Position numbers and translations under genes: made by a program. Shown here one piece after another: positions 1-59,328 of a DNA stretch of 59,328 nt. Location: contig PLLH01000035.1 in NCBI GenBank assembly GCA_003140895.1, positions 1-59,328 of the forward strand, read 5' to 3'. This stretch comes from Elusimicrobiota bacterium. Lineage in GTDB: Bacteria; Elusimicrobiota; Elusimicrobia; F11. Positions within the stretch are counted from its first letter, which is position 1; the number at the start of each line of letters is the position of its first letter. A model generated the notes under the pieces. The model was not told where the DNA came from. It saw only the letters and a program-made list of their open reading frames with translations, and searched no databases.

Positions 1-349
1 GAACGCCTTGCCCCAAGATGACGCCCGCTTCTTTCGCGCGCGCTTCCAGGATTCTCGCGATCAACGATTGTTTTCGCATCCCGGTGACATTTTCAATTTT
101 GGCATCCACAGCCAATTGAACCAGGTCGGCCATGCTCATTTTGGCCAGCATTCCCCCATCCAGGTGGTTCTTGCTGCTAACATAGGAAGCCTGCGTTGTG
201 ACGCTGGGCGTTTCCTGTTTCTTTTCCGCCCCCGGATCATTGGATGTGAGTGTCGGTGGGGGTGTCGGTGTCGGCACCTGTGCCTCCCCGTTGGGGCGGT
301 CCGGATGCGGCTTGTGATCGTGATGCGATTCTTCGCGATGTGATTCCAT
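1..349 (-). CDS. rho: Transcription termination factor Rho, N-terminal part (3-prime end lies outside the window)
   Basis: Absent from the ORF track because it runs off the window. Hand translation of the minus strand from ATG 349 (AAGGAGGACAC precedes it) gives MESHREESHHDHKPHPD...LAKMSMADLVQLAVDAKIENVTGMRKQSLIARILEARAKEAGVILGQGV. This matches the Rho N-terminal helix-bundle signature (E. coli ...LARMRKQDIIFAILKQHAK...IFGDGVLE). Confidence 0.75.
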   Translation of the reverse strand, partial: MESHREESHHDHKPHPDRPNGEAQVPTPTPPPTLTSNDPGAEKKQETPSVTTQASYVSSKNHLDGGMLAKMSMADLVQLAVDAKIENVTGMRKQSLIARILEARAKEAGVILGQGV

Positions 350-358
350 GTGTCCTCC

Positions 359-1003
359 TTAAACGTTTAAATCGTTGGGTTCAACAATTTTGCGACAAAT
401 ACGGCTGACTTGCTTTTTTGTATCCATTAATCTTCCATTGTTATTAACAACAAAATCGGCTTTCTTGTTTTTTTCGGCGAGGGGCCACTGGGCTTTCATT
501 CGCCTCAGCGACTCCGGTTGAGGCATTCCCTTTTTTTTAAGCCGTTTCAGCCGAACCGCGCGGCTTGCGTGAACGACAACAACCTGATCAAACAAAGCGT
601 CCCAACCGCATTCGTACAACAACGGGATCTCACAAACGGCCAGGGTTCCTTTTCGGCGCCTCAACGCATCCTGAAGGGCTTTTTTCACCCGGGGATGAAC
701 CCAGGATTCAAGGCGCCGCCGCTCCTGACTTGAATGAAACACCACCTGCGCCAATTTTTTACGATCCAGTTGATGGCGCCGCGTCAAAAGGGCGCGACCG
801 AAATGGTGGACGAGCGTTTTCCTCAACGACGCGTCATGCTTAAAAAGGTGCCGGACCATCGCATCAGCGCTCAACCCGAAAGCCCCACACGAACGAAAAA
901 AATCCAAAACGGCCGATTTGCCAGATCCCAGCCCCCCAGTCAGGGCCACCACATGCCGCCACTGCTTTTGACTGACAATCCGCTTAGTGTTTTGTCGAGG
1001 CAT
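359..1003 (-). CDS. coaE: Dephospho-CoA kinase
   Basis: 214-aa ORF with the N-terminal P-loop ALTGGLGSGKS. Size and layout are typical of CoaE. Confidence 0.85.
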   Translation of the reverse strand: MPRQNTKRIVSQKQWRHVVALTGGLGSGKSAVLDFFRSCGAFGLSADAMVRHLFKHDASLRKTLVHHFGRALLTRRHQLDRKKLAQVVFHSSQERRRLESWVHPRVKKALQDALRRRKGTLAVCEIPLLYECGWDALFDQVVVVHASRAVRLKRLKKKGMPQPESLRRMKAQWPLAEKNKKADFVVNNNGRLMDTKKQVSRICRKIVEPNDLNV

Positions 1004-1772
1004 ACCGCTTCATGATGTCATGTTCATTTTCCGTCAAACTTTGGAGACCTTCGGAAGAAATCTTATCGAGGATACGGTCGACTTCCGAAGAGAGAGGTTC
1101 CTCGGGAGAACTCGGATTGTCTTGGTAGAGCTCGAAATGCGGCTGACGGGAGAATTGTGAAAACGACAGGTTCCGCACAAAAGAAAACCAAATTGGGAAT
1201 TTAAAGTAAAGATATCCCGTTAACATTCCTCCCAAATGAGCGAAGTGAGCGATCCGGGACCCTCCGCTTCCCATCGCTGAAAAAAGCGCCAACGCCGCGA
1301 AGAAAAGGACCGAATGAATCGCCCGGAGCGGGAAGAGAAAATACAAATAGAGAACCGTGTCCGGATACATCAGCCCAAACGCCAGGAGAACCCCGTAAAT
1401 CCCGCCCGAGGCCCCCACCACCATGGCGTGCGGAGCGACGATCGTTTGAGTTAACGCGGCGCCCAGAACGCAAATAAAGTAGAAGCGAAGAAACCGGGGC
1501 GTTCCCAGGCCCGCTTCAACATGCGGCCCCAAAAACCACAACGACATCATATTGACCAACAGATGAAGCCAATTCCCATGCAAAAAGGAATACGTCACCA
1601 ACTGCCAAACCCACCCTTTATGAATCACATCATCCGGGGTGAGCGCCAGATACGGTGTGATGAAATCCGGGAAGGCCATCTGAACAAAAAACACGACGAC
1701 GTTGGCGATCACCAACCCCTTAATCCCGCTAGGAAGTTGATCAAAAAGGCCGACAGACTGCCTGTTCCTCAT
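984..1772 (-). CDS. Rhomboid-family intramembrane serine protease
   Basis: 262-aa polytopic protein with the catalytic Ser motif GASGGIYG and His motif AHLGGML. ATGA overlap with the polA stop. Confidence 0.85.
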   Translation of the reverse strand: MRNRQSVGLFDQLPSGIKGLVIANVVVFFVQMAFPDFITPYLALTPDDVIHKGWVWQLVTYSFLHGNWLHLLVNMMSLWFLGPHVEAGLGTPRFLRFYFICVLGAALTQTIVAPHAMVVGASGGIYGVLLAFGLMYPDTVLYLYFLFPLRAIHSVLFFAALALFSAMGSGGSRIAHFAHLGGMLTGYLYFKFPIWFSFVRNLSFSQFSRQPHFELYQDNPSSPEEPLSSEVDRILDKISSEGLQSLTENEHDIMKRYASTKH

Positions 1773-4477
1773 ACCGGCACCTCGCGCGCCATCTTTTTCA
1801 TGTCATTCCAATTGGCCCCTATCTTTAAATCCACCACGAGGGGAACCCGAAGAGGGAAAGCCGATTCCATTCCCCGCCGGACCAATTCCACGACGACGTC
1901 CAATTCGTCGTTCGGCACATCGAACAAAAGCTCATCATGGACCTGCACCAGCATCCGTGTTTTGAGAGCCTTTTCCACCAATTCGTGATACACGTTGATC
2001 ATGGCCGCCTTAATGATATCGGCGGAACTACCTTGAATCGGCGTGTTAATGGCGATCCGTTCCGCGAAGCCTCGAAGGCTCCCGTTTTTGGAGGTGATGT
2101 CTTTCACCTGTCGCCGTCTTCCAGCCAGCGTCGACACCCACCCCGTCTGACGGGCCACCTCAAGAGTCCGGTCGATCCAGACCCGAACGCCGGCATACTT
2201 TTCAAAATAGGCTTTAATGAACGCCTGTGCCTCCTCCATGGGAATTCCAAGCCCTTGAGAAAGGCCATACGCTTGTTGCCCATAGACGATGCCGAAATTA
2301 ATCGCTTTCGCGCGCCGCCGCATCTCCTCTGTCACGTGATCGGGCGGCGCATGAAAAACCGCGGAGGCCGTTGAACGATGCACATCCCCCCCCGCCTCAA
2401 ATGTTTTAATAAGAAGTGGATCTTCCGACATGTGAGCCAGCGCGCGCAAATCAATCTGAGAATAGTCAGCCGACAGAAGAACATTTCCTTGTGACGCTAC
2501 AAAAGCTTTTCGAATTCGCCGGCCGTGCTCGGACCGGATGGGGATATTTTGGAGATTGGGATCACTGGAACTTAACCGCCCGGTCGCCGTTCCGGTCTGA
2601 TTAAACGAGGTATGAACCCGATGACTCACGGGATCCGCCTGCTCCAAGAGCGAATCAACGTACGTCGATATTAATTTGGCGAGTTCCCGATACGCGATCA
2701 TTTTTTCACAAATGGGATGCTGCTGGGCCAAGCGCGTCAACACCTCTTCATCGGTGGAATACCCCGTCTTCGTTTTTTTGACGACGGGGAGTTTTAATTT
2801 TTCAAAGAGGATATGCCCCAGTTGTTTCGGGGAATTAATAAGAAACGGTTCGCCGGCCAGCGCGTGAATCTCCGACTCTAAGCCGCGCCGTTCCTCACTC
2901 AATTGTTTTCCGACCCCCGCCAGATACTCCACATCCACGGCCAATCCCGCCGATTCCATGGCCTGAATCACTTTCACGAGCGGCATTTCGAATTGGTTAA
3001 ACAGATCCCATAAATGGGCTTCGTCCAACTGTTTCGAAAAAAGAGCGGTGAGCCGGATCACGACTTCGGAGTCGGCCCCGGCGTAAAGAGAAGCCTGCTC
3101 GATGGTCACGTCGGAGAAATTGCCGTCTTTGCTGTCGCCAATCAGCTCCTGTATCCGCGTCATGCGCTCGCCCAAAATCGACCCGGCCATTTCTTTCAAC
3201 GAATAACTGCTTCGCGCCGGATCCAGACAATACGCGGCGATCATCGTGTCGAAACAGGGATCCGCCACCTGAATTCCAAACCGTTCAAGAATCTTATTGT
3301 CAAACTTAACGTTTTGCCCCGCCTTTTTAAGACGCGGACTTTCCAAAAACGGTTTAAGCGCGGTTCTCACTTTTTCCCAGGGAAGTTGCTCCGGCGCCCC
3401 CAAATAGCGGTGCGCGATCGGAATATACCACGCCTCATTTTCTTTACATGAAAGCGACACCCCGACGATAGAACAGGTGCGTGAATTCAAGCCGTCCGTT
3501 TCAAGGTCATAAGCGAGGAGCCCGGCTGTCCCTAAGGTTTTCGTTAACGCATCCAGCTCGGCCGCCGTCAGGACAACCCGAACCGTCCGCGTCGCGTTGG
3601 TTTGCCAACTCGACTCTTGGCTGACGCCGCTAACGCCATAGAGTTCCTGCTTAAATTCCAACCGCTGCATAAGGGCCGCTAAGGCCGCCGGATCATACGG
3701 GCGCATTGTGAGCGACTCCACGCTCAAGTCAACCGGAACATCCTCTTTAAGCCGGATGAGGGATCTGTTCCTCATCACCGTCTCGCGATGAGTGAGGATC
3801 TTTTCCTTGATCGGCAGCGGGCTCTCTTGAATTTTACTGAAGAGGTTTTCAAGATTTCCGTACTCTAGGATGAGTTTCGCCGCTGTCTTGGCTCCCACGC
3901 CGGGGACACCCGGAACGTTATCCACTTTGTCGCCCATCAAACAAAAATAATCGGTCAACTGATCCACCGAAATCCCATAGCGCTCCTGAACTTTCGCGGC
4001 ATCGTACTCGACGTCTCTCACTTCATCGCGCACATGAACGTTTTCCGCCACCAACTGGAGAATATCTTTGTCTCCGCTTAAAATCAGAACCTGATAGCCG
4101 TGTTTCACCCCGAACGCGGTGAGAGTGGCAATCAAATCATCGGCCTCATACCCTTCTTTTTTCAAGCAGGGCAACCCCCACGCCTGCGCGAGTTCCTCCG
4201 CCAGGGGAAGTTGGGAAATCAGGTTGTCTTCCGGGGCTTCACGGGTGGCCTTATAATCGGAAAATTCCTTGTGCCGGAACGTGGGGGCGGGCGTATCAAA
4301 ACAAACGCCGATCAAATCGGGCTTTTCCGATTTCAACACTTTGGAAATCATCCGGGAAAAACCATAAATGGCATTGATGGGCTGCCCCTGGGAGGTGGTC
4401 AACAAAGGAAGCGCGTGATAAGCGCGATGCAGGTAACCGCTGGCGTCAAAGAGACAGAGTTTTGGCATAGACGTCAT
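1769..4477 (-). CDS. polA: DNA polymerase I
   Basis: 5-3 exonuclease N-terminus (LFDASGYLHRAYHA) and family-A polymerase motifs DYSQIDLR, RRRAKAINFGIVYG and QVHDELLF. The track ORF extends to 4513. I prefer ATG 4477 (MTSMPKLCLFD...), which forms an ATGA overlap with the stop of the upstream gene. Confidence 0.95.
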   Translation of the reverse strand: MTSMPKLCLFDASGYLHRAYHALPLLTTSQGQPINAIYGFSRMISKVLKSEKPDLIGVCFDTPAPTFRHKEFSDYKATREAPEDNLISQLPLAEELAQAWGLPCLKKEGYEADDLIATLTAFGVKHGYQVLILSGDKDILQLVAENVHVRDEVRDVEYDAAKVQERYGISVDQLTDYFCLMGDKVDNVPGVPGVGAKTAAKLILEYGNLENLFSKIQESPLPIKEKILTHRETVMRNRSLIRLKEDVPVDLSVESLTMRPYDPAALAALMQRLEFKQELYGVSGVSQESSWQTNATRTVRVVLTAAELDALTKTLGTAGLLAYDLETDGLNSRTCSIVGVSLSCKENEAWYIPIAHRYLGAPEQLPWEKVRTALKPFLESPRLKKAGQNVKFDNKILERFGIQVADPCFDTMIAAYCLDPARSSYSLKEMAGSILGERMTRIQELIGDSKDGNFSDVTIEQASLYAGADSEVVIRLTALFSKQLDEAHLWDLFNQFEMPLVKVIQAMESAGLAVDVEYLAGVGKQLSEERRGLESEIHALAGEPFLINSPKQLGHILFEKLKLPVVKKTKTGYSTDEEVLTRLAQQHPICEKMIAYRELAKLISTYVDSLLEQADPVSHRVHTSFNQTGTATGRLSSSDPNLQNIPIRSEHGRRIRKAFVASQGNVLLSADYSQIDLRALAHMSEDPLLIKTFEAGGDVHRSTASAVFHAPPDHVTEEMRRRAKAINFGIVYGQQAYGLSQGLGIPMEEAQAFIKAYFEKYAGVRVWIDRTLEVARQTGWVSTLAGRRRQVKDITSKNGSLRGFAERIAINTPIQGSSADIIKAAMINVYHELVEKALKTRMLVQVHDELLFDVPNDELDVVVELVRRGMESAFPLRVPLVVDLKIGANWNDMKKMAREVPV

Positions 4478-5010
4478 TTCATCTTCAGCAAACGATCCAG
4501 ATCTTCCCGCCACTTCATTTCAAGCGATGGGTGATATCCGTCCCACGCGTCCACGACGTATCCTTCTTTATCAATAATGAAAAAGGCGGGAATGCCCCGA
4601 ATCTGATATCGAGAGGAAATATCGGAATCGCCGGCCATAATCACCTTGTTCGTCACTCCCTTTTCTCGAACAAACCGGGTCACGACACCTTCGGTTTGGT
4701 CCAAACTAATGCTGACAAATTCGACGCTTTTCCCTCTATAGTCTTTCACCAATTTCTCGACCAGGGGAAGAGACATAATGCAGGGAGGGCACCACGTCGC
4801 CCAAAAATCGAGGAAGACCACTTTCCCTTTTAATTTCGATAGGGAAACCTTGTCGCCCGAGAGGCTCATCAACTCAAACGCAGGCGCCTTGACCCGTCTT
4901 GCCTGATTGGGAGAAACAGAGCCACCGGATTCGGTGGGACCGGCTTGAGAACCGCAGCCCAACAGCAAGGCCAAGGCACACAATGTCACAGAAAGGCGTG
5001 GTCGTATCAT
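4474..5010 (-). CDS. TlpA/ResA-like thiol:disulfide oxidoreductase lipoprotein
   Basis: Lipoprotein-type signal (LALLLGC) and thioredoxin-fold CxxC (WATWCPPC). Confidence 0.8.
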   Translation of the reverse strand: MIRPRLSVTLCALALLLGCGSQAGPTESGGSVSPNQARRVKAPAFELMSLSGDKVSLSKLKGKVVFLDFWATWCPPCIMSLPLVEKLVKDYRGKSVEFVSISLDQTEGVVTRFVREKGVTNKVIMAGDSDISSRYQIRGIPAFFIIDKEGYVVDAWDGYHPSLEMKWREDLDRLLKMK

Positions 5011-5080
5011 GTTATTTTTTCAGAACACAAGGGAGTGGTGAAAACAAATCACCCCAATAGAGGTGCGTGCGGCTAAGAAA

Positions 5081-5401
5081 TTAGAAAAGCTTTTCGATAA
5101 CGGTTTTGATTTCCGGCTTCGGACGAGCCCCCGTTAATTGCTCAACGAGCTTTCCATTTTTGAAGAACAGTATCGTTGGAATAGCGGAGATCTGAAATTT
5201 CTCGGAAATCTCGGGGTTTTCATCGGTATTCACTTTGCCCACCTTCGCGCGACCAACGTATTCATTGGCCAGTTCCGCCACGATGGGCGTCAACATCCGG
5301 CACGGACCGCACCACGGAGCCCAAAAATCAACCATCACCGGAACCTTGGACTGAAGGACTTCCGCGTCAAAATTACCATCTGTGATTTGTATTTCGCTCA
5401 T
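5081..5401 (-). CDS. trxA: Thioredoxin
   Basis: 106 aa with the canonical WCGPC active site. Confidence 0.95.
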   Translation of the reverse strand: MSEIQITDGNFDAEVLQSKVPVMVDFWAPWCGPCRMLTPIVAELANEYVGRAKVGKVNTDENPEISEKFQISAIPTILFFKNGKLVEQLTGARPKPEIKTVIEKLF

Positions 5402-5489
5402 GAAGTTATCTCGGTTGTTCTCGAAGGTGCTGGGATTCTAATACACGCACCCACGAGTGTCAAACATTTTATTCCGCCCAGAAAAACGG

Positions 5490-6437
5490 CTACTGCGACG
5501 GCGGGGACGACAAGCGCTGCACCTGATCTTCCAATTCCCTCAACTGTTTCTTTTGATGTTCCCATGTTTGGCGCTCTCTCTCCCATAATTCACGATACTG
5601 CGCTTGTTCTTTTTGCCACGACGCCCGAAGAGTCTCCCGTTCATCTTTGCCCATCCGGAGTTCCGTCGCCGCATGTTCCAGCTGTTTGGTCAAATCTAGA
5701 ATAGACTGATTCAGTTCTTTCACCTTGTCTTTCGATACCCCAAGCTCGTTCGTTCGAAGAGCCTTTTCTTCGTCCATCGTTCGAAGCAAATGATCCCGGC
5801 GTTCAATCTCTCCCCGCATCAAATCAACTTTCCGCTCCAAGCTTTGGATTAAATCGTCTTTGGCTTCAACCTGGGAGGCCTGTTTTTTCTCAAGCTCCAG
5901 ACGCTGTTCCGACGAAGCCACGTCATCTTTCTTTAGAACATCAATCGTTCGATGAAGTTCCTTGATCTGTTGATTGAGATGCGTTTCCCTCTGCTCGGCT
6001 TTTTTTCGATCCAGGTCCAAGGCCACCCGAGCCCGGGTCAATTGTTCTTCGACGCGTTGACGCTCCTCCTCCCAACTGAGCTTGATCCTATCCGACCGCT
6101 TTTGAAAATCCGCGTATTCTCCCGATTGCATCTCTTTCACGGCTTCTTCAAATAATCTCAAGGACCGCGTTTCCTCGCTGAGCGTGGCCAGCTTTTCCTC
6201 CAGGCCTTTCATCTCCTCGTGGAGCGCTTCAATCTGCGACTCCTTGGCTTTCACAATCTCGGCATTTTGGTCCTCGAGCATTTTCACTCGTTGACGGAAA
6301 TAGTCCCAACTTTTTTTAACCAGAAAATGATCCGACGCGAGCGGCCCTTCTCGATAGGCGCTCGAGAGCGGGATCGTTTTCTGATCCAAATGCTCGAAGG
6401 CATCGTCAAACAACTTATCTATTTCAGGATAGTCCAT
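5490..6437 (-). CDS. Hypothetical coiled-coil protein (E/K/R/Q/L-rich, Trp-punctuated)
   Basis: 315 aa with no TM segment or signal peptide. Heptad-like charged sequence after a ~55-aa N-terminal segment. Starts 7 nt after the stop of the receiver gene, so it is probably co-transcribed. Confidence 0.6.
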   Translation of the reverse strand: MDYPEIDKLFDDAFEHLDQKTIPLSSAYREGPLASDHFLVKKSWDYFRQRVKMLEDQNAEIVKAKESQIEALHEEMKGLEEKLATLSEETRSLRLFEEAVKEMQSGEYADFQKRSDRIKLSWEEERQRVEEQLTRARVALDLDRKKAEQRETHLNQQIKELHRTIDVLKKDDVASSEQRLELEKKQASQVEAKDDLIQSLERKVDLMRGEIERRDHLLRTMDEEKALRTNELGVSKDKVKELNQSILDLTKQLEHAATELRMGKDERETLRASWQKEQAQYRELWERERQTWEHQKKQLRELEDQVQRLSSPPSQ

Positions 6438-6444
6438 AACGTGT

Positions 6445-6819
6445 TCACACCGTCTTTAATAATTTATTCAATTCCAACAAAAAGTTTTTGACTTCAAACG
6501 GTTTGGCCATGTAGGCCGAGGCTCCCGCCGCGCGGATTTTTTCCTCATTCTTCGTTGTGTCATATCCGGTCAACGCAAAAATGGGGATGTTTTTTGTCTT
6601 AGGAAACGCCCTTAACTGTTCGCACACTTCAAACCCCGTGATTCCCGGCATCATCAGGTCCAGGATGACAACGCTCCATCCTCCCGACTTCCATCCCCCT
6701 TTTTTGAAATCCTTCCCATCCGATAAATGATGGACTTCGGCGTTTTCAAAAAATCCTTTAAAAATAGAAATGATCGTCTCCGACACATCCGGATCGTCTT
6801 CGATCAGAAGCACCTTCAT
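6445..6819 (-). CDS. Response regulator, receiver domain only
   Basis: MKVLLIEDDPD... with the phospho-acceptor context VVILDLMMPG and no output domain. Start moved from 6897 to ATG 6819, giving an ATGA overlap with the kinase stop. Confidence 0.85.
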   Translation of the reverse strand: MKVLLIEDDPDVSETIISIFKGFFENAEVHHLSDGKDFKKGGWKSGGWSVVILDLMMPGITGFEVCEQLRAFPKTKNIPIFALTGYDTTKNEEKIRAAGASAYMAKPFEVKNFLLELNKLLKTV

Positions 6820-8363
6820 GCCGCTCCTTCCATAAGAGCGCTCCGGGCCCCCCCATGAACAAACGCCCCTTTCACCGGAAGAGAAAAATGGAAGCACGCG
6901 CCATGACTCAAACCGTCGCTCTCCACCGTCAAGTCACCGCCATGTTTACGAACGATGCCCATCGAGACCGACAATCCCAACCCCGTTCCTTTTCCAATCT
7001 CTTTGGTCGTGAAGAACGGCTCGAATATGCGGTTCAAATGATCTTGTGAGATACCGATCCCCGTGTCTCTGACGAGGATTTCCACCCACGGCCCGCTGGC
7101 TGTTTTGGGATGCCCGCCTTGCCGGCGATCCATGATGGCCAACGGCCGGCTATGCGTTCGGGTTTCAAGAGTCAACGTTCCCCCTTGGGGCATGGCTTGG
7201 ATGGCGTTGTTGATCAGATTTAAAAAGACCTGCTGCAATTCCGAGGCGTTCCCCTGGACCCGAGGCAAATTTTTCCCGAATCGCTTATCCATATTAACGC
7301 GCGTCCCTTTCATGTCGGCTTCGCACAAATCCATCGTCACGATCAACAATTCATTGACGTCGATATCTTCAAATGTGGCCTGCCCGGGTCTTGAGAAATC
7401 GAGCAGGCCTCGAACGATTTTTTTACAGCGGAGCGCCGCCTGCTCAATTTTCTTTAGTTGCGCGTAAGACGGATCTGTTTCAGGAAGTTTGGCTAAGAGA
7501 ATTTGGGCTTGCCCCAAGACCCCCGTGAGCGGATTGTTGATTTCATGCGCCACGCCGCCCGCCAATTGACCCACAGCGCTCATCCGGTCCATATGAACGG
7601 CTTGCAGTTGGAGTTGCTTGACGTTTTCGGCCATGGTGTTGAAGGATTTCGCCAATTCGCCGAATTCATTCGAAATCATCAGCTCAATGCGATGATCCCA
7701 ATGCCCCCTTCCAAACTCTTCGGCGCCTTTTTTAAGAACTTCCAACGGCCTCATAACGGCTTGATAAAGGGTTCGAAACAAAACAACGCCCAAAATCACC
7801 GCGAACAGGACCACAATAAAAACCACAATACCGGCCCGGTCACTCAACAAACGCGACGTTTCGAATTGCGCCGCGGCCATGGCCGAGTGATCTTTTTCAA
7901 GCTGATTCACGCGGTCAAAAAACGTTTGAAATTTCGGAAATAGATTCGACGTCGTTTCGTCGTAGGCTTTGGCGATGAGCCCTTTTTCATAGAGGACCGT
8001 CGCTTTCTTGGCGGCTTCATTGGAATTTTGAAAGAGATCGGACAAGTCGGCGTGCCACGCCGGGACGCGGCCGCCGTTCTGTTTGGAATAATCGTCCAAG
8101 ACGGCCTTCGCCTGACGAGACGCTTCTTCAAATTTCAATAGCTCCTGGGCATCCCCCAAAAGAAGATACTGGCTCAACGAGGCTTTTTGCTGTCTGACAG
8201 AGGAGCGGAAGTCCCGAATGGCATTGAGCGAGTCCATGGCCTCCATGGAACCGCGAAAGGCATTAACGATCGTGCGGCTTCCCAGCCAAGACACCCCTCC
8301 AATGACGAGCAACAGGCCCGTCATGAGGAGAATAAATGAGGCAAGTCTTTTTCGAATACTCAT
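6816..8363 (-). CDS. Sensor histidine kinase with a helical extracytoplasmic sensor and HAMP-like linker
   Basis: Two TM segments flank a ~150-aa helical segment. H-box VAHEINNPL, N-box NLINNAIQA, G-boxes DTGIGI and GTGLGLS. Confidence 0.9.
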   Translation of the reverse strand: MSIRKRLASFILLMTGLLLVIGGVSWLGSRTIVNAFRGSMEAMDSLNAIRDFRSSVRQQKASLSQYLLLGDAQELLKFEEASRQAKAVLDDYSKQNGGRVPAWHADLSDLFQNSNEAAKKATVLYEKGLIAKAYDETTSNLFPKFQTFFDRVNQLEKDHSAMAAAQFETSRLLSDRAGIVVFIVVLFAVILGVVLFRTLYQAVMRPLEVLKKGAEEFGRGHWDHRIELMISNEFGELAKSFNTMAENVKQLQLQAVHMDRMSAVGQLAGGVAHEINNPLTGVLGQAQILLAKLPETDPSYAQLKKIEQAALRCKKIVRGLLDFSRPGQATFEDIDVNELLIVTMDLCEADMKGTRVNMDKRFGKNLPRVQGNASELQQVFLNLINNAIQAMPQGGTLTLETRTHSRPLAIMDRRQGGHPKTASGPWVEILVRDTGIGISQDHLNRIFEPFFTTKEIGKGTGLGLSVSMGIVRKHGGDLTVESDGLSHGACFHFSLPVKGAFVHGGARSALMEGAA

Positions 8364-8487
8364 ATCAAATCAATCTCCGAGCAGATCACTTATAAATGTA
8401 AGCAATAACCACGATTTTTCCAGACGTTTCTATAAGGAAGGCCGTGAGATGTTAAACCAGCGGGACGGATTCCTGCGGCAACGGGTC

Positions 8488-9480
8488 TCAAGAAAGGCCC
8501 ATCTGCGACCGAACCCGTAATGAATGAAGGGCCGACTTGGGGGTGTGTTTGGATTTAAAATACGCCGCCGCCGCGATCATGGCGGCGTTATCCGTGCTTA
8601 AGGAAACCGGAGCCAGCGAGAGCCGAAACCGCTCCTCCCGCGTTTTCCGAAGGAATTCATCTCGCAAAACCCGGTTGGCAATCACCCCACCGCCCACGAC
8701 AATTGTTTTCACCCCATGCGCTTTGGCCGCCGCTATTGTTTTCCCCACTAAAACATCGATGACCGCCGTTTGGAACCCGGCGCACACGTCCCGTTTCTGA
8801 GACGTCGTCCAGTGTTGTTGAGTCCGTAATTTATAGAGGACCGCCGTTTTTAGACCACTGAATGAAAAATCCCATGTTCCCGGAAGCCACGCGCGAGGAA
8901 ACGGGCAGAGGCTCCCGCGCCCCCAGCGAGCCATCTTCTCAACAATCGGTCCTCCGGGATATCCCAGCCCCATCATTTTGGCTACTTTATCGAACGCTTC
9001 CCCCGCCGCGTCGTCCCGGGTCCTGCCCAGCGTCCGGAAGTGCCCCCACTTTTTAACCAGAATTAAATCGGTATGCCCCCCCGAGACCACAAGTCCCAGA
9101 AAGGGAGGGGCCACCGTTTTGTCGGATAAGAGAGGAGAAAGAAGATGCCCTTCGATGTGATTAACGCCGATGACCGGCAAATTCATCGCCCAACCCAATG
9201 TTTGGGCCGTCATTTTTCCGACCAGAAGAGAGCCGATCAATCCGGGGCCCACCGTCACGGCAATGGCATCAAGACGAACGCGGCCGGACCCCATCGCTTG
9301 AGAAATGACGGAATTGATCCGCGACACGTGAGCCCGGCTGGCCAACTCAGGAACCACGCCGGAAAAAGGTTGGTGTAATTTTATTTGCGAGCTGACGACG
9401 CTGGCTAGAATGGTCCGGCCGTCTTTGACAATGGCGGCGGCCGTCTCGTCGCAGGAAGACTCAATACCGAGGATAATCAT
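8488..9480 (-). CDS. tsaD: tRNA N6-adenosine threonylcarbamoyltransferase
   Basis: MIILGIESSCDETAAAIV N-terminus and the HIEGH metal motif. 330 aa. Confidence 0.95.
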   Translation of the reverse strand: MIILGIESSCDETAAAIVKDGRTILASVVSSQIKLHQPFSGVVPELASRAHVSRINSVISQAMGSGRVRLDAIAVTVGPGLIGSLLVGKMTAQTLGWAMNLPVIGVNHIEGHLLSPLLSDKTVAPPFLGLVVSGGHTDLILVKKWGHFRTLGRTRDDAAGEAFDKVAKMMGLGYPGGPIVEKMARWGRGSLCPFPRAWLPGTWDFSFSGLKTAVLYKLRTQQHWTTSQKRDVCAGFQTAVIDVLVGKTIAAAKAHGVKTIVVGGGVIANRVLRDEFLRKTREERFRLSLAPVSLSTDNAAMIAAAAYFKSKHTPKSALHSLRVRSQMGLS

Positions 9481-9502
9481 GAAAAGGGATCAACGGAACA
9501 CG

Positions 9503-9886
9503 TTAAGACTTAAGAAACCGAATCTCCTGAAAAAGGTGACCGCCCCTCTTCACCTGGATCATCCGTTCGCCGTCTTTGGTTAACTCTTCGACAGTCGCCC
9601 CGGCGTCCTTCAGATCTCCGATCAATTCCTTACGCTGGCTTTCATCCATGTTTTTGAGCCCCAAACGGTTCACAACCCAATCTCCCTGAGCGTTCTTCTG
9701 AAGTTCATGCAGGCTATAGAGAATGTCTCGATTGCCAACACCGGAGTGAGAGAGGGAGGCGCGAAGAACCGTTTCAAGTTTCGCCCCCATCCGATGGGAG
9801 GAAAATCGAGCCGTTCCGACGGCAATGCCCCACAAGCCGCTGCCCGCCAGCGCCAGAAGGAGAGCGGAGAAAATTCGGCTCATCAT
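9503..9886 (-). CDS. Hypothetical secreted protein
   Basis: 127 aa with an N-terminal signal-like helix (IFSALLLALAGSGLWG). ATGA overlap with the ctpA stop. I recognise no family. Confidence 0.5.
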   Translation of the reverse strand: MMSRIFSALLLALAGSGLWGIAVGTARFSSHRMGAKLETVLRASLSHSGVGNRDILYSLHELQKNAQGDWVVNRLGLKNMDESQRKELIGDLKDAGATVEELTKDGERMIQVKRGGHLFQEIRFLKS

Positions 9887-11196
9887 TCTTTTTGTCCAAC
9901 GATAATCGGACGAATTTTGAGCACCTCAAGGGCTCTTCCGAGAACGTCATCTTTCACCCGTTCTTTGTCCGGCACCAGCGAATGAGATTCCTGTCCTTTG
10001 GCATAGACTTCTTCCGACTGCGCTTGAAGCTTCACTTCCGCGTCTCGCTCCACCTGAACGACGATGTCCGGTTGGATTCCCCCCACGCCGGTTTTCATAT
10101 CTCGATGAATGGAACGGCCGGCCGGTGTGTAATATTTAGCCGTGGTCAGCCGCAGGCCTGACCCGTCTTCCAGCTTAATGACGGATTGAACGCTTCCCTT
10201 GCCAAACGACTCGCTCCCAACCAAAACCGCCCGTCCATGATCTTGAAACGCCCCAGCCACAATCTCCGAACCGGAGGCCGAGCCCCGATTGATGAGACAC
10301 ACAATCGGAATCTTTTTGTAAGGCGCCGTCGTGTCGGCTTTAAAATCCTGCCGAGGCTGAGCCCGGCCTTCGGTGTAAACAATCAATTTCTGGTCTCCAA
10401 TGAATTCTTTCGCGACGTCCACGGCCGAAATCAGAAGTCCCCCGGGATTGTTTCTTAAATCGACGATCAAGCTCTGCATCCCTTGTTTGGTTAAGCCCTC
10501 AAGAGCCTTCTGCAGATCTCTCAACGTCGGCTCGATAAATTCGGTGATCCGCACATAACCCACCCCATTGGTCAGCATCTTGCTTTTCACGGAAATGATG
10601 ATGATATTTTCTCTCGTCAACGTGATGGGAATCGGTTCTTTGACCCCTTCTCTCGCCAGCGTGATTTTGACTTGCGTCTTGGGGGCTCCGCGAAGTTTTT
10701 TAACCGCGTCCTGAAGCGTCATTCCCCGCGTTGAATCCTGATCGATCATAACGATTTTATCTTCGGGCAACACGCCCGCTCGATACGCCGGCGTGTCCGG
10801 GAGCGGCGTGATCACCGTCAGCCAATCTTCCTTGATCATAATCCGGATTCCGAGCCCGCCGAATTGCCCCTCGGTCGTGGTCTGCATCTCTTCCCGGGCT
10901 TCCGGAACCATAAATTGACTAAAGGGATCCAACGTTCCGACAAGCCCGGCGGCGGCGCCATAAATCAATTTTTTCGTGTCGACATCTTCAACATAATTCT
11001 GGTTGACCTGTTGATAAACGTCGAGGAGGAGCTTGAGTTGATCGTACGTTTGATCGATGGTTTGCTTGGCTGACTCTTCTTTCGTTTTCGAAGCGCCCAA
11101 CGAGGGAAACGCCACGCATGAAACGATGAAACTGAACAAAAGAAAACTCTTCACGATCACCATCCGCGATGTTCTAAACATTGATGTTCTAAGCAT
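9883..11196 (-). CDS. ctpA: Carboxy-terminal processing protease (S41)
   Basis: PDZ-like segment and the S41 catalytic region LINRGSASGSEIVAGA. The track start at 11220 is TTG. I prefer ATG 11196, which is preceded by AAGGAG. Confidence 0.9.
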   Translation of the reverse strand: MLRTSMFRTSRMVIVKSFLLFSFIVSCVAFPSLGASKTKEESAKQTIDQTYDQLKLLLDVYQQVNQNYVEDVDTKKLIYGAAAGLVGTLDPFSQFMVPEAREEMQTTTEGQFGGLGIRIMIKEDWLTVITPLPDTPAYRAGVLPEDKIVMIDQDSTRGMTLQDAVKKLRGAPKTQVKITLAREGVKEPIPITLTRENIIIISVKSKMLTNGVGYVRITEFIEPTLRDLQKALEGLTKQGMQSLIVDLRNNPGGLLISAVDVAKEFIGDQKLIVYTEGRAQPRQDFKADTTAPYKKIPIVCLINRGSASGSEIVAGAFQDHGRAVLVGSESFGKGSVQSVIKLEDGSGLRLTTAKYYTPAGRSIHRDMKTGVGGIQPDIVVQVERDAEVKLQAQSEEVYAKGQESHSLVPDKERVKDDVLGRALEVLKIRPIIVGQKE

Positions 11197-11239
11197 TAAT
11201 TCGTCTCCTTTAAAAAACAATATTGTTTACCAAAACAGT

Positions 11240-12394
11240 TTATGGAACCAACCATGGCAACGGATCTGTCGGTTTACCATAAAAACGCATCTCAAAATAG
11301 GTTTCGGCCCCACCGGGGATCCCGTTCATTTTCCCCACCCCATCACCGGCCTTAATGGCCTGCCCTTTTTCAACGGACCAACTGAACAGCTTTCCATAGA
11401 CGGTGTACCAGTCCCCCGAATGCTCGACAAGAACGATAGACCCGTAACTCATAAACTGTCCCGCGTATAAAACGTTCCCATCCGCCACAGCTTGAACCGT
11501 CTGACTTTGTTGCGAATGGATGGTAATCCCATTGGAAATATAGGGGGTTCCCAATTCCTTGTTTGTTTGCCGGCCAAATTTTTCGACAACAACCCCCTTG
11601 ACCGGCCAAGGCAACGAATGACTGGAAATTGGAGATTCGCCGCTTTGCTGGCGAGAGAGGCGAGCTTGACGCTGCGCCTCTTCATCCTTCACCGCCTTGG
11701 TTCTGAGCACGTCAATGAGTGAAGCCAGTTCCTGCGCGGTTTGCTGCAGATCCCGGAGTTCCGATGCGACGATTTGCTGGCGAGTCATCTTCTTTTCCAA
11801 CTGCTTTTCCTGATCTTTCAAATTGGATTTCATTTTCGTGAGCAGCGATTCCTGCCGTTCCACTTCCTGGCGAATGGACCGTTGAACCTGAATGATTTCC
11901 GTCAGGGCGGAATCGCTCTGATCCCGTTTCTGATTGAGAACCCGTAGTTTTTCAGCCTCTCCATAAATCGCTCGACGCGTGTAGACGGGAACCGATGAGG
12001 AAGGCCCCATAAGCGAAGAGGCCACAAAATAAATCTGCATGGATTGTTTTAACCCGTCCTGGTTTTTCCCGATATCCTGCACCAAACGATCCCGTTCATT
12101 CTTCGTCGATGCCAATTGCGACTGAACCTGCCGGCTCTTGCCCATCGTGTAGATCATTGTTTGCTGGACATTTTTCATCTTTGATTCGTTCCGCTTCAAA
12201 TTTTCGGATATCTCGGCGGCTTCCCGTTTTAACCGTTCCGTTTCTTCCCGTTTCCGTTTTAATTCCGCCTTCACTTTATCCAGATCCTGCGTTTTATGAA
12301 TGATCTCGGTTTTGGCCTTCTTCTCCGCCTCGCCGAAAGCCACCGAACAGAACAGGCCCATAAACAAGCTGAAAAGAAGAACGGCGATTTTCAT
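11240..12394 (-). CDS. envC: EnvC-like murein hydrolase activator (coiled coil plus degenerate LytM/M23 domain)
   Basis: Signal peptide, ~230-aa coiled coil and a C-terminal M23 fold. The usual catalytic LHFE(I)R is replaced by TYFEMRF, consistent with a non-catalytic activator. ATGA overlap with the ftsX stop. Confidence 0.8.
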   Translation of the reverse strand: MKIAVLLFSLFMGLFCSVAFGEAEKKAKTEIIHKTQDLDKVKAELKRKREETERLKREAAEISENLKRNESKMKNVQQTMIYTMGKSRQVQSQLASTKNERDRLVQDIGKNQDGLKQSMQIYFVASSLMGPSSSVPVYTRRAIYGEAEKLRVLNQKRDQSDSALTEIIQVQRSIRQEVERQESLLTKMKSNLKDQEKQLEKKMTRQQIVASELRDLQQTAQELASLIDVLRTKAVKDEEAQRQARLSRQQSGESPISSHSLPWPVKGVVVEKFGRQTNKELGTPYISNGITIHSQQSQTVQAVADGNVLYAGQFMSYGSIVLVEHSGDWYTVYGKLFSWSVEKGQAIKAGDGVGKMNGIPGGAETYFEMRFYGKPTDPLPWLVP

Positions 12395-13224
12395 GACTTG
12401 AACGCGTCAACTCGCAGAGCATAAAGACCGATGTAATGAAGAAACCCGACGACGAAACCCCCCGTATAAAAAGCCCACGGCAGGCCGCCGAGGACCTGCC
12501 GTAAAAGCAACAACCCGGCGATCCATCCCAACTCATCACTGATCAACGCCACCCCCACCGATTTCCAATGGAACCGGTCCAATGGGACGAAAAAGAGGCG
12601 GCCCAGAAGCCACGCCATGCTTCCGATAACCAAAAAGGTCAAAAGGGACAGGACCACCCGCACTTCCAGCCAATGTCGACGTATCAGTTGAATGGATTCC
12701 CCCGCCTTTTGATCAAAAGCCACATCCAAAACACCCGTGAATTTTTTAATGTCACCCAACAGATTCTGCTGACGGTTCACATCGAACTCTGAAGGCACCC
12801 AATCCATCACCCATGTCGCCGGGAACGCATCAGTCCCGAACAACCCCATCTGGGGTGCAAGCATCGGCTCCTGGCTGAGCTGCTGATAAACATCCGACGA
12901 AGACATAAAACGGACATTGTTGACCCCGTCCAACTGCTTCAAAAACCGGCCCACCTCATCCACTTGAACCGGGTCCCCCTCGACGAGAACCATCCATTTG
13001 TAATCCGAACAACGAACGGCCCAACTCTCATACAGATTGTTTTTGACCAACCCCAATCCACCGAACACCACGCTCACGCACACCGACAACACAAAAAAGA
13101 GCGCCAGAGACCAGGTCGAGTTTTTGACAGGAGCGGATTTTCCATCGCCCGTATCCTGAAACAGGGATTCCAAAATCGGGTCATTCATTTTTGTGTATAA
13201 TTCGCTTCGCATTTTCGTTTTCAT
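12391..13224 (-). CDS. ftsX: FtsX-like cell-division permease
   Basis: 277 aa with the FtsX topology: TM1, a ~130-aa extracytoplasmic loop, then three C-terminal TMs. Lies directly upstream of envC. Confidence 0.6.
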   Translation of the reverse strand: MKTKMRSELYTKMNDPILESLFQDTGDGKSAPVKNSTWSLALFFVLSVCVSVVFGGLGLVKNNLYESWAVRCSDYKWMVLVEGDPVQVDEVGRFLKQLDGVNNVRFMSSSDVYQQLSQEPMLAPQMGLFGTDAFPATWVMDWVPSEFDVNRQQNLLGDIKKFTGVLDVAFDQKAGESIQLIRRHWLEVRVVLSLLTFLVIGSMAWLLGRLFFVPLDRFHWKSVGVALISDELGWIAGLLLLRQVLGGLPWAFYTGGFVVGFLHYIGLYALRVDAFKS

Positions 13225-13246
13225 ATTTTCCTTTTAGGAGCTCCTT

Positions 13247-13510
13247 ATGGCCAAAGAAACAAAAGAAACACCGGAAGAACATCATATCATGATTGGCACC
13301 CTCGAGAAAAACGACCGAGACACCATTGTCGTCCAAATCCGTTCGTTCAAAGGCAAAGAGTATGTCGATGTCCGTAATCACTACAGGGATGCGGAAGACG
13401 AACTCAAGCCGACTCAAAAAGGAATCAGCATTGAAACGGGCCGGTATGCCGAACTGAAAGCCCTGTTTGACAAGATTCCTGACGCCATTTCAAAAGGCAT
13501 GGGCAGCTGA
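13247..13510 (+). CDS. PC4/YdbC-like small ssDNA-binding-fold protein
   Basis: 87 aa. The pattern ...IVVQIRSFKGKEYVDVRNHY...ELKPTQKGISI... resembles the bacterial PC4 (YdbC) family. AGGAG lies 6 nt upstream of the ATG. Confidence 0.6.
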   Translation: MAKETKETPEEHHIMIGTLEKNDRDTIVVQIRSFKGKEYVDVRNHYRDAEDELKPTQKGISIETGRYAELKALFDKIPDAISKGMGS

Positions 13511-13511
13511 T

Positions 13512-14516
13512 TTACGGAATCAACCTCACGGTCTCTGCCGCTTTTTGGCGAAGAGCCGTGCCATCGATCCCGTGAGGATTGGGTCCCACCTCGAACAGCC
13601 GGTCAAGCGCCTGTTGAACGGCGACCGCATCAGAATCCCAGGATAAAAAGGGCATCCCCCAAAATTCACAGAACCGGCCCGTTTTTTGAGGGTCTCCGAT
13701 TCCCAAAAACGGTTTACCGCTCATCGCCGCCAACACCAGCCCGTGAAACCGGGCGCTCACCACATGCGTCACCCCCTCCAACCAGCGAAGAGTCATATCA
13801 ACCGGTTTGCCGTCAAACGACGTTGCGACCCCGAATGCTTGTTCGACGATTGGTTGGAACAAGCCTGTTTTGACGGACAACGAACGGACGCGTCTCACGT
13901 GATCGAGCAAACTCTCATATAGGGGAATCCCGTCCACGGAACTGGAAAATCGAGGAATAAATAAGACATGAGGGGCGGCCGTCTCACTCCCGTGATGAAC
14001 GGTCGCCGGGAGTTCCGTTAAAAACACAGGGTCCGCCGTCACGTGTATGATTCTCTTGACGCCAAGGGAGAGCAGGGACTGGTTTGAAACCTCGTCCCGA
14101 ACGGAAACCGTGACAAACGGCTGGTTCAACAGGAAGGCCAAGGCGCGGGGAAGAACGGATCCGGACACTCTCTCCACCCCAACGGAAAATAAAAATGAAG
14201 GCACTCGGAACACCCACGCCAGCATCAACACCCCCGCATAATAGAGCAAAGACCGGGAGGAGGTGTGGTCTTGAATCAGGCCGCCTCCTCCAAGAATAAA
14301 TAGGTCGGATTTCCACATCGCAACAGACACGCGAATCGGATTCCATCGGGAAATCGCGTTGACTCCATGACAGTGACGCGTGTCGGCCGGACACGACGAT
14401 AAGACAGTGATGCCGGCCCCCGGAAAACGACGTTCCAGCTCGTTTCGAATATTCTTTAGAATCAGCTCATCACCGAGATTGCCAAACCCATAATACCCGC
14501 TGATGAGAATATTCAT
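13512..14516 (-). CDS. csaB: Polysaccharide pyruvyl transferase (CsaB-like)
   Basis: The N-terminus MNILISGYYGFGNLGDELIL is characteristic of the PS pyruvyl-transferase family. 334 aa. Confidence 0.75.
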   Translation of the reverse strand: MNILISGYYGFGNLGDELILKNIRNELERRFPGAGITVLSSCPADTRHCHGVNAISRWNPIRVSVAMWKSDLFILGGGGLIQDHTSSRSLLYYAGVLMLAWVFRVPSFLFSVGVERVSGSVLPRALAFLLNQPFVTVSVRDEVSNQSLLSLGVKRIIHVTADPVFLTELPATVHHGSETAAPHVLFIPRFSSSVDGIPLYESLLDHVRRVRSLSVKTGLFQPIVEQAFGVATSFDGKPVDMTLRWLEGVTHVVSARFHGLVLAAMSGKPFLGIGDPQKTGRFCEFWGMPFLSWDSDAVAVQQALDRLFEVGPNPHGIDGTALRQKAAETVRLIP

Positions 14517-15994
14517 CGGCGGCTCTTAGGTCCTCCGCGGCTCATCAAATAACCCAACGACAAAAACGACGGGACGGAAAAAAGAAGCCCCAACCACATT
14601 CCATTCAATGTCCGCAAAAGACAGACGCTAAACGGAGACTGAAAATGGAAAAACGTATTCAGAATGGAGATTTGGCCAATCAGCCCAACGAAAATCCATA
14701 AACGGCCATCCAACCACACCTTGTCTTTGAACCGGTTCGTAGACATCAGCATGAGACCCGTCAACAAAGCCGGGTGGCCGATCAACACTTCTTTAAACCG
14801 GGGCCGGACGAGAAAAAAATCTTCCAAACGGTCACGAAGGATCCGCTCGCCATCCAAAACGGGGAGAAGAGGGAAATTCCCGCTGCGCATGAGATAGACG
14901 GCCAAAACAATCAGAACGGCTCCCCCGCCCCAAAAAAGATGTTTCCCTTTAATAGGAGAATCCATAAAACGACGCCATTCGGAGGGACGCACCAAAACGG
15001 CGAGAGCGAATAACAGCGGCACAACCAACTGAAGTTTGACTCCTCGAATCGGCACAAGCCCCAAAACCGTTCCGGGTGAGGCCCCCAATCCATGAACCAC
15101 AACGCCCGACAGGAGCGTCAGAAGACAAACCAAGAGAAAACTCACAACGGGCGAGAGCGAACGGAATGTCATCACCAGAAGAAGAGCCATCACGGGCGAG
15201 AGAAGAGAGATGAGAAACGCCCCTTTGAATCGAAACGGAGAAATGTTTTCAGCGCCCCACGTCGGGAACCTGGGACGAGAATCCATCTGAAATCCGCCGT
15301 TCCGAAGCTCCTCCACCACCTCACGCTGGAATTGAATATTTTGGGCCATGGAGAGCGCCGGACTCCAATTAAGATACAGCAACCGAACCCATCGCTCTTT
15401 GACCGCGCGGAGCAACCGGTTTTTCCAAAGCGCCGGACGACTCGCCAAGAGTTCTCGCGCCTCCAGCACGTGGCATTTAACGAGGTTTCGCCCCGCCAAC
15501 GAAGCCAGGCAGCCAACCCCCTTCTGTCCTTTCATATCGAACACCGGGATAAAACCGTTTCGGGCCATGATCACGCCGGCCACGTCTTGGATTCGAGAAG
15601 GATAACCGATGACCATTTCCCCCCCGGAAAACAGGCCGTCCCCTTCTTGAATTCGCCGCAAGAGTGGCGACAACGGCAGAAGTGACTGTTCCGGTCTTCT
15701 CCAGAGGAGGACAAATCCTTTGCCCCGGAGAAGCTGTTCATCCGACGGCGAAATCGAATCGGGAACGGACATGATCTGAACGGGAAGAGCCTTCACGTTA
15801 TCGAGGAGATCGGGAAGCGATCGGTGTTCACGCGCGGCAAAAACGACAAGATCGTCCCACTCGTTAACGAGAGCCAGGGAGGTATCAGCGCGCTGTTGTT
15901 TTATTTTTTGGGTCAGATTGGGCCAGCAAAAAGAAAGAAGGACGAGAAGCGAAACGACAGTGGCGAATACGATCCACGCCCCTTTTTTAGCCAT
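14513..15994 (-). CDS. Polytopic membrane protein of unknown function, coupled to csaB (possibly DUF5693-type)
   Basis: 493 aa with an N-terminal TM, a ~240-aa soluble domain, then at least 8 hydrophobic helices. 4-nt overlap with the csaB start. Confidence 0.65.
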   Translation of the reverse strand: MAKKGAWIVFATVVSLLVLLSFCWPNLTQKIKQQRADTSLALVNEWDDLVVFAAREHRSLPDLLDNVKALPVQIMSVPDSISPSDEQLLRGKGFVLLWRRPEQSLLPLSPLLRRIQEGDGLFSGGEMVIGYPSRIQDVAGVIMARNGFIPVFDMKGQKGVGCLASLAGRNLVKCHVLEARELLASRPALWKNRLLRAVKERWVRLLYLNWSPALSMAQNIQFQREVVEELRNGGFQMDSRPRFPTWGAENISPFRFKGAFLISLLSPVMALLLVMTFRSLSPVVSFLLVCLLTLLSGVVVHGLGASPGTVLGLVPIRGVKLQLVVPLLFALAVLVRPSEWRRFMDSPIKGKHLFWGGGAVLIVLAVYLMRSGNFPLLPVLDGERILRDRLEDFFLVRPRFKEVLIGHPALLTGLMLMSTNRFKDKVWLDGRLWIFVGLIGQISILNTFFHFQSPFSVCLLRTLNGMWLGLLFSVPSFLSLGYLMSRGGPKSRR

Positions 15995-17456
15995 TGTCCG
16001 CCTGGCGCCATCGAACGGCGTTTTGATACAGGTTCACGTACGCTCGAATGGGAGAACCCCAGGAAAAATCCTGCGACATCGCCCGGCTTTGGACCGCAGC
16101 CCACTTCTTTTTTCTCCCCCACATATTGAGCGCGTGGAAGACGCAGCGCAAAAATTCACTCGACAATTTATTGGAGGCGATAAAACCGGTTCCATCGGAA
16201 TCGGTGTTCAGGTCAATAACAGTATCCAAGAGACCTCCGGTCGGAGTCACAACGGGAATCGATCCATACCGCATCGCGATCAGTTGGCTGAGCCCGCACG
16301 GTTCATACCGGGACGGCATGAGAAAAATATCCGATCCCGCCGCGATCTTATGCGCCAACGGCTCGGCGAATTTATTCTCATAAAAAAAATAGTCGGGATG
16401 TTTCAATTGCAAAACTCTCAACGCGCGCTCATATTCCAGCTCTCCACGTCCCAGGATGACGACGTGAGCCTCGTTTTGAATCAACGCCGGAATCACGTCC
16501 AGCAAATAATCCACGCCTTTCTGATAGTCCAACCGTCCCACATATCCGAACAAGGGAATCTTATCGCTGACGCGAAACTCACAATACCGCTGAAGGTCCG
16601 CCTTGCACTTTTTACGAAGAGCCAACGTTTTCACTGAGAATTTCTGGGCCAAAAACCGATCCGTGGACGGATTCCAAACGGTTGTATCCAAACCGTTCAA
16701 TATGCCCCGAAACTGCTCCGAACGATCCTGCAGAACGCCTTCCAATCCATGCCCGTAGATGGGATCGGATTGAATCTCGGTGGCGTAGGTGGGGCTCACC
16801 GTGTTAATGGCGTCCGAATAAACCAATCCCGCCTTAAGAAAGCTGATGTGATCATAGAATTCGATGCCGCCCGGATTGAATTCGCTGAAAGGAAGGCCGG
16901 TGGCCGCAAAACTGGAATTGGGAAACACGCCTTGAAAAGCCATGTTATGAATCGTGAAAAGCGACCCTGTGGATTGGAAGAACGGATCGTTCTTATAGAG
17001 ACATTTCAAATAGGCCGGAATCAACCCTGTTTGCCAATCGTGAGCATGAACAACATCAGGTGAAAATTTATTGGCCTTGGCGAGTTCCAATACGGCGCGC
17101 GAAAAAACAACAAACCGCCGGTCATTATCAATATACGCCTCGTCCGGACGGTCTCCATAAAACCCTTTCCGATTGAAATACCGTTCCGACTGAATAAAAT
17201 AGACCTTTAAATTCTTATGGAGGCTTTTCGTCCAGATCGAGATCGGATCGAAGCCTTCGGGAGAGGGCACGTAAAGGAGTTTATTGGTCTTAACCAGTTT
17301 AAATTTGGCCCGGTCGATTTGCGAATAGAGAGGTAAAACCAATTGGACGGAATGCCCCGACCTGGCCAGCGCCAGAGAGACGGCTCCAACGACATCAGCG
17401 AGTCCTCCGGTTTTACAAAAGGGGACTCCTTCACTTGCGGCTTGAAGGATCTTCAC
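15987..17456 (-). CDS. glgA: Glycogen synthase (ADP-glucose type)
   Basis: MKILQAASEGVPFCKTGGLADVVG N-terminal signature. 489 aa. Confidence 0.95.
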   Translation of the reverse strand: MKILQAASEGVPFCKTGGLADVVGAVSLALARSGHSVQLVLPLYSQIDRAKFKLVKTNKLLYVPSPEGFDPISIWTKSLHKNLKVYFIQSERYFNRKGFYGDRPDEAYIDNDRRFVVFSRAVLELAKANKFSPDVVHAHDWQTGLIPAYLKCLYKNDPFFQSTGSLFTIHNMAFQGVFPNSSFAATGLPFSEFNPGGIEFYDHISFLKAGLVYSDAINTVSPTYATEIQSDPIYGHGLEGVLQDRSEQFRGILNGLDTTVWNPSTDRFLAQKFSVKTLALRKKCKADLQRYCEFRVSDKIPLFGYVGRLDYQKGVDYLLDVIPALIQNEAHVVILGRGELEYERALRVLQLKHPDYFFYENKFAEPLAHKIAAGSDIFLMPSRYEPCGLSQLIAMRYGSIPVVTPTGGLLDTVIDLNTDSDGTGFIASNKLSSEFLRCVFHALNMWGRKKKWAAVQSRAMSQDFSWGSPIRAYVNLYQNAVRWRQADNG

Positions 17457-17459
17457 GCG

Positions 17460-18461
17460 TTAGGGGGCGTTGGCGTCTCGAAGGAACTTCGCCGCGTCTT
17501 CCGGTGGTGTTGGGTTGATATAAAACCCCGTCCCTTGCTCAAAACCAGCCAAACGCGTCAACTTAGGAATGATTTCAATATACCAATGATAATGAGGAAG
17601 GCGTGACGTTTTCAGGGGGGCCGTGTGCAAGATCAGGTTAAACGGAGGGTTGTCCAGGACGAAATGGTGTTTGGCCAAAACCAATTTAAGAAGCCCGGCC
17701 AAATTGGCCACTTCCGTCTTTTGAATATCCTGAAATTCCGATGAATGGCGGTGAGGCATAATCCAGGTCTCAAACGGGAACCGGCTGGCAAACGGGGTAA
17801 TGGCGATGAAATCTTTGTTATTGGCCACAATCCGCTGCATCTGGGCCATTTCCTGATGAATGATGTCGCAATAAACGCACCTCTCCTTATATCCATAATA
17901 ATTCTTGGAGCCGTCCCCTTCCTGTTTGACCCGGATCGGCACCATCGGCATCGCGATGAGTTGAGAATGCGGGTGGCTGATGCTGGCTCCGGCGGCGGAC
18001 CCATGATTCTTAAAAATCATGATGTACTCCAACCGGTCGTCTTTTTTCAAATCCAAAATGCGGTCTCGCCAGGACCAGATGACGTCTTCCATCTTTTGCT
18101 GAGCCAATTCATGCAGGTGTTGCCCGTGTTCCGGGGTTTCAATGATCACTTCATGAGCCCCGAGCCCGTTCATTTTGTCATACATCCCCTCTCCGGTCCG
18201 ATCCAACTCTCCTTCGATTTCAAGGGCGGGAAATTTATTCGGGATCACGCGAACCCACCATCCGGACTTATTTTTCTCACGACCGGCCGGGTAATACGCC
18301 AAGATCTCGGGCGGCGTTTTATCTTCGAAGCCGGGGCAAAAAGGACACGTGCCTCCCTGAGGCATCTCTTGATGAACCTGAAAATCGATCGGTCTCTTCC
18401 CTCGATTGGAGGAAATGATCACCCAACGGCCAATGACAGGATCTCTGCGCAATTCAGGCAT
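17460..18461 (-). CDS. galT: Galactose-1-phosphate uridylyltransferase / HIT-superfamily hexose-1-P nucleotidyltransferase
   Basis: CPFCPG zinc motif and the HIT-like HPHSQLIA active site. 333 aa. Confidence 0.85.
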   Translation of the reverse strand: MPELRRDPVIGRWVIISSNRGKRPIDFQVHQEMPQGGTCPFCPGFEDKTPPEILAYYPAGREKNKSGWWVRVIPNKFPALEIEGELDRTGEGMYDKMNGLGAHEVIIETPEHGQHLHELAQQKMEDVIWSWRDRILDLKKDDRLEYIMIFKNHGSAAGASISHPHSQLIAMPMVPIRVKQEGDGSKNYYGYKERCVYCDIIHQEMAQMQRIVANNKDFIAITPFASRFPFETWIMPHRHSSEFQDIQKTEVANLAGLLKLVLAKHHFVLDNPPFNLILHTAPLKTSRLPHYHWYIEIIPKLTRLAGFEQGTGFYINPTPPEDAAKFLRDANAP

Positions 18462-18463
18462 AA

Positions 18464-19138
18464 TTAGGACTCCACGGATTGATCCGACCCAGACGTCTCG
18501 GCGGGACTTGCCATCGCCATGACTTCTTCTGGTTGGGACGTTGATGCAACGGCCTCGGGGTTCTCATCGGACTGCGGCGAATTGTCCGACACCGGCTTCT
18601 CCTCCAGAGGAACAAGGTTGTCCAAATCCGGCAATTCGGATAAATGCTTCAACCCGAACTGGCGCAGAAACTCAACCGTTGTTCCATACAACAGCGGGCG
18701 TCCGATGGTCTCTTTCCGTCCCACCACTTTAACCAAACGCCTCTCCAGCAGGGTTTCCATCACCCCCGTCGCCTCAACGCCTCGAATTTGTTCAATTTCG
18801 GATCGGGCGATGGGTTGCTTGTAAGCGATGATCGAAAGCGTTTCGAGAGCCGAAGCGGAAAGCCGAATGGTCAACCGTTCCTTATAAAGACGGCGGATAT
18901 ACCCCCCCATGTCCGGTTTGGTGGCCATTTGAACTCCCCCCGCCACTTCAACCACATGCAGCGGAGATCCGCTCGTTTCATACGTTCCTTTGATCTCGCT
19001 CACAATGTCGGAGATGTCCGTCGTACTCAATTGCTTGGTCTCTAACACCTCAAGAATTTCTTCATTGGTGAGCGGATGATCCGTCATATATAAAAGCGTT
19101 TCGATAATTTTCCGTGCTTGATCTCTATCCATAGACAC
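18464..19138 (-). CDS. scpB: Segregation and condensation protein B
   Basis: Winged-helix ScpB pattern (LETLSIIAYKQPIARSEIEQIRGV...). Lies downstream of scpA. Confidence 0.9.
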   Translation of the reverse strand: MSMDRDQARKIIETLLYMTDHPLTNEEILEVLETKQLSTTDISDIVSEIKGTYETSGSPLHVVEVAGGVQMATKPDMGGYIRRLYKERLTIRLSASALETLSIIAYKQPIARSEIEQIRGVEATGVMETLLERRLVKVVGRKETIGRPLLYGTTVEFLRQFGLKHLSELPDLDNLVPLEEKPVSDNSPQSDENPEAVASTSQPEEVMAMASPAETSGSDQSVES

Positions 19139-19141
19139 CTC

Positions 19142-19867
19142 TTACGATGAAGGGACGGTGGCGGCGAACTCGGATGAGGCGGCGCGATTAATATGTATCT
19201 CCCCAAAGTTCGCCAATTGAGACACCCGTACCTGTTTAAGCCGAATGAGTTCCAAAAGAGCTAAAAACGTAACGATAAGATACTTTCGAGTGGATGTTTT
19301 CGGAAACAATTCGCTAAAGGGAACAAACGGTTGCGTCTCCAGCACATCCAGGATTTCGCGGATGCGGACTTCAACCGGCATTTCCTCAACCATAATTTCG
19401 CGGACGCCGACATCAGCGCTTTCCAGAACAACCTGGAACGCCGCAAGGAGTTCCTTCAACTCCACATCGATCACTTCTTCATCCTTATTAAAAATAGGCG
19501 CGCCCCGGTAAAACACATCCCGTTGAGACTCAAAATTAATCCCCAACTGGCGCGAAGCCGCTTTAAATTTCTGATACTCAAGAAGTTTTTGAATCAGTTC
19601 GGTGCGAGGATCCGGGCCTTCCATCTCTTCCGCCACATCCGCCGGCAAAAGAGTGCGCGCTTTGATTTGCATGAGAGTGGTCGCCATCACGAGGAATTCG
19701 CCGGCCACGTTGAGGTTCAATTCTTTCAGAAAATCAACATACGTCAGGTATTCAGCGGTGATATCGGAGATGGAAATATCATAGATATCCAAATCGTTCT
19801 TTTGGATCAGGTGAAGGAGAAGGTCGAGCGGCCCTTCAAAAATGTTGATCTTGACTTGATATGACAT
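19142..19867 (-). CDS. scpA: Segregation and condensation protein A (kleisin)
   Basis: FEGPLDLLLHLIQKNDLDIYDISI N-terminal ScpA signature. Confidence 0.9.
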   Translation of the reverse strand: MSYQVKINIFEGPLDLLLHLIQKNDLDIYDISISDITAEYLTYVDFLKELNLNVAGEFLVMATTLMQIKARTLLPADVAEEMEGPDPRTELIQKLLEYQKFKAASRQLGINFESQRDVFYRGAPIFNKDEEVIDVELKELLAAFQVVLESADVGVREIMVEEMPVEVRIREILDVLETQPFVPFSELFPKTSTRKYLIVTFLALLELIRLKQVRVSQLANFGEIHINRAASSEFAATVPSS

Positions 19868-19964
19868 TGTTGCCGGAAGATTGTATCAGCCCACCTTCTG
19901 TATGTCAAACGAACACCGACGGATCAAGGGCACCAAAAGGCGGTGCCGCCGATGTCGGCTTGGG

Positions 19965-20888
19965 TCACGAAAGCCGGGCCAACACCTCCTGTTTCGTTTC
20001 CCTCTCAAATCCCAGAGAAGTCATCATCTCTCTGGCTTTGGCCTGGCCCCAGGGAGAAAACCAGGCCGCCAATCGGGAGACGAACAGAGCCCGATCGACA
20101 ACCGGCGCTTCAACGCACAGAAGGGAACGCCGATGAGCGTCGCTGAACACCCAATCCGGACAAAGAAACGGAAGTAAGCCCCATTGCCCCAGAAGGGCGA
20201 GCGCCGGTGCCGGATTGGATTCTTTGAGAATCAATTCAAATTCATGGCGCAGACGCGTGGCGGACAACCGTTCCGGGAATTTCCCGCGGATCGCGTCAAT
20301 CGCCTGTTGTTGCGTCGCCGGTTCCAGCGTAAAAGAAAACCGTCCGGCAAAACGGGCCGCTCGAAAAAGCCGGGTTGGATCGTCCTGAAAGCTACGAGAA
20401 TGGAGCGTTTTTATCTGCTTCGCTGAAATATCGCGGCCGCCCTGAAAGGGGTCCATCACCTCTCCCAAAGAAGAAGGCAGGAGCGAGCAGGCAATGGCGT
20501 TGACGCTGAAATCACGCCGTTTGAGATCGGCTGAAATAACGGAAGGCGTGACATTGGGAAGTTGCGCCGGAGCCGCGTACCGTTCTTCCCGGGCGGTCGT
20601 GACATCGATTTTTTCACCGCTCGGAAGCCGGAGAGAAAACGTCATAAACCGCTCGTGAGTTGTCACGTCGGCGTTAAACCGCTCTTTAAGACCCGCCACG
20701 ATGGGACCCGCCGGATGATCCACCATGACATCCACATCCCGGATCGGACGACCCATGAGGAGGTCCCGAACGACGCCCCCCACCAAAACAGCCTCCTGTT
20801 TGTGGTGCGACGCCAACCGTCCCACTTCCTGCAAAAAGGGCCGAAACGCAACCGGGATCGCATTCGATAGAGCGTCGGAGATGTTCAT
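19965..20888 (-). CDS. tRNA nucleotidyltransferase / poly(A) polymerase family protein (short form, 307 aa)
   Basis: Class-II nucleotidyltransferase head motif LVGGVVRDLLMGRPIRDVDV and ...RRDFSVNA.... The C-terminal region is shorter than in canonical CCA enzymes. Confidence 0.8.
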   Translation of the reverse strand: MNISDALSNAIPVAFRPFLQEVGRLASHHKQEAVLVGGVVRDLLMGRPIRDVDVMVDHPAGPIVAGLKERFNADVTTHERFMTFSLRLPSGEKIDVTTAREERYAAPAQLPNVTPSVISADLKRRDFSVNAIACSLLPSSLGEVMDPFQGGRDISAKQIKTLHSRSFQDDPTRLFRAARFAGRFSFTLEPATQQQAIDAIRGKFPERLSATRLRHEFELILKESNPAPALALLGQWGLLPFLCPDWVFSDAHRRSLLCVEAPVVDRALFVSRLAAWFSPWGQAKAREMMTSLGFERETKQEVLARLS

Positions 20889-21526
20889 GAAACAGGGAGC
20901 TCCCAGGTGGCGTCCGCGTCAAGAACTTCACGAGCCTTTTCATAGAGGAAAAGACGGTCGTTAATCGCATGGATCTCCGTCAAACCGGCGAGAACCGATT
21001 CCCGGACGGTCGGCTGAGCGTCCTCTTTATACGGTAAAACCATCGGCAAGCTTTTTTGGCGGGCAACGGATTTTTTTAGGTGGTAAACGGACAGTCCGTT
21101 CTGCCGGGCCAACGCTTCAACAATATCCGATTGAACCGACGCCTCCTCGTCCCATTCAACCATTTGAATCAACTCATCCAGCCCGAAAAGAGTCACCGGT
21201 TGGTAACGAATCACCTCTGCCTCCAACCCTTGCTGCAACATCTGAAAATCACCCCTCGTCTTCTCCTCCCACTCGGACTTCTGATCTCGATAGGAGAAGG
21301 GATAGACAAAGGCCATGAGTTCGAAGTCGGGATCGTGATAAATGACAAAATGCTCCGCGTAAAAAATCTCTTTGCAGGCGGAACATTCCGCCATATTCAG
21401 CTCCCCGCCGAGCAAGAGATCCCTTAGCTCAGGATCTTCCCGAACGTTAATGATAGACCATACCTCGGCCTCATTCGGGAATTGGCAATGAGAACACGTT
21501 ATTTCTTCGTTTGAAAGATAGGACAT
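20885..21526 (-). CDS. CpXC-type zinc-ribbon domain protein
   Basis: Two Cys pairs (CSHCQF ... CSACKE) spaced as in CpXC proteins, followed by the ...FVIYHDPD... segment. 213 aa. Confidence 0.55.
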   Translation of the reverse strand: MSYLSNEEITCSHCQFPNEAEVWSIINVREDPELRDLLLGGELNMAECSACKEIFYAEHFVIYHDPDFELMAFVYPFSYRDQKSEWEEKTRGDFQMLQQGLEAEVIRYQPVTLFGLDELIQMVEWDEEASVQSDIVEALARQNGLSVYHLKKSVARQKSLPMVLPYKEDAQPTVRESVLAGLTEIHAINDRLFLYEKAREVLDADATWELPVS

Positions 21527-21713
21527 AAATTATTTTTTATTTTTAAATAAAACGTGTGACTTAAGTCACACCAGGGAAATCAAAAGAACACATATTCGCA
21601 TCTATAAATAGAGTTGAATTTATATTTATTTTAAAAAAATCAATTTAAATTACAAATCCGCTCAGCACCTGAATTAAATTAATTATTGAAAATGAACATT
21701 CCCCCCTATATCC
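21527..21713. promoter_or_regulatory. AT-rich divergent intergenic island (promoter region for the giant plus-strand gene and the minus-strand CpXC/cca/scpAB run)
   Basis: This is the longest non-coding stretch in the window. My hand count gives about 47 G+C in 187 nt (~25%), against visibly GC-balanced coding DNA on both sides. Confidence 0.6.
21554..21571. promoter_or_regulatory. Perfect 18-bp palindrome with a CRP-type core (TGTGA-N6-TCACA); candidate Crp/Fnr-family operator
   Basis: GTGTGACTTAAGTCACAC is identical to its reverse complement. The core half-sites match the classical CRP consensus. Confidence 0.5.
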
Positions 21714-24700
21714 TTGCTTGAAGTTGAAACAATACCAAAAAAAAGTTGGACGAGTGAGGAAATGAGCTCAGACGAAATAAGAAAATATCAAGCCGATGAG
21801 ATAACAGATCTCTCCACCGCCAAATTGGCTCTTCGATGGTCATTGGAAAAAATTCGGCAATTGGACGATGAGATTCAGCGTCTCTCGAATCGTCTCATTT
21901 CCAAGGAAGACGAAGCCTCCAAGCTCTCCAAAGAGCTCGCCCATCAATCCACTGTCAGCCTGAACGAGAAAGAAATCACCAGCAAAACCAGCCAACTGCT
22001 CGAAGAATATCGAGGGTTGATGGGCTCTTCAATGGAACAGCTTTGGAAAAAATACGCCCCCCAAGAAGCGGCGGTTAAGAAAGAACTTCAGGATCGGGTG
22101 AGCTCCCTGGAACACGATCTTCTCCAGCGGGAACGTCAAAAAGGCCTCAACGACGAAAATTTACACAAAGCGGAAGAAAACCTGGCCCGCATCGATCGGG
22201 AACGGATTGAACTCGCCGAACAGATTCGGGACAAAGAAGTCGAAATTGTCGGTCTTCGGGAAAAGCTGGTCGGCCTCGAACCGGAAGTTCAGCGCCGCTA
22301 CAACGAAAAACTCAATCACACTCAACAGTTGTTCACTCAGCAACTGTCTCAGGCGCAAGAAGCCATTATCCAGAAAGAGCGGGAGATTCAAGACCGCCTC
22401 AATCAACAAGCGGTTCAATATCAACGTGACCGATCGGCCGCTGAGGCGGACGCGGAACGGCGCTACCAGATCAAGAAAGAAGAGCTGGAAAAGCATCGCT
22501 CCCAATGGTTGATTGAACTGGAAGAAAGCCGCCGGGAACTTCAACAGGATTTAGAAAAAGAACGCCGCCAGCTGGGAGAACAGCGGAATCTATGGGAAAC
22601 CGAATTTGCCGCCAGACGAACCGTTTTGGAAGACAACTTTTCCAGAAAAATTTCTTCCATTGAAACAGAAAAGATCCGCTTTGAAGCGGATCGGACCAAC
22701 GCCCTTGAACTCCTCAAAGCCGAGAAAGAAAAATTCCAACAAGAAGCCTCCAAGCGGTTCCGGGAACTGGCGGAGAAAGAACAAGCCATTGAGAAACAAC
22801 TTCTCGACCGCGCCAACCAGCTCATGGCCGAAAATTTAGAGCATCAACGGGAACTCGGCGACGACTATTCGAAGAAAGATTCCCTCCTCAAAGAAGCCTG
22901 GCACCAAAAAGAAGTGGAGTTTGAGAAAGCCAAGGCCGAATGGGAAAAGAATTATTATGAGAAAGACGCCGTCCGCGACCGTGAATTCCGCCTTCGGAAA
23001 GAAACGCTTGAAAAAATGTTCGCGGAGAAGGAAACGCGGTTTGTCAGCGAGCGTCAGAAATATGAAACGGAAAAAGCGCAGGCCCTTCAGACGCTTGAAT
23101 ATCAAAAACAAGAATTTGAGACTTATCTCTCCCACGAAAAGCAAAAACTGGCCTCCCTCGAGAAACTAATAAAGGAAAGCAACGAAGAGGCCTTCCGGGT
23201 TCACGAGACCAAATTGGCCGCCGAATTTGAATCTAAAATTCAAGATCTGGACAATAAACGGCGAGATCTGCTGACGAAAGAGGAACAATTGGAGGCCCAA
23301 TACAAAGCCACGGGCGAGCTCCTCGCCTCCAAGATGGAACAGGAACGCCAATCCATGCTGTCTGACCTGGAGCACCAACGCGAGCAGTTCCAACAATTTT
23401 TAAAATCGGAGACGGATCGGCTGAACAAACTGGACCACGAGCGGCGCATCCAGTGGGAAGCCCAAGTTACGAACGCCAAACACAAACAAGAAACCGAAGA
23501 AAAACGAATCCAGGAACTGGAAATCGTCCTGCGCGATCAGCAAATCAAGGAAATTCAATCGTTTGAAGTGCGTCTCGCCGCCGAATACGACAAGCGGACG
23601 CATGAACTGGAAAAACAGTCCACGGAAAAGTCCCATCTCCTGGAAGCCAATTTCAAGCAAAATGAAGATCAGCGCGAACGGACCCTGGCTCTCCTCAAAA
23701 AAGAGCTCGAGAAAACCTACGCTGACAAAGAATACGCCCTCATGATGGAGAAGCAGGAATGGGATACCATTCGGGCCGACGCGCACCGCCATATTGATAA
23801 AGACAAAAAATCCCTCGAAATGGAAATCTCCCAGAAACGGGCCTCTCTCCAAAAAGATCAGGAAGATTTCATGTCCCACATGCGGCAAGAGAAAGAAATG
23901 TGGGACGCCCAGATGAAATCGGACCAGAAACGGCTGGAAGAGATGGAACAACAGTTGGTCCAGAAAAACAACGAAGAACAAAAACTCTGGCAAGCCAAAG
24001 CCAAAGAGGACCAAATCCGGCTGGAACTCCTCGAAAAAGACCTCATGGTCAAAGTGGAGAATGAAAAAGTTCTTCTTCAGCAACGGGCGGAGGAAGTCTC
24101 TCAGCGGCTGGAAATGATGGAAGCCGACATCCAACGGAAAACCGAAGAAGATCGCGTCGCCTCTCAGGCCAAAATCGACACCCAATATCAGAAGTTGGAA
24201 AACGACGAACGGACCTTCCGCGAAAAAATGACCCATGAACAAAAAAGGTTAGAAGTCCGGAACGAAGAAATCCTCCGGACGCGCTCCGCCGAATTGGAAA
24301 AAGAACATCTTCGCCGAAAAACGGTTCTTGAAACAGAGAGTCAGGAGCAAAAAGAACGGGCGGACCTCTCCTCCCGGTCCATCGAAAAGGAATTGGGCGA
24401 TAAATACAGAACGTTGGAAGACCAGCTCATCAATGATCGAAACGAATGGAATAACCAGAGAAGTCAGACTCTCCTTGATTTGGACAATCAGCGCCTCCTC
24501 CTGAACGAGGAAAAAGCTCAATTTACGGCTCAACGACGCCGCCTGGAACAGGAAATGGCCGACAGGCTGAGTGAAGAGAAGTACCATTTGGCTCAGCACG
24601 CCAAAGCTGAGAATGAACGCCTCGCCGGGCTTGAACAGTCCTTAAATGAAAAGCACCTCCAGGCGGATCAAAACACGATTTCCCTCCAAGAAAAATACGT

Positions 24701-27233
24701 GAAATTGGAGACCGATTTGCGGGCGAGATTGACGGAAGAACAAAATCAATTGATCCACCAACAAGAAGCCCTGCATGCCCAAAAACAAGCCGAGTTGGAA
24801 CTCAACTGGAAAAACCGCTCTGAACAGTTGGAGAATAATTACGAAGAGCTTCTCTCCAAACGCCAAACAGCGTTCGAAATCAAAATGGGCGACTACGATG
24901 TCGCGATGGCGGCCCAAAAAGGTCAATTTAATCTCGAGAAGAAAGAATGGGAAGAAGCGAAAACCACCGCTCTGGAATCACTCGAATTTGAACGCCGCCG
25001 CCTCTACGAAGATATTGACCGGCGGAAGGACGAACTGGAGCACAAAGAAATCATCCTCCGTCAACGGATTGACGATGAGCGGCGCGTTCTGGACGCCAAA
25101 GCCGCCGCGGAACGCCAACGCCTGGAAGCGCTGGAAGAAGAACTCCGCGCCAAGGCCGAAGGCGAGCTTCGGTCCGCCAAGGCTCACGTTGAGGCCGAAA
25201 ACCAACGAATTGAACTCACCGAAAAAGAAATGAAGGAGAAGCAACTTCGAGAGCAAGGCATCTTCAACCAATACGTCATTGAAGAGAAAAAACGCCTGGC
25301 GGACGTCGAAAATGAACTCCGAAACCGGCTGGCCAACGAGAAAAAGGAACTTGACGCCAAGATGGAAGAGTCCTTTACGCGACGGACGGCTGAAGTGGAA
25401 GATCTCTTAAAGAAGAGAACCTCGGAGCTCGAGCAGATTGCCGAAGAAGAACGCAAACAATTGGCCCGTATGTTCGAGGCCCGGCGGGTTGAGCTGGAGA
25501 AAACCTATTACGATAAAGAAAGCCTCCTGATTCGCGAGAAAAAAGAATGGGAAGGAGAAAAATCCCTGGCCCATCAAGCCCTTCAGCATGAAAAACAAAA
25601 AGCCTTGGAAGAAATCAACGCGATCAAGGAAAAACTGGAACGGGAAAAGGAACGCTTCGCTCTCCATCACAAAGAATTTGAACGTCAAAACGTGGAAGAA
25701 CAAGAGAAGAGGAACCAGGTCCTGGAGACGGAACGGATTCGCCTGGCGGCCTTGCAGGAGTCAACCTTGGCCAGCGCCAGAGAGAAGGAAGAAGCTCTGA
25801 TGCTTCGCCAACGTCAAGAGGAAGAGCGGATTGCCACTCTTGAAAAAAGTATGCATGAGCAATTTGCCCAAAATAAGAAGGCATGGGAGGAAACTATGTT
25901 AAGAGATACTGAACAGATGGAGAAATTTGAAAAAGACTTAAGATCCCGGATCACGATGGAACATAAGAACTGGGAGATGAAAGCCGAACAATCCCATCGC
26001 CAACTGACCCAGGAACTCGAGGGGCTTTGGAAAAATCGGGCAAACCAACTGGAAGAACAGGCGCTCGCCAAGGAATCCGATAGAGAAAAGGACTTCCAAG
26101 AACTGAAAAAAGCCCTCTTGGTTGAGGTTCAAGTGAGAGAAGCCGAACTCAGGCAGACCCAACAAGCGCTGACGGAGGAACGGCGACTGGCGTTTGAAAA
26201 ATTGACTCAAGACCGGAAAGGATTTGAGTCTCAATCCGAAGAGGAACGCAAACGCCTCGAAACCATGTCCAATGAAATGCGCCGCCGAATTGAGGCCGAG
26301 CAAACCGCTCTCTATCAGCAAATGGAATCAACGCTCAAAAATCGCGCGGCGGAACTGGACGCCATGTGGCAGGAGCGGGGCGTTCTCACCCAGAAAAAAT
26401 ATGAAGAGGAAGAAGTCCAGCGGCATAAGATGCTGGCCGAAAAACAGACGACGCTCGAAAATCTCGAGAAAAAATACGTCGCCGACATGGACAAACTAGA
26501 GAAAGGGTATAACGTGCGCCTGACGCAACTTGAACAACAAAGAGCTCGTTGGGCCAAAGAAAACGAGATGGCGCTGGATCAGTTGGAAGAAGCCAAGATT
26601 AAAACCCAACAAGAAGCGGACGCCCTGCGCGAAGCGTATCGGCAAAAGGAAGAACAACTTGTTCAGCAACTGGGGCTCAAAGGGAAAGAGTTCGACGATT
26701 ACAAACGGACCGTCGAGCAAGAATGGCCGTCCCGGTTTGAAAGCCGCGTATCAGAAATTGCCGATAAAGCCCGCAAGCAATTGGCTGAAAGAGAAGCCGA
26801 CTTTGCCGTGGCTCGCAAGCAATGGCTGGAAGAAGCCACTGAGATGAAACTCAAACTCTCAGAACGCATGAATGAGCTGCAGGATTCCCTCTCGCAAAAA
26901 GAAGAGGAACTCCAGAGAAAATACCTCCAGAAACAACACGAGCTCACGATCCAAACGGAAAAGGCCCTCTCAGACCTTCACTCGAAACAGATCGCCTTTG
27001 AAAATCAGAAGGCCGAATACGAGAAGCTGGCCGAGGATGCCAACCAACGGAAAAATGAACTCGAAGAAGCGAAGAAAGACCTTCAGAAGAGACTCGAAAC
27101 CGTCACGCAGGAATTCATGCGTCAGCAAAGCGTCATGGATGAGCAGATGAGACGGCTCCAAAATGAGAAATTCGAACTCAAGCACGAAGTGGAGAAATTG
27201 GTGAATCAAACGCGGCAGCCGCGGGTCGCCTAA
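21714..27233 (+). CDS. Giant coiled-coil protein (1,839 aa from TTG 21714; 1,823 aa if ATG 21762 is used)
   Basis: Uninterrupted 5.5-kb ORF with E/K/R/Q/L-dominated heptad-like sequence throughout. I could not see a signal peptide, TM segment, Walker A or any enzymatic motif. The coding strand is strongly purine-rich. Confidence 0.85.
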   Translation: MLEVETIPKKSWTSEEMSSDEIRKYQADEITDLSTAKLALRWSLEKIRQLDDEIQRLSNRLISKEDEASKLSKELAHQSTVSLNEKEITSKTSQLLEEYRGLMGSSMEQLWKKYAPQEAAVKKELQDRVSSLEHDLLQRERQKGLNDENLHKAEENLARIDRERIELAEQIRDKEVEIVGLREKLVGLEPEVQRRYNEKLNHTQQLFTQQLSQAQEAIIQKEREIQDRLNQQAVQYQRDRSAAEADAERRYQIKKEELEKHRSQWLIELEESRRELQQDLEKERRQLGEQRNLWETEFAARRTVLEDNFSRKISSIETEKIRFEADRTNALELLKAEKEKFQQEASKRFRELAEKEQAIEKQLLDRANQLMAENLEHQRELGDDYSKKDSLLKEAWHQKEVEFEKAKAEWEKNYYEKDAVRDREFRLRKETLEKMFAEKETRFVSERQKYETEKAQALQTLEYQKQEFETYLSHEKQKLASLEKLIKESNEEAFRVHETKLAAEFESKIQDLDNKRRDLLTKEEQLEAQYKATGELLASKMEQERQSMLSDLEHQREQFQQFLKSETDRLNKLDHERRIQWEAQVTNAKHKQETEEKRIQELEIVLRDQQIKEIQSFEVRLAAEYDKRTHELEKQSTEKSHLLEANFKQNEDQRERTLALLKKELEKTYADKEYALMMEKQEWDTIRADAHRHIDKDKKSLEMEISQKRASLQKDQEDFMSHMRQEKEMWDAQMKSDQKRLEEMEQQLVQKNNEEQKLWQAKAKEDQIRLELLEKDLMVKVENEKVLLQQRAEEVSQRLEMMEADIQRKTEEDRVASQAKIDTQYQKLENDERTFREKMTHEQKRLEVRNEEILRTRSAELEKEHLRRKTVLETESQEQKERADLSSRSIEKELGDKYRTLEDQLINDRNEWNNQRSQTLLDLDNQRLLLNEEKAQFTAQRRRLEQEMADRLSEEKYHLAQHAKAENERLAGLEQSLNEKHLQADQNTISLQEKYVKLETDLRARLTEEQNQLIHQQEALHAQKQAELELNWKNRSEQLENNYEELLSKRQTAFEIKMGDYDVAMAAQKGQFNLEKKEWEEAKTTALESLEFERRRLYEDIDRRKDELEHKEIILRQRIDDERRVLDAKAAAERQRLEALEEELRAKAEGELRSAKAHVEAENQRIELTEKEMKEKQLREQGIFNQYVIEEKKRLADVENELRNRLANEKKELDAKMEESFTRRTAEVEDLLKKRTSELEQIAEEERKQLARMFEARRVELEKTYYDKESLLIREKKEWEGEKSLAHQALQHEKQKALEEINAIKEKLEREKERFALHHKEFERQNVEEQEKRNQVLETERIRLAALQESTLASAREKEEALMLRQRQEEERIATLEKSMHEQFAQNKKAWEETMLRDTEQMEKFEKDLRSRITMEHKNWEMKAEQSHRQLTQELEGLWKNRANQLEEQALAKESDREKDFQELKKALLVEVQVREAELRQTQQALTEERRLAFEKLTQDRKGFESQSEEERKRLETMSNEMRRRIEAEQTALYQQMESTLKNRAAELDAMWQERGVLTQKKYEEEEVQRHKMLAEKQTTLENLEKKYVADMDKLEKGYNVRLTQLEQQRARWAKENEMALDQLEEAKIKTQQEADALREAYRQKEEQLVQQLGLKGKEFDDYKRTVEQEWPSRFESRVSEIADKARKQLAEREADFAVARKQWLEEATEMKLKLSERMNELQDSLSQKEEELQRKYLQKQHELTIQTEKALSDLHSKQIAFENQKAEYEKLAEDANQRKNELEEAKKDLQKRLETVTQEFMRQQSVMDEQMRRLQNEKFELKHEVEKLVNQTRQPRVA

Positions 27234-27244
27234 GCGTTTTCTTT
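27208..27244 (+). terminator. Candidate intrinsic terminator embedded in the last codons of the giant ORF
   Basis: AAACGC[GGCAGCC-GCG-GGTCGCC]TAA-GCGTTTTCTTT. The inner 7-bp stem has one mismatch and one G-U. An outer AAACGC/GCGTTT pairing follows, then a T-tract that runs into the stop codon of the convergent gene. Confidence 0.35.
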
Positions 27245-28715
27245 ACTTCATTAGATCGTCGTAAATCGCTCTCTCCCGGAGGCTTCTGGGCAACTCCCCC
27301 CTCCGCCTCCACACCTCACTCAACGCCTCGTGCGCTCTTGGATCAAATGGATTGATGGCCATATAGTCCATTAAGAGCGAAACAGCCTCCCTGTCACCCG
27401 AAAGCCGGGCCAGTTCATAGTACGGAGTCCCATAATTCGGATTTTTATCGGTCGCTCGTTTCAGATAAGAAACAGCCGTATGGGGGTCTTCTAAAATTAA
27501 ACATGTCTTGGCCGCCTTGAGCAACACCACCGCATTGTCGGGTTCGTCTTTTAAGGCGCGTTCGTATTCGATGAGAGCCGCCGCCGGCTTATTACGCCGA
27601 CGCATTTGATCCCCCAATTGAACGCGGCCTTGAACATCCGCTCCAATCAACGCATTTTCCTCTACTCGTGAAAAACGAATTTCATCGGTCAACGCCCCCT
27701 TGGTTTTCTCCCATGTTTCTGTTTTTAACGCCTCTCTCCAATCCCATTCGAATTGCTCCAACGACATATTAAAAACCGAGTTGAAGGCCTCTTTAAACGG
27801 CAAACGCTGGGCCGCCTTCAGAAAACGGGCAAAGGTCGTTGGTCCCGCTTTCTTGATCAATTGTGATACCGCGTACGAGACTTCCGAAAATGCCAACGAC
27901 ACTTCTTCTTGGTTCTTTAAGTACACCATCGAAGGCGACATCCGCGCAAACGAAATCAATTCATTTTTCTCAAGCGCTTCTTTTAATTTCATTTTTTGCT
28001 CCGGCGTGAGAAAAGAAGGGACGTCCATTCGGTACGCGTTTTCAAAATAGCGGGCGGTCCCCTCATGGAACCACAAGTCAACTTTCGAGCCGGACATTTC
28101 ATTCACGATGAGATGAACGTATTCGTGCGAGAGCGCGTCCAACCATCGGTATCCCAGAGGAAGCGCCCGCGGAGAAAGAATCATGAGACGATGGAACTTG
28201 CAGATGCCGATAGCGCCGGAGCGCTCCAATGTTTCCATGCTGAGCGTCGATGCCGCTGAAAACGACTCTTGCGTCGGGTAAATTTCCACCCGGATCCGTT
28301 CTTTCGGGCGATGCCCTAGAATTTTTTCCATTGTGGCCGACGATTGCTCTAAAACCGGCAAAGCGTAATCGGACAAAAAGGTTTGGTCAGCAGGAAGGAA
28401 CAGGGAAAACCGTTCAGAATCCCGTCGGACAAACGAAGTTTGAAGAGGAATGAGCCGAGTCAAATACTCTTTCATCCAAGGAAACTGCCTCTGAGTGGGT
28501 TCATCCAAGGATTCCAGCGCCTTGGCGTAATCTCCTTTGGCGAGATAGGCGATCGCCAGCCCCTCTCGCTTCGGCGTCGCCGTTCCGGATTCCAACGCTT
28601 CGGAAACACTCGGAGATTGAGAACGATCGATTTCCCCGGGAAAAGATTCCAATTGATGCGCCGACGCCGGCCGCATCAGGAGAAAACCAAACAAGAGAAG
28701 GCCCTGCCGTTTCAT
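27243..28715 (-). CDS. Secreted MA-clan-like zinc peptidase domain (HExxH) fused to C-terminal TPR repeats
   Basis: Signal peptide MKRQGLLLFGFLLMRPASA, HEYVH followed by WFHEGTARYFE, and TPR-like repeats at the C-terminus. The track start is 28760. I prefer ATG 28715, 1 nt after the upstream stop. Confidence 0.7.
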   Translation of the reverse strand: MKRQGLLLFGFLLMRPASAHQLESFPGEIDRSQSPSVSEALESGTATPKREGLAIAYLAKGDYAKALESLDEPTQRQFPWMKEYLTRLIPLQTSFVRRDSERFSLFLPADQTFLSDYALPVLEQSSATMEKILGHRPKERIRVEIYPTQESFSAASTLSMETLERSGAIGICKFHRLMILSPRALPLGYRWLDALSHEYVHLIVNEMSGSKVDLWFHEGTARYFENAYRMDVPSFLTPEQKMKLKEALEKNELISFARMSPSMVYLKNQEEVSLAFSEVSYAVSQLIKKAGPTTFARFLKAAQRLPFKEAFNSVFNMSLEQFEWDWREALKTETWEKTKGALTDEIRFSRVEENALIGADVQGRVQLGDQMRRRNKPAAALIEYERALKDEPDNAVVLLKAAKTCLILEDPHTAVSYLKRATDKNPNYGTPYYELARLSGDREAVSLLMDYMAINPFDPRAHEALSEVWRRRGELPRSLRERAIYDDLMK

Positions 28716-28716
28716 A

Positions 28717-31700
28717 TTAGTCCGATAGCCGCTTATAATATTTCTGAATAATTTGCTCATACGCCTTGGGGTATTTTTCCTTTAACGCTTCCAATAACTC
28801 TTCACGAAATTCCCGAGGAGGACGATAATCCTCTAGACGAGGCAATTTGACGGGACCTTGATCCAACCCCTGGCCATTGCGAGAAGATCCCCTCCAAATC
28901 ACTTTGGGGCCCCCCAACGCCCCCCCCGCCCCGCCTTTTCGGCGCATCGACATTCCGCCCATTTGGTTCTGAGCCTCTCCCAGCGCATCCTGAGTATTTT
29001 GAAGATGCCGCAACGCGTTCTCTTCCGACGATTGCGCCTCATGACTTTCGAAAGAACCCAGATGGCGGCTGGCCTTGTCCATCTCTCCTTTGGCGTTCGA
29101 GAGAGATTGTGTCATGGAGATTCCCAAGCTGGCTGTTTTTTGCGACAAGGCCTGAAGGTTCTTCTTTAAGGCGGCGGTCCTTTTGGAGAGATCTGTTTGT
29201 TTATTCTCAAGCCCCGGGAACGCGCCGAGATCTCCTGATGAAAAGAGCCCCTTGGGAGGAGGGGACTTGCGCAACAGCTCCAAAATCTCACGTTCGTCTT
29301 TCTCCAACGACTCCGCCTCAGGCTGAAGGGACACCGGCGCGCTGGACGCTTTAATGCCATCGGAGGCCAACCCCATCTGCCGCACCACGCCTTCCAACAC
29401 ACCCACGCCCTCCTTGAGTCTGCCCGTCTCCATTTCATGCAAAACACCCTGCAGTGGGGCGATCTGATTGCGCAAAAGAGCGGCCGGCCCCGCGGGCACC
29501 GCGGGTTTGTTGGCAAACGAGTGCGTTCGTTCAATTAAACGCGCCTGGCGCTTCGCCAGCTGCCCCAAAAGAGTTTCCTGCTCTTTCATGAGAGCCGATA
29601 AGCGGCGCGTCTCCAGTTCCTGCGTCTTCGAAAGAAGCGTCCGTTCCTCGTCGATCACCGCGTTTAATTCCGCCTCTTGCTCCGTTATTTTTTTCGACAA
29701 TTCGCTGGCGGAGTTTTCCTCAACAAAGGAATCGTACGCTTTGGAAAGCTGGCTCTTCATTTTTTTGGCGGCTTCCAGAAATTTTTGCGCGAGCGAAAGC
29801 GCCTTTTTTGTGTCCCCCTGTTTCAGGGCCTCGGCAATCTGAGACAGAACGTCTTGCGACTCCTGAAGATTCAACGTCTTAACTCCCTCCTGATTGATGA
29901 AGTCGTCGGGCAACTCTTGAGGCATCTGCTGAACGGCGCGCGCCATGTCGGCCAACGTCCGTTGGGCTTCATTGATGAGATCGTTAATTTTGGCCATCAC
30001 GTCTTTGTTTTTGAGATCGGGCGCCGCGCTGAATTCCTTTAAGAGCTGTTCTCCAGCCTCTTGAAGCCGATCTCCCGCCTCAACCACATCCCGCGCTTTC
30101 TGATCTTTGCTCAACTTATGGGAAAGGGCCACCATTCGTTCAAGTTCAGACGACACGTCGGACAAATGAAACGAAGCCGCGGCCTTGTTGTCGGTCTGAA
30201 ACGCCGCTTCGGAATATTTCATGGGCCCCGCGTTCATGGCGGACAAATTCCCCTGAATGGACTTATGCTCCAACCAGACGCCGTAATCGGCCATCGGATC
30301 TTTTTCCATTTGGTTGACAAGGCGTTGAAGACTTTTTTCGAGGCCAAGGGAGTCGGACATCGCTTTATTGAGCGGCTCCATGAGGGAACGCAAGGAGGCG
30401 GAAGACGAATCCACGGACGCTTTGAGCGTGTTCACGTCCGCCAACAGATCCACGGCTTTTCCCCGCCACTCTTCCAGAACGGACTCCAACGCCGCGTGCG
30501 TTTTCTCAAAGCTCGCGATCTCGATCAGTCGCCAGGGGGTAAGGCTCTTGCCCGGGCCAGTCACGACATTCGCGTCGACCGCTTCCAAACGAATCTGAAT
30601 CACATCTCCCGGGCGAAATTTTTCTCCGCCCAAATCCCACTCAACCGTGGAAAGAACGGTTTCCCTGGGCGGATCAAAAAAGGCCACTTGCTTGGAACCA
30701 GAGAGCCCCCCGGATTTTTCCCACATAAGACGAACTTCAGAGACCCCGTAATCATCGGAGGCGTCAAACGTCAGCGGAAGCTTTTCTTTGTCCCCCACAA
30801 TCACATCATCGCTCGGAGACAACAGATGAATCACCGGCGGGCTGTCGGCTTGAACGTGAATCGGAAATTCCCCCACGCCAAGACCCGGGCGCCCGTTCTG
30901 CAAGTCCAAGGCGAACCGATACGTCCCGCTTTTCTCCAGCAAGAACGCCACATCCACGCTATTGTTTGATACGGTTCCCAACCGTTCCCGGCCGTCGGAA
31001 AATTGAACCAGCGCCTTGGCGACCGGCATTGAAAAATCAAGCGTCATGTGAACCTGTGTTCCCGCCAATCCGGATAATTCGAGCGACGACTGATGAGAAG
31101 CCGCCTTTTTCAGATAGGACGGCGGCGTTACAATCAATTCCGCCTTTTTCAATTGAAGGGGCTTCATCGGTCGAAGCACATATCGCGGGCTCCACTCTTT
31201 TTTCCATCTCACCTTGTAGCTGACCGGTTCAACGAGATTTCTAAGACGGAAAAAAGAATGATTCGCCGAAACAGACTCGGGCTCAAAAACCGTCCAATCA
31301 CGATGAGCTTTGATGGCCAGCTGCGGTCTCTCGATGGACGGGCAAAGAAGAGTCACTTGAATGACGGCGTCTTGCCCCCATTCCACGTTGGCGCTCCCGG
31401 GATTGACCCTTAAACAGGATTCAAGTGGACTCGTTGAAAACGGAAAATAAATCCGGGGGGTGAGTGGAAACACGTGAGGAAACGCGGCCCACAACGAACC
31501 GGCCACAATCACAACGAGACTATTAACAGCCAACGCCCTCCGCCACATCCACCGAGGACAACACGCCCACGGACGTTGCTGTTTAACGGTCGAGGCCGCC
31601 TCTCGCAGATACTCTTCGCGCAAACCGGAGGAGAGACCGGGGCGCTCTGTCTGAGAAGACAATTGAACCGCTAAAAACAGCGTATCTCGACGAAGAAGTT

Positions 31701-32001
31701 CGCCAGACCCCTGTTCTCTGGATCTGTTACGCCAGAGATTTTTCGATTGTTCCTTTATAGAAAACAACGTGAGCGGCAAGAACGCATGGAGAGCGAGGGC
31801 CCCGGCCAAAAGAAGCATTGCGATCCAGACGGTTTCCCTCACCCAGGACTCCATCACAAGCCATTGATCGAAACCGCTGAGGAGAAGGCAGGAACTCACC
31901 AGAAGAGGTATCGCGCGCGACATCCCCTTGAACAACAAGGACAGGAAAACGCAAAGCCTCGCTTTCCGCAGAAAGAGACGGATTTCAGGAATCGCGTTCA
32001 C
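28717..32001 (-). CDS. Large envelope protein, DUF4175-like architecture
   Basis: N-terminal TM helices, a central beta-rich region (...DASDDYGVSEVRLMW...), a long Q/L/A/E-rich helical C-terminal half, and the tail ...YEQIIQKYYKRLSD. The track start 32043 is GTG. GTG 32001 forms a GTGA overlap with the upstream stop, and ATG 31923 is another option. Confidence 0.65.
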   Translation of the reverse strand: MNAIPEIRLFLRKARLCVFLSLLFKGMSRAIPLLVSSCLLLSGFDQWLVMESWVRETVWIAMLLLAGALALHAFLPLTLFSIKEQSKNLWRNRSREQGSGELLRRDTLFLAVQLSSQTERPGLSSGLREEYLREAASTVKQQRPWACCPRWMWRRALAVNSLVVIVAGSLWAAFPHVFPLTPRIYFPFSTSPLESCLRVNPGSANVEWGQDAVIQVTLLCPSIERPQLAIKAHRDWTVFEPESVSANHSFFRLRNLVEPVSYKVRWKKEWSPRYVLRPMKPLQLKKAELIVTPPSYLKKAASHQSSLELSGLAGTQVHMTLDFSMPVAKALVQFSDGRERLGTVSNNSVDVAFLLEKSGTYRFALDLQNGRPGLGVGEFPIHVQADSPPVIHLLSPSDDVIVGDKEKLPLTFDASDDYGVSEVRLMWEKSGGLSGSKQVAFFDPPRETVLSTVEWDLGGEKFRPGDVIQIRLEAVDANVVTGPGKSLTPWRLIEIASFEKTHAALESVLEEWRGKAVDLLADVNTLKASVDSSSASLRSLMEPLNKAMSDSLGLEKSLQRLVNQMEKDPMADYGVWLEHKSIQGNLSAMNAGPMKYSEAAFQTDNKAAASFHLSDVSSELERMVALSHKLSKDQKARDVVEAGDRLQEAGEQLLKEFSAAPDLKNKDVMAKINDLINEAQRTLADMARAVQQMPQELPDDFINQEGVKTLNLQESQDVLSQIAEALKQGDTKKALSLAQKFLEAAKKMKSQLSKAYDSFVEENSASELSKKITEQEAELNAVIDEERTLLSKTQELETRRLSALMKEQETLLGQLAKRQARLIERTHSFANKPAVPAGPAALLRNQIAPLQGVLHEMETGRLKEGVGVLEGVVRQMGLASDGIKASSAPVSLQPEAESLEKDEREILELLRKSPPPKGLFSSGDLGAFPGLENKQTDLSKRTAALKKNLQALSQKTASLGISMTQSLSNAKGEMDKASRHLGSFESHEAQSSEENALRHLQNTQDALGEAQNQMGGMSMRRKGGAGGALGGPKVIWRGSSRNGQGLDQGPVKLPRLEDYRPPREFREELLEALKEKYPKAYEQIIQKYYKRLSD

Positions 32002-33674
32002 GAACCCCCGGCTTTCCCGGAGGGAGAGCGAGCCGGCGCCCACCTTTTAAGGATCTCGGGATGATCGGAAAAATCATAGACGAAAATACTGTATCCAATC
32101 ACCTTCCACGGTTTATAGTCCTTTAACCACGCGTACACATCTTTCCGCGTGTAATACGTCGACTGAAGGTGCGTTGCCGAAATGGCGAATTTGGTCGGTT
32201 GAAAACGCGGATCAGCCCGATCGTCCTCCCGGCCGCCAATCGGAATCGGGCCTAAATCCATATAGCGAATCCCATAGGCGTGAGGGTCTCCGACGCCAAA
32301 ATAACACAAGTAAATCCCTTTCTCGATATCCGACGGTTCCAACGCCTGCTTAAGCAATTTAAGTCCCTGCCCCCAATCGAGATTAGAATCCGTTAAATAA
32401 CGGACTCCGTTTCGAGGACCGCCCACGGCTTCGTTGAAGTAGGCGATGTAATGAGGTTTGACGGAAACACACGCAACGATCGACCAGCCGATAAGAAGTC
32501 CGCCCACCCAAATAAACCGGTTTGACAATTTGGAAAGTCCCACCGCGGCCGCCACAAATAGAAAGGGATAGACCGCCAAGATGTGCCGATGCCCAATCTG
32601 AACGGTGGACGCGCACGCCAAACAAAAGAAAACGAGGGGCGGAATACAAAGAAACGGGGACAGCACTATCTTTTTTTTGATGAACATCGCCAGTGAAATC
32701 CCCAAACCGATAAGGAGTGGAATCGGTGTTTTAATTAAAAAGACCGCCGGGAAATAGCCCAGCCATCCTGTGACCCGGTGATCTCCAAAGAAAAAGCTGC
32801 CGCGGCCCCGTTGATTCCGGAACATGGCTTCCTTCAATCCTTCCCAATAGATCGATAAATTTCCAAACCCATAAACAAACCACAACGTCAGAAAAGCGAC
32901 GGACACAAGACACAGAAAAGAGATTTGCTTCTTTCGTTCCATGAGAAAGGGCTCAGCCAAAAAGCGCTCTCCGTGACGAACCCGGCGGAGCCCCCTCCAT
33001 AAGAGAAGGGCTAGAACGGAGGGAAGAATGGCCACAGACATATGTTTACTGGCCAGACAAAGCCCCAATGAAATCCCCGCCAAAGCGGCGATCAAAAAGC
33101 TTTCTCCCAGAACCGAACACAACATAAAAAACGCCGAGAAGAATAAAGCGAACGCAAAGTCCGTCGTCACAACGGTGCCGTTGGCCAGAATAATCGGCGA
33201 AAAGCACCAGAAGACAAGAGCGTAGAGCGCCGCCTTCCCGCCGGCGGATTTCCTTACAAACCAGAAAAGAAAGCCCCCCATCAGCAGAGACAAGAGAAGC
33301 TGCATCAAACGTCCAGCGGTCAACAACGTGTCCGCGGACACATGGTTGTGATACAGAAAGCGATCCGCGAACGTATATTGATCCAGAGCGTTCCATTCCT
33401 GACGTACCCAAGCCGCGTCATTGATCGGAAGGCTTGAAGGGAGGACCAAGAGGGGAAGAGCCGCCCACATCTCGGCAAACGGCGGATGATGAAATCCGGC
33501 GAATCGAAAATCTCCTGTTTTGAGATAAATGGCGCCGGCGGTCAAATGAACCGGTTCATCGTATGTCGGCGAAAAAACCCGGATCGGTTCCAACGCCAAA
33601 AGAACATGAATCAGGCACAATCCGCCGGCAACGACAAAAAGAAGTCTTGTTTTTTGTTTTTTAATGTCTCGCAT
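31998..33674 (-). CDS. GT-C fold glycosyltransferase, PMT/ArnT (family 39/83)-like, paralog 2
   Basis: 558 aa. First-loop motif YDEPVHLTAG, at least 10 hydrophobic helices, and a C-terminal soluble domain with YLTDSNLDWGQGLKLLKQAL. Confidence 0.7.
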   Translation of the reverse strand: MRDIKKQKTRLLFVVAGGLCLIHVLLALEPIRVFSPTYDEPVHLTAGAIYLKTGDFRFAGFHHPPFAEMWAALPLLVLPSSLPINDAAWVRQEWNALDQYTFADRFLYHNHVSADTLLTAGRLMQLLLSLLMGGFLFWFVRKSAGGKAALYALVFWCFSPIILANGTVVTTDFAFALFFSAFFMLCSVLGESFLIAALAGISLGLCLASKHMSVAILPSVLALLLWRGLRRVRHGERFLAEPFLMERKKQISFLCLVSVAFLTLWFVYGFGNLSIYWEGLKEAMFRNQRGRGSFFFGDHRVTGWLGYFPAVFLIKTPIPLLIGLGISLAMFIKKKIVLSPFLCIPPLVFFCLACASTVQIGHRHILAVYPFLFVAAAVGLSKLSNRFIWVGGLLIGWSIVACVSVKPHYIAYFNEAVGGPRNGVRYLTDSNLDWGQGLKLLKQALEPSDIEKGIYLCYFGVGDPHAYGIRYMDLGPIPIGGREDDRADPRFQPTKFAISATHLQSTYYTRKDVYAWLKDYKPWKVIGYSIFVYDFSDHPEILKRWAPARSPSGKAGGS

Positions 33675-33678
33675 GGCG

Positions 33679-35340
33679 TTAGGAGGGCCTTCTCATGGAT
33701 TCCAGGGCTTCCAGAGCGCCCGGTTGATTGGAAAAGTCGTACACAAAAATGCTCTCTCCGACGACGCGTATGGGTTTAAACTCGCTTAACCAACGAAACG
33801 CGTCTTTATCCTCAAAGTACGTGCCCTGCAGGTTCGTGATCGAAATGGCCAATGTCGTGGGCTTCACGGAAGGGTTGCCGGTGTCGTCCCGATGTCCGGC
33901 GATGACGTCGGACCCCACATCCAAATACGTGATTCCCTCTGCGTGCGGATCGGCCACGCCGAAATAACTCAGATAAATCCCCCGGCTCACGTCCTCGTCG
34001 CTCAACTCGCGCCTCAACAACTTAAGTCCTTGCCCCCAATCCACGTTGGAATCGGTTAAATAACGGTATCCGTTCTTGGGACCGCCGACGAATTCATTGA
34101 AATAGGCGATAAAATGCGGTCGCACAAGAATTGTTCCGGCGGCATTCCAGAGAAGAAAACAGGGAACAAGCCACTTAAGTCTCCCGGTGATCGCTCCAAA
34201 CCCGAGACCCGCCAACACAATCACAAAAGGATAGATGGCCAAAATGTGCCGGTGGCCGATTTGAACTTTTGAAATGCACGCCAGAAGAAAATAGACCAGC
34301 GGCGGGATCCAAAGAGCGGCTGGAACCGATATCTTCTTCCTCATCATCAAGACAATTCCGACGACACACCCCGTCAAAAGTGGAATGGGCGTTTTGACTA
34401 AAAACGTAAATGGAAAATAGAGAAACCATCCGTTCACCCCATGGCGGCCCGCGAAGAAACTCGAACGGCCCGCTTGAGACCGAGTAAAAACGTTTTTGAG
34501 ACCGTCCCAAAACACATCCATTGAGCCCCATTGAAAAACACTTTTGACCGTCAGAAAGGCAACGAGGCAAACAACAACAGCGTACAGATAATTGATTTTT
34601 CGAAACGTTTTCTTTTGAACGACGACGTCCCAAAAAAGGACGGCCGCCAGACAAGGGAAGACTGCCACCGCCAAATATTTACTCGCCACGCAAAGTCCCA
34701 AACTAATGCCTGATCCCACAACGGTTCCCCACCCCCGTGTGAGGCCGCTCAAAAAAACAAAAAAGGAAAAGAAAAAGCAGGCAAAGGCGAGGTCGGTTGA
34801 AACGATTGTCCCGTGCGTCAAGAATGTCGGAGAAAACCCCCATAACACAAGAGTCACAAGAGCGGGAATCAGACCTCCCATCCGAAACGCCACCCAGACA
34901 AGAAAGAACCCCAAAAGGACGGAGAGAAGAAGCTGCATTTTCCGAGCGGCAGCCAACATCGCATCGGCAGGAACGCGGTTGTGATAGAAAAAAAGATCCG
35001 CGAACCGGTATTGATCAATAGAACGCCACCGTTGAGCGGTCCACCGCGGATCATTTTTAGGAATAATGGGATTCAAAAAAATCAACGGGATAGCGGCCCA
35101 CATTTCTCCAAAGGGTGGATGATCATATCCGTTGAATCTTGTCTCACCCGTCTTCCAGGCCACCAATCCCGCGGTCAGATGGACGGGTTCATCATAGGTC
35201 GGAGAAAAAGTTCGAATGGGCCCCAACCCCAACATCACATGGATGGCGGAGACTCCCATCGCCGCCAACAACAGGAGAGTTAAATGAACACGATTTTTTT
35301 GGAGGACCGGCGGAATTTGAACGGTGGATGAAAGCTTCAT
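33679..35340 (-). CDS. GT-C fold glycosyltransferase, PMT/ArnT (family 39/83)-like, paralog 1
   Basis: 553 aa, collinear with the neighbouring paralog (YDEPVHLTAG; YLTDSNVDWGQGLKLLRREL). ATGA overlap with the upstream stop. Confidence 0.7.
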   Translation of the reverse strand: MKLSSTVQIPPVLQKNRVHLTLLLLAAMGVSAIHVMLGLGPIRTFSPTYDEPVHLTAGLVAWKTGETRFNGYDHPPFGEMWAAIPLIFLNPIIPKNDPRWTAQRWRSIDQYRFADLFFYHNRVPADAMLAAARKMQLLLSVLLGFFLVWVAFRMGGLIPALVTLVLWGFSPTFLTHGTIVSTDLAFACFFFSFFVFLSGLTRGWGTVVGSGISLGLCVASKYLAVAVFPCLAAVLFWDVVVQKKTFRKINYLYAVVVCLVAFLTVKSVFQWGSMDVFWDGLKNVFTRSQAGRSSFFAGRHGVNGWFLYFPFTFLVKTPIPLLTGCVVGIVLMMRKKISVPAALWIPPLVYFLLACISKVQIGHRHILAIYPFVIVLAGLGFGAITGRLKWLVPCFLLWNAAGTILVRPHFIAYFNEFVGGPKNGYRYLTDSNVDWGQGLKLLRRELSDEDVSRGIYLSYFGVADPHAEGITYLDVGSDVIAGHRDDTGNPSVKPTTLAISITNLQGTYFEDKDAFRWLSEFKPIRVVGESIFVYDFSNQPGALEALESMRRPS

Positions 35341-37490
35341 CGGGATTTCACTTTTGCGAGCGCCGCGTCCAGGTAATGCCGGGCTTCATTCATATGGGGA
35401 TTGAGCTGAACGGCCCGGCGCAGATGCTCCACCGCCAAGACCCAATCCCGGCCCCAAAAGGTCACGGCCAAATTGTATTCGGCTTGCGCCGTCGGGATAA
35501 CCCCAATTGAATTTTGATACGCCGTGCGAGCCGCGTCCAGCGCGCCTGTCTTCTCATAAGAAGCGCCTAAAAATAAATAGGCGTTAGCGAGATCCGACTT
35601 GAGTCCGTCGACGACATCCGGCAAACTCTTGAAGTCTTCAGCTAACTCCAGCATTCGCAGCCCCTTACGAATGGCGATCTGCTCCGCCGCCACCCCGTCG
35701 TTGTATCGCCCCTCAAGAAAATACATATATCCCCGGTCCGAGGCCGGGCGGAAAAACGTGGGATCCAAACACTCCGCTCGCTTAAAATACCAGTCGGCCG
35801 CGTCGAATTTTTTCTCCATCATCAACTCATATCCCATCCGTTGATGGGCCCGGGCGGCGTCGCCGATCAAATCGGTGGAGAAGAAGTCCGACGTTTCTCC
35901 GTAATGGCCTCCGCCCCGATACAGGCAAAGGTCCGGCAATATCAACTCGCGTCCCGGCCCGCCGGCGTCATTGGCCGCAATGATCTCGGTCACCATTCCC
36001 CGCGTGGAAAATTTGAGACCGGGGAGTAACGCCAATTCGGACTCATGCCCCACCACAAGGGCTCGAGAGCCAACGGCCCGTTTCATCAAAGGCCAGCCTT
36101 CCGCTGTTTTCACTTCCTGCTCCGGACAAGCGGCGGTTCCCCACCGTTTTTTCATCTCCCAGTACCAGGGACTGCCGGAGAGGCCGGAGGAAATCAGGGA
36201 AATATCAGGGCGGCGCCGCTCCACCAATTGCGCTTCCCATAAGGCAAACAACTGGACATCCTTATGGAAGACCACAACGGCGTTTCGCGGAGCGCTCCGA
36301 AACACATTTTCGACATAATCCCGAAGATAAAAATTATCTCGCTTGTCGGCCCGGGAATACCCCCACATGCTGTTTGAGAAAAATAAGAACGCAAGGCACA
36401 CAGCAGCAATCCGTTTCCAACGGATCCATCCCATAAACCACTGAAGGCCGAAACCGATGGCGATGGCGCACATTAAATCCGGAAGCGGATACGCCGCTTC
36501 AACGATGGCCAGCGCGTGAGGGTTGGGAGGCATGTTGGCCAAGAAAAGGAACAGCGGGCCGGTGACGACCAAAATCCCCCCCAGAAAAACCGTCAGCGCT
36601 CGATCTCGTTTGTATAAATGCCACGCTCCAATACCCATGGCGAGGCACCCCCACAGGCCAAACGCCTTAAACAGATGAGTGGCGTAAAGACGCATATTCA
36701 CGGGAAAGTTTTCGCCCCGTTGATACGAAAGAGACAGAAGGTCCAGCGTCCCGCTGTAACTCTTTCGCGTCATGGAATTGATCACCGCCAATAAGGTGTC
36801 GGGATTCCCCCAATCAATAACGGGATTTTGGCGCGAACGGATCAGAAGATAAGAAAACACACACAAGCCGATAAAGAAAAAGAGCGTTGAAACCCCGAAA
36901 CGGATCTCCGATTTGCGTGTCATCCAAAAGGTGAGGAGGAGAATCGGAATCACCAGCATGAGATCCATCCGGATCCCCAGCCCCAACGCCAACAAAAACC
37001 CGATGAACGGCACTTTCTGTTTGGATAAGACAGCCCAGAGAACGAAACAAAACCAGAAGATCCCGAAGGTGTACATTTCCGACACCGTCGCGAGTTCCCA
37101 GAAGGGATTGGAAAAACCAAACGCGACGGCGGCGATCAAAGAAGGAAGCGGGTCCAAAACTCGAAGAAGCCCATAAAAAAGGAAAACGAGAGCCAACGCC
37201 GCGCAGAAGGCGGAAAAAAGATTGGTTCGATAAGCCACATTCCCCAGAGGGATCCAAGTCGCCACGTGCCCCACCAACGTGTACACGGGATAGCCCGGTG
37301 GATGAGCGACGCTTAGGGTCGTAAGAAGTGACACCATTTCACCCGAATCCCTGTACGGCGCCACATGAGGCGCGGCCGTGTGCAGATAGAGGGCGAAGAA
37401 CCCCATGAACAAAAAGAAGCCGAGCCCGCTGTTCAAGAGCGAGGCTCCGCTTGTGGAAACGATGGACTGCTGGTTTTTATTTAATTCCAT
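35337..37490 (-). CDS. DUF2723 (TMEM260-like) GT-C membrane protein with C-terminal TPR domain
   Basis: The N-terminal motif ...APYRDSGEMVSLLTTLSVAHPPGYPVYTL... is typical of DUF2723. Polytopic. The C-terminal ~200 aa are TPR-like. Confidence 0.7.
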   Translation of the reverse strand: MELNKNQQSIVSTSGASLLNSGLGFFLFMGFFALYLHTAAPHVAPYRDSGEMVSLLTTLSVAHPPGYPVYTLVGHVATWIPLGNVAYRTNLFSAFCAALALVFLFYGLLRVLDPLPSLIAAVAFGFSNPFWELATVSEMYTFGIFWFCFVLWAVLSKQKVPFIGFLLALGLGIRMDLMLVIPILLLTFWMTRKSEIRFGVSTLFFFIGLCVFSYLLIRSRQNPVIDWGNPDTLLAVINSMTRKSYSGTLDLLSLSYQRGENFPVNMRLYATHLFKAFGLWGCLAMGIGAWHLYKRDRALTVFLGGILVVTGPLFLFLANMPPNPHALAIVEAAYPLPDLMCAIAIGFGLQWFMGWIRWKRIAAVCLAFLFFSNSMWGYSRADKRDNFYLRDYVENVFRSAPRNAVVVFHKDVQLFALWEAQLVERRRPDISLISSGLSGSPWYWEMKKRWGTAACPEQEVKTAEGWPLMKRAVGSRALVVGHESELALLPGLKFSTRGMVTEIIAANDAGGPGRELILPDLCLYRGGGHYGETSDFFSTDLIGDAARAHQRMGYELMMEKKFDAADWYFKRAECLDPTFFRPASDRGYMYFLEGRYNDGVAAEQIAIRKGLRMLELAEDFKSLPDVVDGLKSDLANAYLFLGASYEKTGALDAARTAYQNSIGVIPTAQAEYNLAVTFWGRDWVLAVEHLRRAVQLNPHMNEARHYLDAALAKVKSR

Positions 37491-39549
37491 TCACTTTCAA
37501 CTTTTGCCCCATGCGCTGCCGGGCTTGTTCCAGATAGACGCCGGCGGAAGGATGCCGTGGATCGCGGCGAAGAACCTCTTCAAGATATGACAGGACCTTG
37601 GGCCAATCCTTCTCATGCCAGGATAACACCGCCAAGTTATACACCGGGTCGGCCACATGAGGGAACAGGCGTGCCGATTGCTCATATTGGGCGCGGGCCT
37701 CGTTCGGACGTCCCGATTTCTCCAAAACAACCCCCAAATTTCCCTGCGCTTGCGAATTCATCGGATCGAACCGAATCAATTCGCGATACACACGTTCCGC
37801 CGCGGCGTATTGCCCCGACTGAAAAAAATTAAAGGCGATCTTGGCGTAGTCAAACCCCAAATTGGTTTTAAGCCAATCCACGCCCTCTCCTATCGATTGA
37901 GCTCGCCGGAAAAACAACAATCCCTCATCGATCAAGCCATCGGCCAACAACGATTTCCCATTCATATACGGGAAAAAGGCCGCCAAGGCGCGCGTTCGGT
38001 AATCGGTCGGATGAACCGGATAAAGAGACCGCAAAATCATCACCGGCCATGGAATCGGCCTTAAATCCGATGATGGAACCGCCAGCAGAAACCCGGATGG
38101 AGCCAACGTCACGCCCGGAAGCGCTTTTTCATCCAACGTCGAGTAATAAAGGGGTTTCACGCCAAGATAGGCCTTCTCGACCTGCTCGCGCCGGTTTGTT
38201 TTCTCTTCCTTTGGGATATGACGAAAATCATCTCCGTACACGTTATGAAAAATGAGCCCGCCCCGGTCGTGCAGCTCGACGTCCGGTCTCTTCCCCATGC
38301 CGTATTGAAGATACGCCAAGCTATAAAAAGCGTCGTCTCCGCCGTCCATGAACAACACGGAACGCGGCGGGAGCGTCCGGAGCATGGTTTGTCCGTAGTC
38401 ATACACCAGTTTGGCGTTCCGATGGGACGAGGCCTCCGCCCATCCGCGCGTCACAGGAACCGCCGTCAAGAGAAGCACCAACACCGTTCCAACCCAGGCG
38501 TGAAACATCCCCATCTCAACCAAGCCCAATAAAAGCGCCATCACGGGCATGATGAAAAACCGCCCCATGATGCCTTCCGATTGGGCGGTAAAGGGAAGAT
38601 TGGAGAGGAGATAAAACAAGGGGCCGGTAAAAAAGAACATCGCCAAGAGCGCCGAATAAAAGGGCTTGTTTCGGCGAAGCCCCAACAGAAGTCCCGCCGC
38701 CCCCAAAAGAAGAATCGGCCACGGCATCTCCCGATTGAGCTGGCGTCCAAACGTCGCGAGATGCCGCCCCGTATTGGCCAACGACCGTTCCGGCGCGTCT
38801 CCGATCGACAGTTTCAATGAACCATAATCTTTTCGAGTGATCGTTCGATATAAATTGCTGACAGTCGTTGGGTGCCCCCAATTGAGAGGCGGCTCCTTTG
38901 CCGAGCGGATGGGCAACGCCAAATAAATTGAAAATCCCAACAGAAAAAAGCCGGCGCAAAGAAAAAGGGACTTCGTCCCGACGGACTTCGTCCCGAAACG
39001 TGATCGATAAAACCATGCGAAAGCAATGAGCGATGGAATAAGAAAAACCAAAACCTGATGATTCCCGAGCCCGAGCCCCAGCAAGAAGGAAAATAAGAAA
39101 AATCGCGAAAGTGAAGACGTATCACCGGCAGAGAGAAGAATAAACAAAAGAAAAGTCACCAAACATGTGTTCAGAGAAAACACTTCCGTGACCAAACTGT
39201 TCATCCAAAACGAGGTTGAAAAAGCGATCAGGCAGACCGTCGACACGGACACCCAAAGCCCGGCTTTCAACCGGCGGGCGATCAGGAAAAGGAAGAGAAG
39301 GGATAGGCTCGACGTCAGGCTGGAGAAAATATTGAGCCGGACCGAGGCCGCGCCCCACGGCACCAACTCCAGAAACACCCGCCCCAACACCATATAAAGC
39401 GGGAATGACGGCGCGTGCGCCAACGACAACGTCGCCACGGACGTCATAAACTCACCGGAATCCCCCGCCGTGACGCAGGAGGCCGCCTGATGGAGGTAAA
39501 GGCCAAACGATCCGAGAAAAACGGCCAGTAACACGATCTTGTTCTTCAA
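37477..39549 (-). CDS. DUF2723 (TMEM260-like) GT-C membrane protein with C-terminal TPR domain, second copy
   Basis: ...TAGDSGEFMTSVATLSLAHAPSFPLYMVLG..., polytopic, with C-terminal TPR repeats. The TTG start forms a TTGA overlap with the upstream stop. Confidence 0.7.
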   Translation of the reverse strand: MKNKIVLLAVFLGSFGLYLHQAASCVTAGDSGEFMTSVATLSLAHAPSFPLYMVLGRVFLELVPWGAASVRLNIFSSLTSSLSLLFLFLIARRLKAGLWVSVSTVCLIAFSTSFWMNSLVTEVFSLNTCLVTFLLFILLSAGDTSSLSRFFLFSFLLGLGLGNHQVLVFLIPSLIAFAWFYRSRFGTKSVGTKSLFLCAGFFLLGFSIYLALPIRSAKEPPLNWGHPTTVSNLYRTITRKDYGSLKLSIGDAPERSLANTGRHLATFGRQLNREMPWPILLLGAAGLLLGLRRNKPFYSALLAMFFFTGPLFYLLSNLPFTAQSEGIMGRFFIMPVMALLLGLVEMGMFHAWVGTVLVLLLTAVPVTRGWAEASSHRNAKLVYDYGQTMLRTLPPRSVLFMDGGDDAFYSLAYLQYGMGKRPDVELHDRGGLIFHNVYGDDFRHIPKEEKTNRREQVEKAYLGVKPLYYSTLDEKALPGVTLAPSGFLLAVPSSDLRPIPWPVMILRSLYPVHPTDYRTRALAAFFPYMNGKSLLADGLIDEGLLFFRRAQSIGEGVDWLKTNLGFDYAKIAFNFFQSGQYAAAERVYRELIRFDPMNSQAQGNLGVVLEKSGRPNEARAQYEQSARLFPHVADPVYNLAVLSWHEKDWPKVLSYLEEVLRRDPRHPSAGVYLEQARQRMGQKLKVNGIK

Positions 39550-41618
39550 GGCAATCCTTTTTTCTTTCGAAGAAATAATTCAACCGTCAGAAAGAGAAGA
39601 CCCAACAAAAGGAGGACCGGAGAATTCCAAACGAGCACTTTTTTCCCCACGTTTTGAGCCACGTCCGCGTGAAATTCATTGAGCGACGATTCCGTCACGT
39701 CTTCCGCGGTTAAAAACCGCCCCCCGGTTGCCTTCGCCATTTCGTTCAACAACGAAAAGTCAGGCCGCAAATCTTCCTCTTCATTATGGCTCTCTTTGAC
39801 CTGAACGTTGATTTTATCATCCCCGTAGACGTTTCCACCCCGGAACGCCCACGCTTTGATGGTAAACGCCCCCAATTGATCAGGTTTAAAAAGACAGGAA
39901 TAGACCCCCGTCGTTTCCTGGCGCGCCGGAAGCGGCCCTTTTTTACCGTCGGGAAGCGTCACCTCGACACGCACATCCACGCCGGAGAGAGGCTTGAAAT
40001 AATCGTCATACACCCAGATCCGGAGCGCCTGTTCTTCGCCTTCTTTAATATTTTTTTCGTCAAAGGCCATCCGAACCGGTTTAAACTCATCCGAATGCGT
40101 GAGCCAGAGCACCATGTTTTTCCAAAACTGCTGATAGCTGTCGAACGACAACGCGTTCTCTGATGGAATCATCGACCAACGCCAGGTGGTGCGGGTCGAC
40201 AGCGCTCCCACCCGCCCTTTTCCCACCCGCCATACCGTTAAGACCGGCGCTTCTTTTCCGTCGATCAACGCGGTTCCCAGCACCGTGGCGCCCGGCTTGA
40301 CACCGGGCAAAATCGTCAGGCCGTCCAACGGCGGAAGTCCCTCCCACATTTTTTTGTTCCTCTCGGGATTCTCATCCAACCGGAGAATCGGATGAGACAG
40401 CGCCTTCGGCACGAATCGAAACGTCTCCTCGGTTGTCTTGACCGGCATCGAACCGAATTGAACCGGGAGAAGTTCATTCGACCCGGGAAGCGCGTAATCG
40501 CTTCCGGCGCCGAAGACGACCGGCCCCCCCATCAAAAGAAAACTCCCGCCCCCTTCCACTTTCCGCCGGATGGCCTCCATGATCCCGGGCATGAGGCCGT
40601 ATTGGCGGTAGGAAAATTCTTCAAACACAACCAGGTCGAACGTGGGCATCTGCTGGACAAGCGCTTCTTGCGTCGGAAACGGAATCAGCGACAGTTCCGA
40701 ATCCGGAACCGACACGATATTCCCGGCGTTCCGTAAGATCACGAACGTCACCAACTCAACCGCCGGGTCCGCTTTAAATTGATGCCGGAGAAATCCGTAT
40801 TCGGGGCCCGGCTGGCCGCAGATATACAGAACTCGAAACCGGTCACGGCCGACGTCCAACGTGATATCCCTTTTATTATTCAAAAACGTCGCTTCACCGG
40901 CGTATTGCCCCACCTCGACGGTCAAATTCTTTGTTCCGATGCGGGGTGGCGTCCATGAGAAGTTGACCGTTGTTTCGGCTTCATGATCGGTCACGTGAAT
41001 TTGTTGCAGTGAAAGAACGTCATCTCCGTCCCGAAGCTTCACGGAAATATCTTTCCCTTCAAATCCGGTGGCCGCGATCGTCGCGGCGAGCGAGGTTTGA
41101 ATATTCTTGAAGGCGAAAGGCGGCGCTTGAATATGACGAACGGCAATGTCTTTGAACATCTGTTTATTCCCAAGCCCGATCAACAGCAACGGGCGTCCGG
41201 CCGCCGCGGCGGCCGACACCGGGTCGCCTGATCCCACCTGGCGGCCATCCGTTAATAGAACGGCGCCCCGAAACCGGTCTTCCCCAAGAACGGTTTTAAG
41301 AGCCGACGCCATGTCCGTTTTTGAACCTGTTGCTTCCAGTTTTTTCACGTCCGCCTCGGTTTTCAATTCCGTCACTCGATCGGAGAAGGAAAAAAGTTGC
41401 GTTCGAGGGAAGGACTTGCGCACCATCGGCAGGAGGCGTTGGGCGGCGGCCAGCCGCATCTCCTGATCCTGAACGCGCATGCTGCGAGACGTATCCACAA
41501 GAACGGCCCAAGCGGACGGAAGGCTCGGATCGGGACGCGTGACCACCGGTTTCATCATGAGAACGGCGGCCACGATGAAAAAGAGACCGCGAAGAACCCA
41601 AAGAAGTTTATTTGTCAT
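39546..41618 (-). CDS. Membrane-anchored VWA-like / class-I-glutamine-amidotransferase-like protein (Bat-cluster type)
   Basis: 690 aa. N-terminal TM, VWA-like start AVLVDTSRSM...LLTDGRQ, the central motif FDLVVFEE...VEGGGSFLLMGG, and a C-terminal TM. Confidence 0.65.
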   Translation of the reverse strand: MTNKLLWVLRGLFFIVAAVLMMKPVVTRPDPSLPSAWAVLVDTSRSMRVQDQEMRLAAAQRLLPMVRKSFPRTQLFSFSDRVTELKTEADVKKLEATGSKTDMASALKTVLGEDRFRGAVLLTDGRQVGSGDPVSAAAAAGRPLLLIGLGNKQMFKDIAVRHIQAPPFAFKNIQTSLAATIAATGFEGKDISVKLRDGDDVLSLQQIHVTDHEAETTVNFSWTPPRIGTKNLTVEVGQYAGEATFLNNKRDITLDVGRDRFRVLYICGQPGPEYGFLRHQFKADPAVELVTFVILRNAGNIVSVPDSELSLIPFPTQEALVQQMPTFDLVVFEEFSYRQYGLMPGIMEAIRRKVEGGGSFLLMGGPVVFGAGSDYALPGSNELLPVQFGSMPVKTTEETFRFVPKALSHPILRLDENPERNKKMWEGLPPLDGLTILPGVKPGATVLGTALIDGKEAPVLTVWRVGKGRVGALSTRTTWRWSMIPSENALSFDSYQQFWKNMVLWLTHSDEFKPVRMAFDEKNIKEGEEQALRIWVYDDYFKPLSGVDVRVEVTLPDGKKGPLPARQETTGVYSCLFKPDQLGAFTIKAWAFRGGNVYGDDKINVQVKESHNEEEDLRPDFSLLNEMAKATGGRFLTAEDVTESSLNEFHADVAQNVGKKVLVWNSPVLLLLGLLFLTVELFLRKKKGLP

Positions 41619-41629
41619 AACGATTCACG

Positions 41630-44446
41630 CTAATATCCCAATTTACGTTCGATAAACGGTTGATGGATCGCGTCCCGTTTGTAGGTTCCAGTCAAACTAA
41701 AGTAAATGACGTTGACCGTGAGTTTGAACGAATCCCACCGCTGGGGTTCCCCCCCGGGTTCGCACACAAAAGTGTATTGGCCCAATTGATCGCGCATCCA
41801 GGCCCCCAGTAAATCGTTGGGGCAATAAATGACCGCGGTCCGGGCTTCGCCGCCCCGCCCGCCGATGTCCAACCCCTCCAGCGTGTTTTCCGAAATCCGC
41901 CGGCCGCCGACATTTCTCAACAAAAAGAAGGAACGAAAGATCGGATGATCGAGCGGAAGTTTTTGAAATGTTTTATCAGGAAAAAGCTCCGACATCAGTT
42001 TCCGAACCGATTGGCCGAAGGGCCCGTTTTTATCGGCCAAGGTATCGTCGAAAAAGACAAAACCGCCGCGTTCAATGAATTGCTTAAGTCTGTTTTTCTC
42101 TTCTCCGGAAAAGGGCAACACCGCGTTCCCCTTCACGATCAGGAACGGAGATTCGAAGAGAGCGGAGTCCCGGAGCGTCACGACTTTCCGATCGGCGACG
42201 AGAGGGATATTGGTCATCGACTGAAGCATCTCAAAGATTTTCTCGTGAACCGATGGATACGGATCCCATGCCCCATCGTATTTGAGCTGCGTATAGACAA
42301 ACGCGTTCGCGGTGCCTCCCACACTCGGCGAAGGAAAAAGGGGACAGAGGAGGAGTAATACCGCCGCTCCTCGCACGGCGCGCCAGCGTTCAAACGTCCA
42401 GGAGAGAGCCGTCTCAACCAGGAAGAAGAGGATCAGAAGAACAAGAAGAACCTTCGTCAAATCCCATCCTTGAAGAGCGGAGAGGATGCGTTCCGGCGTG
42501 TTGCGCTGAACCGACATGACCGTCACGGAGGACCGGGGAAAAATAGTTTTCAGTTCTCCCTCCGTGACACGCGTTAAATCTCCCTCCCGGCCAGCGTCTT
42601 TGATATGTACCGCCACAAATAAATCGGATTCTTTTCGCTCCGTTCGAATCCGGTAGAGCCCGGGAACCGATGGGGTGGGCCCTTCCATGAGGCCATCCTC
42701 ATCAACCCGACCCCCGCTCACAGAGCCGTCCGGAGAAACGACGGACAGGCGCTGCACCCCAGGGGCCAGCCGAACCCGAATGGGTTCCCCGACAAATCCG
42801 TTTAAGGAGGATTCCTCTCGTGACGGATCCGCCAAGCGGGACAGGAGCTCCCGCATGAGCGGAGCAAACAAGGGTTTGGTGGGAAAATTGGACCAATCCC
42901 GGTCCACCGTCGTCGACAAACAGAGAACCGTTCCCTTTCCATATCGTTTCAGGAAAAGAAGCGGCGACCCGTTTTTTAATTTCAACAAAACCTCAGTGGA
43001 AGAATCCGGTTCGAGCGGCGCGTATTGGCTCACTCGCGCCTCAGACCACTCAAACTCGTCCAGACCCGTCACGTCTGAGAGGAAAGATTTTTTAGAATCC
43101 GGAGATCCCAGCCCCGGCGCTTCCAGGGATTGGGAAGAAACAACGCTTTTTTTAAAATGGAACAACCCGAAGGGCGACGAGGGCGCCCCCGCCCATTTCC
43201 CCCCGGCTGTAAGAAACAGTCCGCCTCCTCCCTCAATCCACTTAAGCAGTTTTTCTTGCGTCTCAATGGGACCCAACGTATTCGCCAACACAATGACATC
43301 GAATTGATCCAGGGACACCATCGGCAGGGATTCCGGGCGAATGACTTGAATCGATTGAAGCCGCGGATCGCGCCGCGACTCCAGCGCCGACTTGAGGTAA
43401 TACGTCTCAGAATCAGACGGCGCCAAGCCGCCTTCACCGTCGACGATCAAAAGGCGAAACCCTTTGGACATCCGGCCGGCCACATACATCACATCGTCAA
43501 ACGGAAGGGCGTCCGCCGTGAGGCTCACCTTGCCGGAATACACGCCGCCTTCCGGCAAACGCGCCTCCAGCGGAACCGTTTCCGTCTCATTCCCCGTGGA
43601 GGAAAGCTGGCCTTGTTCGATCACGCGCCCGTTCATTTCAAGGCGCCACACGTTGGCGGCGCCGGCGGAGGAATGGCGTCGGACAACGAACTGCCCTTTG
43701 AGCGTGCCTTCTTCTCCCGGCTGAAGGGACGCCTCGGCGATGCCGACGTTAGGGACTTTTTCCACCACCTCCGACACAAGAACATCGACATCCGGGTCAT
43801 ACCCGTCCCAACGGCCGCCCGCCTCAAGCCCTTTCAACCATCCGTGCCGCGCGTTGTCCGATAAAATAAGAAGCGACCGCCGGCCGCGCGGTGCGTTGGC
43901 CAACAAGCTCATCCCTGATTTAAGAGCCGGCAAAATATCCGTTCCGCGAGGAAGGACCGTCAACTCATCGACGGCGGATATCAGTTTGGCCCGGTCCGTG
44001 GTGGGCGCCCATTCTTTGTCGATCTGATTGGACGTGGAGACCAACCCAACGCGGGTGGAAGGCGGGAGCGCCCGCAACACGGCTTTGAATTCGTCTTGGG
44101 CCATTTCCAACGCGGACCGCCCCGCTGACACCGCCCCCATCGACGCCGAGACGTCCATGAGAACCACCAGCGTGGATTCGTCCGATTTGGATTTAAACGG
44201 GCTTCCCCCATGAAAAACAGGACGCGTAAAAAACAGGATCAGGAAGAAGAAGAGGAGAGACCTGAGAACCAACAAAAGTATTTCCCTCAACCGTTTCCTC
44301 GGCATGAACGATTGGTGGGCTTGTTTGAGCCATTCAATATGGCTGAACACCATTTTTTTAGGTTTTTTCTTAAACAGGAAATGAAGAACCAAGGGAATGA
44401 ACCCCAGAGGAAGCGCCCAGAGGAAAAGAGGACTGAGGAACGTCAC
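41630..44446 (-). CDS. BatA_N double-TM + VWA + GATase-like protein fused to a C-terminal DUF4159-like module
   Basis: The N-terminus (from GTG 44446) TFLSPLFLWALPLGFIPLVLHFL is BatA_N-like. VWA start VVLMDVSASMG, then FDVIVLAN...IEGGGGLFLTAGG, an internal TM plus a signal-like stretch near aa 670-715, then FVYTQLKYDGAWDPYP...FLIVKGN...ERGGFVFFDD (DUF4159-like). The track start is GTG 44464. GTG 44446 gives a GTGA overlap. Confidence 0.7.
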   Translation of the reverse strand: MTFLSPLFLWALPLGFIPLVLHFLFKKKPKKMVFSHIEWLKQAHQSFMPRKRLREILLLVLRSLLFFFLILFFTRPVFHGGSPFKSKSDESTLVVLMDVSASMGAVSAGRSALEMAQDEFKAVLRALPPSTRVGLVSTSNQIDKEWAPTTDRAKLISAVDELTVLPRGTDILPALKSGMSLLANAPRGRRSLLILSDNARHGWLKGLEAGGRWDGYDPDVDVLVSEVVEKVPNVGIAEASLQPGEEGTLKGQFVVRRHSSAGAANVWRLEMNGRVIEQGQLSSTGNETETVPLEARLPEGGVYSGKVSLTADALPFDDVMYVAGRMSKGFRLLIVDGEGGLAPSDSETYYLKSALESRRDPRLQSIQVIRPESLPMVSLDQFDVIVLANTLGPIETQEKLLKWIEGGGGLFLTAGGKWAGAPSSPFGLFHFKKSVVSSQSLEAPGLGSPDSKKSFLSDVTGLDEFEWSEARVSQYAPLEPDSSTEVLLKLKNGSPLLFLKRYGKGTVLCLSTTVDRDWSNFPTKPLFAPLMRELLSRLADPSREESSLNGFVGEPIRVRLAPGVQRLSVVSPDGSVSGGRVDEDGLMEGPTPSVPGLYRIRTERKESDLFVAVHIKDAGREGDLTRVTEGELKTIFPRSSVTVMSVQRNTPERILSALQGWDLTKVLLVLLILFFLVETALSWTFERWRAVRGAAVLLLLCPLFPSPSVGGTANAFVYTQLKYDGAWDPYPSVHEKIFEMLQSMTNIPLVADRKVVTLRDSALFESPFLIVKGNAVLPFSGEEKNRLKQFIERGGFVFFDDTLADKNGPFGQSVRKLMSELFPDKTFQKLPLDHPIFRSFFLLRNVGGRRISENTLEGLDIGGRGGEARTAVIYCPNDLLGAWMRDQLGQYTFVCEPGGEPQRWDSFKLTVNVIYFSLTGTYKRDAIHQPFIERKLGY

Positions 44447-45330
44447 AGGCGCGCCGACCTCCACGACAAATACGCTCCCAATCCTTTATCGAACGGAGTA
44501 TCCGTGGTGAGAAAATGATAATCCAATCCGGCGCTTCGAAAAACGTGAGCCAACGTCGCCAATTTTTCTTGAACAAGGCGCTGATACGCCGCTCGAATCA
44601 CATCCGGATCGGATTGAAGCGTTTCACCCGTCTCCACATCTTCAAACACAATCGGCCCCGAGAAAGGCAAGTCTCGTTCGGCGGGGTCGAACACGTTCAA
44701 AACAATGACCTCGTGTTTCCGGGCGTGAAGGGCCAAGAGCGTCGACACGGTTTTCTCGGAGTCGGCCATGAGATCGGAGATCACAATCAACATCGATCGT
44801 TTCCGAGAAAGAGGCCCCACTGAATCCGCCAAGGCCGACACGTTCCAAATTCCCTGCGGCTGAACAGACTCCAACGAGGCGAAAAAAGGGTCCAGATGAG
44901 ACCGGGAGCTGTTGGCCTGCAAAACAGTTCCTCGAGATAAAAGACCCACCCCATCCCGCTGAGAAATGAGGAGATACCCCAACGCCGCCGCCAGCGTCTT
45001 GGCGTAATCCAGTTTGCTGAGACGCCCCCCCCACGAACATCCCATGGACGCCGAATCATCCAACAAAATCATCGAGGCCATGTTGGTCTCTTCTTCGTAT
45101 TTTTTGATCACGAGCCGGTCGGTGCGGCCAAACGCTTTCCAGTCGATTCCCTTTAAATCGTCTCCGGGATGATACGCCCGGTGTTCGGAAAAATCCTGGG
45201 AGTTTCCGTGGATGGGATTTTCATGATGGCCGGAATAAAGGCCGTCCAAAATGCGACGGGCCCGGAGTTGGAGGTTCCCCAACTGAGCGATGACAACGGG
45301 GTCGAGGGGTGATGGGTGTTGAGAATTCAT
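44443..45330 (-). CDS. DUF58 family protein (MoxR-associated, VWA-like)
   Basis: The core ...GNSQDFSEHRAYHPGDDLKGIDWKAFGRTDRLVIKKYEEE...ILLDDSASMG is typical of DUF58. The track start 45348 is TTG. ATG 45330 is preferred. Confidence 0.85.
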   Translation of the reverse strand: MNSQHPSPLDPVVIAQLGNLQLRARRILDGLYSGHHENPIHGNSQDFSEHRAYHPGDDLKGIDWKAFGRTDRLVIKKYEEETNMASMILLDDSASMGCSWGGRLSKLDYAKTLAAALGYLLISQRDGVGLLSRGTVLQANSSRSHLDPFFASLESVQPQGIWNVSALADSVGPLSRKRSMLIVISDLMADSEKTVSTLLALHARKHEVIVLNVFDPAERDLPFSGPIVFEDVETGETLQSDPDVIRAAYQRLVQEKLATLAHVFRSAGLDYHFLTTDTPFDKGLGAYLSWRSARL

Positions 45331-45360
45331 GATGAGCAACTCGTTCAACTTTTGTTAAGT

Positions 45361-45434
45361 CGGGGGCGTCGGGCGGGTCTGGTGAAGCGACTCAACAACG
45401 TATGGAGCGAAACCAGATCCGCCCGACGCCCCCG
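45361..45434 (-). promoter_or_regulatory. Long GC-rich intercistronic stem-loop between moxR and the DUF58 gene
   Basis: Arms at 45362-45383 (GGGGGCGTCGGGCGGGTCTGGT) and 45412-45433 (ACCAGATCCGCCCGACGCCCCC). They are complementary at 21 of 22 positions plus one flanking pair, with a 28-nt loop and no U-tract. Confidence 0.55.
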
Positions 45435-45438
45435 CTGG

Positions 45439-46437
45439 TTATTCTGGGATCGTGGTTAAAAGCTCGGCCAACACCTGATCGGCGGTGACGTTTTCGGCTT
45501 CCGCGCGGAACGATAGAACCAAACGATGCCGGAGCGCAGGCAACACCAGCGACTGAATGTCTTCCACCGATGGGCTCATTTGACCTTTCAGGAGCGCCCG
45601 CGCCTTCGATCCCAAGATAAGAGCTTGGGACGCCCGAGGTCCGGCTCCCCACGCCACCCATTTCTTGATGAACTCGGGAGCGTTGGGTTCCTGAGGCCGC
45701 GTGGCGCGCGCCAAACGGACAGCGTAGTCGATAACAGAATCGGCGATGGGAACCCGGCGGACAATATCTTGAAGAGCCCGGATCTCCTCTGCCGACAGGA
45801 TTGGTTTAAGTTCCGGAGCCGCGCCCTTGGTCGTCTGCTCCACGATGAGTTTCTCCTCATCAAACGTGGGATAGCCGATGTTGATCTGGAATAAAAATCG
45901 GTCCAGTTGGGCCTCAGGAAGAGGATAGGTTCCTTCCTGCTCAATGGGGTTTTGCGTGGCCAGCACGAAAAAAGGCTCCGGTAGCGAATAGGTTTGCCCC
46001 CCCACCGTCACTTTTTTTTCCTGCATGGCCTGAAGAAGGGCCGCCTGCGTTTTGGGAGGCGTCCGGTTGATTTCGTCCGCCAAAACAACGTTCGCGAAAA
46101 TAGGACCCGGCAAAAATTTAAAAAGGCGTTCGCGGGTGGTTTTGTCTTCCTGAATGACTTCGGTCCCGGTGATGTCGGAGGGCATGAGGTCGGGCGTGAA
46201 TTGGACCCGGTTGAACTTCAGATCCAACGTTTGGGCCAACGTCGAGACAAGGAGCGTTTTGGCCAGGCCCGGAACTCCGACGATCAAACAATGGCCCTGG
46301 GCAAAAATCGACAGCAGCAATTCTTCCACCACCTGGCTTTGACCGACGATGACCTTGGAAATTTGCCCCTTGATGAGTTTGTCGGCTTCGGTAACCTTGC
46401 GGGCCAACTCGATATCGGAACTTTTTAATGAAGTCAC
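45439..46437 (-). CDS. moxR: MoxR-family AAA+ ATPase
   Basis: GHCLIVGVPGLAKTLLV (Walker A), VLADEINR (Walker B) and overall AAA_3 layout. 332 aa. GTG start with GAGGAG 7 nt upstream. Confidence 0.95.
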   Translation of the reverse strand: MTSLKSSDIELARKVTEADKLIKGQISKVIVGQSQVVEELLLSIFAQGHCLIVGVPGLAKTLLVSTLAQTLDLKFNRVQFTPDLMPSDITGTEVIQEDKTTRERLFKFLPGPIFANVVLADEINRTPPKTQAALLQAMQEKKVTVGGQTYSLPEPFFVLATQNPIEQEGTYPLPEAQLDRFLFQINIGYPTFDEEKLIVEQTTKGAAPELKPILSAEEIRALQDIVRRVPIADSVIDYAVRLARATRPQEPNAPEFIKKWVAWGAGPRASQALILGSKARALLKGQMSPSVEDIQSLVLPALRHRLVLSFRAEAENVTADQVLAELLTTIPE

Positions 46438-46478
46438 GCGAAACTCCTCTTATTTAGGATGTAAATCGGATGTTAGAC

Positions 46479-47867
46479 TTATTTGGGTTGGATGTCGCTA
46501 AAGAAAAGCTGAATACAATCGCCCGGCGGACATTCTCTCCCCTCGGTCCAAACCACCGATGGATAAGAGGGCGAGCGGGGATTGATGGCGAGATTGGGGC
46601 AAGAAGCGGTTCCTCCTGTTAATTTTACCGGTGAAGAGAAACGAACATCTGCCAACGATTTATGAGATAAATACAAAGTCCCTTCGACGGCGCCGTCGTC
46701 TTCAGGGAATCTGTTGTTTTCCTGATTATTCGAGTTGAGAAAACCCGGTTCCCATCCGATCCATGAAACAAAGACTCTTGTGTTTGTCACAACGAGAGAA
46801 GGGGTGGATGCGTATTCTTCCTTGTTCCCAATCTGAAGAGGTTCCGTCCATGTCCCGTCTTTCTTCCGCATGACAGTGGCGATGAAGGAATATTGCTCCG
46901 GACCCTCTTCTCTCCATGCCACATATATATCCCCATTTCCCCCAACCACGGCTGTAACACGTTTTTGATCCCTCGCCGATGGAGCTAGGACCTTCCATCC
47001 CGAAAACTTTTTGTTTTGAATTCGTCCGTAAAGTATTTGGGCCTTCCCTCGGATGCCACCATAACAAAAGACATCAATCGTATTGTCAGCCTCGGCGACA
47101 ATGACCGGACGGCTTTGATATTCCGATAGTCCCTTATTATCGAGATAAGGAGGGGTGTCGATGTTTCCATGAATCGACCATTTTCCGGAGGAACTTCGTG
47201 TCGCATAGGCGATAAAGGGAAGTGGAAATCCATCTTCCGATTGATGAAATCGATCCCGCCCCTCCCATACAACATGAAGCGTGCCCCCCTTTGTTATCAC
47301 TGCTGATGGATAATCTTGCCAAAGGTATTTAATAATGCGGGAAGGTGATTCCGCATAAGCTTCTAAGTACCCTTGGACAGTGAACGGTTCGGTTGCTTCT
47401 TTCAGGTTCAATTTTTCGTTGGTCGAGATTCGCGCGTATTGAATTTGATGAGTGGCATTCTTCAAGGGATCATTGGAAGGATGGCTGCCCGACCAAACGA
47501 GATGAAGGGAACGCCCCTTCCCCAAGGCGATGGTTTGGGCGAGGCGCGGCACGGCGAAGTTGATAACGGAATCTGCTTTTTGAATGATTATTTTCTCGAA
47601 ATCGAATTTTTGTTTCTTTACCGTGGCCCGATAAACGGTAATGGCGGGAGTGTTGTTCAGCCCTTGAGAGGACACAGAAAAATAGGCTCCCCCTTTGGCG
47701 TCGAATAAGAAATCGGGACCATTCATAAAACCCAGGGCGGTGGTCCCAGTCACATTTCCGACGAATACGGGATTAACCTTTAATTTTGGTTCTTCATTTG
47801 CCCCCAGGTTGGATGCAAACGCCGAAAACAAGAAGAATGTGAAACAGGCCCAATTGTGAATCCTCAT
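46479..47867 (-). CDS. Secreted beta-propeller protein (BNR/sialidase-like blades)
   Basis: Signal peptide. Six recurrences of hhhhW (LHLVW, LHVVW, IDVFC, IYVAW, VFVSW, PSVVW), each followed by a strand such as IQYARIS or ILYGRIQ. Degenerate Asp-box remnants (SSGKW, KDGTW). The track start 47882 is TTG. ATG 47867 is preferred. Confidence 0.6.
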   Translation of the reverse strand: MRIHNWACFTFFLFSAFASNLGANEEPKLKVNPVFVGNVTGTTALGFMNGPDFLFDAKGGAYFSVSSQGLNNTPAITVYRATVKKQKFDFEKIIIQKADSVINFAVPRLAQTIALGKGRSLHLVWSGSHPSNDPLKNATHQIQYARISTNEKLNLKEATEPFTVQGYLEAYAESPSRIIKYLWQDYPSAVITKGGTLHVVWEGRDRFHQSEDGFPLPFIAYATRSSSGKWSIHGNIDTPPYLDNKGLSEYQSRPVIVAEADNTIDVFCYGGIRGKAQILYGRIQNKKFSGWKVLAPSARDQKRVTAVVGGNGDIYVAWREEGPEQYSFIATVMRKKDGTWTEPLQIGNKEEYASTPSLVVTNTRVFVSWIGWEPGFLNSNNQENNRFPEDDGAVEGTLYLSHKSLADVRFSSPVKLTGGTASCPNLAINPRSPSYPSVVWTEGRECPPGDCIQLFFSDIQPK

Positions 47868-47924
47868 ATACACATTTAACAACTAAAACCGATAAACTTC
47901 CCGGTTTTTATGGCGCCAAAGGGG

Positions 47925-48704
47925 TTAAGGCTTAAATATTTCGTCGAAAAAATCCTTCATGGCTTGCCAAGCGCGACGGGCCGCGACGGGGTTATAGGCA
48001 GCTCCTTTCGAGTTGTCGTTGCCGGCATCGGGAATGGTGAAGGCATGGACGGCACCGCTGTATTTGACGAGCTGCCAATCCACTCCGCCTTCCCGCATTT
48101 CTTTCTCGAAGGCGGCCACCTGATCGGGCGGGACATAGGGGTCATCCGCTCCGTGAAGCGCGAGGACTTTCCCCTTTATATTTTTGGCATCTTGAGGCGT
48201 GGGGGTGTCGAGCCCTCCATGGAAGGTCACAACACCGACAAGAGGCGCCCCGGATCGCGCCAGTTCAAGCGCCGCTGTTCCGCCAAAGCAAAAACCAATG
48301 GCCGCCAATTGGGCGGGATCAACCAGGGGCTGACGTTTAAGGGCCTCCAGAGCGGCCTGCGCTCGTCTGCGAAGAAGAGTTCGGTCCTTCTTAAAAGAAC
48401 TTGAAAGAGAAGAAGCTTCCTCTGTGTTTTTGGGGCGCACGCCTTTCCCAAAGATATCGGCGGCGAACCCGATATATCCCAAACGGGCCAAATCGTCCGC
48501 TTTCTTACGCGTGAAGGGAGAGGGCCCCATCCAATCGTGAATCACGAGGACCCCCGGCCGTTTGCCAGGAAAAGCGTCATCGTAGGCCAGATATCCCTCC
48601 AATACCGTATCGCCGTCCCGATACTCGATCGGCTTTTGAACCACCGCGGCCGAAACCGCCCCGCTTAAAAAAACAGCTGTCATGGACATAAGAACACCCT
48701 TCAT
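47925..48704 (-). CDS. Dienelactone hydrolase family protein, secreted
   Basis: VLVIHDWMG..., GFCFGG nucleophile elbow and ...HGADD... The start was moved to ATG 48704 (AGGAGG 6 nt upstream), giving the signal peptide MKGVLMSMTAVFLSGAVSAA. Confidence 0.85.
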   Translation of the reverse strand: MKGVLMSMTAVFLSGAVSAAVVQKPIEYRDGDTVLEGYLAYDDAFPGKRPGVLVIHDWMGPSPFTRKKADDLARLGYIGFAADIFGKGVRPKNTEEASSLSSSFKKDRTLLRRRAQAALEALKRQPLVDPAQLAAIGFCFGGTAALELARSGAPLVGVVTFHGGLDTPTPQDAKNIKGKVLALHGADDPYVPPDQVAAFEKEMREGGVDWQLVKYSGAVHAFTIPDAGNDNSKGAAYNPVAARRAWQAMKDFFDEIFKP

Positions 48705-48842
48705 GGAGACCTCCTGGTTAACTGCTTCCCAATAGAACGAAGAAGCCGCGCTAAAATTCCAGGACAATAAAAATACCTAAGGATATTTCCATCTTCGTTC
48801 GCATTGAATAAGATTCGTCCTGGTAAAAAAACAGGAGAATCA

Positions 48843-50198
48843 TTGAAAGCATCGTCTAAAAAAATCGTGATTTGCGCCGGAGCCCGAACGCCGTTCGGAC
48901 ATCTGGCCAAGACCCTCGCAAACGTCCCCCCTGAAGAGTTGATCGGCTCTGTTATTCGCGACCTGATTAAAAAAACAAATTTGGACCCCGCCCACGTGGA
49001 CGGCGTTATGGTGGGATGGGTGGGGCAAGGCTCCCACGCGCCCAACATCGCCCGAATCGCCACGCTCAAAGCCGGGCGTCTCCCGGAAAAAGCGCACGCC
49101 GTGACCGTCCAGGCCAACTGCGTCTCTGGCCTTGAAGCCATCGCCTCGGCCGCTCGGCACATTCTGCTTGGCGAAGGAGACCTCTATATCGCCGGTGGAA
49201 CCGAATCCATGTCCACCTTTCCGTATGCGATCCGGGGCCCCCGCTCCGCCAAATCCCTGCGTTCGCTTCAAAACGTCAAGGAAAACTGGACAGACTTATT
49301 GAACAACCCGGAGGTCTGCATCACCGACACCATGGAAGAAGGCCTGACCGACCCCATCAAAGACATCAACATGGCGGCCACGGCGGAGGTGTGCGCGCAA
49401 ATGTTTGGCATTTCCCGCGAGGAGCAGGATCGCTACGCCGCGGAAAGCTTCAAACGCTGCCTGGACGCGCAGGAGAGCGGATTTTACTCCTCTCACGTCA
49501 CACCTTTTAAGCTCAAAGGAGAATTGGTCCTCGAAAAAGATGAATATATTTCTCTCCGGAAAAACCTCGTCGCGAAACCCGAGATGATCTCGAAAGCCCC
49601 CACGTTGTTTGACACCGAACGGTTCACCATCAAAGATTTCTACGAAAAATTCGGGAAACACATCGAAGGAAAGGCGTATTCTCCCGCCGCCAAAGGAACC
49701 GTCACGCTTTTTAATTCCTGCGCGCGGTCGGATGGCGCGGCGGCGGTCATCGTTACCTCGGAAGAAATGGCCAAAGACTGTGGGCTGACTATTTTAGGAG
49801 AGATTAAATCGTGGTCTTTTTACGGCATCAACCCGGCGCACATGGGAATCGCCCCGGTGTTCGCCGCTCAAAACGCCTTAGAACGGGCGGATTTAAAATT
49901 TGATGATCTGGATCAAATAGAACTCCACGAAGCCTTCGCCGCCACGTGCCTCTCCATCTTTCACCTGGGCCGGGAAAAATTCGGTCAAAGCTGGCGGGAG
50001 CTGTGGGAGAAAAAGCGCCTTAATCCGCACGGCGGGTCCATACCGCTGGGGCACCCCTTGGCCGCCACGGGTACCCGGATTGTTCTTAATCTCTTATACG
50101 CCTTGAAGGAAAACCCGGAAGCGAAATTCGGGATGGCCACCGCTTGCGCCGCCGGAGGGCTGGGCGGCGCCATGATCATCGAAAAACCCGCCAAATAA
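48843..50198 (+). CDS. Acetyl-CoA acetyltransferase / thiolase
   Basis: IVICAGARTPFG N-terminus, the active-site context ...VQANCVSGLEA..., and C-terminal GGSIPLGHPLAATG and ATACAAGGLGGA. The track start is TTG 48804. TTG 48843 has AGGAG 5 nt upstream. Confidence 0.9.
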   Translation: MKASSKKIVICAGARTPFGHLAKTLANVPPEELIGSVIRDLIKKTNLDPAHVDGVMVGWVGQGSHAPNIARIATLKAGRLPEKAHAVTVQANCVSGLEAIASAARHILLGEGDLYIAGGTESMSTFPYAIRGPRSAKSLRSLQNVKENWTDLLNNPEVCITDTMEEGLTDPIKDINMAATAEVCAQMFGISREEQDRYAAESFKRCLDAQESGFYSSHVTPFKLKGELVLEKDEYISLRKNLVAKPEMISKAPTLFDTERFTIKDFYEKFGKHIEGKAYSPAAKGTVTLFNSCARSDGAAAVIVTSEEMAKDCGLTILGEIKSWSFYGINPAHMGIAPVFAAQNALERADLKFDDLDQIELHEAFAATCLSIFHLGREKFGQSWRELWEKKRLNPHGGSIPLGHPLAATGTRIVLNLLYALKENPEAKFGMATACAAGGLGGAMIIEKPAK

Positions 50199-50219
50199 CA
50201 TCCGTCCAGGATGACGGTA

Positions 50220-51152
50220 CTATCCGCGTGGATGGAACTGTTCGTGAGATTTTTTGAGGGCCGTACTGTCGACGTGGGTATAAATCTGCGTCGTTGAAAT
50301 ATCCGCGTGGCCCAACATTTCTTGTACCACGCGAAGGTCCGCCCCCCCTGCCAACAAATGGGTCGCGAACGAATGCCGGAGCGTGTGAGGACTCACGTTT
50401 TTCCGGATGCCGGCCTCATGACTCATTTTCCTCAACACCGCGAAGAACGTGGACCGGCTGACCCGGCCTCCTCTTGAGCTTGTGAACAGGAAATCTTTCC
50501 CCTCTCCCAGCAAAACCTTCTTTCTTATTTGATTCCGCTCCTTGAGATAGGTCTCGATGGCCACCTGGGCTCGTCTTCCAAGGGGGATAATCCGTTCCTT
50601 GTCCCCTTTTCCTCGCACGCGAACAAAACTGGATTCAAGATCAATTTGATTGTCTTTAATATTGGAAAGCTCCGACACCCGCATTCCAGTGGCGTACATA
50701 AGCTCAAAGGCGGCGATATAGCGGAGCGTGCGCTCAGCGCTCAATTTTTTCTTCTGGGATCCGCCGTCTTTGCCTGTGGAGGAAGGGTGATGCGTTCCAA
50801 AAAGGCGGGTTATCTCCGCCACGTTGAGGACTTTGGGAAGCCGCTCTTGTCTTTTGGGCAACGCCAGAGAAACGGTGGGATCTTTTTGGAGCCGCCCCTC
50901 CCCCGTGAGATACTTATAAAGCTGACGGATGGACTCAATATAGCGTGCCAACGTCGCCGGGGATTTCCCCAGCTTCTTTTGCTCCCAGAGAAAATCCGTG
51001 ATCACCGGATGATCAATTGCCTTAAATGAAATCTTGTGATCATCAATGTATTTAAAATAAAGGCTAAGGTCTCTTCTATAGGCATCCAACGTGTTAATGG
51101 ACAACCCTTTTTCCACTCTTAAATAGTTGAGGAGTTCATCAATTTCATTCAT
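50220..51152 (-). CDS. xerD: Tyrosine recombinase XerD
   Basis: N-terminal LSINTLDAYRRDLS and C-terminal HTLRHSFATHLLAGGADLRVVQEMLGHADISTTQIYTHV closely follow the XerD pattern. Confidence 0.85.
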   Translation of the reverse strand: MNEIDELLNYLRVEKGLSINTLDAYRRDLSLYFKYIDDHKISFKAIDHPVITDFLWEQKKLGKSPATLARYIESIRQLYKYLTGEGRLQKDPTVSLALPKRQERLPKVLNVAEITRLFGTHHPSSTGKDGGSQKKKLSAERTLRYIAAFELMYATGMRVSELSNIKDNQIDLESSFVRVRGKGDKERIIPLGRRAQVAIETYLKERNQIRKKVLLGEGKDFLFTSSRGGRVSRSTFFAVLRKMSHEAGIRKNVSPHTLRHSFATHLLAGGADLRVVQEMLGHADISTTQIYTHVDSTALKKSHEQFHPRG

Positions 51153-51160
51153 AGCGCTTT

Positions 51161-51209
51161 AAAAAAACATGGGTCGTCCTACGCGTTTCGCGGCGTAGGG
51201 CGACCCATG
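51161..51209 (-). terminator. Rho-independent terminator downstream of recA
   Basis: 17-bp arms at 51168-51184 and 51193-51209 (CATGGGTCGTCCTACGC / GCGTAGGGCGACCCATG, one non-Watson-Crick position). On the minus strand the stem is followed by a 7-nt T-run (51161-51167). Confidence 0.75.
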
Positions 51210-51239
51210 ATCAAAACAACGGATCTCTAAGAGGGAACC

Positions 51240-52403
51240 TTATTTTCCCTTAGCCGCAACCGCCCCCTGCTTCACTGAAGCTGACTTCGCCAGTTCTGGC
51301 TTCGTCGGCACTGGCTTCGCCAATTCTGGCTTCATCGGTAACGACTTTTCGGCTTCCTTATCGGCGGCCTGCTTCTCCGATGCCGCGTACTGGGCGCGGA
51401 TGGCGTCCTCAATTTCATCGGCCAATTTATGATTGGACCGGAGGTAATCCTTGGCGTTGTCGCGTCCCTGGCCGAGTTTTTCCCCTTTATAGAGATACCA
51501 GGCGCCGGATTTTTCGACGAGGCCTGACTGCGCCCCCATGTCGACCAACGCTCCCTCCCGGGAAATGCCGGAACCGAAGAGAATATCGAACTCGGCCTGG
51601 CGGAACGGCGGCGAAACCTTATTTTTCACGACTTTGACGCGCACATGGTTGCCGATCACGACGTCGCCGTCTTTGATGGCTTCAATCCGGCGGATATCCA
51701 GCCGGACGCTCGCGTAGAATTTAAGAGCCAACCCGCCCGGCGTCGTTTCAGGGTTTCCGTACATGACCCCGATCTTCTGCCGAAGCTGATTGATAAAGAT
51801 GACGCAAGTTCTGGACTTCCCCAGAACAGAGGTGAGCTTTCGAAGCGCCTGCGACATGAGCCGCGCCTGAACCCCCACGCTCGCCTGCCCCACTTCCCCT
51901 TCAATTTCGGACCTGGGAACAAGAGCCGCCGTGGAGTCGATGACGATCAAGTCAACCGCCCCGGAACGCACCAACTGTTCGGTGATTTCCAACGCCTGCT
52001 CTCCTGAATCCGGCTGAGAGATGAGGAGGTTGTCGATATCGACGCCGAGTTTTTTCGCGTAGACAGGGTCCATCGCGTGTTCGGCGTCGATGTAAGCGGC
52101 GGTGCCGCCGTTTTTCTGCGCTTGAGCGGCGATGCTCAAACACAACGTGGATTTTCCGGAGGATTCCGGCCCGTAAATTTCCACGACCCGCCCTCGCGGG
52201 ACGCCCCCCACGCCGATGGCAATGTCGAGCGGCAGGGCACCGGTCGGAATGACTTGAATCCCTTCGGATTTCTTGTCACCCAAACGCATAAGCGCTTCTT
52301 TGCCGTAATTCTTTTCGATTTGATCCAGGGCCAACTGCAGGGATTTCGCTTTCTCTTCTTTGGTGGTCGGATATGAACACTTTTTCTTTTCAACTAACGA
52401 CAT
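51240..52403 (-). CDS. recA: Recombinase RecA
   Basis: [10 protein letters not shown] Walker A and the conserved core through ...[22 protein letters not shown].... GAGGAGG lies 4 nt upstream of the ATG. 387 aa, with extra N- and C-terminal segments. Confidence 0.97.
51285..51344 (-). repeat. 30-nt tandem duplication (x2) inside the recA 3-prime end
   Basis: Units 51285-51314 and 51315-51344 are identical at 24 of 30 positions by hand alignment. They encode [10 protein letters not shown] / [10 protein letters not shown]. Confidence 0.8.
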
Positions 52404-52454
52404 ACGTCCTCCTCATGGGGGGATGCTAGATTTTCGAGGGAAAATAGCGAACGT

Positions 52455-52483
52455 ATTGTACTAGCTCTCGTCGGAGGTGTCCA
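52455..52483 (-). promoter_or_regulatory. Candidate sigma70-type recA promoter
   Basis: On the minus strand, TGGACA (52483-52478), a 17-nt spacer, then TACAAT (52460-52455). It lies ~50 nt upstream of the recA ATG. Confidence 0.45.
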
Positions 52484-52506
52484 GGGGATTATGAATTGGC
52501 GAAAAA

Positions 52507-53259
52507 TTAATGGGAAATATGCGGATGGGCGTGGCGGAGGATGTGGGGTTTTTCGAGGCCGTGGGCCAGCATAAGAGGCTCGTTCGATAAAAGATCGACG
52601 GTGGAGCCTTGGGCGACCACCGTTCCTTTGTCCAATAAAATCACCCGGGAGCAAAGCTCCACCACGAGTTCAAGATCATGCGTGGCGATGACTTGAGTGA
52701 GCGGCAGCCTTCGTAGAAGCGTCAAGAGTTCACGCCGCCCGCGCGGATCCAAATCGCTGGTCGGCTCGTCCAACACCAACATTTTGGATCGGCAAGCCAA
52801 GACCCCCGCCAAACACACGCGCCGTTTTTCCCCCCGGCTTAAATGATGCGGCGTCCGGTCTTCAAACCCCACCAAACCCACCTGTGTGAGCGCCTGTGAA
52901 ACGATGGCGGGCAACGCCTCTCGAGGCTCCCCCCATTGTGAGGGCCCAAACGCCACGTCTTCAAACACCGTCGGACAAAAGAGCTGATCGTCCGGATCTT
53001 GAAACAAAAGGCCCACCTCGGACCTAATTTGAGGAAGGTGAGGTTTTGTGACCGGCGTCCCAAACACAGAAATAACGGAGGTCATGGATTCTTCCGGGAG
53101 AAGCCCGTTCAGATGAAGGAGCAATGTCGATTTCCCCGCCCCATTCGGCCCAATAAGCCCCACGCGTTCCCCTTCGGAGATGGACACGCTGATGTTTTTA
53201 AGCGCCTCCGTCCCGTCGGAATACCGGTATGACAGGTTTTTAATCTCCAACGCGTTCAT
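52507..53259 (-). CDS. cbiO: ECF/cobalt-type ABC transporter ATP-binding protein
   Basis: GPNGAGKST Walker A, LSRGEKRRV signature and LVLDEPTSDLD Walker B. ATG 53259 forms an ATGA overlap with the cbiQ stop. Confidence 0.9.
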   Translation of the reverse strand: MNALEIKNLSYRYSDGTEALKNISVSISEGERVGLIGPNGAGKSTLLLHLNGLLPEESMTSVISVFGTPVTKPHLPQIRSEVGLLFQDPDDQLFCPTVFEDVAFGPSQWGEPREALPAIVSQALTQVGLVGFEDRTPHHLSRGEKRRVCLAGVLACRSKMLVLDEPTSDLDPRGRRELLTLLRRLPLTQVIATHDLELVVELCSRVILLDKGTVVAQGSTVDLLSNEPLMLAHGLEKPHILRHAHPHISH

Positions 53260-53870
53260 GCCTTCCACCCTCTCGCGCACATGGCCGAGTACACGCGCTC
53301 GGCGCGTTCAGACGAACGAACAAAGAGTTGTGCGGCGACCGTGGCCGTCGTCCGCCAAAAGTGGCCGCGCGTGCTGAGAAAACTCCGACTAAGCCTCGCC
53401 CGCCGCATCCGTTCCATTTCATTAAAGATGACGACAAGATACCGCACAAGAAGCGCCAACGTCGTCAGAAGAAGCGAAGGCACATAACAACGTTTCAATA
53501 CGTTGAGAATGTCCGTGAAGCGGGTGGTGCTGGATAAAAGAACCATCACCCAAAGAGAAAGCGTGCTTTTCGTCAAAAGCCACAGAAAGAGAAGAACCCC
53601 GTTGGGTTGAAATAGAGACAGGAGCGCCATTCCAACCGCCACCGGTTCCAGCCAAAGCACTTTCTTCATCAACGAAACGCCCGGCAAGCGGCTGACCATC
53701 GTCAAAAGAAATAAAAGAAAGCCCATCATGAGAGTGCCGATCCAGGTCATTTGTGGAAGAAGAACAAGGGTTGTGACGAATCCCCCCGCCACAACCAATT
53801 TAACCCACGCCGGCCACCGATGAAGCGCCGTGTGACCATGAACATAGGGATTCAATAAATGGTGAGACAT
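53256..53870 (-). CDS. cbiQ: ECF transporter transmembrane (T) component, CbiQ-like
   Basis: 204-aa polytopic protein between cbiM and cbiO, with a conserved Arg-rich cytoplasmic loop (...ERMRRARLSRSF...). Confidence 0.8.
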   Translation of the reverse strand: MSHHLLNPYVHGHTALHRWPAWVKLVVAGGFVTTLVLLPQMTWIGTLMMGFLLFLLTMVSRLPGVSLMKKVLWLEPVAVGMALLSLFQPNGVLLFLWLLTKSTLSLWVMVLLSSTTRFTDILNVLKRCYVPSLLLTTLALLVRYLVVIFNEMERMRRARLSRSFLSTRGHFWRTTATVAAQLFVRSSERAERVYSAMCARGWKA

Positions 53871-53879
53871 GAATGACTC

Positions 53880-54821
53880 CTAAATTTTTTTCAGGCGAAG
53901 CGAGCGCGCCAGAATCGTCGCGACAATAAAAACAACCAGAAGACCGGCCGCGCCGGCGATGACCGTCGACGCCACAGGTGAATGAAGCCCCGGAACCGCG
54001 TAATCCGGGAGCGGCGCGAGGAGAACCGCTTTCCCCGCCGCCCGGTGTTCAAAACCGAGAAGAGCGGCGACACGCTCAAGCCCATCCGGCCACGAGCTCG
54101 CCCACGGCGCGATAAATAGAACAAGCCCCACTGAGATCAAAATTCCATAAAGAACGAACTCGACCAAACCCGATTTCAGAGATTCGTGGCTTTGATCCGG
54201 GATGAGTTCCGGACGCGATGCCCACACCGCCGCGACGACGAGTGTCGTGATAACCGCTTCGCCCAACCCAATCAACATATGAACCCCCGCCATCGCCGGA
54301 AAAACAGCTTTCCACTGAACCGTTCCTGAAAAAGCCAGTTCCCCCGCGCAAAACACCGACGCCATGACCGTCGATGTCCACGCCGCGACGGCCGTCGCGA
54401 AAAGGCGGCCTTGAGTTGAATCTCGATGAAACCGCCGGAGAAGCTGATAGATTAAGAATCCAACGCCGGGCGCTACAATGGCCATATTAAAAATATTGGC
54501 GCCAAGCGCCGTAAGCCCCCCGTCGGCAAACATAAAACATTGGATGATGAGAACGGTGCTGAGCGCCACAACCGCCGCGCTGGGCCCCAACAAAACGGCG
54601 ATCAACACGGCACCGATCAAATGGCCGGAGGTTCCCCCCGCCACGGGAAAGTTGAGCATCTGCGCCGAGAAAACAAAAGCCGCTGCCAAGCCGACAAGCG
54701 GCGTCCGCCGGGTTGGAAACCTTTTCTTTAAACTCCGAAGAGCCGCTCCCAACCCGACGGCCGACAACGCTCCCGTCAGAAGCGCCGTCTTCGCGTCAAT
54801 AAACCCGTCTGGAATATGCAT
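53880..54821 (-). CDS. cbiM: Cobalt/nickel ECF substrate-capture component CbiM with C-terminal PDGLE (CbiN-like) extension
   Basis: MHIPDGF N-terminus diagnostic of CbiM/NikM, and the C-terminal ...SSWPDGLERVA... PDGLE motif. Confidence 0.85.
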   Translation of the reverse strand: MHIPDGFIDAKTALLTGALSAVGLGAALRSLKKRFPTRRTPLVGLAAAFVFSAQMLNFPVAGGTSGHLIGAVLIAVLLGPSAAVVALSTVLIIQCFMFADGGLTALGANIFNMAIVAPGVGFLIYQLLRRFHRDSTQGRLFATAVAAWTSTVMASVFCAGELAFSGTVQWKAVFPAMAGVHMLIGLGEAVITTLVVAAVWASRPELIPDQSHESLKSGLVEFVLYGILISVGLVLFIAPWASSWPDGLERVAALLGFEHRAAGKAVLLAPLPDYAVPGLHSPVASTVIAGAAGLLVVFIVATILARSLRLKKI

Positions 54822-54862
54822 GGATGTTTTCTCTTACTTAATTATACCGCGATTGGAACGAA

Positions 54863-55411
54863 CTACCGGATCAGATGGATGAAGCCGCGGGTGAAGAGGT
54901 TGGCGATCACGCCGGCCACGACGTCGTCCATCGTGACGCCGAAGCCGCCGGGCAATTTCGCGGCGGCCCGGCCCCACGGCCCTTTGAACACGTCGAAGAC
55001 GCGAAAGAGGATGAAAGCCACGACGAAAGGCAGCGTGACCTTCTGTTCAAGCCCCCAGAAAGCGATCCACACGCCGATCCACTCGTCGATCACAATCCGG
55101 GAGTCGTCGTGGGAATTGAGAACCAGCTCCGCCACATGGGAAACGCCGACGGCAAAAAGAACGCCCAACACGATCACCCCGATCGATTGCGCTATTTCTG
55201 AGGGCAGGAGAAGATAGGTGACCACGCCCCATAACGAACCGATGAAACCGGCGCCGGTCCATCGTTGGCTGATTAAGTAGTCGCCTGTCTTGGGTTTAAG
55301 GCGTTGAATGATTTTGGAAGGAAGGGTGCTCGCGAAGAAACCGCTGGCCAGCATCACAGCGATAAAATCGAGAACGCGCGCGGCGGGATTATCTCTTTTC
55401 AAACTGTTCAT
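54863..55411 (-). CDS. pgpA: Phosphatidylglycerophosphatase A
   Basis: ...GFGVTMDDVVAGVIANL... PgpA signature. 182 aa, membrane protein. Confidence 0.85.
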   Translation of the reverse strand: MNSLKRDNPAARVLDFIAVMLASGFFASTLPSKIIQRLKPKTGDYLISQRWTGAGFIGSLWGVVTYLLLPSEIAQSIGVIVLGVLFAVGVSHVAELVLNSHDDSRIVIDEWIGVWIAFWGLEQKVTLPFVVAFILFRVFDVFKGPWGRAAAKLPGGFGVTMDDVVAGVIANLFTRGFIHLIR

Positions 55412-56024
55412 CGAATAAGTCGGCGTTTTGTTTCAGGTAGATATATCCCGAAAAAATCGTCAGAAGAGTGGTAAAGAAGGTCAGCCAGTACGGGCTCCAT
55501 CGAAGAACCCACCCCAACAGTTTCCAGGCGCCCACGTGACGAACCAAACTCCCCTTCGGGAATCCGCCCAAATCCTCCAAAAGAGAATTGGCGATGAGGA
55601 TGAGCAGAATCGTGATAATGGCCACAATTTGTGAGGTCGTTTTAAATTTCCCCGCCGGCTGGGCCCCCAACACGCGGCCGCGTGAGACCGCCAACGTTCG
55701 CAGACCCGTGATCAGAAATTCACGACCGATGATAAGAACCACCATCCAGGCCGGGACAAAAATCTCTCCGACCTGAACAAAAGCGATAAAAGCGGACGAG
55801 ATGAGGAGTTTATCGGCCAGGGGATCCAAAAAGGTGCCCAGCGTCGTCACAAGCCCTCGCCGGCGAGCCAGTTTGCCATCGTACAAGTCGGTGAGACTGG
55901 CGCCGATAAAAATCAGGAGGGCGGCGACCCGCGTGTACACGTTGTCCTTAACGGTAAATACAAGGAAAAACGGAATCAGGAAGAAGCGGAGAAGCGTCAA
56001 CCGATTGGGAAGGCTAATTTTCAT
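55389..56024 (-). CDS. pgsA: CDP-diacylglycerol--glycerol-3-phosphate 3-phosphatidyltransferase
   Basis: CDP-alcohol phosphotransferase motif DLYDGKLARRRGLVTTLGTFLDPLADKL. Start moved to ATG 56024 (MKISLPNRLTLLRF...). Confidence 0.9.
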   Translation of the reverse strand: MKISLPNRLTLLRFFLIPFFLVFTVKDNVYTRVAALLIFIGASLTDLYDGKLARRRGLVTTLGTFLDPLADKLLISSAFIAFVQVGEIFVPAWMVVLIIGREFLITGLRTLAVSRGRVLGAQPAGKFKTTSQIVAIITILLILIANSLLEDLGGFPKGSLVRHVGAWKLLGWVLRWSPYWLTFFTTLLTIFSGYIYLKQNADLFDEQFEKR

Positions 56025-56754
56025 GCGGCAAGCTAACTGTTTTTTGATTTTCTTGAAGTGGAACGACGCTGTTATCAAACTTCAGGATAACTTGTTTTGT
56101 GTACCCCAGTTTAATAAGAAAGGTTCCCTCCCCTTTCCACGTCCAGGTGGATCCTTCCGCGATGAATCCTTCAAACGTTTTCTTTTCCGTTTTCACTCGC
56201 AGCCAGAGTGGAGAAGGTGAAAAAACCTCTAACCTGTGTTCTTGAGCCGCTATTTTCTTCTCGACGGGAGTCGGGCTGGCCAACGACGTCACTGGCGCCA
56301 CCGTTTGCGAATAATTTTCCTTGGGGACGGGCGGCGGCGCTTTTTCCGGCTTTAAAAACTTAATCAACCCGATAAAAAGAAGAACGGCCAATCCAGCCCA
56401 AATCCAACCAGACTTGGTTGAGTCCCCTTCTTTCATCGCGATATCGTCAGCGTTCTCCGGCTTGTCCGGGTGGCCCTTGGAATTCAGATACGGAGCGATC
56501 AGCTTCGCCCCATCCAACCCCAAATACTGAGCATAACGGATCAAAAAGCCGCGAATATAGACATCCCCGGGAAGCTGGTCCCAATTCCCTTTTTCCAGCG
56601 CATCGAGATAAAACACTCGAATCTTAAGAGAGCGACTCACCGTTTCGAGCGTGAGTTTTCTCAACGCCCGCCGCTCCGAAAGCGTGTGGGCCACGCTTTT
56701 GACGATGTCCGCGCGGGTTAAGGGAGTGGGTGTTGGAATGTCAGATTCGCTCAT
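56014..56754 (-). CDS. rodZ: RodZ-like cytoskeleton-associated protein (HTH + TM + DUF4115-like C-terminus)
   Basis: N-terminal HTH (...LRKLTLETVSRSLKIRVFYLDALEKGNWDQLPGDVYIRGFLIRYAQYLGLD), a single TM and a beta-rich C-terminal domain. Confidence 0.8.
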   Translation of the reverse strand: MSESDIPTPTPLTRADIVKSVAHTLSERRALRKLTLETVSRSLKIRVFYLDALEKGNWDQLPGDVYIRGFLIRYAQYLGLDGAKLIAPYLNSKGHPDKPENADDIAMKEGDSTKSGWIWAGLAVLLFIGLIKFLKPEKAPPPVPKENYSQTVAPVTSLASPTPVEKKIAAQEHRLEVFSPSPLWLRVKTEKKTFEGFIAEGSTWTWKGEGTFLIKLGYTKQVILKFDNSVVPLQENQKTVSLPHEN

Positions 56755-56790
56755 AGAAATTCACTATAGAACTTTTGCAGCGCATTACGA

Positions 56791-57438
56791 TTAATTCATC
56801 GAAATAATCTCAGCCCCTTTGGGCGGAGAAAAATTAAAGGAACTCTCCGGAATATCAACGTTTGTCTCCAAGCCGACCAACGCCGTGACGATTTTGGCCG
56901 TTTCAGAATCAAACACGGTTTCAACCGGAAACCAGGACTCCGTCGAAATGGTGAACTCGAGACGGATTTTACTGGACGGATCCCTGGAGTCCGCCAAAAG
57001 ACGGACCTCTTTGTCATTCTTGCCTGATTCCAACCGCAGATTAAAATTTTCCTTCAAGTCCGCCACGAACTCGTTCACCGGCAAAAGACCGGAGGGAAGC
57101 ATGGAGGCATGCACCCAATCCTGCCATCGGCCTTCCCAGACCTGGTTGTACGCCGGCGTATAGATCCACATCTTATCCCCGTTCGAAATGGTCACCTGTT
57201 CCTCCGGCGAAATTTTCCGGATCATCAACTTACGGGGTTTTGAAAAAAGGGCTTCCCCTTTCACCTGGCTTTTCATGTCCGTGCCGGTAAAACTCACTTC
57301 CTGCGTAAATTCAAACTTCACCGTTTTGGCCGCCTTCTCGTTTTTATCAATTTGAAAAAGCACTTGATCCAACTCATACGAAAATCCGATCGTTGAAAAA
57401 AGAAGGGGCAGCGCCACGAGAACAACGTGTTTTTTCAT
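56791..57438 (-). CDS. lolA: LolA-like outer-membrane lipoprotein carrier protein
   Basis: Signal peptide, 215 aa, and LolA-like strand pattern (...FTQEV...GEALFSKPRKLMIRK...). ATGA overlap with the ftsK stop. Confidence 0.7.
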   Translation of the reverse strand: MKKHVVLVALPLLFSTIGFSYELDQVLFQIDKNEKAAKTVKFEFTQEVSFTGTDMKSQVKGEALFSKPRKLMIRKISPEEQVTISNGDKMWIYTPAYNQVWEGRWQDWVHASMLPSGLLPVNEFVADLKENFNLRLESGKNDKEVRLLADSRDPSSKIRLEFTISTESWFPVETVFDSETAKIVTALVGLETNVDIPESSFNFSPPKGAEIISMN

Positions 57439-59328
57439 AACGTGATCTCGCTCTCGGGAATGTTATTCACTTTGGAGAGATAGTCTTCGATCATGTCAAA
57501 ATTGATTTCCCAGCGGTTGGTCCCTTCCGGCTTCGAGATAAATTGTTTCACTTCCAGGAGAGAGAGGATATTGGTGGCGCGGGCGGAACTTCCGAAATGC
57601 GCCTTCAACAGGTCTTGCGACACGCGGCGCCGCTCCAACACCAACTTCAGCGCTTCGATCAAATCTTTCAGCTCTTTCTTATCCTCGACGGCAAATTCAA
57701 GAACGCTCCCCGACCCGAACAAATCGTCATACTCCGGCATTCCGAATTGCTTCACGTGTTGAACCAAATTCTCGACATCTTTCTCCGACACGTACGCCCC
57801 TTGAACGCGACTCGGCTCCGCCGAGGCCGGCGGGAGATAGAGCATGTCCCCTCTCCCCAGCAAACATTCGGCGCCGCCCGTATCGATGATGACGCGCGAA
57901 TCCGTGGAAGAAGCCACGCGAAGAGCGATGCGCGCCGGGAGGTTGGCTTTAATAACACCCGTGATCACATCAACCGAGGGCCGCTGAGTGGCCAACACCA
58001 GGTGAATGCCAACAGCGCGGGCCATTTGGGCCAGACGTTGAATGGAGTCTTCCACTTCTTTGGGCGAGGTAATCATCAAATCAGCCAATTCGTCGATAAT
58101 CACAACGATGTAATGGATCGGAGGTTTCCCCGCCGTCTTCTGTTTCTGATTGAAGGAATCGATATTCCTGACGTTCGCCTTGGCGAAGAGGTCGTAGCGA
58201 AATTCCATGACGCTCACCAGACGCAGCAGCGCCTTGGCGGCTTGTTTTGAATTCGTGATGATCTCGGCGTTCACCGGCGTGTTCCGAGGGTCGTACAGAT
58301 GCGGAATGCCAAAATAAGACGGCAGTTCAAGGCGCTTGGGATCAATCAACACAAATTTGACGAGCGTGGGCGGCATGCGGTACAAAATGGAACAGATCAT
58401 CGCGTGGATGCAAACGCTTTTTCCCGATCCGGTCGCACCTGCCACTAAAATGTGCGGCAGGGTGGCCAAGTCGACAATATAGGGCTCTCCGGACACCGTC
58501 TTGCCTAAGATAAAGGCCAGCGGCGAGGGGTGGTTATAAAACTCCGGCTTCCCGAGGAGCTCTCTCAGCATCACGGATTCCGGATTTGAGTTCGGGATTT
58601 CAATACCGACAGCGCCCTTCCCCGGGATGGGCGCTAACACGCGGATTCCGATGGAACGCATCGCGAGCGCCAAATCATCGGAGCGACTGGAAATAGACGA
58701 AACCTTGACTCCCGGCGCCGGCTCCAAATCATACCGGGTGATCACGGGCCCCGGGTGAATCTCAACCACTTGAGCGGCGATATTAAAATTGGCCAGCGTC
58801 TGTTCCAACAATTTGGCTCGAGCCGTCAACTCTTCGCGAGGCACCGGCTGAGAGCCGCCTTTCATCTCAAAAATTTCAATGGCTGGTGATTGATAAGGGA
58901 TGGGCGGCGCTTTGGGCGGCTTGCCGGATCCGTCCGCGGATTCAGGCAGTTCGTCTTTCTTAAATGGTTTCGGCGCTTTTTCCGACGGTAACTTGACCGC
59001 CGTGGCGATCAATCCTTTTTTGGCTGGTTCTTCACTGGAAGCGATAATCTTGGGAGAGGAGGGCTTCTGCGGGGGCGCGGACAACTCTGCTTTGGGGGCA
59101 ATCACCGGAGTTCGATTTGTTTTACGAGGCGCGATTTTCTCCTCTTTCCATGCCTTCCAGTCATCGGCAATCATCTCTCGCACGCGATGGATGGCTTCCC
59201 CAGGAGATATACCCAAAAAGAGAACCGCCAGAACGGCCATGATCCCGCTCACCACAATCCAACTCCCGACCGTTCCGAACAACCGGGCGAAGAACTGTTG
59301 CCCCAAGAGTCCAATCACGCCGCCTGTC
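57435..59328 (-). CDS. ftsK: DNA translocase FtsK/SpoIIIE (5-prime end runs off the window)
   Basis: Motor-domain motifs VAGATGSGKSV and IVVIIDELADLM, plus the C-terminal winged-helix gamma domain. The reading frame stays open to base 59328 upstream of the GTG that the track labels as the start. Confidence 0.95.
   Translation of the reverse strand, partial: TGGVIGLLGQQFFARLFGTVGSWIVVSGIMAVLAVLFLGISPGEAIHRVREMIADDWKAWKEEKIAPRKTNRTPVIAPKAELSAPPQKPSSPKIIASSEEPAKKGLIATAVKLPSEKAPKPFKKDELPESADGSGKPPKAPPIPYQSPAIEIFEMKGGSQPVPREELTARAKLLEQTLANFNIAAQVVEIHPGPVITRYDLEPAPGVKVSSISSRSDDLALAMRSIGIRVLAPIPGKGAVGIEIPNSNPESVMLRELLGKPEFYNHPSPLAFILGKTVSGEPYIVDLATLPHILVAGATGSGKSVCIHAMICSILYRMPPTLVKFVLIDPKRLELPSYFGIPHLYDPRNTPVNAEIITNSKQAAKALLRLVSVMEFRYDLFAKANVRNIDSFNQKQKTAGKPPIHYIVVIIDELADLMITSPKEVEDSIQRLAQMARAVGIHLVLATQRPSVDVITGVIKANLPARIALRVASSTDSRVIIDTGGAECLLGRGDMLYLPPASAEPSRVQGAYVSEKDVENLVQHVKQFGMPEYDDLFGSGSVLEFAVEDKKELKDLIEALKLVLERRRVSQDLLKAHFGSSARATNILSLLEVKQFISKPEGTNRWEINFDMIEDYLSKVNNIPESEITL

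Follow-up and report, generated by a model that had tools for sequence, protein, structure and literature searches.

A giant, predicted all-helical rod of hendecad type in Elusimicrobiota and a wider family sharing its N-terminal motif

Elusimicrobiota are mostly uncultured and often very small bacteria. On a contig from one of them (PLLH01000035.1, assembly GCA_003140895.1; 59,328 nucleotides, referred to here as the window), a plus-strand frame of 5.5 kb was described from the letters alone as encoding a cytoplasmic coiled-coil giant. This raises the questions of whether such a frame is a real gene, what kind of rod it would encode and what a rod of this size might be for. We find that the gene is real, conserved and syntenic, and that the rod is of hendecad type, with ~90% of its length not heptad. 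As to its purpose, sequence, models and analogy point to a cytoplasmic structural protein, one very long helical rod that would bundle filaments or act as a tether or scaffold, a reading that we would put at about even.

The gene and its surroundings

The open frame at 21714-27233 on the plus strand comprises 1,839 codons, and the preliminary description had counted all of them as protein. The frame is indeed open throughout, but the coding sequence is 1,823 aa long and starts at the ATG at 21762, which is also used by the public assembly gene call and is the point at which sequence conservation sets in when orthologues are aligned. We considered the TTG at 21714 as a start and rejected it, as it overlaps the -10 hexamer conserved in seven loci. 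This hexamer belongs to a promoter-like element, TTGAAA-N17-TATCCT, whose -10 region (ATCCTT) is invariant and whose -35 region is largely conserved in the upstream alignment of the seven orthologous loci, and which is probably the promoter of the giant gene. The surrounding intergenic region (27% GC, against 52.5% for the window) includes the 235 nt with the lowest GC content anywhere in the window, so that the AT-rich island first described here is borne out.

Low-complexity composition is the only point in favour of a chance frame or assembly artefact without function, which we dismiss as next to impossible given that the frame stays open over 5.5 kb, that an identical 1,823-aa protein is found on three independent public contigs, that collinear orthologues carry in-frame indels, that the start codon and promoter-like element are conserved, and that conservation is uneven and residue-specific (82-89% for Trp). 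The gene contains no DNA tandem repeat and this, together with the three identical copies, makes the collapsed repeat against which the preliminary description had cautioned unlikely.

The giant gene diverges from a minus-strand CpXC gene and converges on a minus-strand TPR-peptidase gene; exactly 9 bp (27234-27242), as originally stated, separate its stop codon from that of the convergent gene at 27243-28760. Since it is monocistronic and opposed to both neighbours, no functional link can be drawn from the gene neighbourhood. The genes scpA-scpB adjoin it, and genes for an FtsX-like protein and an M23 peptidase are near, an arrangement kept within the Elusimicrobiota clade, and genes of glycogen metabolism are also found nearby. 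A GC-rich palindrome within the 3' end of the giant gene is continued on the minus strand by TTTGATT and so may serve the convergent operon as a putative terminator. The giant had been called the only long plus-strand ORF of the window; a 464-aa thiolase is encoded on the same strand at 48804-50198, but the giant is the sole plus-strand ORF above 500 aa.

Table 1. Features of the giant gene and its flanks, with positions in the window
Feature	Position	Strand	Basis or remark
AT-rich divergent intergenic region	21527..21761		27% GC, 235 nt; common to the giant and the minus-strand CpXC gene
Promoter-like site TTGAAA-N17-TATCCT	21686..21714	+	Consensus scan and alignment of 7 upstream regions
Shine-Dalgarno-like GAGG	21756..21759	+	2 nt before the ATG; read from the sequence
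Giant rod CDS	21762..27233	+	1,823 aa and stop; public gene call, syntenic collinear orthologues
Signature motif D-x2-T-A-K-L-A-L-R-W-x2-E, residues 16-30	21807..21851	+	Two alignments; AF2
Heptad coiled-coil segment (predicted), residues ~17-86	21810..22019	+	Period 3.44-3.48; conservation map
Hendecad-type rod, residues ~87-1722	22020..26927	+	Period 3.6-3.7, i/i+3 and i/i+4 salt bridges, aromatics in seam; long helices in AF2
Conserved island, residues 721-840	23922..24281	+	47-78% identity to orthologues
Lineage-specific insertion, residues ~961-1190	24642..25331	+	Absent from the 1,520- and 1,524-aa orthologues
Conserved island, residues 1381-1440	25902..26081	+	72% identity to both orthologues
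Conserved C-terminal region, residues 1621-1823	26622..27230	+	60-70% identity
GC-rich palindrome CGCGGCAGCCGCG	27211..27223		Within the 3' end of the giant gene; pattern match

Architecture of the rod

Five residue types (Glu, Leu, Lys, Gln and Arg) make up 58.5% of the giant, which also has only four Pro and 21 Gly (25 Gly/Pro in total) and no Cys. The protein is strongly hydrophilic and acidic (GRAVY -1.29, net charge -64) and its most hydrophobic 19-residue window reaches only 0.24 on the Kyte-Doolittle scale, so it has neither a transmembrane segment nor a signal peptide. A regular-expression search found no Walker A (GxxxxGK[ST]) or Walker B motif, and searches of Pfam, NCBIfam, PHROGs and PDB sequences and profiles gave no significant match; the matches seen were all sub-threshold, to generic coiled coils, ZapB and apolipoprotein. 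On composition, on the lack of a signal peptide or transmembrane segment and on the lack of a P-loop or other enzymatic motif, the preliminary description therefore stands, and sequence and models together support a cytoplasmic, all-helical rod without an enzymatic motif.

It was also right that there are no globular heads, but it missed a strongly conserved N-terminal module made up of the signature motif and the heptad segment. The positions of the motif are invariant and the Lys that follows is nearly so, with D16 just preceding the start of the helix that AF2 predicts from residue 17. Over residues 17-86 the best period is 3.44-3.48 in four Elusimicrobiota proteins and in all 11 of the motif-bearing (A-type) wider-family proteins tested, and the most conserved ~120 residues of the giant, at 63-78% identity to orthologues, enclose this segment. 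The heptads that had been thought to run throughout are confined to it and, weakly, to the last ~100 residues, which lean to a heptad period of 3.54.

The rest of the rod has a local period of 3.6-3.7 residues per turn. In its mean local spectrum the maximum is at 3.60-3.65 (z 17-22 relative to shuffles, compared with z ~7 at 3.5), and a 7/3 harmonic is absent. Autocorrelation is positive at lags 7, 11, 18, 29, 40, 51 and 58, with no peak at 14, 21 or 28 (negative at the last two), whereas the heptad control tropomyosin, run through the same script, gave a period of 3.50 and lags of 7, 14, 21 and 28. A heptad-dominated rod of the crescentin type, with its 14/21/28 series, is thus not what we observe. 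A module of ~49 aa, 'ELEKxYxxKExxLxxEKxEWexxRxxALxxLexE', recurs along the rod; these internal repeats were found by a custom BLOSUM diagonal scan and an iterated HMM, of which the later iterations were self-trained and their E-values inflated, and self-BLAST of the giant returned the identity match alone. The lineage-specific insertion has paralogous counterparts around residues 1257-1530, a sign that modules were duplicated within the gene.

AF2, run on monomers only and with pTM of 0.21-0.28, models residues 17-329 as a single, uninterrupted helix of 313 residues (mean pLDDT 82, rising above 90 over residues ~70-240) and residues 561-959 as three long helices (pLDDT 79). Foldseek found no match for the models of the giant. 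A spectrin- or EzrA-like folded-back bundle was considered and rejected, given the continuous helices without confident hairpins and the Foldseek result. If fully extended, the rod of the giant would be ~270 nm long. Any amphipathic helix also yields a period of 3.6-3.65, and for this reason the coiled-coil state of the rod is something that we infer, from its sequence and the models.

Hydrophobic residues account for only ~22-25% of the giant and hence form a thin seam, inside which Arg, Glu and Lys are often found. Leu, Met, Phe, Trp and Tyr lie 30-65 degrees from the hydrophobic moment, and Ala, at 101-112 degrees, is not in the seam. The preliminary description had singled out about 22 Trp residues, almost always followed by Glu, Asp, Gln or Lys. 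There are 21, with one of these residues next in 14 of the 21, but Trp is indeed special in that it sits in the seam and is the most conserved residue type: in two orthologue comparisons 89% and 82% of its aligned positions are identical, whereas overall BLAST identity is 46% and 36-40%. Such large aromatics in a hendecad core would be awkward for a dimer. The charged residues Lys, Arg, Glu and Asp have similar angular distributions, with no class-A charge segregation. Opposite-charge pairs at i+3/i+4 are enriched in three of four orientation classes (z 4-9.5), base-to-acid pairs at i+3 being near expectation, and same-sign pairs at i+3/i+4 are depleted (z -8 to -11).

This charge pattern is what one would expect if the giant were instead a monomeric ER/K-type single alpha-helix, a rigid ruler or tether between N- and C-terminal binding sites that has no coiled-coil partner. 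The low hydrophobic content, the high net charge and the long uninterrupted helix of the AF2 monomer are also consistent with such a helix. The hydrophobic stripe is, however, coherent over tens of residues and highly significant (lags 29, 40 and 58, z 5-11), the best-conserved residues are Trp, Tyr and Phe that face the seam, and the N-terminal heptad pattern is clear and typical of a zipper. We consider a single alpha-helix unlikely on these grounds, but if this is the case, then these proteins would be among the longest natural examples. A rod that associates through its seam, as a filament-bundling or scaffolding protein would, remains our preferred reading.

Orthologues and the TAKLALRW family

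The giant is not an orphan, since it has both orthologues and a wider family of relatives. Related contigs, including one from an Elusimicrobiota MAG, carry syntenic orthologues of 1,520, 1,524 and 2,798 aa, and the largest of these orthologues agrees with the statement that the protein is of extreme size for a bacterial coiled-coil-rich protein. At three loci (L001, L004 and L006) the orthologue is flanked by the CpXC gene and a TPR/peptidase-MA gene, and at three partial ones (L002, L005 and L007) it follows the CpXC gene directly. These proteins are collinear with the giant at 36-50% identity. Conservation of the island at residues 721-840 extends to the 2,798-aa orthologue and to metagenome fragments (P0007 and P0013), and on this ground the island is a candidate docking or assembly site.

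The wider family was found at 68 metagenome loci, its full-length proteins being mostly 830-1,070 aa, and about 60 metagenome contigs with a GC content of 27-67% encode such motif-bearing rods. In most cases a second rod gene, resembling a paralogue, comes after the motif-bearing one. D-x2-TAKLALRW-x2-E is invariant across 13 diverse members, and hendecad-type rods were found in all members tested. An N-terminal profile of the wider family matches residues 10-126 of the giant (E 1e-9, from four sequences with the HMMER filters off) and BLASTP between the giant and the family gives E 4e-8. The giant shares the features by which we define the family, namely the invariant motif at the helix start, the heptad segment and a hendecad-type rod of at least 800 aa. 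Judged by sequence, the TAKLALRW rods form a family that lacks annotation but belongs to a structural kind already known; they may be among the hendecad families that Martinez-Goikoetxea and Lupas reportedly surveyed in 2023.

Database searches otherwise recovered little. The full-length giant found no match among 8,000 candidates from an index of 5.8 billion proteins, probably because these were swamped by E/K-rich proteins, an exhaustive HMMER search with residues 1-1200 gave only 14 fragments of at most 281 aa, and N-terminal and profile searches of protein databases returned fragments of the giant's family only; exact look-ups of ten full-length members of the wider family brought up no entry. 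We considered the giant as a fusion of the wider family's two rods and rejected this, as its similarity to the first rod is confined to the N-terminal ~110 residues and the second rod has no counterpart in it. Matched lengths of the paired rods were likewise discarded as evidence for a heterodimer (r only 0.35-0.38).

The position of the giant gene beside scpA-scpB and near the FtsX-like and M23 peptidase genes could suggest a second alternative, a chromosome- or division-associated tether, ZapB/MatP-like or Scy/ParA-like, that would connect the nucleoid or divisome to another site. The giant is, however, encoded on the opposite strand with a promoter-like element of its own, and the synteny with scpA-scpB is absent in the wider family. 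ZapB is a protein of 81 aa, and its short heptad coiled coil (PF06005) resembles the N-terminal heptad segments of the wider family, 8 of 13 of which gave sub-threshold ZapB matches; the best of these (E 1.7e-5) reached 25.7 bits against a gathering threshold of 31.5. The giant and its orthologues gave no ZapB match at E <= 1, and hhalign against E. coli ZapB gave a probability of 16% for an alignment that misses the invariant motif; nor is ZapB a giant rod. The giant is, moreover, strongly acidic and has no DNA-binding motif. Taken together, we regard such a tether as having a similarly low probability. SMC, Rad50 and MukB likewise have helical arms of great length, and the giant gene has scpA and scpB as neighbours, but the giant contains neither Walker A/B motifs nor a head or hinge domain, and Pfam and NCBIfam gave no match; that it is an all-helical rod without ATPase heads, and so not SMC/Rad50-like, had been correctly recognised.

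A possible scaffold and its precedents

Coiled coils with long hendecad stretches are rare, and standard predictors detect them poorly; in bacteria, what links them to function comes mainly from Scy and FilP of Actinobacteria. Scy is roughly 1,300 aa long, and a 51-residue repeat in it is said to have been described by Walshaw et al. in 2010. Crescentin and other bacterial coiled-coil-rich proteins (CCRPs) are described as heptad-based with stutters, and intermediate-filament-like proteins of the crescentin type assemble into filaments by themselves in vitro, with no need of cofactors. The CCRPs of Helicobacter, Bdellovibrio and cyanobacteria, like crescentin, resemble the giant in being cytoplasmic, predicted all-helical candidates for self-assembly without an enzymatic domain, but the giant is ~90% hendecad-type, shows no homology to them and is 2-6 times longer.

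[quoted passage not shown] In DivIVA-like proteins more broadly (DivIVA, GpsB, FilP and Scy), an N-terminal RGYDxxEVD-type motif lies directly before the heptad coiled coil (PMC9858780). The giant has the same layout of N-terminal motif, heptad segment and long hendecad-type rod, but differs in a core of Leu, Met, Phe, Trp and Tyr rather than Ala, in having D-x2-TAKLALRW instead of RGYDxxEVD, in its phylum (Elusimicrobiota, with further lineages) and in its larger size (1,823-2,798 aa). Neither GYD nor [REGFT]GYDxxE[VIL]D was found in the giant, three orthologues and 15 wider-family proteins, the giant had no DivIVA Pfam match at E <= 1, and DivIVA and GpsB were absent from the PDB profile matches. 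A heptad coiled coil is predicted after the N-terminal motif in every motif-bearing member tested, and the resemblance to DivIVA-like proteins is one of layout only. The likeness to crescentin, FilP and Scy that was first proposed holds as an analogy without homology, the rod physics being of the Scy/FilP type; Pfam, NCBIfam and PDB profile searches found no homology of the giant to characterised cytoskeletal proteins. That another family, unrelated to the first, shows this design of head motif, heptad zipper and straight hendecad rod suggests convergence, and unsupercoiled rods may have been adopted more than once as cell-scale scaffolds. By this analogy, a cytoskeletal or scaffold role for the giant is plausible.

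An 11/3-type periodicity is also characteristic of exchangeable apolipoproteins, LEA proteins and perilipin, and the giant could accordingly be an amphipathic surface binder whose helices lie flat against a membrane or a lipid or storage granule, or a protectant of macromolecules under stress. It shares with these proteins an amphipathic, E/K/Q/L-rich helix, the conserved Trp could sit at an interface, and genes of glycogen metabolism are near. The best PDB match of its N-terminal profile was to apolipoprotein A-I, at a non-significant E of 0.25, and the N-terminus of one orthologue matched Pfam Apolipoprotein at E 0.0014, well short of the cut-off; all such database matches were sub-threshold. 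The high net negative charge, the low GRAVY, the narrow seam without class-A charge segregation, the near absence of the Pro/Gly punctuation that exchangeable apolipoproteins have and the N-terminal heptad zipper all speak against a surface binder, which we think quite improbable.

A fibrillar protein that is secreted or surface-exposed, like an M-protein or an adhesin stalk, and whose signal had been missed, a possibility raised in the preliminary description, would also be long and helical, as would a phage tape-measure-like protein; aromatics in phase with an 11-residue-type periodicity, as here, are also reported for tape-measure proteins. These options are very improbable and largely refuted, since the giant has an acidic N-terminus with no hydrophobic stretch, no transmembrane segment and no LPXTG motif, no PHROGs match and no relative in 2.9 million viral contigs, and its synteny is that of a stable chromosomal housekeeping region.

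Returning to the structural rod that we favour, its anatomy may be pictured as follows. Residues 1-16 would form a short, acidic, disordered tip, after which the invariant motif would open the helix, followed by ~70 residues of canonical heptad coiled coil and ~1,600 residues of hendecad-type, almost unsupercoiled coiled coil, with the conserved ~200 residues ending the rod C-terminally. The N-terminal zipper may set the register of a parallel homo-oligomer, whilst the invariant motif could serve for docking, either to a conserved partner or to the end of a further rod. The hendecad part, with its narrow hydrophobic seam that includes conserved aromatics (Trp, Tyr and Phe) and with dense salt bridges within the helix to stiffen it, would then be a straight, rigid spacer. 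It would either form intermediate-filament-like filaments by lateral bundling, in the manner of Scy and FilP, or act as a tether or scaffold that reaches across the cell. The islands at 721-840, 1381-1440 and 1621-1800 would be binding or assembly sites, and the poorly conserved, indel-prone stretches between them would set the length, with the differences among orthologues (1,520-2,798 aa) arising through internal module duplication. The oligomeric state, the filament or scaffold function and any binding partner are what we infer from this picture, and for Elusimicrobiota the giant gives the search for an internal skeleton or ruler a concrete candidate.

More broadly, the TAKLALRW rods might constitute an undescribed cytoskeletal system present in several lineages (GC 27-67%), mostly as a co-transcribed pair of ~1,000-aa proteins and in one Elusimicrobiota clade as a single giant homomeric rod of 226-416 nm, whose changes in length would tune a cell dimension or the spacing between sites. 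This proposal is tentative and rather doubtful at present. The invariant eight-residue motif nevertheless provides a handle for finding further members, mapping their distribution and fishing for partners, and, if the proposal is true, a rod of 226-416 nm would be comparable to the size of these very small cells.

The giant gene and its orthologous loci

The unbroken plus-strand frame that a preliminary description had reported at 21714-27233 is present in the window, but translation does not begin, as had been proposed, at TTG 21714. The start is ATG 21762, which is preceded by GAGG, agrees exactly with the publicly available gene call for the source assembly and gives a protein of 1,823 aa (the giant); protein conservation among orthologues likewise starts at M1 of this form. 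TTG 21714 itself shares the final base of the -10-like hexamer within a promoter-like element (see table). In the giant gene the leader measures about 40 nt and carries the GAGG. At L002 and L005, two of the orthologous loci, the -10 box stands only about 10 nt from the ATG, so their mRNAs would be nearly leaderless. The AT-rich island described upstream is real, with the 235 nt before the gene at 27% GC and holding the window's lowest-GC stretch of such length, and the spacing of 9 bp that separates the convergent stops was also correctly read. The giant is the sole plus-strand ORF above 500 aa, though not the sole plus-strand gene, there being a 464-aa thiolase between minus-strand genes for a dienelactone hydrolase and a XerC/XerD-type tyrosine recombinase. 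An identical protein occurs on three public contigs (two of 50-200 kb, one of 0.2-1 Mb). Since the gene contains no DNA tandem repeat, a collapsed-repeat assembly error, raised earlier as a possible objection, is unlikely. The palindrome within the giant's last codons may, judged from its sequence, terminate transcription of the convergent operon. The 280-aa antisense ORF, together with several of 100-130 aa inside the gene, is probably no gene but a by-product of a coding strand rich in GAA/AAG.

When one genome per GTDB species was scanned, one relative was found, in an Elusimicrobiota MAG (L001). Its orthologue of 2,798 aa is 40% identical and collinear over residues 1-732, and further along it matches residues 577-1032 of the window protein. 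Orthologues of 1,520 aa (L004) and 1,524 aa (L006), as well as partial ones, came from a metagenome scan. In every locus the giant comes after, and on the opposite strand to, a minus-strand run of GlgA-GalT-ScpB-ScpA-PolyA_pol-CpXC, and where the contig reaches far enough (L001, L004 and L006) the genes on its other side are minus-strand TPR/peptidase-MA and DUF4175, which form the end of a long MoxR/BatA-type operon. This constant order indicates a stable, monocistronic chromosomal gene whose length varies in frame. Compared with L004 and L006, the window protein has about 230 extra residues (~961-1190), and their similarity to regions around 1257-1530 of the same protein points to internal module duplication. 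At 0.1485 nm per residue, the rods of the orthologues would span 226, 226, 271 and 416 nm. Four regions are well conserved, and the stretches separating them are poorly conserved and indel-prone. The giant is a genuine gene of a conserved but unannotated family.

Features of the window, the giant protein and wider-family loci
Feature	Location	Strand	Remarks
Upstream cluster	window 9883-19867	-	
Promoter-like TTGAAA-N17-TATCCT	window 21686-21714	+	7 orthologous upstream regions, of the window, L001, L002 and L004-L007: -10 region/ATCCTT core invariant, -35 largely conserved
Antisense ORF	window 23400-24242	-	inside giant gene
GC-rich palindrome CGCGGCAGCCGCG	window 27211-27223		last codons of giant gene; T-rich run after it on minus strand
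Downstream gene run	window 27243-46437	-	~19 kb
Dienelactone hydrolase	window 47925-48767	-	
Thiolase	window 48804-50198	+	
Tyrosine recombinase	window 50220-51152	-	
Conserved region	residues 1-120		63-78% identity to orthologues
Conserved region	residues 721-840		47-78% identity to orthologues
Conserved region	residues 1381-1440		72% identity to orthologues
Conserved region	residues 1621-1800		60-70% identity to orthologues
First and second rod genes, L009	9968-12979 and 12981-15881		
First and second rod genes, L039	10001-12622 and 12634-15372		

Periodicity and predicted structure of the rod

The giant is rich in E (18%), L (11.5%), K (10.3%), Q (9.7%), R (9.1%) and A (8%), with 4 Pro, 21 Gly, 21 Trp and no Cys, a net charge of -64, a GRAVY of -1.29 and a top hydrophobic 19-residue window of 0.24. 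It has no Walker motifs, in agreement with the earlier reading, in which no P-loop was seen, and no LPXTG, and the full-length protein matched nothing in Pfam, NCBIfam, PHROGs or a PDB sequence search. With a 14-sequence alignment, AlphaFold2 predicted residues 17-329 as one helix (mean pLDDT 82, pTM 0.28; residues 1-14 below 50), and as a single sequence residues 560-960 gave helices at 561-674, 682-819 and 823-959 (mean pLDDT 79, pTM 0.21). These models show neither globular domains nor confident fold-back bundles, and Foldseek found nothing for them in the PDB. The preliminary description had likewise seen no globular heads.

Heptads had been described, but the periodicity of LIVMF is instead of the hendecad type. 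In the mean local power spectrum the maximum lies at 3.60-3.65 residues (z 17-18 for the window protein, 22 for L001), z is only about 7 at period 3.5, and the 7/3 harmonic is absent. Hydrophobic autocorrelation peaks at lags 7, 11, 18, 29, 40 and 58, is weak at 14 and is negative at 21 and 28; the same script applied to human tropomyosin as a positive control returned 3.50 and lags 7, 14, 21, 28, 35 and 42. The giant's series follows 7 + 11 + 11 and so on (18/5, 29/8, 40/11, 51/14 = 3.60-3.64), which is the signature of nearly unsupercoiled hendecad-type coiled coils. For reference, each turn takes up 3.63 residues in an undistorted helix and 3.67 in hendecads (PMC9858780). Heptad-like periods are confined to residues ~17-86 (3.44-3.48) and, with less clarity, the last ~100 (3.54). 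A module of about 49 residues, ELEKxYxxKExxLxxEKxEWexxRxxALxxLexE, recurs in ~9-12 irregularly spaced copies, based on a three-copy seed with further copies at E 1e-6 to 3e-5 and later iterations that were self-trained.

The hydrophobic face of the helical wheel is occupied by L, M, F, W and Y, at a mean of 30-65 degrees from the moment, and Ala lies off it (101-112 degrees). The tryptophans are indeed unusual, as had been remarked, but for a different reason: they face the seam, and no other residue type is so well conserved, Trp being identical at 17 of 19 aligned positions in L004 and 14 of 17 in L006 against overall BLAST identities of 46% and 36-40%, whilst the x-W-(E/D/Q/K) context said to be almost universal occurs in only 14 of 21. 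Opposite-charge pairs at i+3/i+4 are enriched (z 4-9.5 in three of four orientation classes) and pairs of like sign are depleted (z -8 to -11), implying a strongly self-stabilised helix. Such pairing would suit a monomeric ER/K-type single helix, which we regard as unlikely in view of the hydrophobic face.

The wider family and a proposed mode of assembly

An invariant motif, D-x2-T-A-K-L-A-L-R-W-x2-E, lies in the giant's N-terminus with a nearly invariant K after it, and searching metagenome contigs with this pattern gave 68 loci. About 60 of these (GC 27% to 67%) encode proteins starting "...LDPSTITDVETAKLALRWAVEKI...", with 53-64% E/K/R/Q/L and full lengths mostly of 830-1,070 aa. Their homology to the window protein is detectable only in the N-terminal ~110 residues (BLASTP E 4e-8, family profile E 1e-9); they share its heptad N-terminal segment and their rods are likewise hendecad-type (3.65-3.70; positive at lags 11, 22 and 33, negative at 21 and 28). 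Of the 37 larger loci, 25 have behind this first rod, with a median spacing of 19 nt, a second hendecad rod gene of ~850-1,050 aa, and the N-terminus of its product, ELDSAKMILRL, is weakly related to the first (E ~3e-4). The two may form a heteromeric pair, although their lengths correlate only weakly (r 0.35). The Elusimicrobiota giants resemble the first rod and not the second, and the window holds no second-rod gene. Other neighbours (M16 peptidases, L28, polyamine synthesis, exonuclease VII) are housekeeping genes and uninformative. The viral contig collection yielded no relatives. NCBI holds one N-terminal fragment, annotated "hypothetical protein [Elusimicrobia bacterium]", and searches of protein databases returned only short fragments (<=281 aa), the full-length genes of 830-2,800 aa lying on contigs from JGI and ENA. 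Protein collections seem to lack full-length members or to filter them out, and the size of the family is therefore underestimated.

Scy and FilP, the Streptomyces hendecad coiled-coil cytoskeletal proteins, combine a conserved N-terminal motif, a heptad coiled coil and a long hendecad rod of variable length (PMC9858780). The giant has the same layout, but is not a member of that family, as it lacks their RGYDxxEVD motif, has no DivIVA-domain match and does not use Ala as its core residue. Its structural class, predicted from sequence and AlphaFold2, is nonetheless already known, being the hendecad subtype of bacterial coiled-coil-rich proteins, and is not categorically new; the TAKLALRW rods may already be listed in a 2023 survey of hendecad families.

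We think that the giant is a cytoplasmic rod that associates with itself. Its heptad segment, which comes after the invariant motif, could be a zipper that sets register, together with a docking head, and the straight hendecad rod, stiffened by salt bridges, could be a spacer or filament subunit, with the conserved islands as putative sites for assembly or partners and rod length perhaps tuned by module duplication. Bulky aromatics in the seam of the hendecad rod speak against a simple symmetric dimer like that of Scy/FilP, following the steric argument in PMC9858780, and higher-order or staggered assembly would fit better. ZapB was the sole Pfam family matched repeatedly (8 of 13 N-termini), below threshold and with the motif outside the matched part, and neither the window protein nor its orthologues matched it; a nucleoid or divisome tether seems quite unlikely. 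PDB profile searches gave a non-significant apolipoprotein A-I match besides generic coiled coils. An apolipoprotein- or LEA-like surface binder is very unlikely, and class-A segregation of K, R, E and D was not seen on the helical wheel. The giant is a worthwhile follow-up target for researchers of coiled coils or the bacterial cytoskeleton.

Neighbouring gene clusters

The minus-strand run downstream of the giant is an expanded Bat/aerotolerance-type operon with protein-mannosyltransferase-like enzymes. It encodes a MoxR AAA+ ATPase, DUF58, a BatA-VWA-DUF4159 fusion (944 aa), a GATase1-like protein, two TMEM260-like GT-C proteins with TPR repeats, a 553-aa protein without a Pfam match, a PMT_2 GT-C protein, DUF4175 (1,108 aa) and a TPR-peptidase-MA protein; its end (TPR-peptidase-MA, DUF4175, PMT_2-like) recurs in the orthologous loci reaching that far. 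The upstream cluster has a cell-envelope and division flavour, comprising a CtpA-like S41 peptidase, an EnvC-like M23 peptidase, a 277-aa protein whose L002 counterpart has an FtsX extracellular domain, polysaccharide pyruvyl transferase, DUF5693, glycogen synthase, GalT, ScpB and ScpA, and its gene order is kept in L002 and L004-L006.

Follow-up and report, generated by a model that had tools for sequence, protein, structure and literature searches.

GT-C glycosyltransferase genes conserved within a Bat-like MoxR/VWA gene cluster of Elusimicrobiota

We analysed a 59,328-nt stretch of DNA from an Elusimicrobiota bacterium (assembly GCA_003140895.1, contig PLLH01000035.1), referred to here as the window, whose best protein matches were Elusimicrobia MAGs. 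Between positions 27243 and 46437, ten ORFs follow one another on the minus strand, from moxR (46437) to a Peptidase_MA_2 gene (27243). From first to last, the genes and one further feature are:

45439..46437, minus strand: MoxR-type AAA+ ATPase, 332 aa, predicted cytoplasmic (Pfam AAA_3 1.4e-64, AAA_lid_2 1.2e-14)
45362..45433, minus strand: GC-rich hairpin with a 16-bp perfect stem in the moxR-DUF58 spacer (RNA fold -56.6 kcal/mol, z = -6.1)
44443..45330, minus strand: DUF58 protein, 295 aa from ATG 45330 (alternative start TTG 45348; Pfam DUF58 3e-42)
41630..44446, minus strand: fusion of a BatA_N double-TM anchor, VWA, a third TM and DUF4159, 938 aa (Pfam)
39546..41618, minus strand: GATase1_like protein, predicted bitopic and periplasmic, 690 aa (Pfam GATase1_like; weak VWA/Filamin/CARDB)
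37477..39549, minus strand: TMEM260-like GT-C with C-terminal TPR, copy a, 690 aa (PF11028 2.7e-22 and TPR)
35337..37490, minus strand: TMEM260-like GT-C with C-terminal TPR, copy b, 717 aa (PF11028 1.7e-22 and TPR)
33679..35340, minus strand: ArnT/PMT-like (GT39/GT83-type) GT-C, 553 aa (50% identity to the next gene; AF2/Foldseek)
31998..33674, minus strand: ArnT/PMT-like GT-C, tandem paralog, 558 aa (Pfam PMT_2 4.8e-07, weak)
28717..32001, minus strand: DUF4175 protein, 1094 aa (Pfam DUF4175 2e-16; TIGR02302 weak)
27243..28715, minus strand: putative secreted Peptidase_MA_2-like protein (HEYVH) with C-terminal TPR, 490 aa (Peptidase_MA_2 4e-10, TPR_14 1e-11)

Junctions were checked with candidate start codons, and the results agreed throughout with the ten-gene run and the spacings described in an earlier note on this DNA. 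The moxR start (GTG 46437) was preceded by GAGGAG, and the spacer between moxR and the DUF58 gene measured 90 nt (TTG 45348) or 108 nt (ATG 45330). The DUF58 and BatA genes shared a GTGA overlap (GTG 44446, with GGAGG upstream), 11 nt separated the BatA-DUF4159 fusion from the GATase1_like gene, and the latter ran into TMEM260-like copy a through a 4-nt TTGA overlap (39549/39546). Copies a and b overlapped by 14 nt (37490/37477), copy b and the first ArnT/PMT-like gene by ATGA (35340/35337), and the second ArnT/PMT-like gene and the DUF4175 gene by GTGA (32001/31998). The two ArnT/PMT-like genes were 4 nt apart (33679/33674), and 1 nt lay between the DUF4175 and Peptidase_MA_2 genes (28717/28715). 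A scan of the operon for promoters and terminators revealed no excess of internal signals. The moxR-DUF58 hairpin had no U-tail and matched no Rfam family; since the corresponding spacers in relatives span only 14-48 nt, it is private to this genome.

Pfam searches supported the family call made for every product, including the assignment of four embedded enzymes to the GT-C fold and their placement after the VWA/GATase1_like gene and before DUF4175. The 33679-35340 gene, the only one in the operon without a Pfam match in the scan, was assigned through its 50% identity to the next gene and its AF2 model. That spurious ORFs or family calls and accidentally tight spacing produced this arrangement is scarcely credible: the only points in its favour are low Pfam scores, for the fourth gene (25.8 bits, under the 27-bit cut-off for GATase1_like) and for the PMT_2 gene, whereas each of the ten ORFs is backed by numerous full-length homologs, a high-confidence model or a strong HMM match, and dozens of independent assemblies show the same arrangement. 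The surveys described below refuted this explanation. Two genes upstream of moxR had also been proposed as members of the same unit, one of them as a beta-propeller. This 467-aa gene gave no Pfam match even at E<=10, and neither it nor the adjacent dienelactone-hydrolase (DLH) gene is a conserved neighbour, with no homolog of either in the other 84 loci searched (L001-L084). Both genes probably lie outside the operon.

The AAA_3 match of MoxR spanned the full-length profile, and moxR is adjoined by the DUF58 gene with the VWA gene third, the partner arrangement of MoxR proper. A search for hydrophobic segments in the DUF58 protein found none, and no TM segment was assigned to it. The 938-aa fusion matched BatA (PF07584, 9.4e-14), VWA_2 (1e-14), DUF4159 (3e-34) and TIGR02226 (two_anch, 1.9e-12), and its VWA domain carries the MIDAS motif DVSASM. 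DUF4159 is fused to BatA/VWA here but forms a separate gene in most relatives; in the window, as in almost all of 80 genome loci, it is directly followed by the GATase1_like membrane protein. Membrane topologies were assigned by the positive-inside rule.

MoxR-DUF58-VWA clusters occur in many bacterial phyla, and their mutants show stress, aerotolerance or envelope phenotypes. The Bat operon and its spirochaete homologs (Leptospira batA/B/D, Borrelia BB0170-BB0176) likewise begin with a MoxR AAA+ ATPase and DUF58, continue with membrane-anchored VWA proteins bearing the BatA N-terminal double-TM domain, and include TPR domains. Unlike them, the cluster studied here has neither BatD nor free-standing BatC/BatE TPR proteins: none of the ten products matched a BatD family, and every TPR is part of a GT-C or peptidase protein. 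DUF4159, GATase1_like, DUF4175 and an MA-peptidase are present instead. The label "Bat-like" given earlier thus holds for MoxR, DUF58 and BatA_N-VWA, but the cluster is a DUF4159/GATase1_like/DUF4175 variant and not a classical Bacteroides bat operon. Rhizobium leguminosarum RL3499-RL3502 is of the same broad subtype, with MoxR-DUF58 followed by two membrane proteins that, from their domain content, may be orthologs of genes here; window proteins matched TIGR02226 (two_anch) and the alpha-proteobacterial TIGR02302/DUF4175. That operon differs in comprising only four genes, none of them a glycosyltransferase. Its mutants have envelope defects (as cited in PMC5700661), which would fit an envelope role for the cluster here. 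No molecular function is yet known for the Bat operon (PMC3557215, PMC5700661), and the VWA domain of the BatA-like BB0173 has been mapped experimentally to the periplasm (PMC5700661), in agreement with the orientation predicted here. We found no report of GT-C genes in Bat operons in the literature searched.

Both TMEM260-like proteins scored above the 24.2-bit gathering cut-off of PF11028, formerly DUF2723 (79.9 and 80.5 bits), and copy b was 25% identical to copy a (BLASTP 1e-41). By phmmer, copy a matched the structure of human TMEM260 (9rql, 7e-23 over aa 9-447), and its D30, within GDSGE, aligned with the catalytic Asp52 of that enzyme (PMC10214176). The D-x-x-E...H-x-P-x-Y-P motif was invariant in 41/41 complete TMEM260-like copies and is retained in copy b, and several TPR families matched the C-terminal ends (aa 570-680 and 635-665). 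TMEM260 is a proven protein O-mannosyltransferase whose TPR domain selects folded Ig-like (IPT) domains; its bacterial relatives receive only a passing mention as "distant homologs in bacteria" (PMC10214176). The enzymes here share with TMEM260 the PF11028 domain, the Asp52 equivalent, the following H-x-P-x-Y-P loop and the C-terminal TPR. They differ in being bacterial, in occurring as one to four paralogs per operon and, presumably, in using undecaprenyl-type rather than dolichol donors. Other GT-C+TPR enzymes related to TMEM260 are TMTC1-4.

For the 33679-35340 product, an AF2 model of high confidence (pLDDT 95.2) was compared with known structures by Foldseek, and the top 39 matches were all GT-C proteins, the best being ArnT (5ezm, 7e-07), followed by ALG9 and AftA. 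Its homologs are annotated as GT39/ArnT with PF13231. Both ArnT/PMT-like paralogs carry YDEPVH, and the DE...HPP motif was found in 12/12 complete copies with D and E invariant; the 31998-33674 product has ten hydrophobic segments. Neither enzyme gave a sequence-level match to any solved structure. They resemble ArnT/PMT (GT83/GT39) in the PMT_2 domain, the DE motif in the first periplasmic loop, the best structural match, and 9-10 TM segments with a C-terminal soluble domain, and differ in lacking an arn-operon context and in their tandem duplication.

Polyprenyl-phosphate-dependent GT-C enzymes build mycobacterial lipomannan/LAM, and ArnT modifies lipid A. The GT-C enzymes could accordingly extend a lipid-anchored periplasmic glycan as part of a lipoglycan or glycolipid pathway, with the Bat-like scaffold helping to assemble or position the polymer. 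The structural ranking of the GT39-like paralogs is in line with this reading, as is the lack of a Ser/Thr-rich, acceptor-like stretch in any operon protein. Moreover, a subclade of four loci (L089, L112, L121, L162) carries an MGDG_synth/GT28 gene between the GT-C block and DUF4175, and this family comprises diacylglycerol glycosyltransferases that make glycolipid anchors. However, that gene is missing from the window and from most clusters, the likeness to ArnT does not go beyond the general GT-C fold (TM about 0.48), and what the TMEM260-like enzymes match, with its TPR domain retained, is an enzyme proven to O-mannosylate proteins. We regard this pathway as unlikely, although the acceptor could be protein or lipid, and the gene found in the subclade points to the lipid option.

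The fourth gene had been described as a VWA gene only; a weak VWA match is indeed present, but the GATase1_like domain had been missed. From the N-terminus, the predicted order is a TM, a VWA-like domain, a CARDB-like sandwich, GATase1_like, a filamin-like sandwich, a C-terminal TM and a basic tail. Searched against the PDB, the GATase1_like profile matched 3rht (1e-16) and BatB (3ibs, 7e-06). With the AF2 model of the protein (pLDDT 89.9), Foldseek ranks 1-3 in the PDB were all OST48 (E 6e-11 to 3e-10, probability 1.0), in alignments of about 420 columns that covered the whole target at TM-scores of 0.39-0.42 and rmsd of 11-15 A. A 65-sequence GATase1_like profile compared with human OST48 by hhalign gave a probability of 1% (E 0.05), and the DDOST family gave no Pfam match in the protein at E<=10. 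Judged from the model, the likeness, which is new in this analysis, is a fold-level one only, and it may stem from a common class-I glutamine-amidotransferase-like superfamily.

In the eukaryotic OST, OST48 (Wbp1) accompanies the catalytic GT-C subunit STT3 without being catalytic itself. The structural alignment takes in the whole OST48 chain, from an alpha/beta domain and a beta-sandwich to the C-terminal TM and its short charged tail, and the GATase1_like gene runs into the start of a GT-C gene. The eukaryotic OST differs in several respects: the GATase1_like protein has an extra N-terminal TM and VWA and CARDB-like domains, its GT-C neighbours are TMEM260/ArnT-like rather than STT3/PglB, and in other phyla it has no GT-C neighbours. 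It is improbable, in our view, that GATase1_like is a bacterial OST48 counterpart and the system in all phyla a periplasmic glycosylation/assembly holo-complex with GT-C in cis only in Elusimicrobiota. If it were, Bat-like clusters would use ATP to assist the maturation of glycosylated proteins of the envelope or of lipoglycans, and there would be a hint of a bacterial origin for a eukaryotic OST accessory subunit. The AF2 model and the weak CARDB/Filamin matches also place Ig-like domains in the GATase1_like protein, and these are possible acceptors; the DUF4175 protein gave a weak, sub-threshold Big_7 match.

We then surveyed gene neighbourhoods across genomes. Starting from the GATase1_like gene, a TMEM260-like gene followed directly in 14/16 informative Elusimicrobiota loci, the two exceptions (L020, L053) lacking the GT-C block, and in 0/51 loci from other named phyla (Myxococcota, Nitrospinaceae, Brocadiia, Desulfobacterota, Entotheonella and others). 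In the reverse survey of 59 informative TMEM260-anchored metagenome loci, GATase1_like lay upstream in 48 (41 adjacent, 7 within 8 kb), and TMEM260-like genes stood alone in 11. Three of three distant TMEM260-like homologs (33-34% identical) directly followed GATase1_like, and Pfam-annotated examples of the arrangement reached down to 36% identity. The stop/start overlap between GATase1_like and GT-C recurred in called genes of three loci (L001, L002, L087). Gene content, order and tight junctions are established, the arrangement persists over deep divergence, and GT-C motifs are intact in every copy. The block is no chance insertion, which its absence from related clusters would have suggested. 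It keeps a fixed position in Elusimicrobiota; given 0/51 elsewhere, the linkage is lineage-specific and not a general property of Bat-like clusters. The loci share ancestry, so that for the most part the counts record a single ancient event that was retained rather than many independent ones. The DUF4159/GATase1_like pair had no adjacent GT-C gene in any of the 51 loci, indicating that its core function needs none.

These distributions also bear on whether the GT-C genes are merely co-expressed with the Bat-like genes, having been inserted once after GATase1_like in an early member of the phylum and kept for a shared envelope role and regulation while acting on unrelated substrates. Besides the absence of the block from other sampled phyla and the solitary TMEM260-like genes, this explanation draws on variable copy number (0 to 4 TMEM260-like and 0 to 2 GT39-like genes per locus), on unrelated genes (an IS200-type transposase, a CoA-transferase, a subtilase) inside the block of some loci, and on close GT39-like relatives outside the phylum that are not near Bat genes. 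Yet at identities as low as about 28-35% the position right after GATase1_like is retained and the overlaps recur. Further points against mere co-expression are the likeness of the GATase1_like protein to OST48 and a second, independent GT-C association in a locus of non-Elusimicrobia type (L004), with the order DUF4159-GATase1_like-DUF2079-GT2-PMT_2. We consider co-expression without physical coupling doubtful.

Among Bat-like MoxR/VWA clusters, this one represents a new variant specific to its lineage. Our leading, still tentative explanation is that this Elusimicrobiota/Endomicrobia-specific MoxR-DUF58-BatA/VWA-DUF4159-GATase1_like-DUF4175 cluster, with its GT-C cassette fixed in the operon, glycosylates a component or client of its own scaffold. 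MoxR and DUF58 would form a cytoplasmic ATP-driven module. The predicted topology places the BatA VWA, DUF4159, GATase1_like and the large DUF4175 domain on the periplasmic side of the inner membrane, together with the GT-C active-site loops and TPR domains and the putatively secreted MA-peptidase/TPR protein. There, the TMEM260-like and ArnT/PMT-like enzymes would transfer sugars from polyprenyl-phosphate-linked donors onto an acceptor belonging to, or served by, the Bat-like scaffold. A protein is the likeliest acceptor, given that TMEM260, the nearest relative that has been characterised, O-mannosylates proteins and relies on its TPR domain to select folded Ig-like domains. GATase1_like would be the strongest candidate for a docking subunit without catalytic activity, in view of its apparently OST48-like domain order and C-terminal anchor and of the coupling of its gene to that of TMEM260-like copy a. 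The window yielded no polyprenyl-phosphate sugar synthase (GT2). Synteny suggests that the MoxR/VWA module and glycosylation may act as one physical machine, as had been proposed.

A conserved, translationally coupled operon joining the Bat-like set to TMEM260-like enzymes yields a testable hypothesis, namely that the Bat-like scaffold is glycosylated in the periplasm or itself carries out such glycosylation, with named candidate partners in the OST48-like GATase1_like protein and in Ig-like domains as possible acceptors. Kept across most of the phylum, the arrangement is a concrete lead to the role of the ATPase/VWA gene set. Were the link physical, it would provide a biochemical activity for a large family of unknown-function envelope genes, as well as a new bacterial glycosylation system.

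The operon ends with the DUF4175 protein, with three N-terminal TMs followed by about 900 aa predicted to be periplasmic (Ig-like plus a long helical/low-complexity region), and the Peptidase_MA_2-like protein, whose N-terminus is signal-peptide-like (alternative start 28760). In L087 and L088, no DUF4175 follows the GT-C genes. The DUF4175 and Peptidase_MA_2/TPR genes form the 3' end of the cluster here and its 5' end in the Desulfobacterota and Entotheonella loci.

Between 27243 and 46437, an ORF listing showed ten ORFs in a row, all on the minus strand. The earlier note had assigned these genes to families without database searches, and Pfam and NCBIfam backed all of its family calls.

Family assignments of the ten minus-strand genes, with match values
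Gene 1: MoxR, AAA_3 (1.4e-64)
Gene 2: DUF58 (3e-42)
Gene 3 (41630-44446): single 938-aa fusion of BatA_N, VWA_2 and DUF4159 (9e-14, 1e-14 and 3e-34)
Gene 4 (39546-41618): weak VWA-like N-terminus and GATase1_like (PF07090, former DUF1355)
Genes 5 and 6: TMEM260-like (PF11028, renamed DUF2723; ~80 bits apiece) and TPR
Gene 7: ArnT/PMT-like, from identity to gene 8, homolog annotation and AlphaFold2 model
Gene 8: PMT_2 (4.8e-07)
Gene 9: DUF4175 (2e-16)
Gene 10: Peptidase_MA_2 (HEYVH; 4e-10) and TPR

Gene 7 had no match in the Pfam scan. It is 50% identical to gene 8 over the full length, its homologs carry GT39/ArnT annotation with PF13231/PF02366, and its AlphaFold2 model (pLDDT 95.2) matched GT-C enzymes only, with ArnT first (E 7e-07, TM ~0.48). 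A sequence search of the PDB with this GT39-like pair returned nothing, and the fold is therefore shown by modelling. Genes 7 and 8 are a recent tandem duplication. The two TMEM260-like copies, a and b, share only 25% identity and are therefore old paralogs. Copy a matched the human TMEM260 structure 9rql by sequence (E 7e-23, residues 9-447), and its D30, in GDSGE, aligned to Asp52 of TMEM260, the proposed catalytic residue (PMC10214176). The BatA/VWA-DUF4159 fusion of the window also occurs in close relatives (loci L001, L005, L088 and L090), with a signal-peptide-like hydrophobic segment retained at the joint; most other surveyed loci (e.g. L002, L003, L087) have two genes.

The junctions were re-derived from candidate start codons and the 20 nt upstream of each, and every one agreed with the earlier list, as did the ten-gene minus-strand run. 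The moxR/DUF58 spacer measures 90 nt (TTG 45348) or 108 nt (ATG 45330). From the DUF58 gene on, the junctions are, in order, a GTGA overlap, 11 nt, a TTGA overlap, a 14-nt overlap, an ATGA overlap, 4 nt, a GTGA overlap and 1 nt. Because the genes overlap, co-transcription and translational coupling of the ten can reasonably be inferred. A consensus scan found promoter- or terminator-like sites inside the operon region at a level not above shuffled sequence, and an Rfam search of the window gave zero matches. A GC-rich hairpin with a perfect 16-bp stem sits in the moxR-DUF58 spacer (45362-45433, minus strand; -56.6 kcal/mol, z = -6.1). It has no U-tail and no Rfam match, and may be an element for mRNA stability or stoichiometry. 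Orthologous spacers in relatives are just 14-48 nt, and the hairpin is therefore private to this genome.

Conservation was surveyed forward from gene 4, the neighbour of the GT-C block (genes 5-8). Pfam-annotated neighbourhoods of homologs at 61% and 36% identity showed the same layout as the window, MoxR-DUF58-BatA-DUF4159-GATase1_like-TMEM260-like x2-3-PMT_2-DUF4175. A Desulfobacterales relative had DUF4175-Peptidase_MA_2-MoxR-DUF58-BatA-DUF4159-GATase1_like without GT-C genes, and a Myxococcales relative DUF4159-GATase1_like only. One genome for each GTDB species was scanned with an 8-sequence alignment as query, giving 80 loci, which were annotated with iterated HMMs built on the window's proteins (one, L008, was settled by inspection). 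The results showed that a TMEM260-like gene lies directly 3' of GATase1_like in 14 of the 16 informative loci from named Elusimicrobiota/Endomicrobia, compared with 0/51 informative loci in other named phyla (Myxococcota, Nitrospinaceae, Brocadiia/Planctomycetota, Desulfobacterota, Entotheonella/Tectomicrobia and others). The Fisher test gave p ~1e-12; the loci share descent and are not independent events, so this value describes a lineage-specific trait. The suggestion that GT-C genes are embedded in Bat-like (MoxR/DUF58/VWA) clusters thus stood for Elusimicrobiota and fell for the other named phyla sampled. In the two exceptions, DUF4175 directly follows GATase1_like (L053, Elusimicrobiota), or a same-strand giant ORF of at least 2957 aa follows it with no GT-C block (L020, Elusimicrobia, 13045-21915).

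Lenient HMM searches revealed no hidden GT-C genes beside DUF4159/GATase1_like in other phyla. Large polytopic ORFs without an HMM match at these sites were also listed, and ten were scanned with Pfam; none was retained as a hidden GT-C gene: four matched unrelated families (adenylate cyclase, P-type ATPase, LytB/UbiA and TrkH) and six had no Pfam match. One locus of non-Elusimicrobiota type (L004, 9246-16903) carries DUF4159-GATase1_like followed by DUF2079, which we take to be a member of the GT-C clan, a small GT2 gene and PMT_2, a second, seemingly independent case in which lipid-donor glycosylation genes adjoin DUF4159-GATase1_like.

In the survey from the TMEM260-like side, three homologs were picked because their identity was low (33-34%) and their contigs long; each (3/3) lay directly 3' of GATase1_like, as part of a MoxR-DUF58-BatA-DUF4159 cluster. 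Metagenomes scanned with the TMEM260-like domain as anchor gave 80 loci, 59 of them with sufficient upstream sequence. GATase1_like was directly upstream in 41/59, many with 4- or 8-nt overlaps, and 1-8 kb upstream with other genes between in 7; the remaining 11 had no Bat-like gene nearby. With 41 + 7 linked loci against 11 free ones, the link of the TMEM260-like clade to the cluster is therefore usual but not obligate. No Bat genes lay near the GT39-like relatives from Kiritimatiellia and Proteobacteria. A CpXC-domain gene lies directly 3' of free-standing TMEM260-like pairs in L104 (14121-14774) and L115 (13755-14390), and the window has one downstream of the operon (20885-21526, minus strand), just past a coiled-coil gene.

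Complete clusters carry 1-4 TMEM260-like and 0-2 ArnT/PMT-like genes, and the window is set apart by its duplicated ArnT/PMT-like gene. The block is now and then broken by an IS200-type transposase gene, a CoA-transferase, a subtilase or a sensor kinase. The motif D-x-x-E...H-x-P-x-Y-P was invariant in 41/41 complete TMEM260-like copies and DE...HPP in 12/12 complete ArnT/PMT-like copies, indicating that the GT-C paralogs are under selection as active enzymes. The varying copy number, the 11 free-standing loci and the lack of the block in other phyla would all fit shared regulation only, with no physical coupling of GT-C and Bat-like genes, a reading we consider rather unlikely. The best-supported reading, which we favour tentatively, sees the operon as an elaboration, specific to the phylum, of the DUF4159/GATase1_like/DUF4175 variant of MoxR-VWA clusters, with the GT-C enzymes working together with the scaffold.

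Topology was predicted from hydropathy and the positive-inside rule. MoxR and DUF58 are predicted to be cytoplasmic. The prediction places in the periplasm the BatA VWA domain, which follows TM2; DUF4159, after a TM3/TM4 hairpin resembling a retained signal peptide; most of the GATase1_like protein, between its N- and C-terminal TMs (tail RKKKGLP); ~900 residues of DUF4175; and the secreted MA-peptidase/TPR protein. The orientation predicted for the BatA VWA domain agrees with Borrelia BB0173 (BatA-like), whose VWA domain was found experimentally to be periplasmic (PMC5700661). Homology to TMEM260 would place the active-site loops and TPR domains of the GT-C enzymes in the periplasm as well (PMC10214176). 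A common compartment means that the enzymes and the scaffold can meet, and we infer that they do. In the favoured reading, MoxR/DUF58 would form an ATP-driven module in the cytoplasm, and the periplasm-facing GT-C enzymes would act jointly with the Bat-like scaffold, most likely by glycosylating a protein that is a component or client of it.

In the main rival reading, a lipid-anchored glycan is the acceptor. ArnT as top structural match is consistent with this. So is an MGDG_synth/Glyco_tran_28_C (GT28) gene, diacylglycerol glycosyltransferase-like, which one subclade carries after the GT-C block and ahead of DUF4175 (L089 17982-19103, L112 13672-14781, L121 16258-17367, L162 17895-19034) and which hints at a glycolipid link. 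We judge a lipid acceptor somewhat improbable.

The favoured reading has the GATase1_like protein as a candidate docking subunit. Its AlphaFold2 model is confident (pLDDT 89.9) and contains, in order, a TM, a VWA-like domain (25-148), a CARDB-like sandwich (157-257), a GATase1-like alpha/beta domain (261-506), a filamin/macroglobulin-like sandwich (515-608), a small alpha/beta unit and a C-terminal TM. Profile searches against PDB sequences matched GATase1-like 3rht (1e-16), the BatB VWA 3ibs (7e-06), CARDB 2kl6 and filamin. The top three Foldseek chains in the PDB were 6s7t_G, 8b6l_N and 6s7o_G (E 6e-11 to 3e-10, probability 1.0), which a PDB search with an OST48 sequence confirmed as OST48/DDOST; the alignments span ~420-440 columns on a 410-residue target, with TM-scores of 0.39-0.42. 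OST48 (Wbp1 in yeast) has no catalytic role; it is the luminal subunit, anchored by its C-terminus, that partners the GT-C enzyme STT3 in eukaryotic oligosaccharyltransferase. A 'GIFT' domain is common to OST48, GldG and IFT52. The match is suggestive because the GATase1_like gene and the beginning of a GT-C gene overlap. We treat it as a lead short of homology proof, given these TM-scores, a negative profile-profile comparison (probability 1%), occurrence of the GATase1_like protein without GT-C neighbours in other phyla, and the membership of its alpha/beta domain in the large class-I glutamine-amidotransferase-like superfamily, where Pfam places GATase1_like and DUF4159 on structural grounds (PMC4702930). 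A literature search on the Wbp1/OST48 fold found nothing.

The window's cluster differs from a classical Bacteroides bat operon: it has BatA_N and VWA but lacks BatD and separate BatC/BatE. The closest type is the MoxR-DUF58-membrane-protein operon, for example RL3499-RL3502 of R. leguminosarum, whose mutants have envelope defects, as cited in PMC5700661. Full-text searches found no paper tying Bat/MoxR clusters to GT-C enzymes and no functional study of bacterial TMEM260/DUF2723 homologs, and a literature search found no discussion of DUF4159, DUF1355 or DUF4175 function.

The nearest homologs of three window proteins come from Elusimicrobia/Elusimicrobiota MAGs (at most 61% identity), and the flanking genes are housekeeping (recA, xerC-like, thiolase, polA, scpAB, glycogen synthase, ftsK, rodZ). 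The N-terminus of the upstream 467-aa protein resembles a signal peptide; the beta-propeller proposed for it found no profile match at any threshold. A homolog search of the other 84 loci (L001-L084) found none for this gene or for the dienelactone hydrolase gene, both once suggested as operon members. With gaps of 41-42 nt, the two may be co-transcribed with the operon here, and are outside the conserved unit. The window ORFs scanned, a set that left aside three ORFs of at least 170 aa (53256-53870, 55389-56078 and 56791-57438), yielded neither a polyprenyl-phosphate sugar synthase (GT2) nor a flippase.

Converging on the operon 3' end is a 1839-aa ORF (21714-27233, plus strand) encoding an extremely E/K/Q/R-rich coiled coil that lacks TM segments, a signal peptide and Pfam matches, in a region of strong A-over-T skew (~0.38). 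As a charged coiled coil without signal peptide or TM, it was ruled out as a glycosylation substrate. Past it, a glycan-related run (13512-18461, minus strand) encodes a GalT-like uridylyltransferase, a glycogen/starch synthase, DUF5693 and a polysaccharide pyruvyl transferase, no member being a polyprenyl-phosphate sugar synthase. About 8 kb upstream of moxR lies a PgpA / CDP-alcohol phosphatidyltransferase / RodZ / LolA (/ FtsK) block (54863-59318). The same block lies near the cluster in two distant relatives (L087, 17447-21339; L088, 14406-20546), which suggests envelope-gene synteny conserved beyond the cluster.

Follow-up and report, generated by a model that had tools for sequence, protein, structure and literature searches.

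Human TMEM260 (GT117; PDB 9RQL/9RQM/9RQN) is an ER protein O-mannosyltransferase for the IPT domains of plexins, cMET and RON. Its enzymatic role came to light only in 2023, and the structure followed in 2026. TMTC1-4 (GT105), the cadherin O-mannosyltransferases, join a GT-C core to a lumenal TPR part and act on beta-sandwich clients. The PMT/POMT family (GT39), which includes Pmt of Mycobacterium and Streptomyces as the known bacterial protein O-mannosyltransferase, uses polyprenyl-phosphate sugar donors and modifies Ser/Thr of exported unfolded proteins; eukaryotic PMTs occur as fixed paralogue pairs. A different kind of system, the Bat/MoxR "aerotolerance-type" operon (batA-E of Bacteroides fragilis; BB0170-BB0176 of Borrelia), encodes a MoxR AAA+ protein, a DUF58 protein and BatA_N proteins with a periplasmic VWA domain, followed by TPR-bearing proteins. 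Here we describe a locus that shares features with all of these systems.

The window, meaning the whole stretch of 59,328 nucleotides that was analysed, is from Elusimicrobiota bacterium GCA_003140895.1 (contig PLLH01000035.1, 1-59,328, forward strand), and all coordinates are window positions (Table 1). An earlier note on this DNA had described two DUF2723/TMEM260-like genes with TPR regions, encoding 717 and 690 aa, and their coordinates, PF11028 domains, TPR matches and motifs were all confirmed. PF11028 (TMEM260-like, formerly DUF2723; curated cut-off 24.2 bits) scored 80.5 bits in the 717-aa protein (E 1.7e-22) and 79.9 bits in the 690-aa protein (E 2.7e-22), and Pfam placed TPR matches at both C-termini. 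The signature motifs are RDSGE...VAHPPGYP (residues 47-68 of the 717-aa protein) and GDSGE...LAHAPSFP (residues 29-50 of the 690-aa protein). The 690-aa frame opens at 39549 with a TTG overlapping the upstream gene's stop (TTGA), with an alternative GTG at 39534; its database record has 685 aa, starting 5 codons later. The ATG of the 717-aa gene lies 14 nt within its upstream gene. A count of two tandem GT-C enzymes proved too low, although the pair itself stood: the next two downstream genes (553 and 558 aa, PMT_2-like) are also of GT-C type, so the block contains four GT-C genes.

Table 1. Genes of the operon, in window positions.
Feature	Position	Strand	Details
MoxR-type AAA+ ATPase, 332 aa, first conserved operon gene	45439..46437	-	PF07726 AAA_3 E 1.4e-64
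DUF58 protein, 301 aa	44443..45348	-	PF01882 E 3e-42
BatA_N double-TM + VWA fused in frame to DUF4159, 944 aa	41630..44464	-	PF07584, PF13519, PF13709
VWA/GATase1-like protein, 690 aa	39546..41618	-	sub-threshold PF07090 25.8 bits (cut-off 27), PF13519 19.9 bits
TMEM260-like (GT117) glycosyltransferase, clade 1, first array position	37477..39549	-	690 aa; PF11028 + TPR matches
TMEM260-like (GT117) glycosyltransferase, clade 3, last array position	35337..37490	-	717 aa, ATG start; PF11028
PMT_2-like GT-C membrane protein, 553 aa	33679..35340	-	50% identical to 558-aa neighbour; YDEPVH in first loop
PMT_2-like GT-C membrane protein, 558 aa	31998..33674	-	PF13231 E 4.8e-7, 30.6 bits (cut-off 26.1)
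DUF4175 membrane protein, 1108 aa (database 1094 aa)	28717..32043	-	PF13779 E 2.1e-16
Peptidase_MA_2 + TPR protein, 505 aa, last operon gene	27243..28760	-	PF13485 E 4.3e-10 + TPR matches

The two proteins are true TMEM260 (CAZy GT117) relatives, which goes beyond the likeness in layout that had been proposed. In phmmer comparisons with human TMEM260 (9rql_A), the 717-aa protein matched over residues 24-445 (E 5.7e-28) and the 690-aa protein over residues 9-447 (E 7e-23), and the family profile matched 9RQL with an E-value of 6.2e-68. The homology extends beyond the N-terminal Pfam domain, spanning the whole membrane core and reaching into a Rossmann-like domain. Mutation of D52, H67, R264, Y267 or D441 abolishes TMEM260 activity (10.64898/2026.03.17.711096), and D441, which lies in the soluble palm beside the acceptor Thr, is the catalytic base (10.64898/2026.03.17.711096). 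Both bacterial proteins carry identical residues at these positions and at E55. The first-loop sugar-recognition residues D52/H67 correspond to D48/H63 in the 717-aa protein and D30/H45 in the 690-aa protein, so the first-loop acidic residue singled out for checking is kept; E55 corresponds to E51 and E33, the donor-loading-loop residues R264/Y267 to R242/Y245 and R239/Y242, and D441 to D411 and D405 in the Rossmann-like domain. In the alignment of the 690-aa protein to 9rql_A, R355 is matched as well (R330), together with D52, H67, R264, Y267 and D441; in the 717-aa protein its equivalent is A332. Across 62 related paralogues from 23 loci, the equivalents of D52, E55, R264 and D441 were invariant (62/62), and that of H67 was His in 61 and an unreadable X in one. 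Of 23 clade-3 proteins, 21 have His in place of the Tyr equivalent to Y267, whereas the 717-aa copy in the window keeps Tyr. Both reading frames are intact, with a membrane core strongly conserved throughout, and the pair very probably encodes active GT117 enzymes.

Structure prediction, which had been proposed as a check, recovered a GT-C fold. The AlphaFold2 model of the 717-aa protein (pLDDT 92.1, pTM 0.91) contains 11 TM helices, a five-stranded alpha/beta (Rossmann-like) domain and 9 TPR helices. In a Foldseek library without 9RQL, its nearest solved folds were GT-C enzymes, and its best full-length matches were STT3, ALG9, PglB and ArnT. The earlier note had both proteins ending in TPR arrays; the TPR part was borne out, but it does not stand alone, as some 150 aa of Rossmann-like domain (residues about 382-535 of the 717-aa protein) come before about 180 aa of TPR helices. 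This three-part architecture fits the 717-aa protein by AlphaFold2 and the 690-aa protein by end-to-end alignment only. The predicted topology is N-in, C-out, which puts the Rossmann-like/TPR lobe, and with it the TPR domain whose side of the membrane had been at issue, in the periplasm and not in the cytoplasm. This prediction follows from the odd helix number (11), from homology to the solved TMEM260 topology and from the positive-inside rule, the short K/R-rich loops of the 717-aa protein at 110-113, 156-159, 192-198 and 356-360 being on the predicted cytoplasmic side.

Compared with TMEM260 (707 aa), the pair (690-717 aa) has a homologous 11-helix GT-C core and Rossmann-like domain and the same three-part architecture. 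It differs from TMEM260 in a longer TPR part (about 9 helices versus 5), in the loss of the R355 equivalent from the 717-aa protein, in the absence of an IPT-type sequon from the likely clients, and in forming two to three fixed paralogues within an operon, where TMEM260 is a single gene. The soluble lobe is predicted to face the periplasm, not the ER lumen, and in a bacterial host the donor must therefore be a bacterial polyprenyl-phosphate sugar. The earlier comparison with both TMTC and TMEM260 held by sequence homology for TMEM260; for TMTC it amounts to analogy in the GT-C plus TPR layout, because neither protein matched a TMTC-type family (Pfam, E<=0.01), and TMTC lacks the Rossmann-like palm carrying the catalytic base, which both proteins of the pair have. 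With PMT/POMT the pair has in common a GT-C fold along with the acidic residue of the first extracytoplasmic loop. In Pfam, the 690-aa protein reached 19.1 bits for the PMT family (GT39/PMT_2), below the cut-off of 26.1, the 717-aa protein gave no match, and neither has MIR domains.

The TMEM260-like operon genes of Elusimicrobiota form three clades whose order in the operon is fixed. The 690-aa protein falls in clade 1 (support 0.98) and the 717-aa protein in clade 3 (support 1.0), with 25% identity between them over a full-length alignment (E 5e-32). By tree placement the two genes are ancient paralogues, which agrees with the earlier view of diverged copies rather than a recent duplication: they represent two of three ancient clades, kept in their operon order. 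The window's genome holds clades 1 and 3, having lost clade 2 and duplicated the PMT_2 gene. It also holds a third TMEM260-like copy outside the operon, between proB/obg and ychF. Since the two proteins diverge around the sugar pocket and beside the catalytic base, a difference in client site between them is most likely, and there may be one in donor sugar too.

Upstream of the pair, consecutive co-directional MoxR (PF07726), DUF58 (PF01882) and BatA_N/VWA (PF07584, PF13519) genes form a Bat/MoxR-type array, and overlapping gene junctions share 4 to 14 nt. The MoxR ATPase shares 62-74% identity with the gene that opens this operon in other Elusimicrobiota. As a correction, the 944-aa flanking protein is an in-frame BatA_N/VWA-DUF4159 fusion; most relatives encode the two parts in separate genes, and locus L026 also has the fusion. 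In BB0173, a BatA-type protein, the VWA domain has been located in the periplasm by experiment (PMC5700661). The VWA/GATase1-like protein has N- and C-terminal TM anchors, and its residues 27-660 are predicted to be periplasmic from its C-terminal tail (RKKKGLP) and the positive-inside rule. Downstream, the 553-aa PMT_2-like protein, whose gene overlaps the upstream gene at ATGA, ends in a soluble domain of about 150 aa and matched no solved structure by sequence. Its 558-aa neighbour is a lineage-specific duplicate, a single PMT_2 gene occupying this place in locus L006 and most other loci. At its N-terminus the DUF4175 protein carries three TM helices; it further contains three Ig-like beta-sandwiches, at residues about 210-510, and a long helical half. 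The AlphaFold2 model of its residues 196-560 (pLDDT 89.7) matched multi-Ig ectodomains, complement MG domains and SiiE in Foldseek, and the positive-inside rule predicts that the sandwiches are periplasmic. The 505-aa peptidase/TPR protein has an N-terminus resembling a signal peptide and is predicted to be secreted; genes of this type lie 3' of DUF4175 in many loci, including loci without GT-C genes. Unlike known Bat operons, this one has full glycosyltransferases as its TPR-bearing genes and adds DUF4159, DUF4175 and a zinc peptidase/TPR protein; no Bat operon with glycosyltransferases was described in the literature searched.

The order MoxR-DUF58-VWA-DUF4159-VWA/GATase1-like-[TMEM260-like x2-3]-PMT_2-DUF4175-peptidase/TPR recurs in Elusimicrobiota and is kept in about 20 genomes from many families. 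Among 80 species-level loci, 54 had enough upstream DNA, and in 40 of these the VWA/GATase1-like gene lies directly upstream of the TMEM260-like array, making it the array's most constant upstream neighbour. The TMEM260-like pair forms an integral part of this envelope operon, which is conserved in Elusimicrobiota. The association is not obligatory in either direction. In L114, a related genome, the same operon contains two unrelated small genes where the glycosyltransferases would be and no GT-C genes, which indicates that the operon module works without them. Conversely, TMEM260-like genes stood alone in 6 of the 14 loci (of 80) with both flanks present, and 11 genomes of the Elusimicrobiota sample have the family but not DUF4175. 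The tie of DUF4175 to the PMT_2 gene is closer than its tie to the TMEM260-like genes.

On balance, we favour the explanation that the pair are inner-membrane GT117 enzymes belonging to the operon module, with operon-encoded proteins as their most likely clients. The analysis shows family membership, conserved catalytic residues, the fold and a conserved gene order; we infer that the soluble lobe is periplasmic, that the sugar donor is lipid-linked, that the acceptor is a protein, and which proteins are the clients. By homology to TMEM260, we propose that the 11-helix GT-C core would bind a polyprenyl-phosphate-linked monosaccharide at the periplasmic face through D48/E51/H63/R242/Y245 (717-aa protein) or D30/E33/H45/R239/Y242/R330 (690-aa protein). 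The periplasmic Rossmann-like "palm" would supply the general base (D411 or D405), and the TPR "finger" would grip an exported polypeptide along an extended stretch, letting one Ser/Thr hydroxyl attack the sugar. ArnC/GtrB-type polyprenyl-phosphate glycosyltransferases encoded in the genome are candidate donor synthases. That the acceptor is a protein appears probable; that its clients are encoded in the operon is a tentative proposal. The earlier note had offered the neighbouring proteins as substrates on account of their extracytoplasmic beta-rich segments. Their periplasmic parts are indeed predicted, with the three Ig-like sandwiches of DUF4175 among them; the proposed substrate role is drawn from conserved gene order and is plausible. 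The TMEM260 acceptor signature P..P..GP..GG..T/S, and even its GG-x-x-S/T core, was absent from all operon proteins. Given this absence, and given that operon and glycosyltransferases each occur without the other, the operon's membrane-anchored periplasmic proteins are plausible as the most likely clients, and no more; gene order alone does not separate clients from members of the same envelope process.

It is possible, if unlikely, that the enzymes are protein O-glycosyltransferases with clients encoded elsewhere, general exported or surface proteins, their seat in the operon reflecting a shared envelope service. TMEM260 works on unfolded segments during translocation and reads sequence, not neighbour (10.64898/2026.03.17.711096). 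The family, with 12,641 cluster representatives at E<=0.001, is very large and occurs in several other genomic contexts, and the third copy in the window's genome lies outside the operon. A candidate client is also at hand: a secreted protein of 1,244 aa with 13 IPT/TIG repeats is encoded on contig C116 of the same genome. Of its 11 motif-matching repeats, about 5 have S/T at the human glycosite position (motif GPxxGGTxV[T/S]). However, of the 52 Elusimicrobiota genomes with the family only 20 have IPT/TIG domains, and many that have 6-8 copies lack them, and the phylum-wide fixed position and order of the three clades is hard to explain without a tie to the operon.

A narrower version of the favoured operon-based explanation is improbable as a whole. 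It would make the TMEM260-like paralogues (three ancestrally, two here) and PMT_2 a dedicated periplasmic O-glycosylation module, each paralogue with its own segment or donor sugar, possibly in a Pmt1-Pmt2-like hetero-complex, with the MoxR system's membrane-anchored proteins (VWA, DUF4159, GATase1-like and Ig-like DUF4175) as the only clients.

Slightly less probable again is a non-protein acceptor (for instance a lipid, peptidoglycan, the lipopolysaccharide core or some other glycan of the envelope), as for ArnT and the arabinosyltransferases, with the TPR part docking onto the MoxR/VWA machinery. Many bacterial GT-C enzymes use lipids or glycans, ArnT was among the structural matches, two further ArnT/PMT_2-type GT-C genes follow in the operon, and the sugar-contacting residues vary between clades. 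Classical Bat operons, as in Bacteroides fragilis, have TPR proteins at the equivalent position and are not known to include a transferase, which also counts in its favour. Against it, the sole characterised family member is a protein O-mannosyltransferase, D441 of TMEM260 lies beside the acceptor Thr and its equivalent does not vary here, and the TPR domains of TMEM260, TMTC and OGT bind extended peptides. That one or both proteins are inactive, serving as a TPR scaffold or regulatory partner like the inactive subunit of some paired enzymes, is very improbable: the 717-aa protein lacks the R355 equivalent and its clade mostly has His for the sugar-contacting Tyr, but TMEM260 R355A retains about 20% activity (10.64898/2026.03.17.711096), the activity-essential residues are kept in both window proteins and throughout the three clades, and the intact frames and conserved core speak for function.

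Among bacteria, the family of TMEM260 relatives is very large, with 6,506 cluster representatives at E<=1e-10, and no studied bacterial member was found in the literature searched. The full catalytic set and the fixed place in a phylum-wide envelope operon give a short, concrete list of candidate clients, and the clade-specific changes at two sugar-contacting positions give a prediction of donor specificity. If glycosylation were confirmed, a function would be assigned to a bacterial GT117 enzyme, and the MoxR/VWA/DUF4175 envelope module would depend on glycosylated components. If the paralogues and PMT_2 did form a dedicated module for the operon's own proteins, it would be the first bacterial counterpart of the domain-specific O-mannosylation of animals and would provide the first biochemical handle on what Bat/MoxR-type operons build.

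The earlier note described two adjacent genes for DUF2723 proteins with TPR arrays as possible protein O-glycosyltransferase genes, with substrates encoded next door. Both genes were present as described: each product matched PF11028 (TMEM260-like, formerly DUF2723) at about 80 bits and had C-terminal TPR matches, and the motifs quoted in that note were found in both proteins. The 690- and 717-aa proteins aligned end to end at 25% identity. All of their best relatives were encoded in metagenome-assembled Elusimicrobiota genomes, and the closest, at 55% identity, belonged to Candidatus Obscuribacterium magneticum. Human TMEM260 (PDB 9RQL/9RQM/9RQN) was matched directly by sequence: by the 717-aa protein at E = 5.7e-28, by the 690-aa protein at E = 7e-23 and by a profile built from 54 relatives at E = 6e-68. 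The alignment spanned the entire membrane core and the beginning of the soluble lobe.

According to a preprint on its structure (10.64898/2026.03.17.711096), TMEM260 has 11 transmembrane helices, a Rossmann-like 'palm' on the lumenal side and a TPR domain termed the 'finger'. The preprint reports that activity is abolished by D52A, H67A, R264A, Y267A and D441A, that about 20% of it remains with R355A, and that the palm residue D441 acts as general base. The equivalent residues were D48, H63, R242, Y245 and D411 in the 717-aa protein, with A332 at the R355 position, and D30, H45, R239, Y242, R330 and D405 in the 690-aa protein. Among 62 TMEM260-like proteins from 23 Elusimicrobiota loci, the equivalents of D52, E55, H67, R264 and D441 were invariant, one H67-equivalent position being unreadable. 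Judged by sequence, both proteins are true TMEM260 homologues with the catalytic residue set intact, and they showed all the defining features of the TMEM260/GT117 family that could be tested; their resemblance to the TMTC and PMT families is one of analogy.

The AlphaFold2 model of the 717-aa protein (pLDDT 92.1, pTM 0.91) showed the three parts known from TMEM260, with a five-stranded alpha/beta domain at residues about 382-535 and about nine TPR helices. The model upheld the proposed layout of a GT-C core plus TPR domain, but the alpha/beta domain had been overlooked. When the model was searched with Foldseek against a PDB copy without 9RQL, the best full-length matches were the GT-C enzymes STT3, ALG9, PglB and ArnT, at the level of general similarity (TM-score about 0.4), and the other matches were to TPR. 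A periplasmic position of the Rossmann-like/TPR lobe is predicted by the helix count (eleven), by homology to TMEM260 with its solved N-in/C-out topology, and by the K/R-rich short loops on the side predicted to be cytoplasmic. This agrees with the extracytoplasmic TPR lobe proposed earlier and is the opposite of the cytoplasmic placement counted there against it.

With the part lacking the TPR as query, the TMEM260-like family comprised 12,641 cluster representatives at E<=0.001. Our literature search found DUF2723 mentioned solely in the 2023 TMEM260 paper, which refers to 'distant homologs in bacteria', and returned no paper on a bacterial TMEM260-family member or on glycosyltransferases within Bat/MoxR operons.

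The two genes lie in an array of ten co-directional genes, at about 46437 to 27243, whose junctions mostly overlap or are a few bases apart, the exception being a gap of about 90 nt between the MoxR and DUF58 genes. A TTGA overlap precedes the 690-aa TMEM260-like gene, the 717-aa gene starts 14 nt within it, and an ATGA overlap joins the 717-aa gene to the PMT_2 gene.

Genes of the operon and its flanks in the window
Feature	Coordinates	Position	Strand	Family match
467-aa protein	46479-47882	directly upstream of moxR	minus	
MoxR AAA+ ATPase		1st of array	minus	PF07726
DUF58 protein		2nd of array	minus	
BatA_N/VWA-DUF4159 fusion, 944 aa	41630-44464	3rd of array	minus	
VWA/GATase1-like protein, 690 aa		4th of array	minus	
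TMEM260-like, 690 aa	39549-37477	5th of array	minus	PF11028, C-terminal TPR
TMEM260-like, 717 aa	37490-35337	6th of array	minus	PF11028, C-terminal TPR
Two PMT_2-like membrane proteins, 553 and 558 aa	31998-35340	7th-8th of array	minus	
DUF4175 protein, 1108 aa		9th of array	minus	
Secreted Peptidase_MA/TPR protein		10th, last of array	minus	
Coiled-coil giant, 1,839 aa	21714-27233	beside operon end	plus (opposite to operon)	

The two PMT_2-like proteins share 50% identity. Their first loops contain a YDEPVH motif, and their soluble C-terminal domains, each about 150 aa long, matched no family or structure; a sequence search of solved structures with the 553-aa protein gave no match. BatA_N/VWA and DUF4159 are two overlapping genes in most relatives and are fused also in region L026 (959 aa); the 944-aa frame keeps the signal-like start of DUF4159 and the former C-terminal anchor (residues about 669-715). 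The 467-aa protein has an apparent signal peptide and gave no Pfam or NCBIfam match. In the syntenic stretch of the closest relative (region L006) it is missing, and a thiolase gene abuts moxR. The coiled-coil giant is kept beside the operon end in at least three related genomes (regions L006, L037 and L047), the L006 copy at 38% identity.

We examined an evenly chosen sample of 151 Elusimicrobiota genomes. The TMEM260-like family was found in 52 of them, in many cases as tandem arrays with a spacing of about 2 kb, and DUF4175 in 45, with both occurring together in 41. When 20 regions, taken from genomes of many different families, were mapped with the window's proteins, nearly all showed a common order: MoxR, DUF58, VWA, DUF4159, VWA/GATase1-like, two to three TMEM260-like genes, PMT_2 and DUF4175. 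A tree of the 62 TMEM260-like proteins resolved three clades (supports 0.98, 0.60 and 1.0 for clades 1, 2 and 3) that correspond exactly to the first, middle and last array positions, with the 690-aa protein in clade 1 and the 717-aa protein in clade 3. The paralogue pair is ancient and belongs to a phylum-wide operon.

The middle gene, clade 2, is absent from the window and from the closest relative's region. The PMT_2 gene, present as one copy in relatives, is duplicated in the window's genome (G000), where the duplication coincides with the loss of clade 2. A third TMEM260-like gene with TPR (684 aa) lies on contig C3 of this genome (L032:9965-12019, minus strand), between proB/obg and ychF; we rejected it as the missing clade-2 gene, since it forms a long branch within clade 1. 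Just past ychF is a 2,247-aa ORF (L032:1955-8698) with no Pfam match.

A second set of 80 species-level loci was obtained by scanning a genome collection for the operon beyond the phylum; the patterns used were specific to clade 3, and therefore nearly all carried Elusimicrobiota labels; a few were labelled just 'bacterium' and one Ignavibacteria. The VWA/GATase1-like gene was directly upstream of the array at 40 of 54 informative loci, while DUF4175 (16/43) and PMT_2 (18/60) were found downstream.

An alternative client was sought in IPT/TIG domains. Contig C116 of G000 carries the gene for a secreted protein of 1,244 aa built of 13 tandem IPT/TIG repeats (L113:2702-6436, minus strand), which matched the NCBIfam model 'choice-of-anchor Z PGGG repeat' at E = 2.8e-116. 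Each repeat follows PxIxxIxPNSGPxxGGTxVxIxG, and in about 5 of 11 motif-matching repeats S/T occupies, within GPxxGGTxV[T/S], the position mannosylated by human TMEM260 in IPT domains. Such domains were present in 20 of the 52 genomes having the TMEM260-like family and missing in 32, and IPT/TIG domains were therefore rejected as the general conserved client.

For the operon neighbours, the positive-inside rule predicted periplasmic segments in the 690-aa VWA/GATase1-like protein (27-660), the 944-aa protein (81-668) and DUF4175 (189-1108); in Borrelia, experiments have placed the VWA domain of a BatA-type protein in the periplasm (PMC5700661). The AlphaFold2 model of DUF4175 residues 196-560 (pLDDT 89.7) contained three Ig-like beta-sandwiches and, after them, a long helix; its structural neighbours were multi-Ig ectodomains, complement MG domains and the adhesin SiiE. 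The animal clients of TMEM260/TMTC enzymes belong to the same fold class as these sandwiches. Against a client role, the TMEM260 sequon or core was found in none of the operon proteins, and TMEM260-like genes also occur alone, at six lone loci and as the third G000 copy among housekeeping genes. The Bacteroidota D-S/T-hydrophobic motif, also considered, was present 0-3 times in each operon protein and, as judged by eye, did not look enriched. The same operon exists in a genome without any TMEM260-like gene (region L114, G105:C25), where two unrelated ORFs (314 and 376 aa; L114 7361-9455) lie between the VWA/GATase1-like gene and DUF4175, so that the slot behaves like a swappable cassette position. 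The PMT_2-DUF4175 pair persists in regions L116, L118 and L119, the TMEM260-like genes being elsewhere. Taking both sides together, the functional link of the TMEM260-like pair to the operon is well supported, whereas the operon proteins are, by inference, candidate clients. The observation in the earlier note was confirmed and its interpretation partly supported.

G000 has genes for several GT2 enzymes of the ArnC/GtrB/DPM1 type, all full-length, whose presence makes a lipid-linked monosaccharide donor plausible. The best candidate (C30:46210-47124) matched the ArnC model from end to end (E = 1e-58) and was 52% identical to a GT2 encoded beside PMT and DUF4175 in a different genome of the Elusimicrobiota. 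On contig C30 (L028:70-3385), a secretin gene is followed by an ArnC/GtrB-like polyprenyl-phosphate glycosyltransferase (315 aa) and an overlapping LPG_synthase_TM-family membrane protein (322 aa); these genes may supply lipid-linked sugar donors.

The two mannose-ring-contacting residues of TMEM260, Y267 and R355, varied by clade. The Y267 equivalent was Tyr in 20/21 proteins of clade 1 and 18/18 of clade 2, and His in 21/23 of clade 3, the window's 717-aa protein being one of the two exceptions that keep Tyr. At the R355 position most proteins of clades 1 and 2 had Arg, and no clade 3 protein did. With these replacements, clade 3 would be predicted to use a different sugar from the other two clades. 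The paralogues also differ near the acceptor, the stretch around the base being GGD[D/N] in clade 1, [R/K]ADE in clade 2 and [K/R]EDVQ in clade 3. These clade-specific residues support the distinct specificities suggested earlier for the two copies, and on such sequence grounds the donor sugar, besides the client, may differ between the paralogues.
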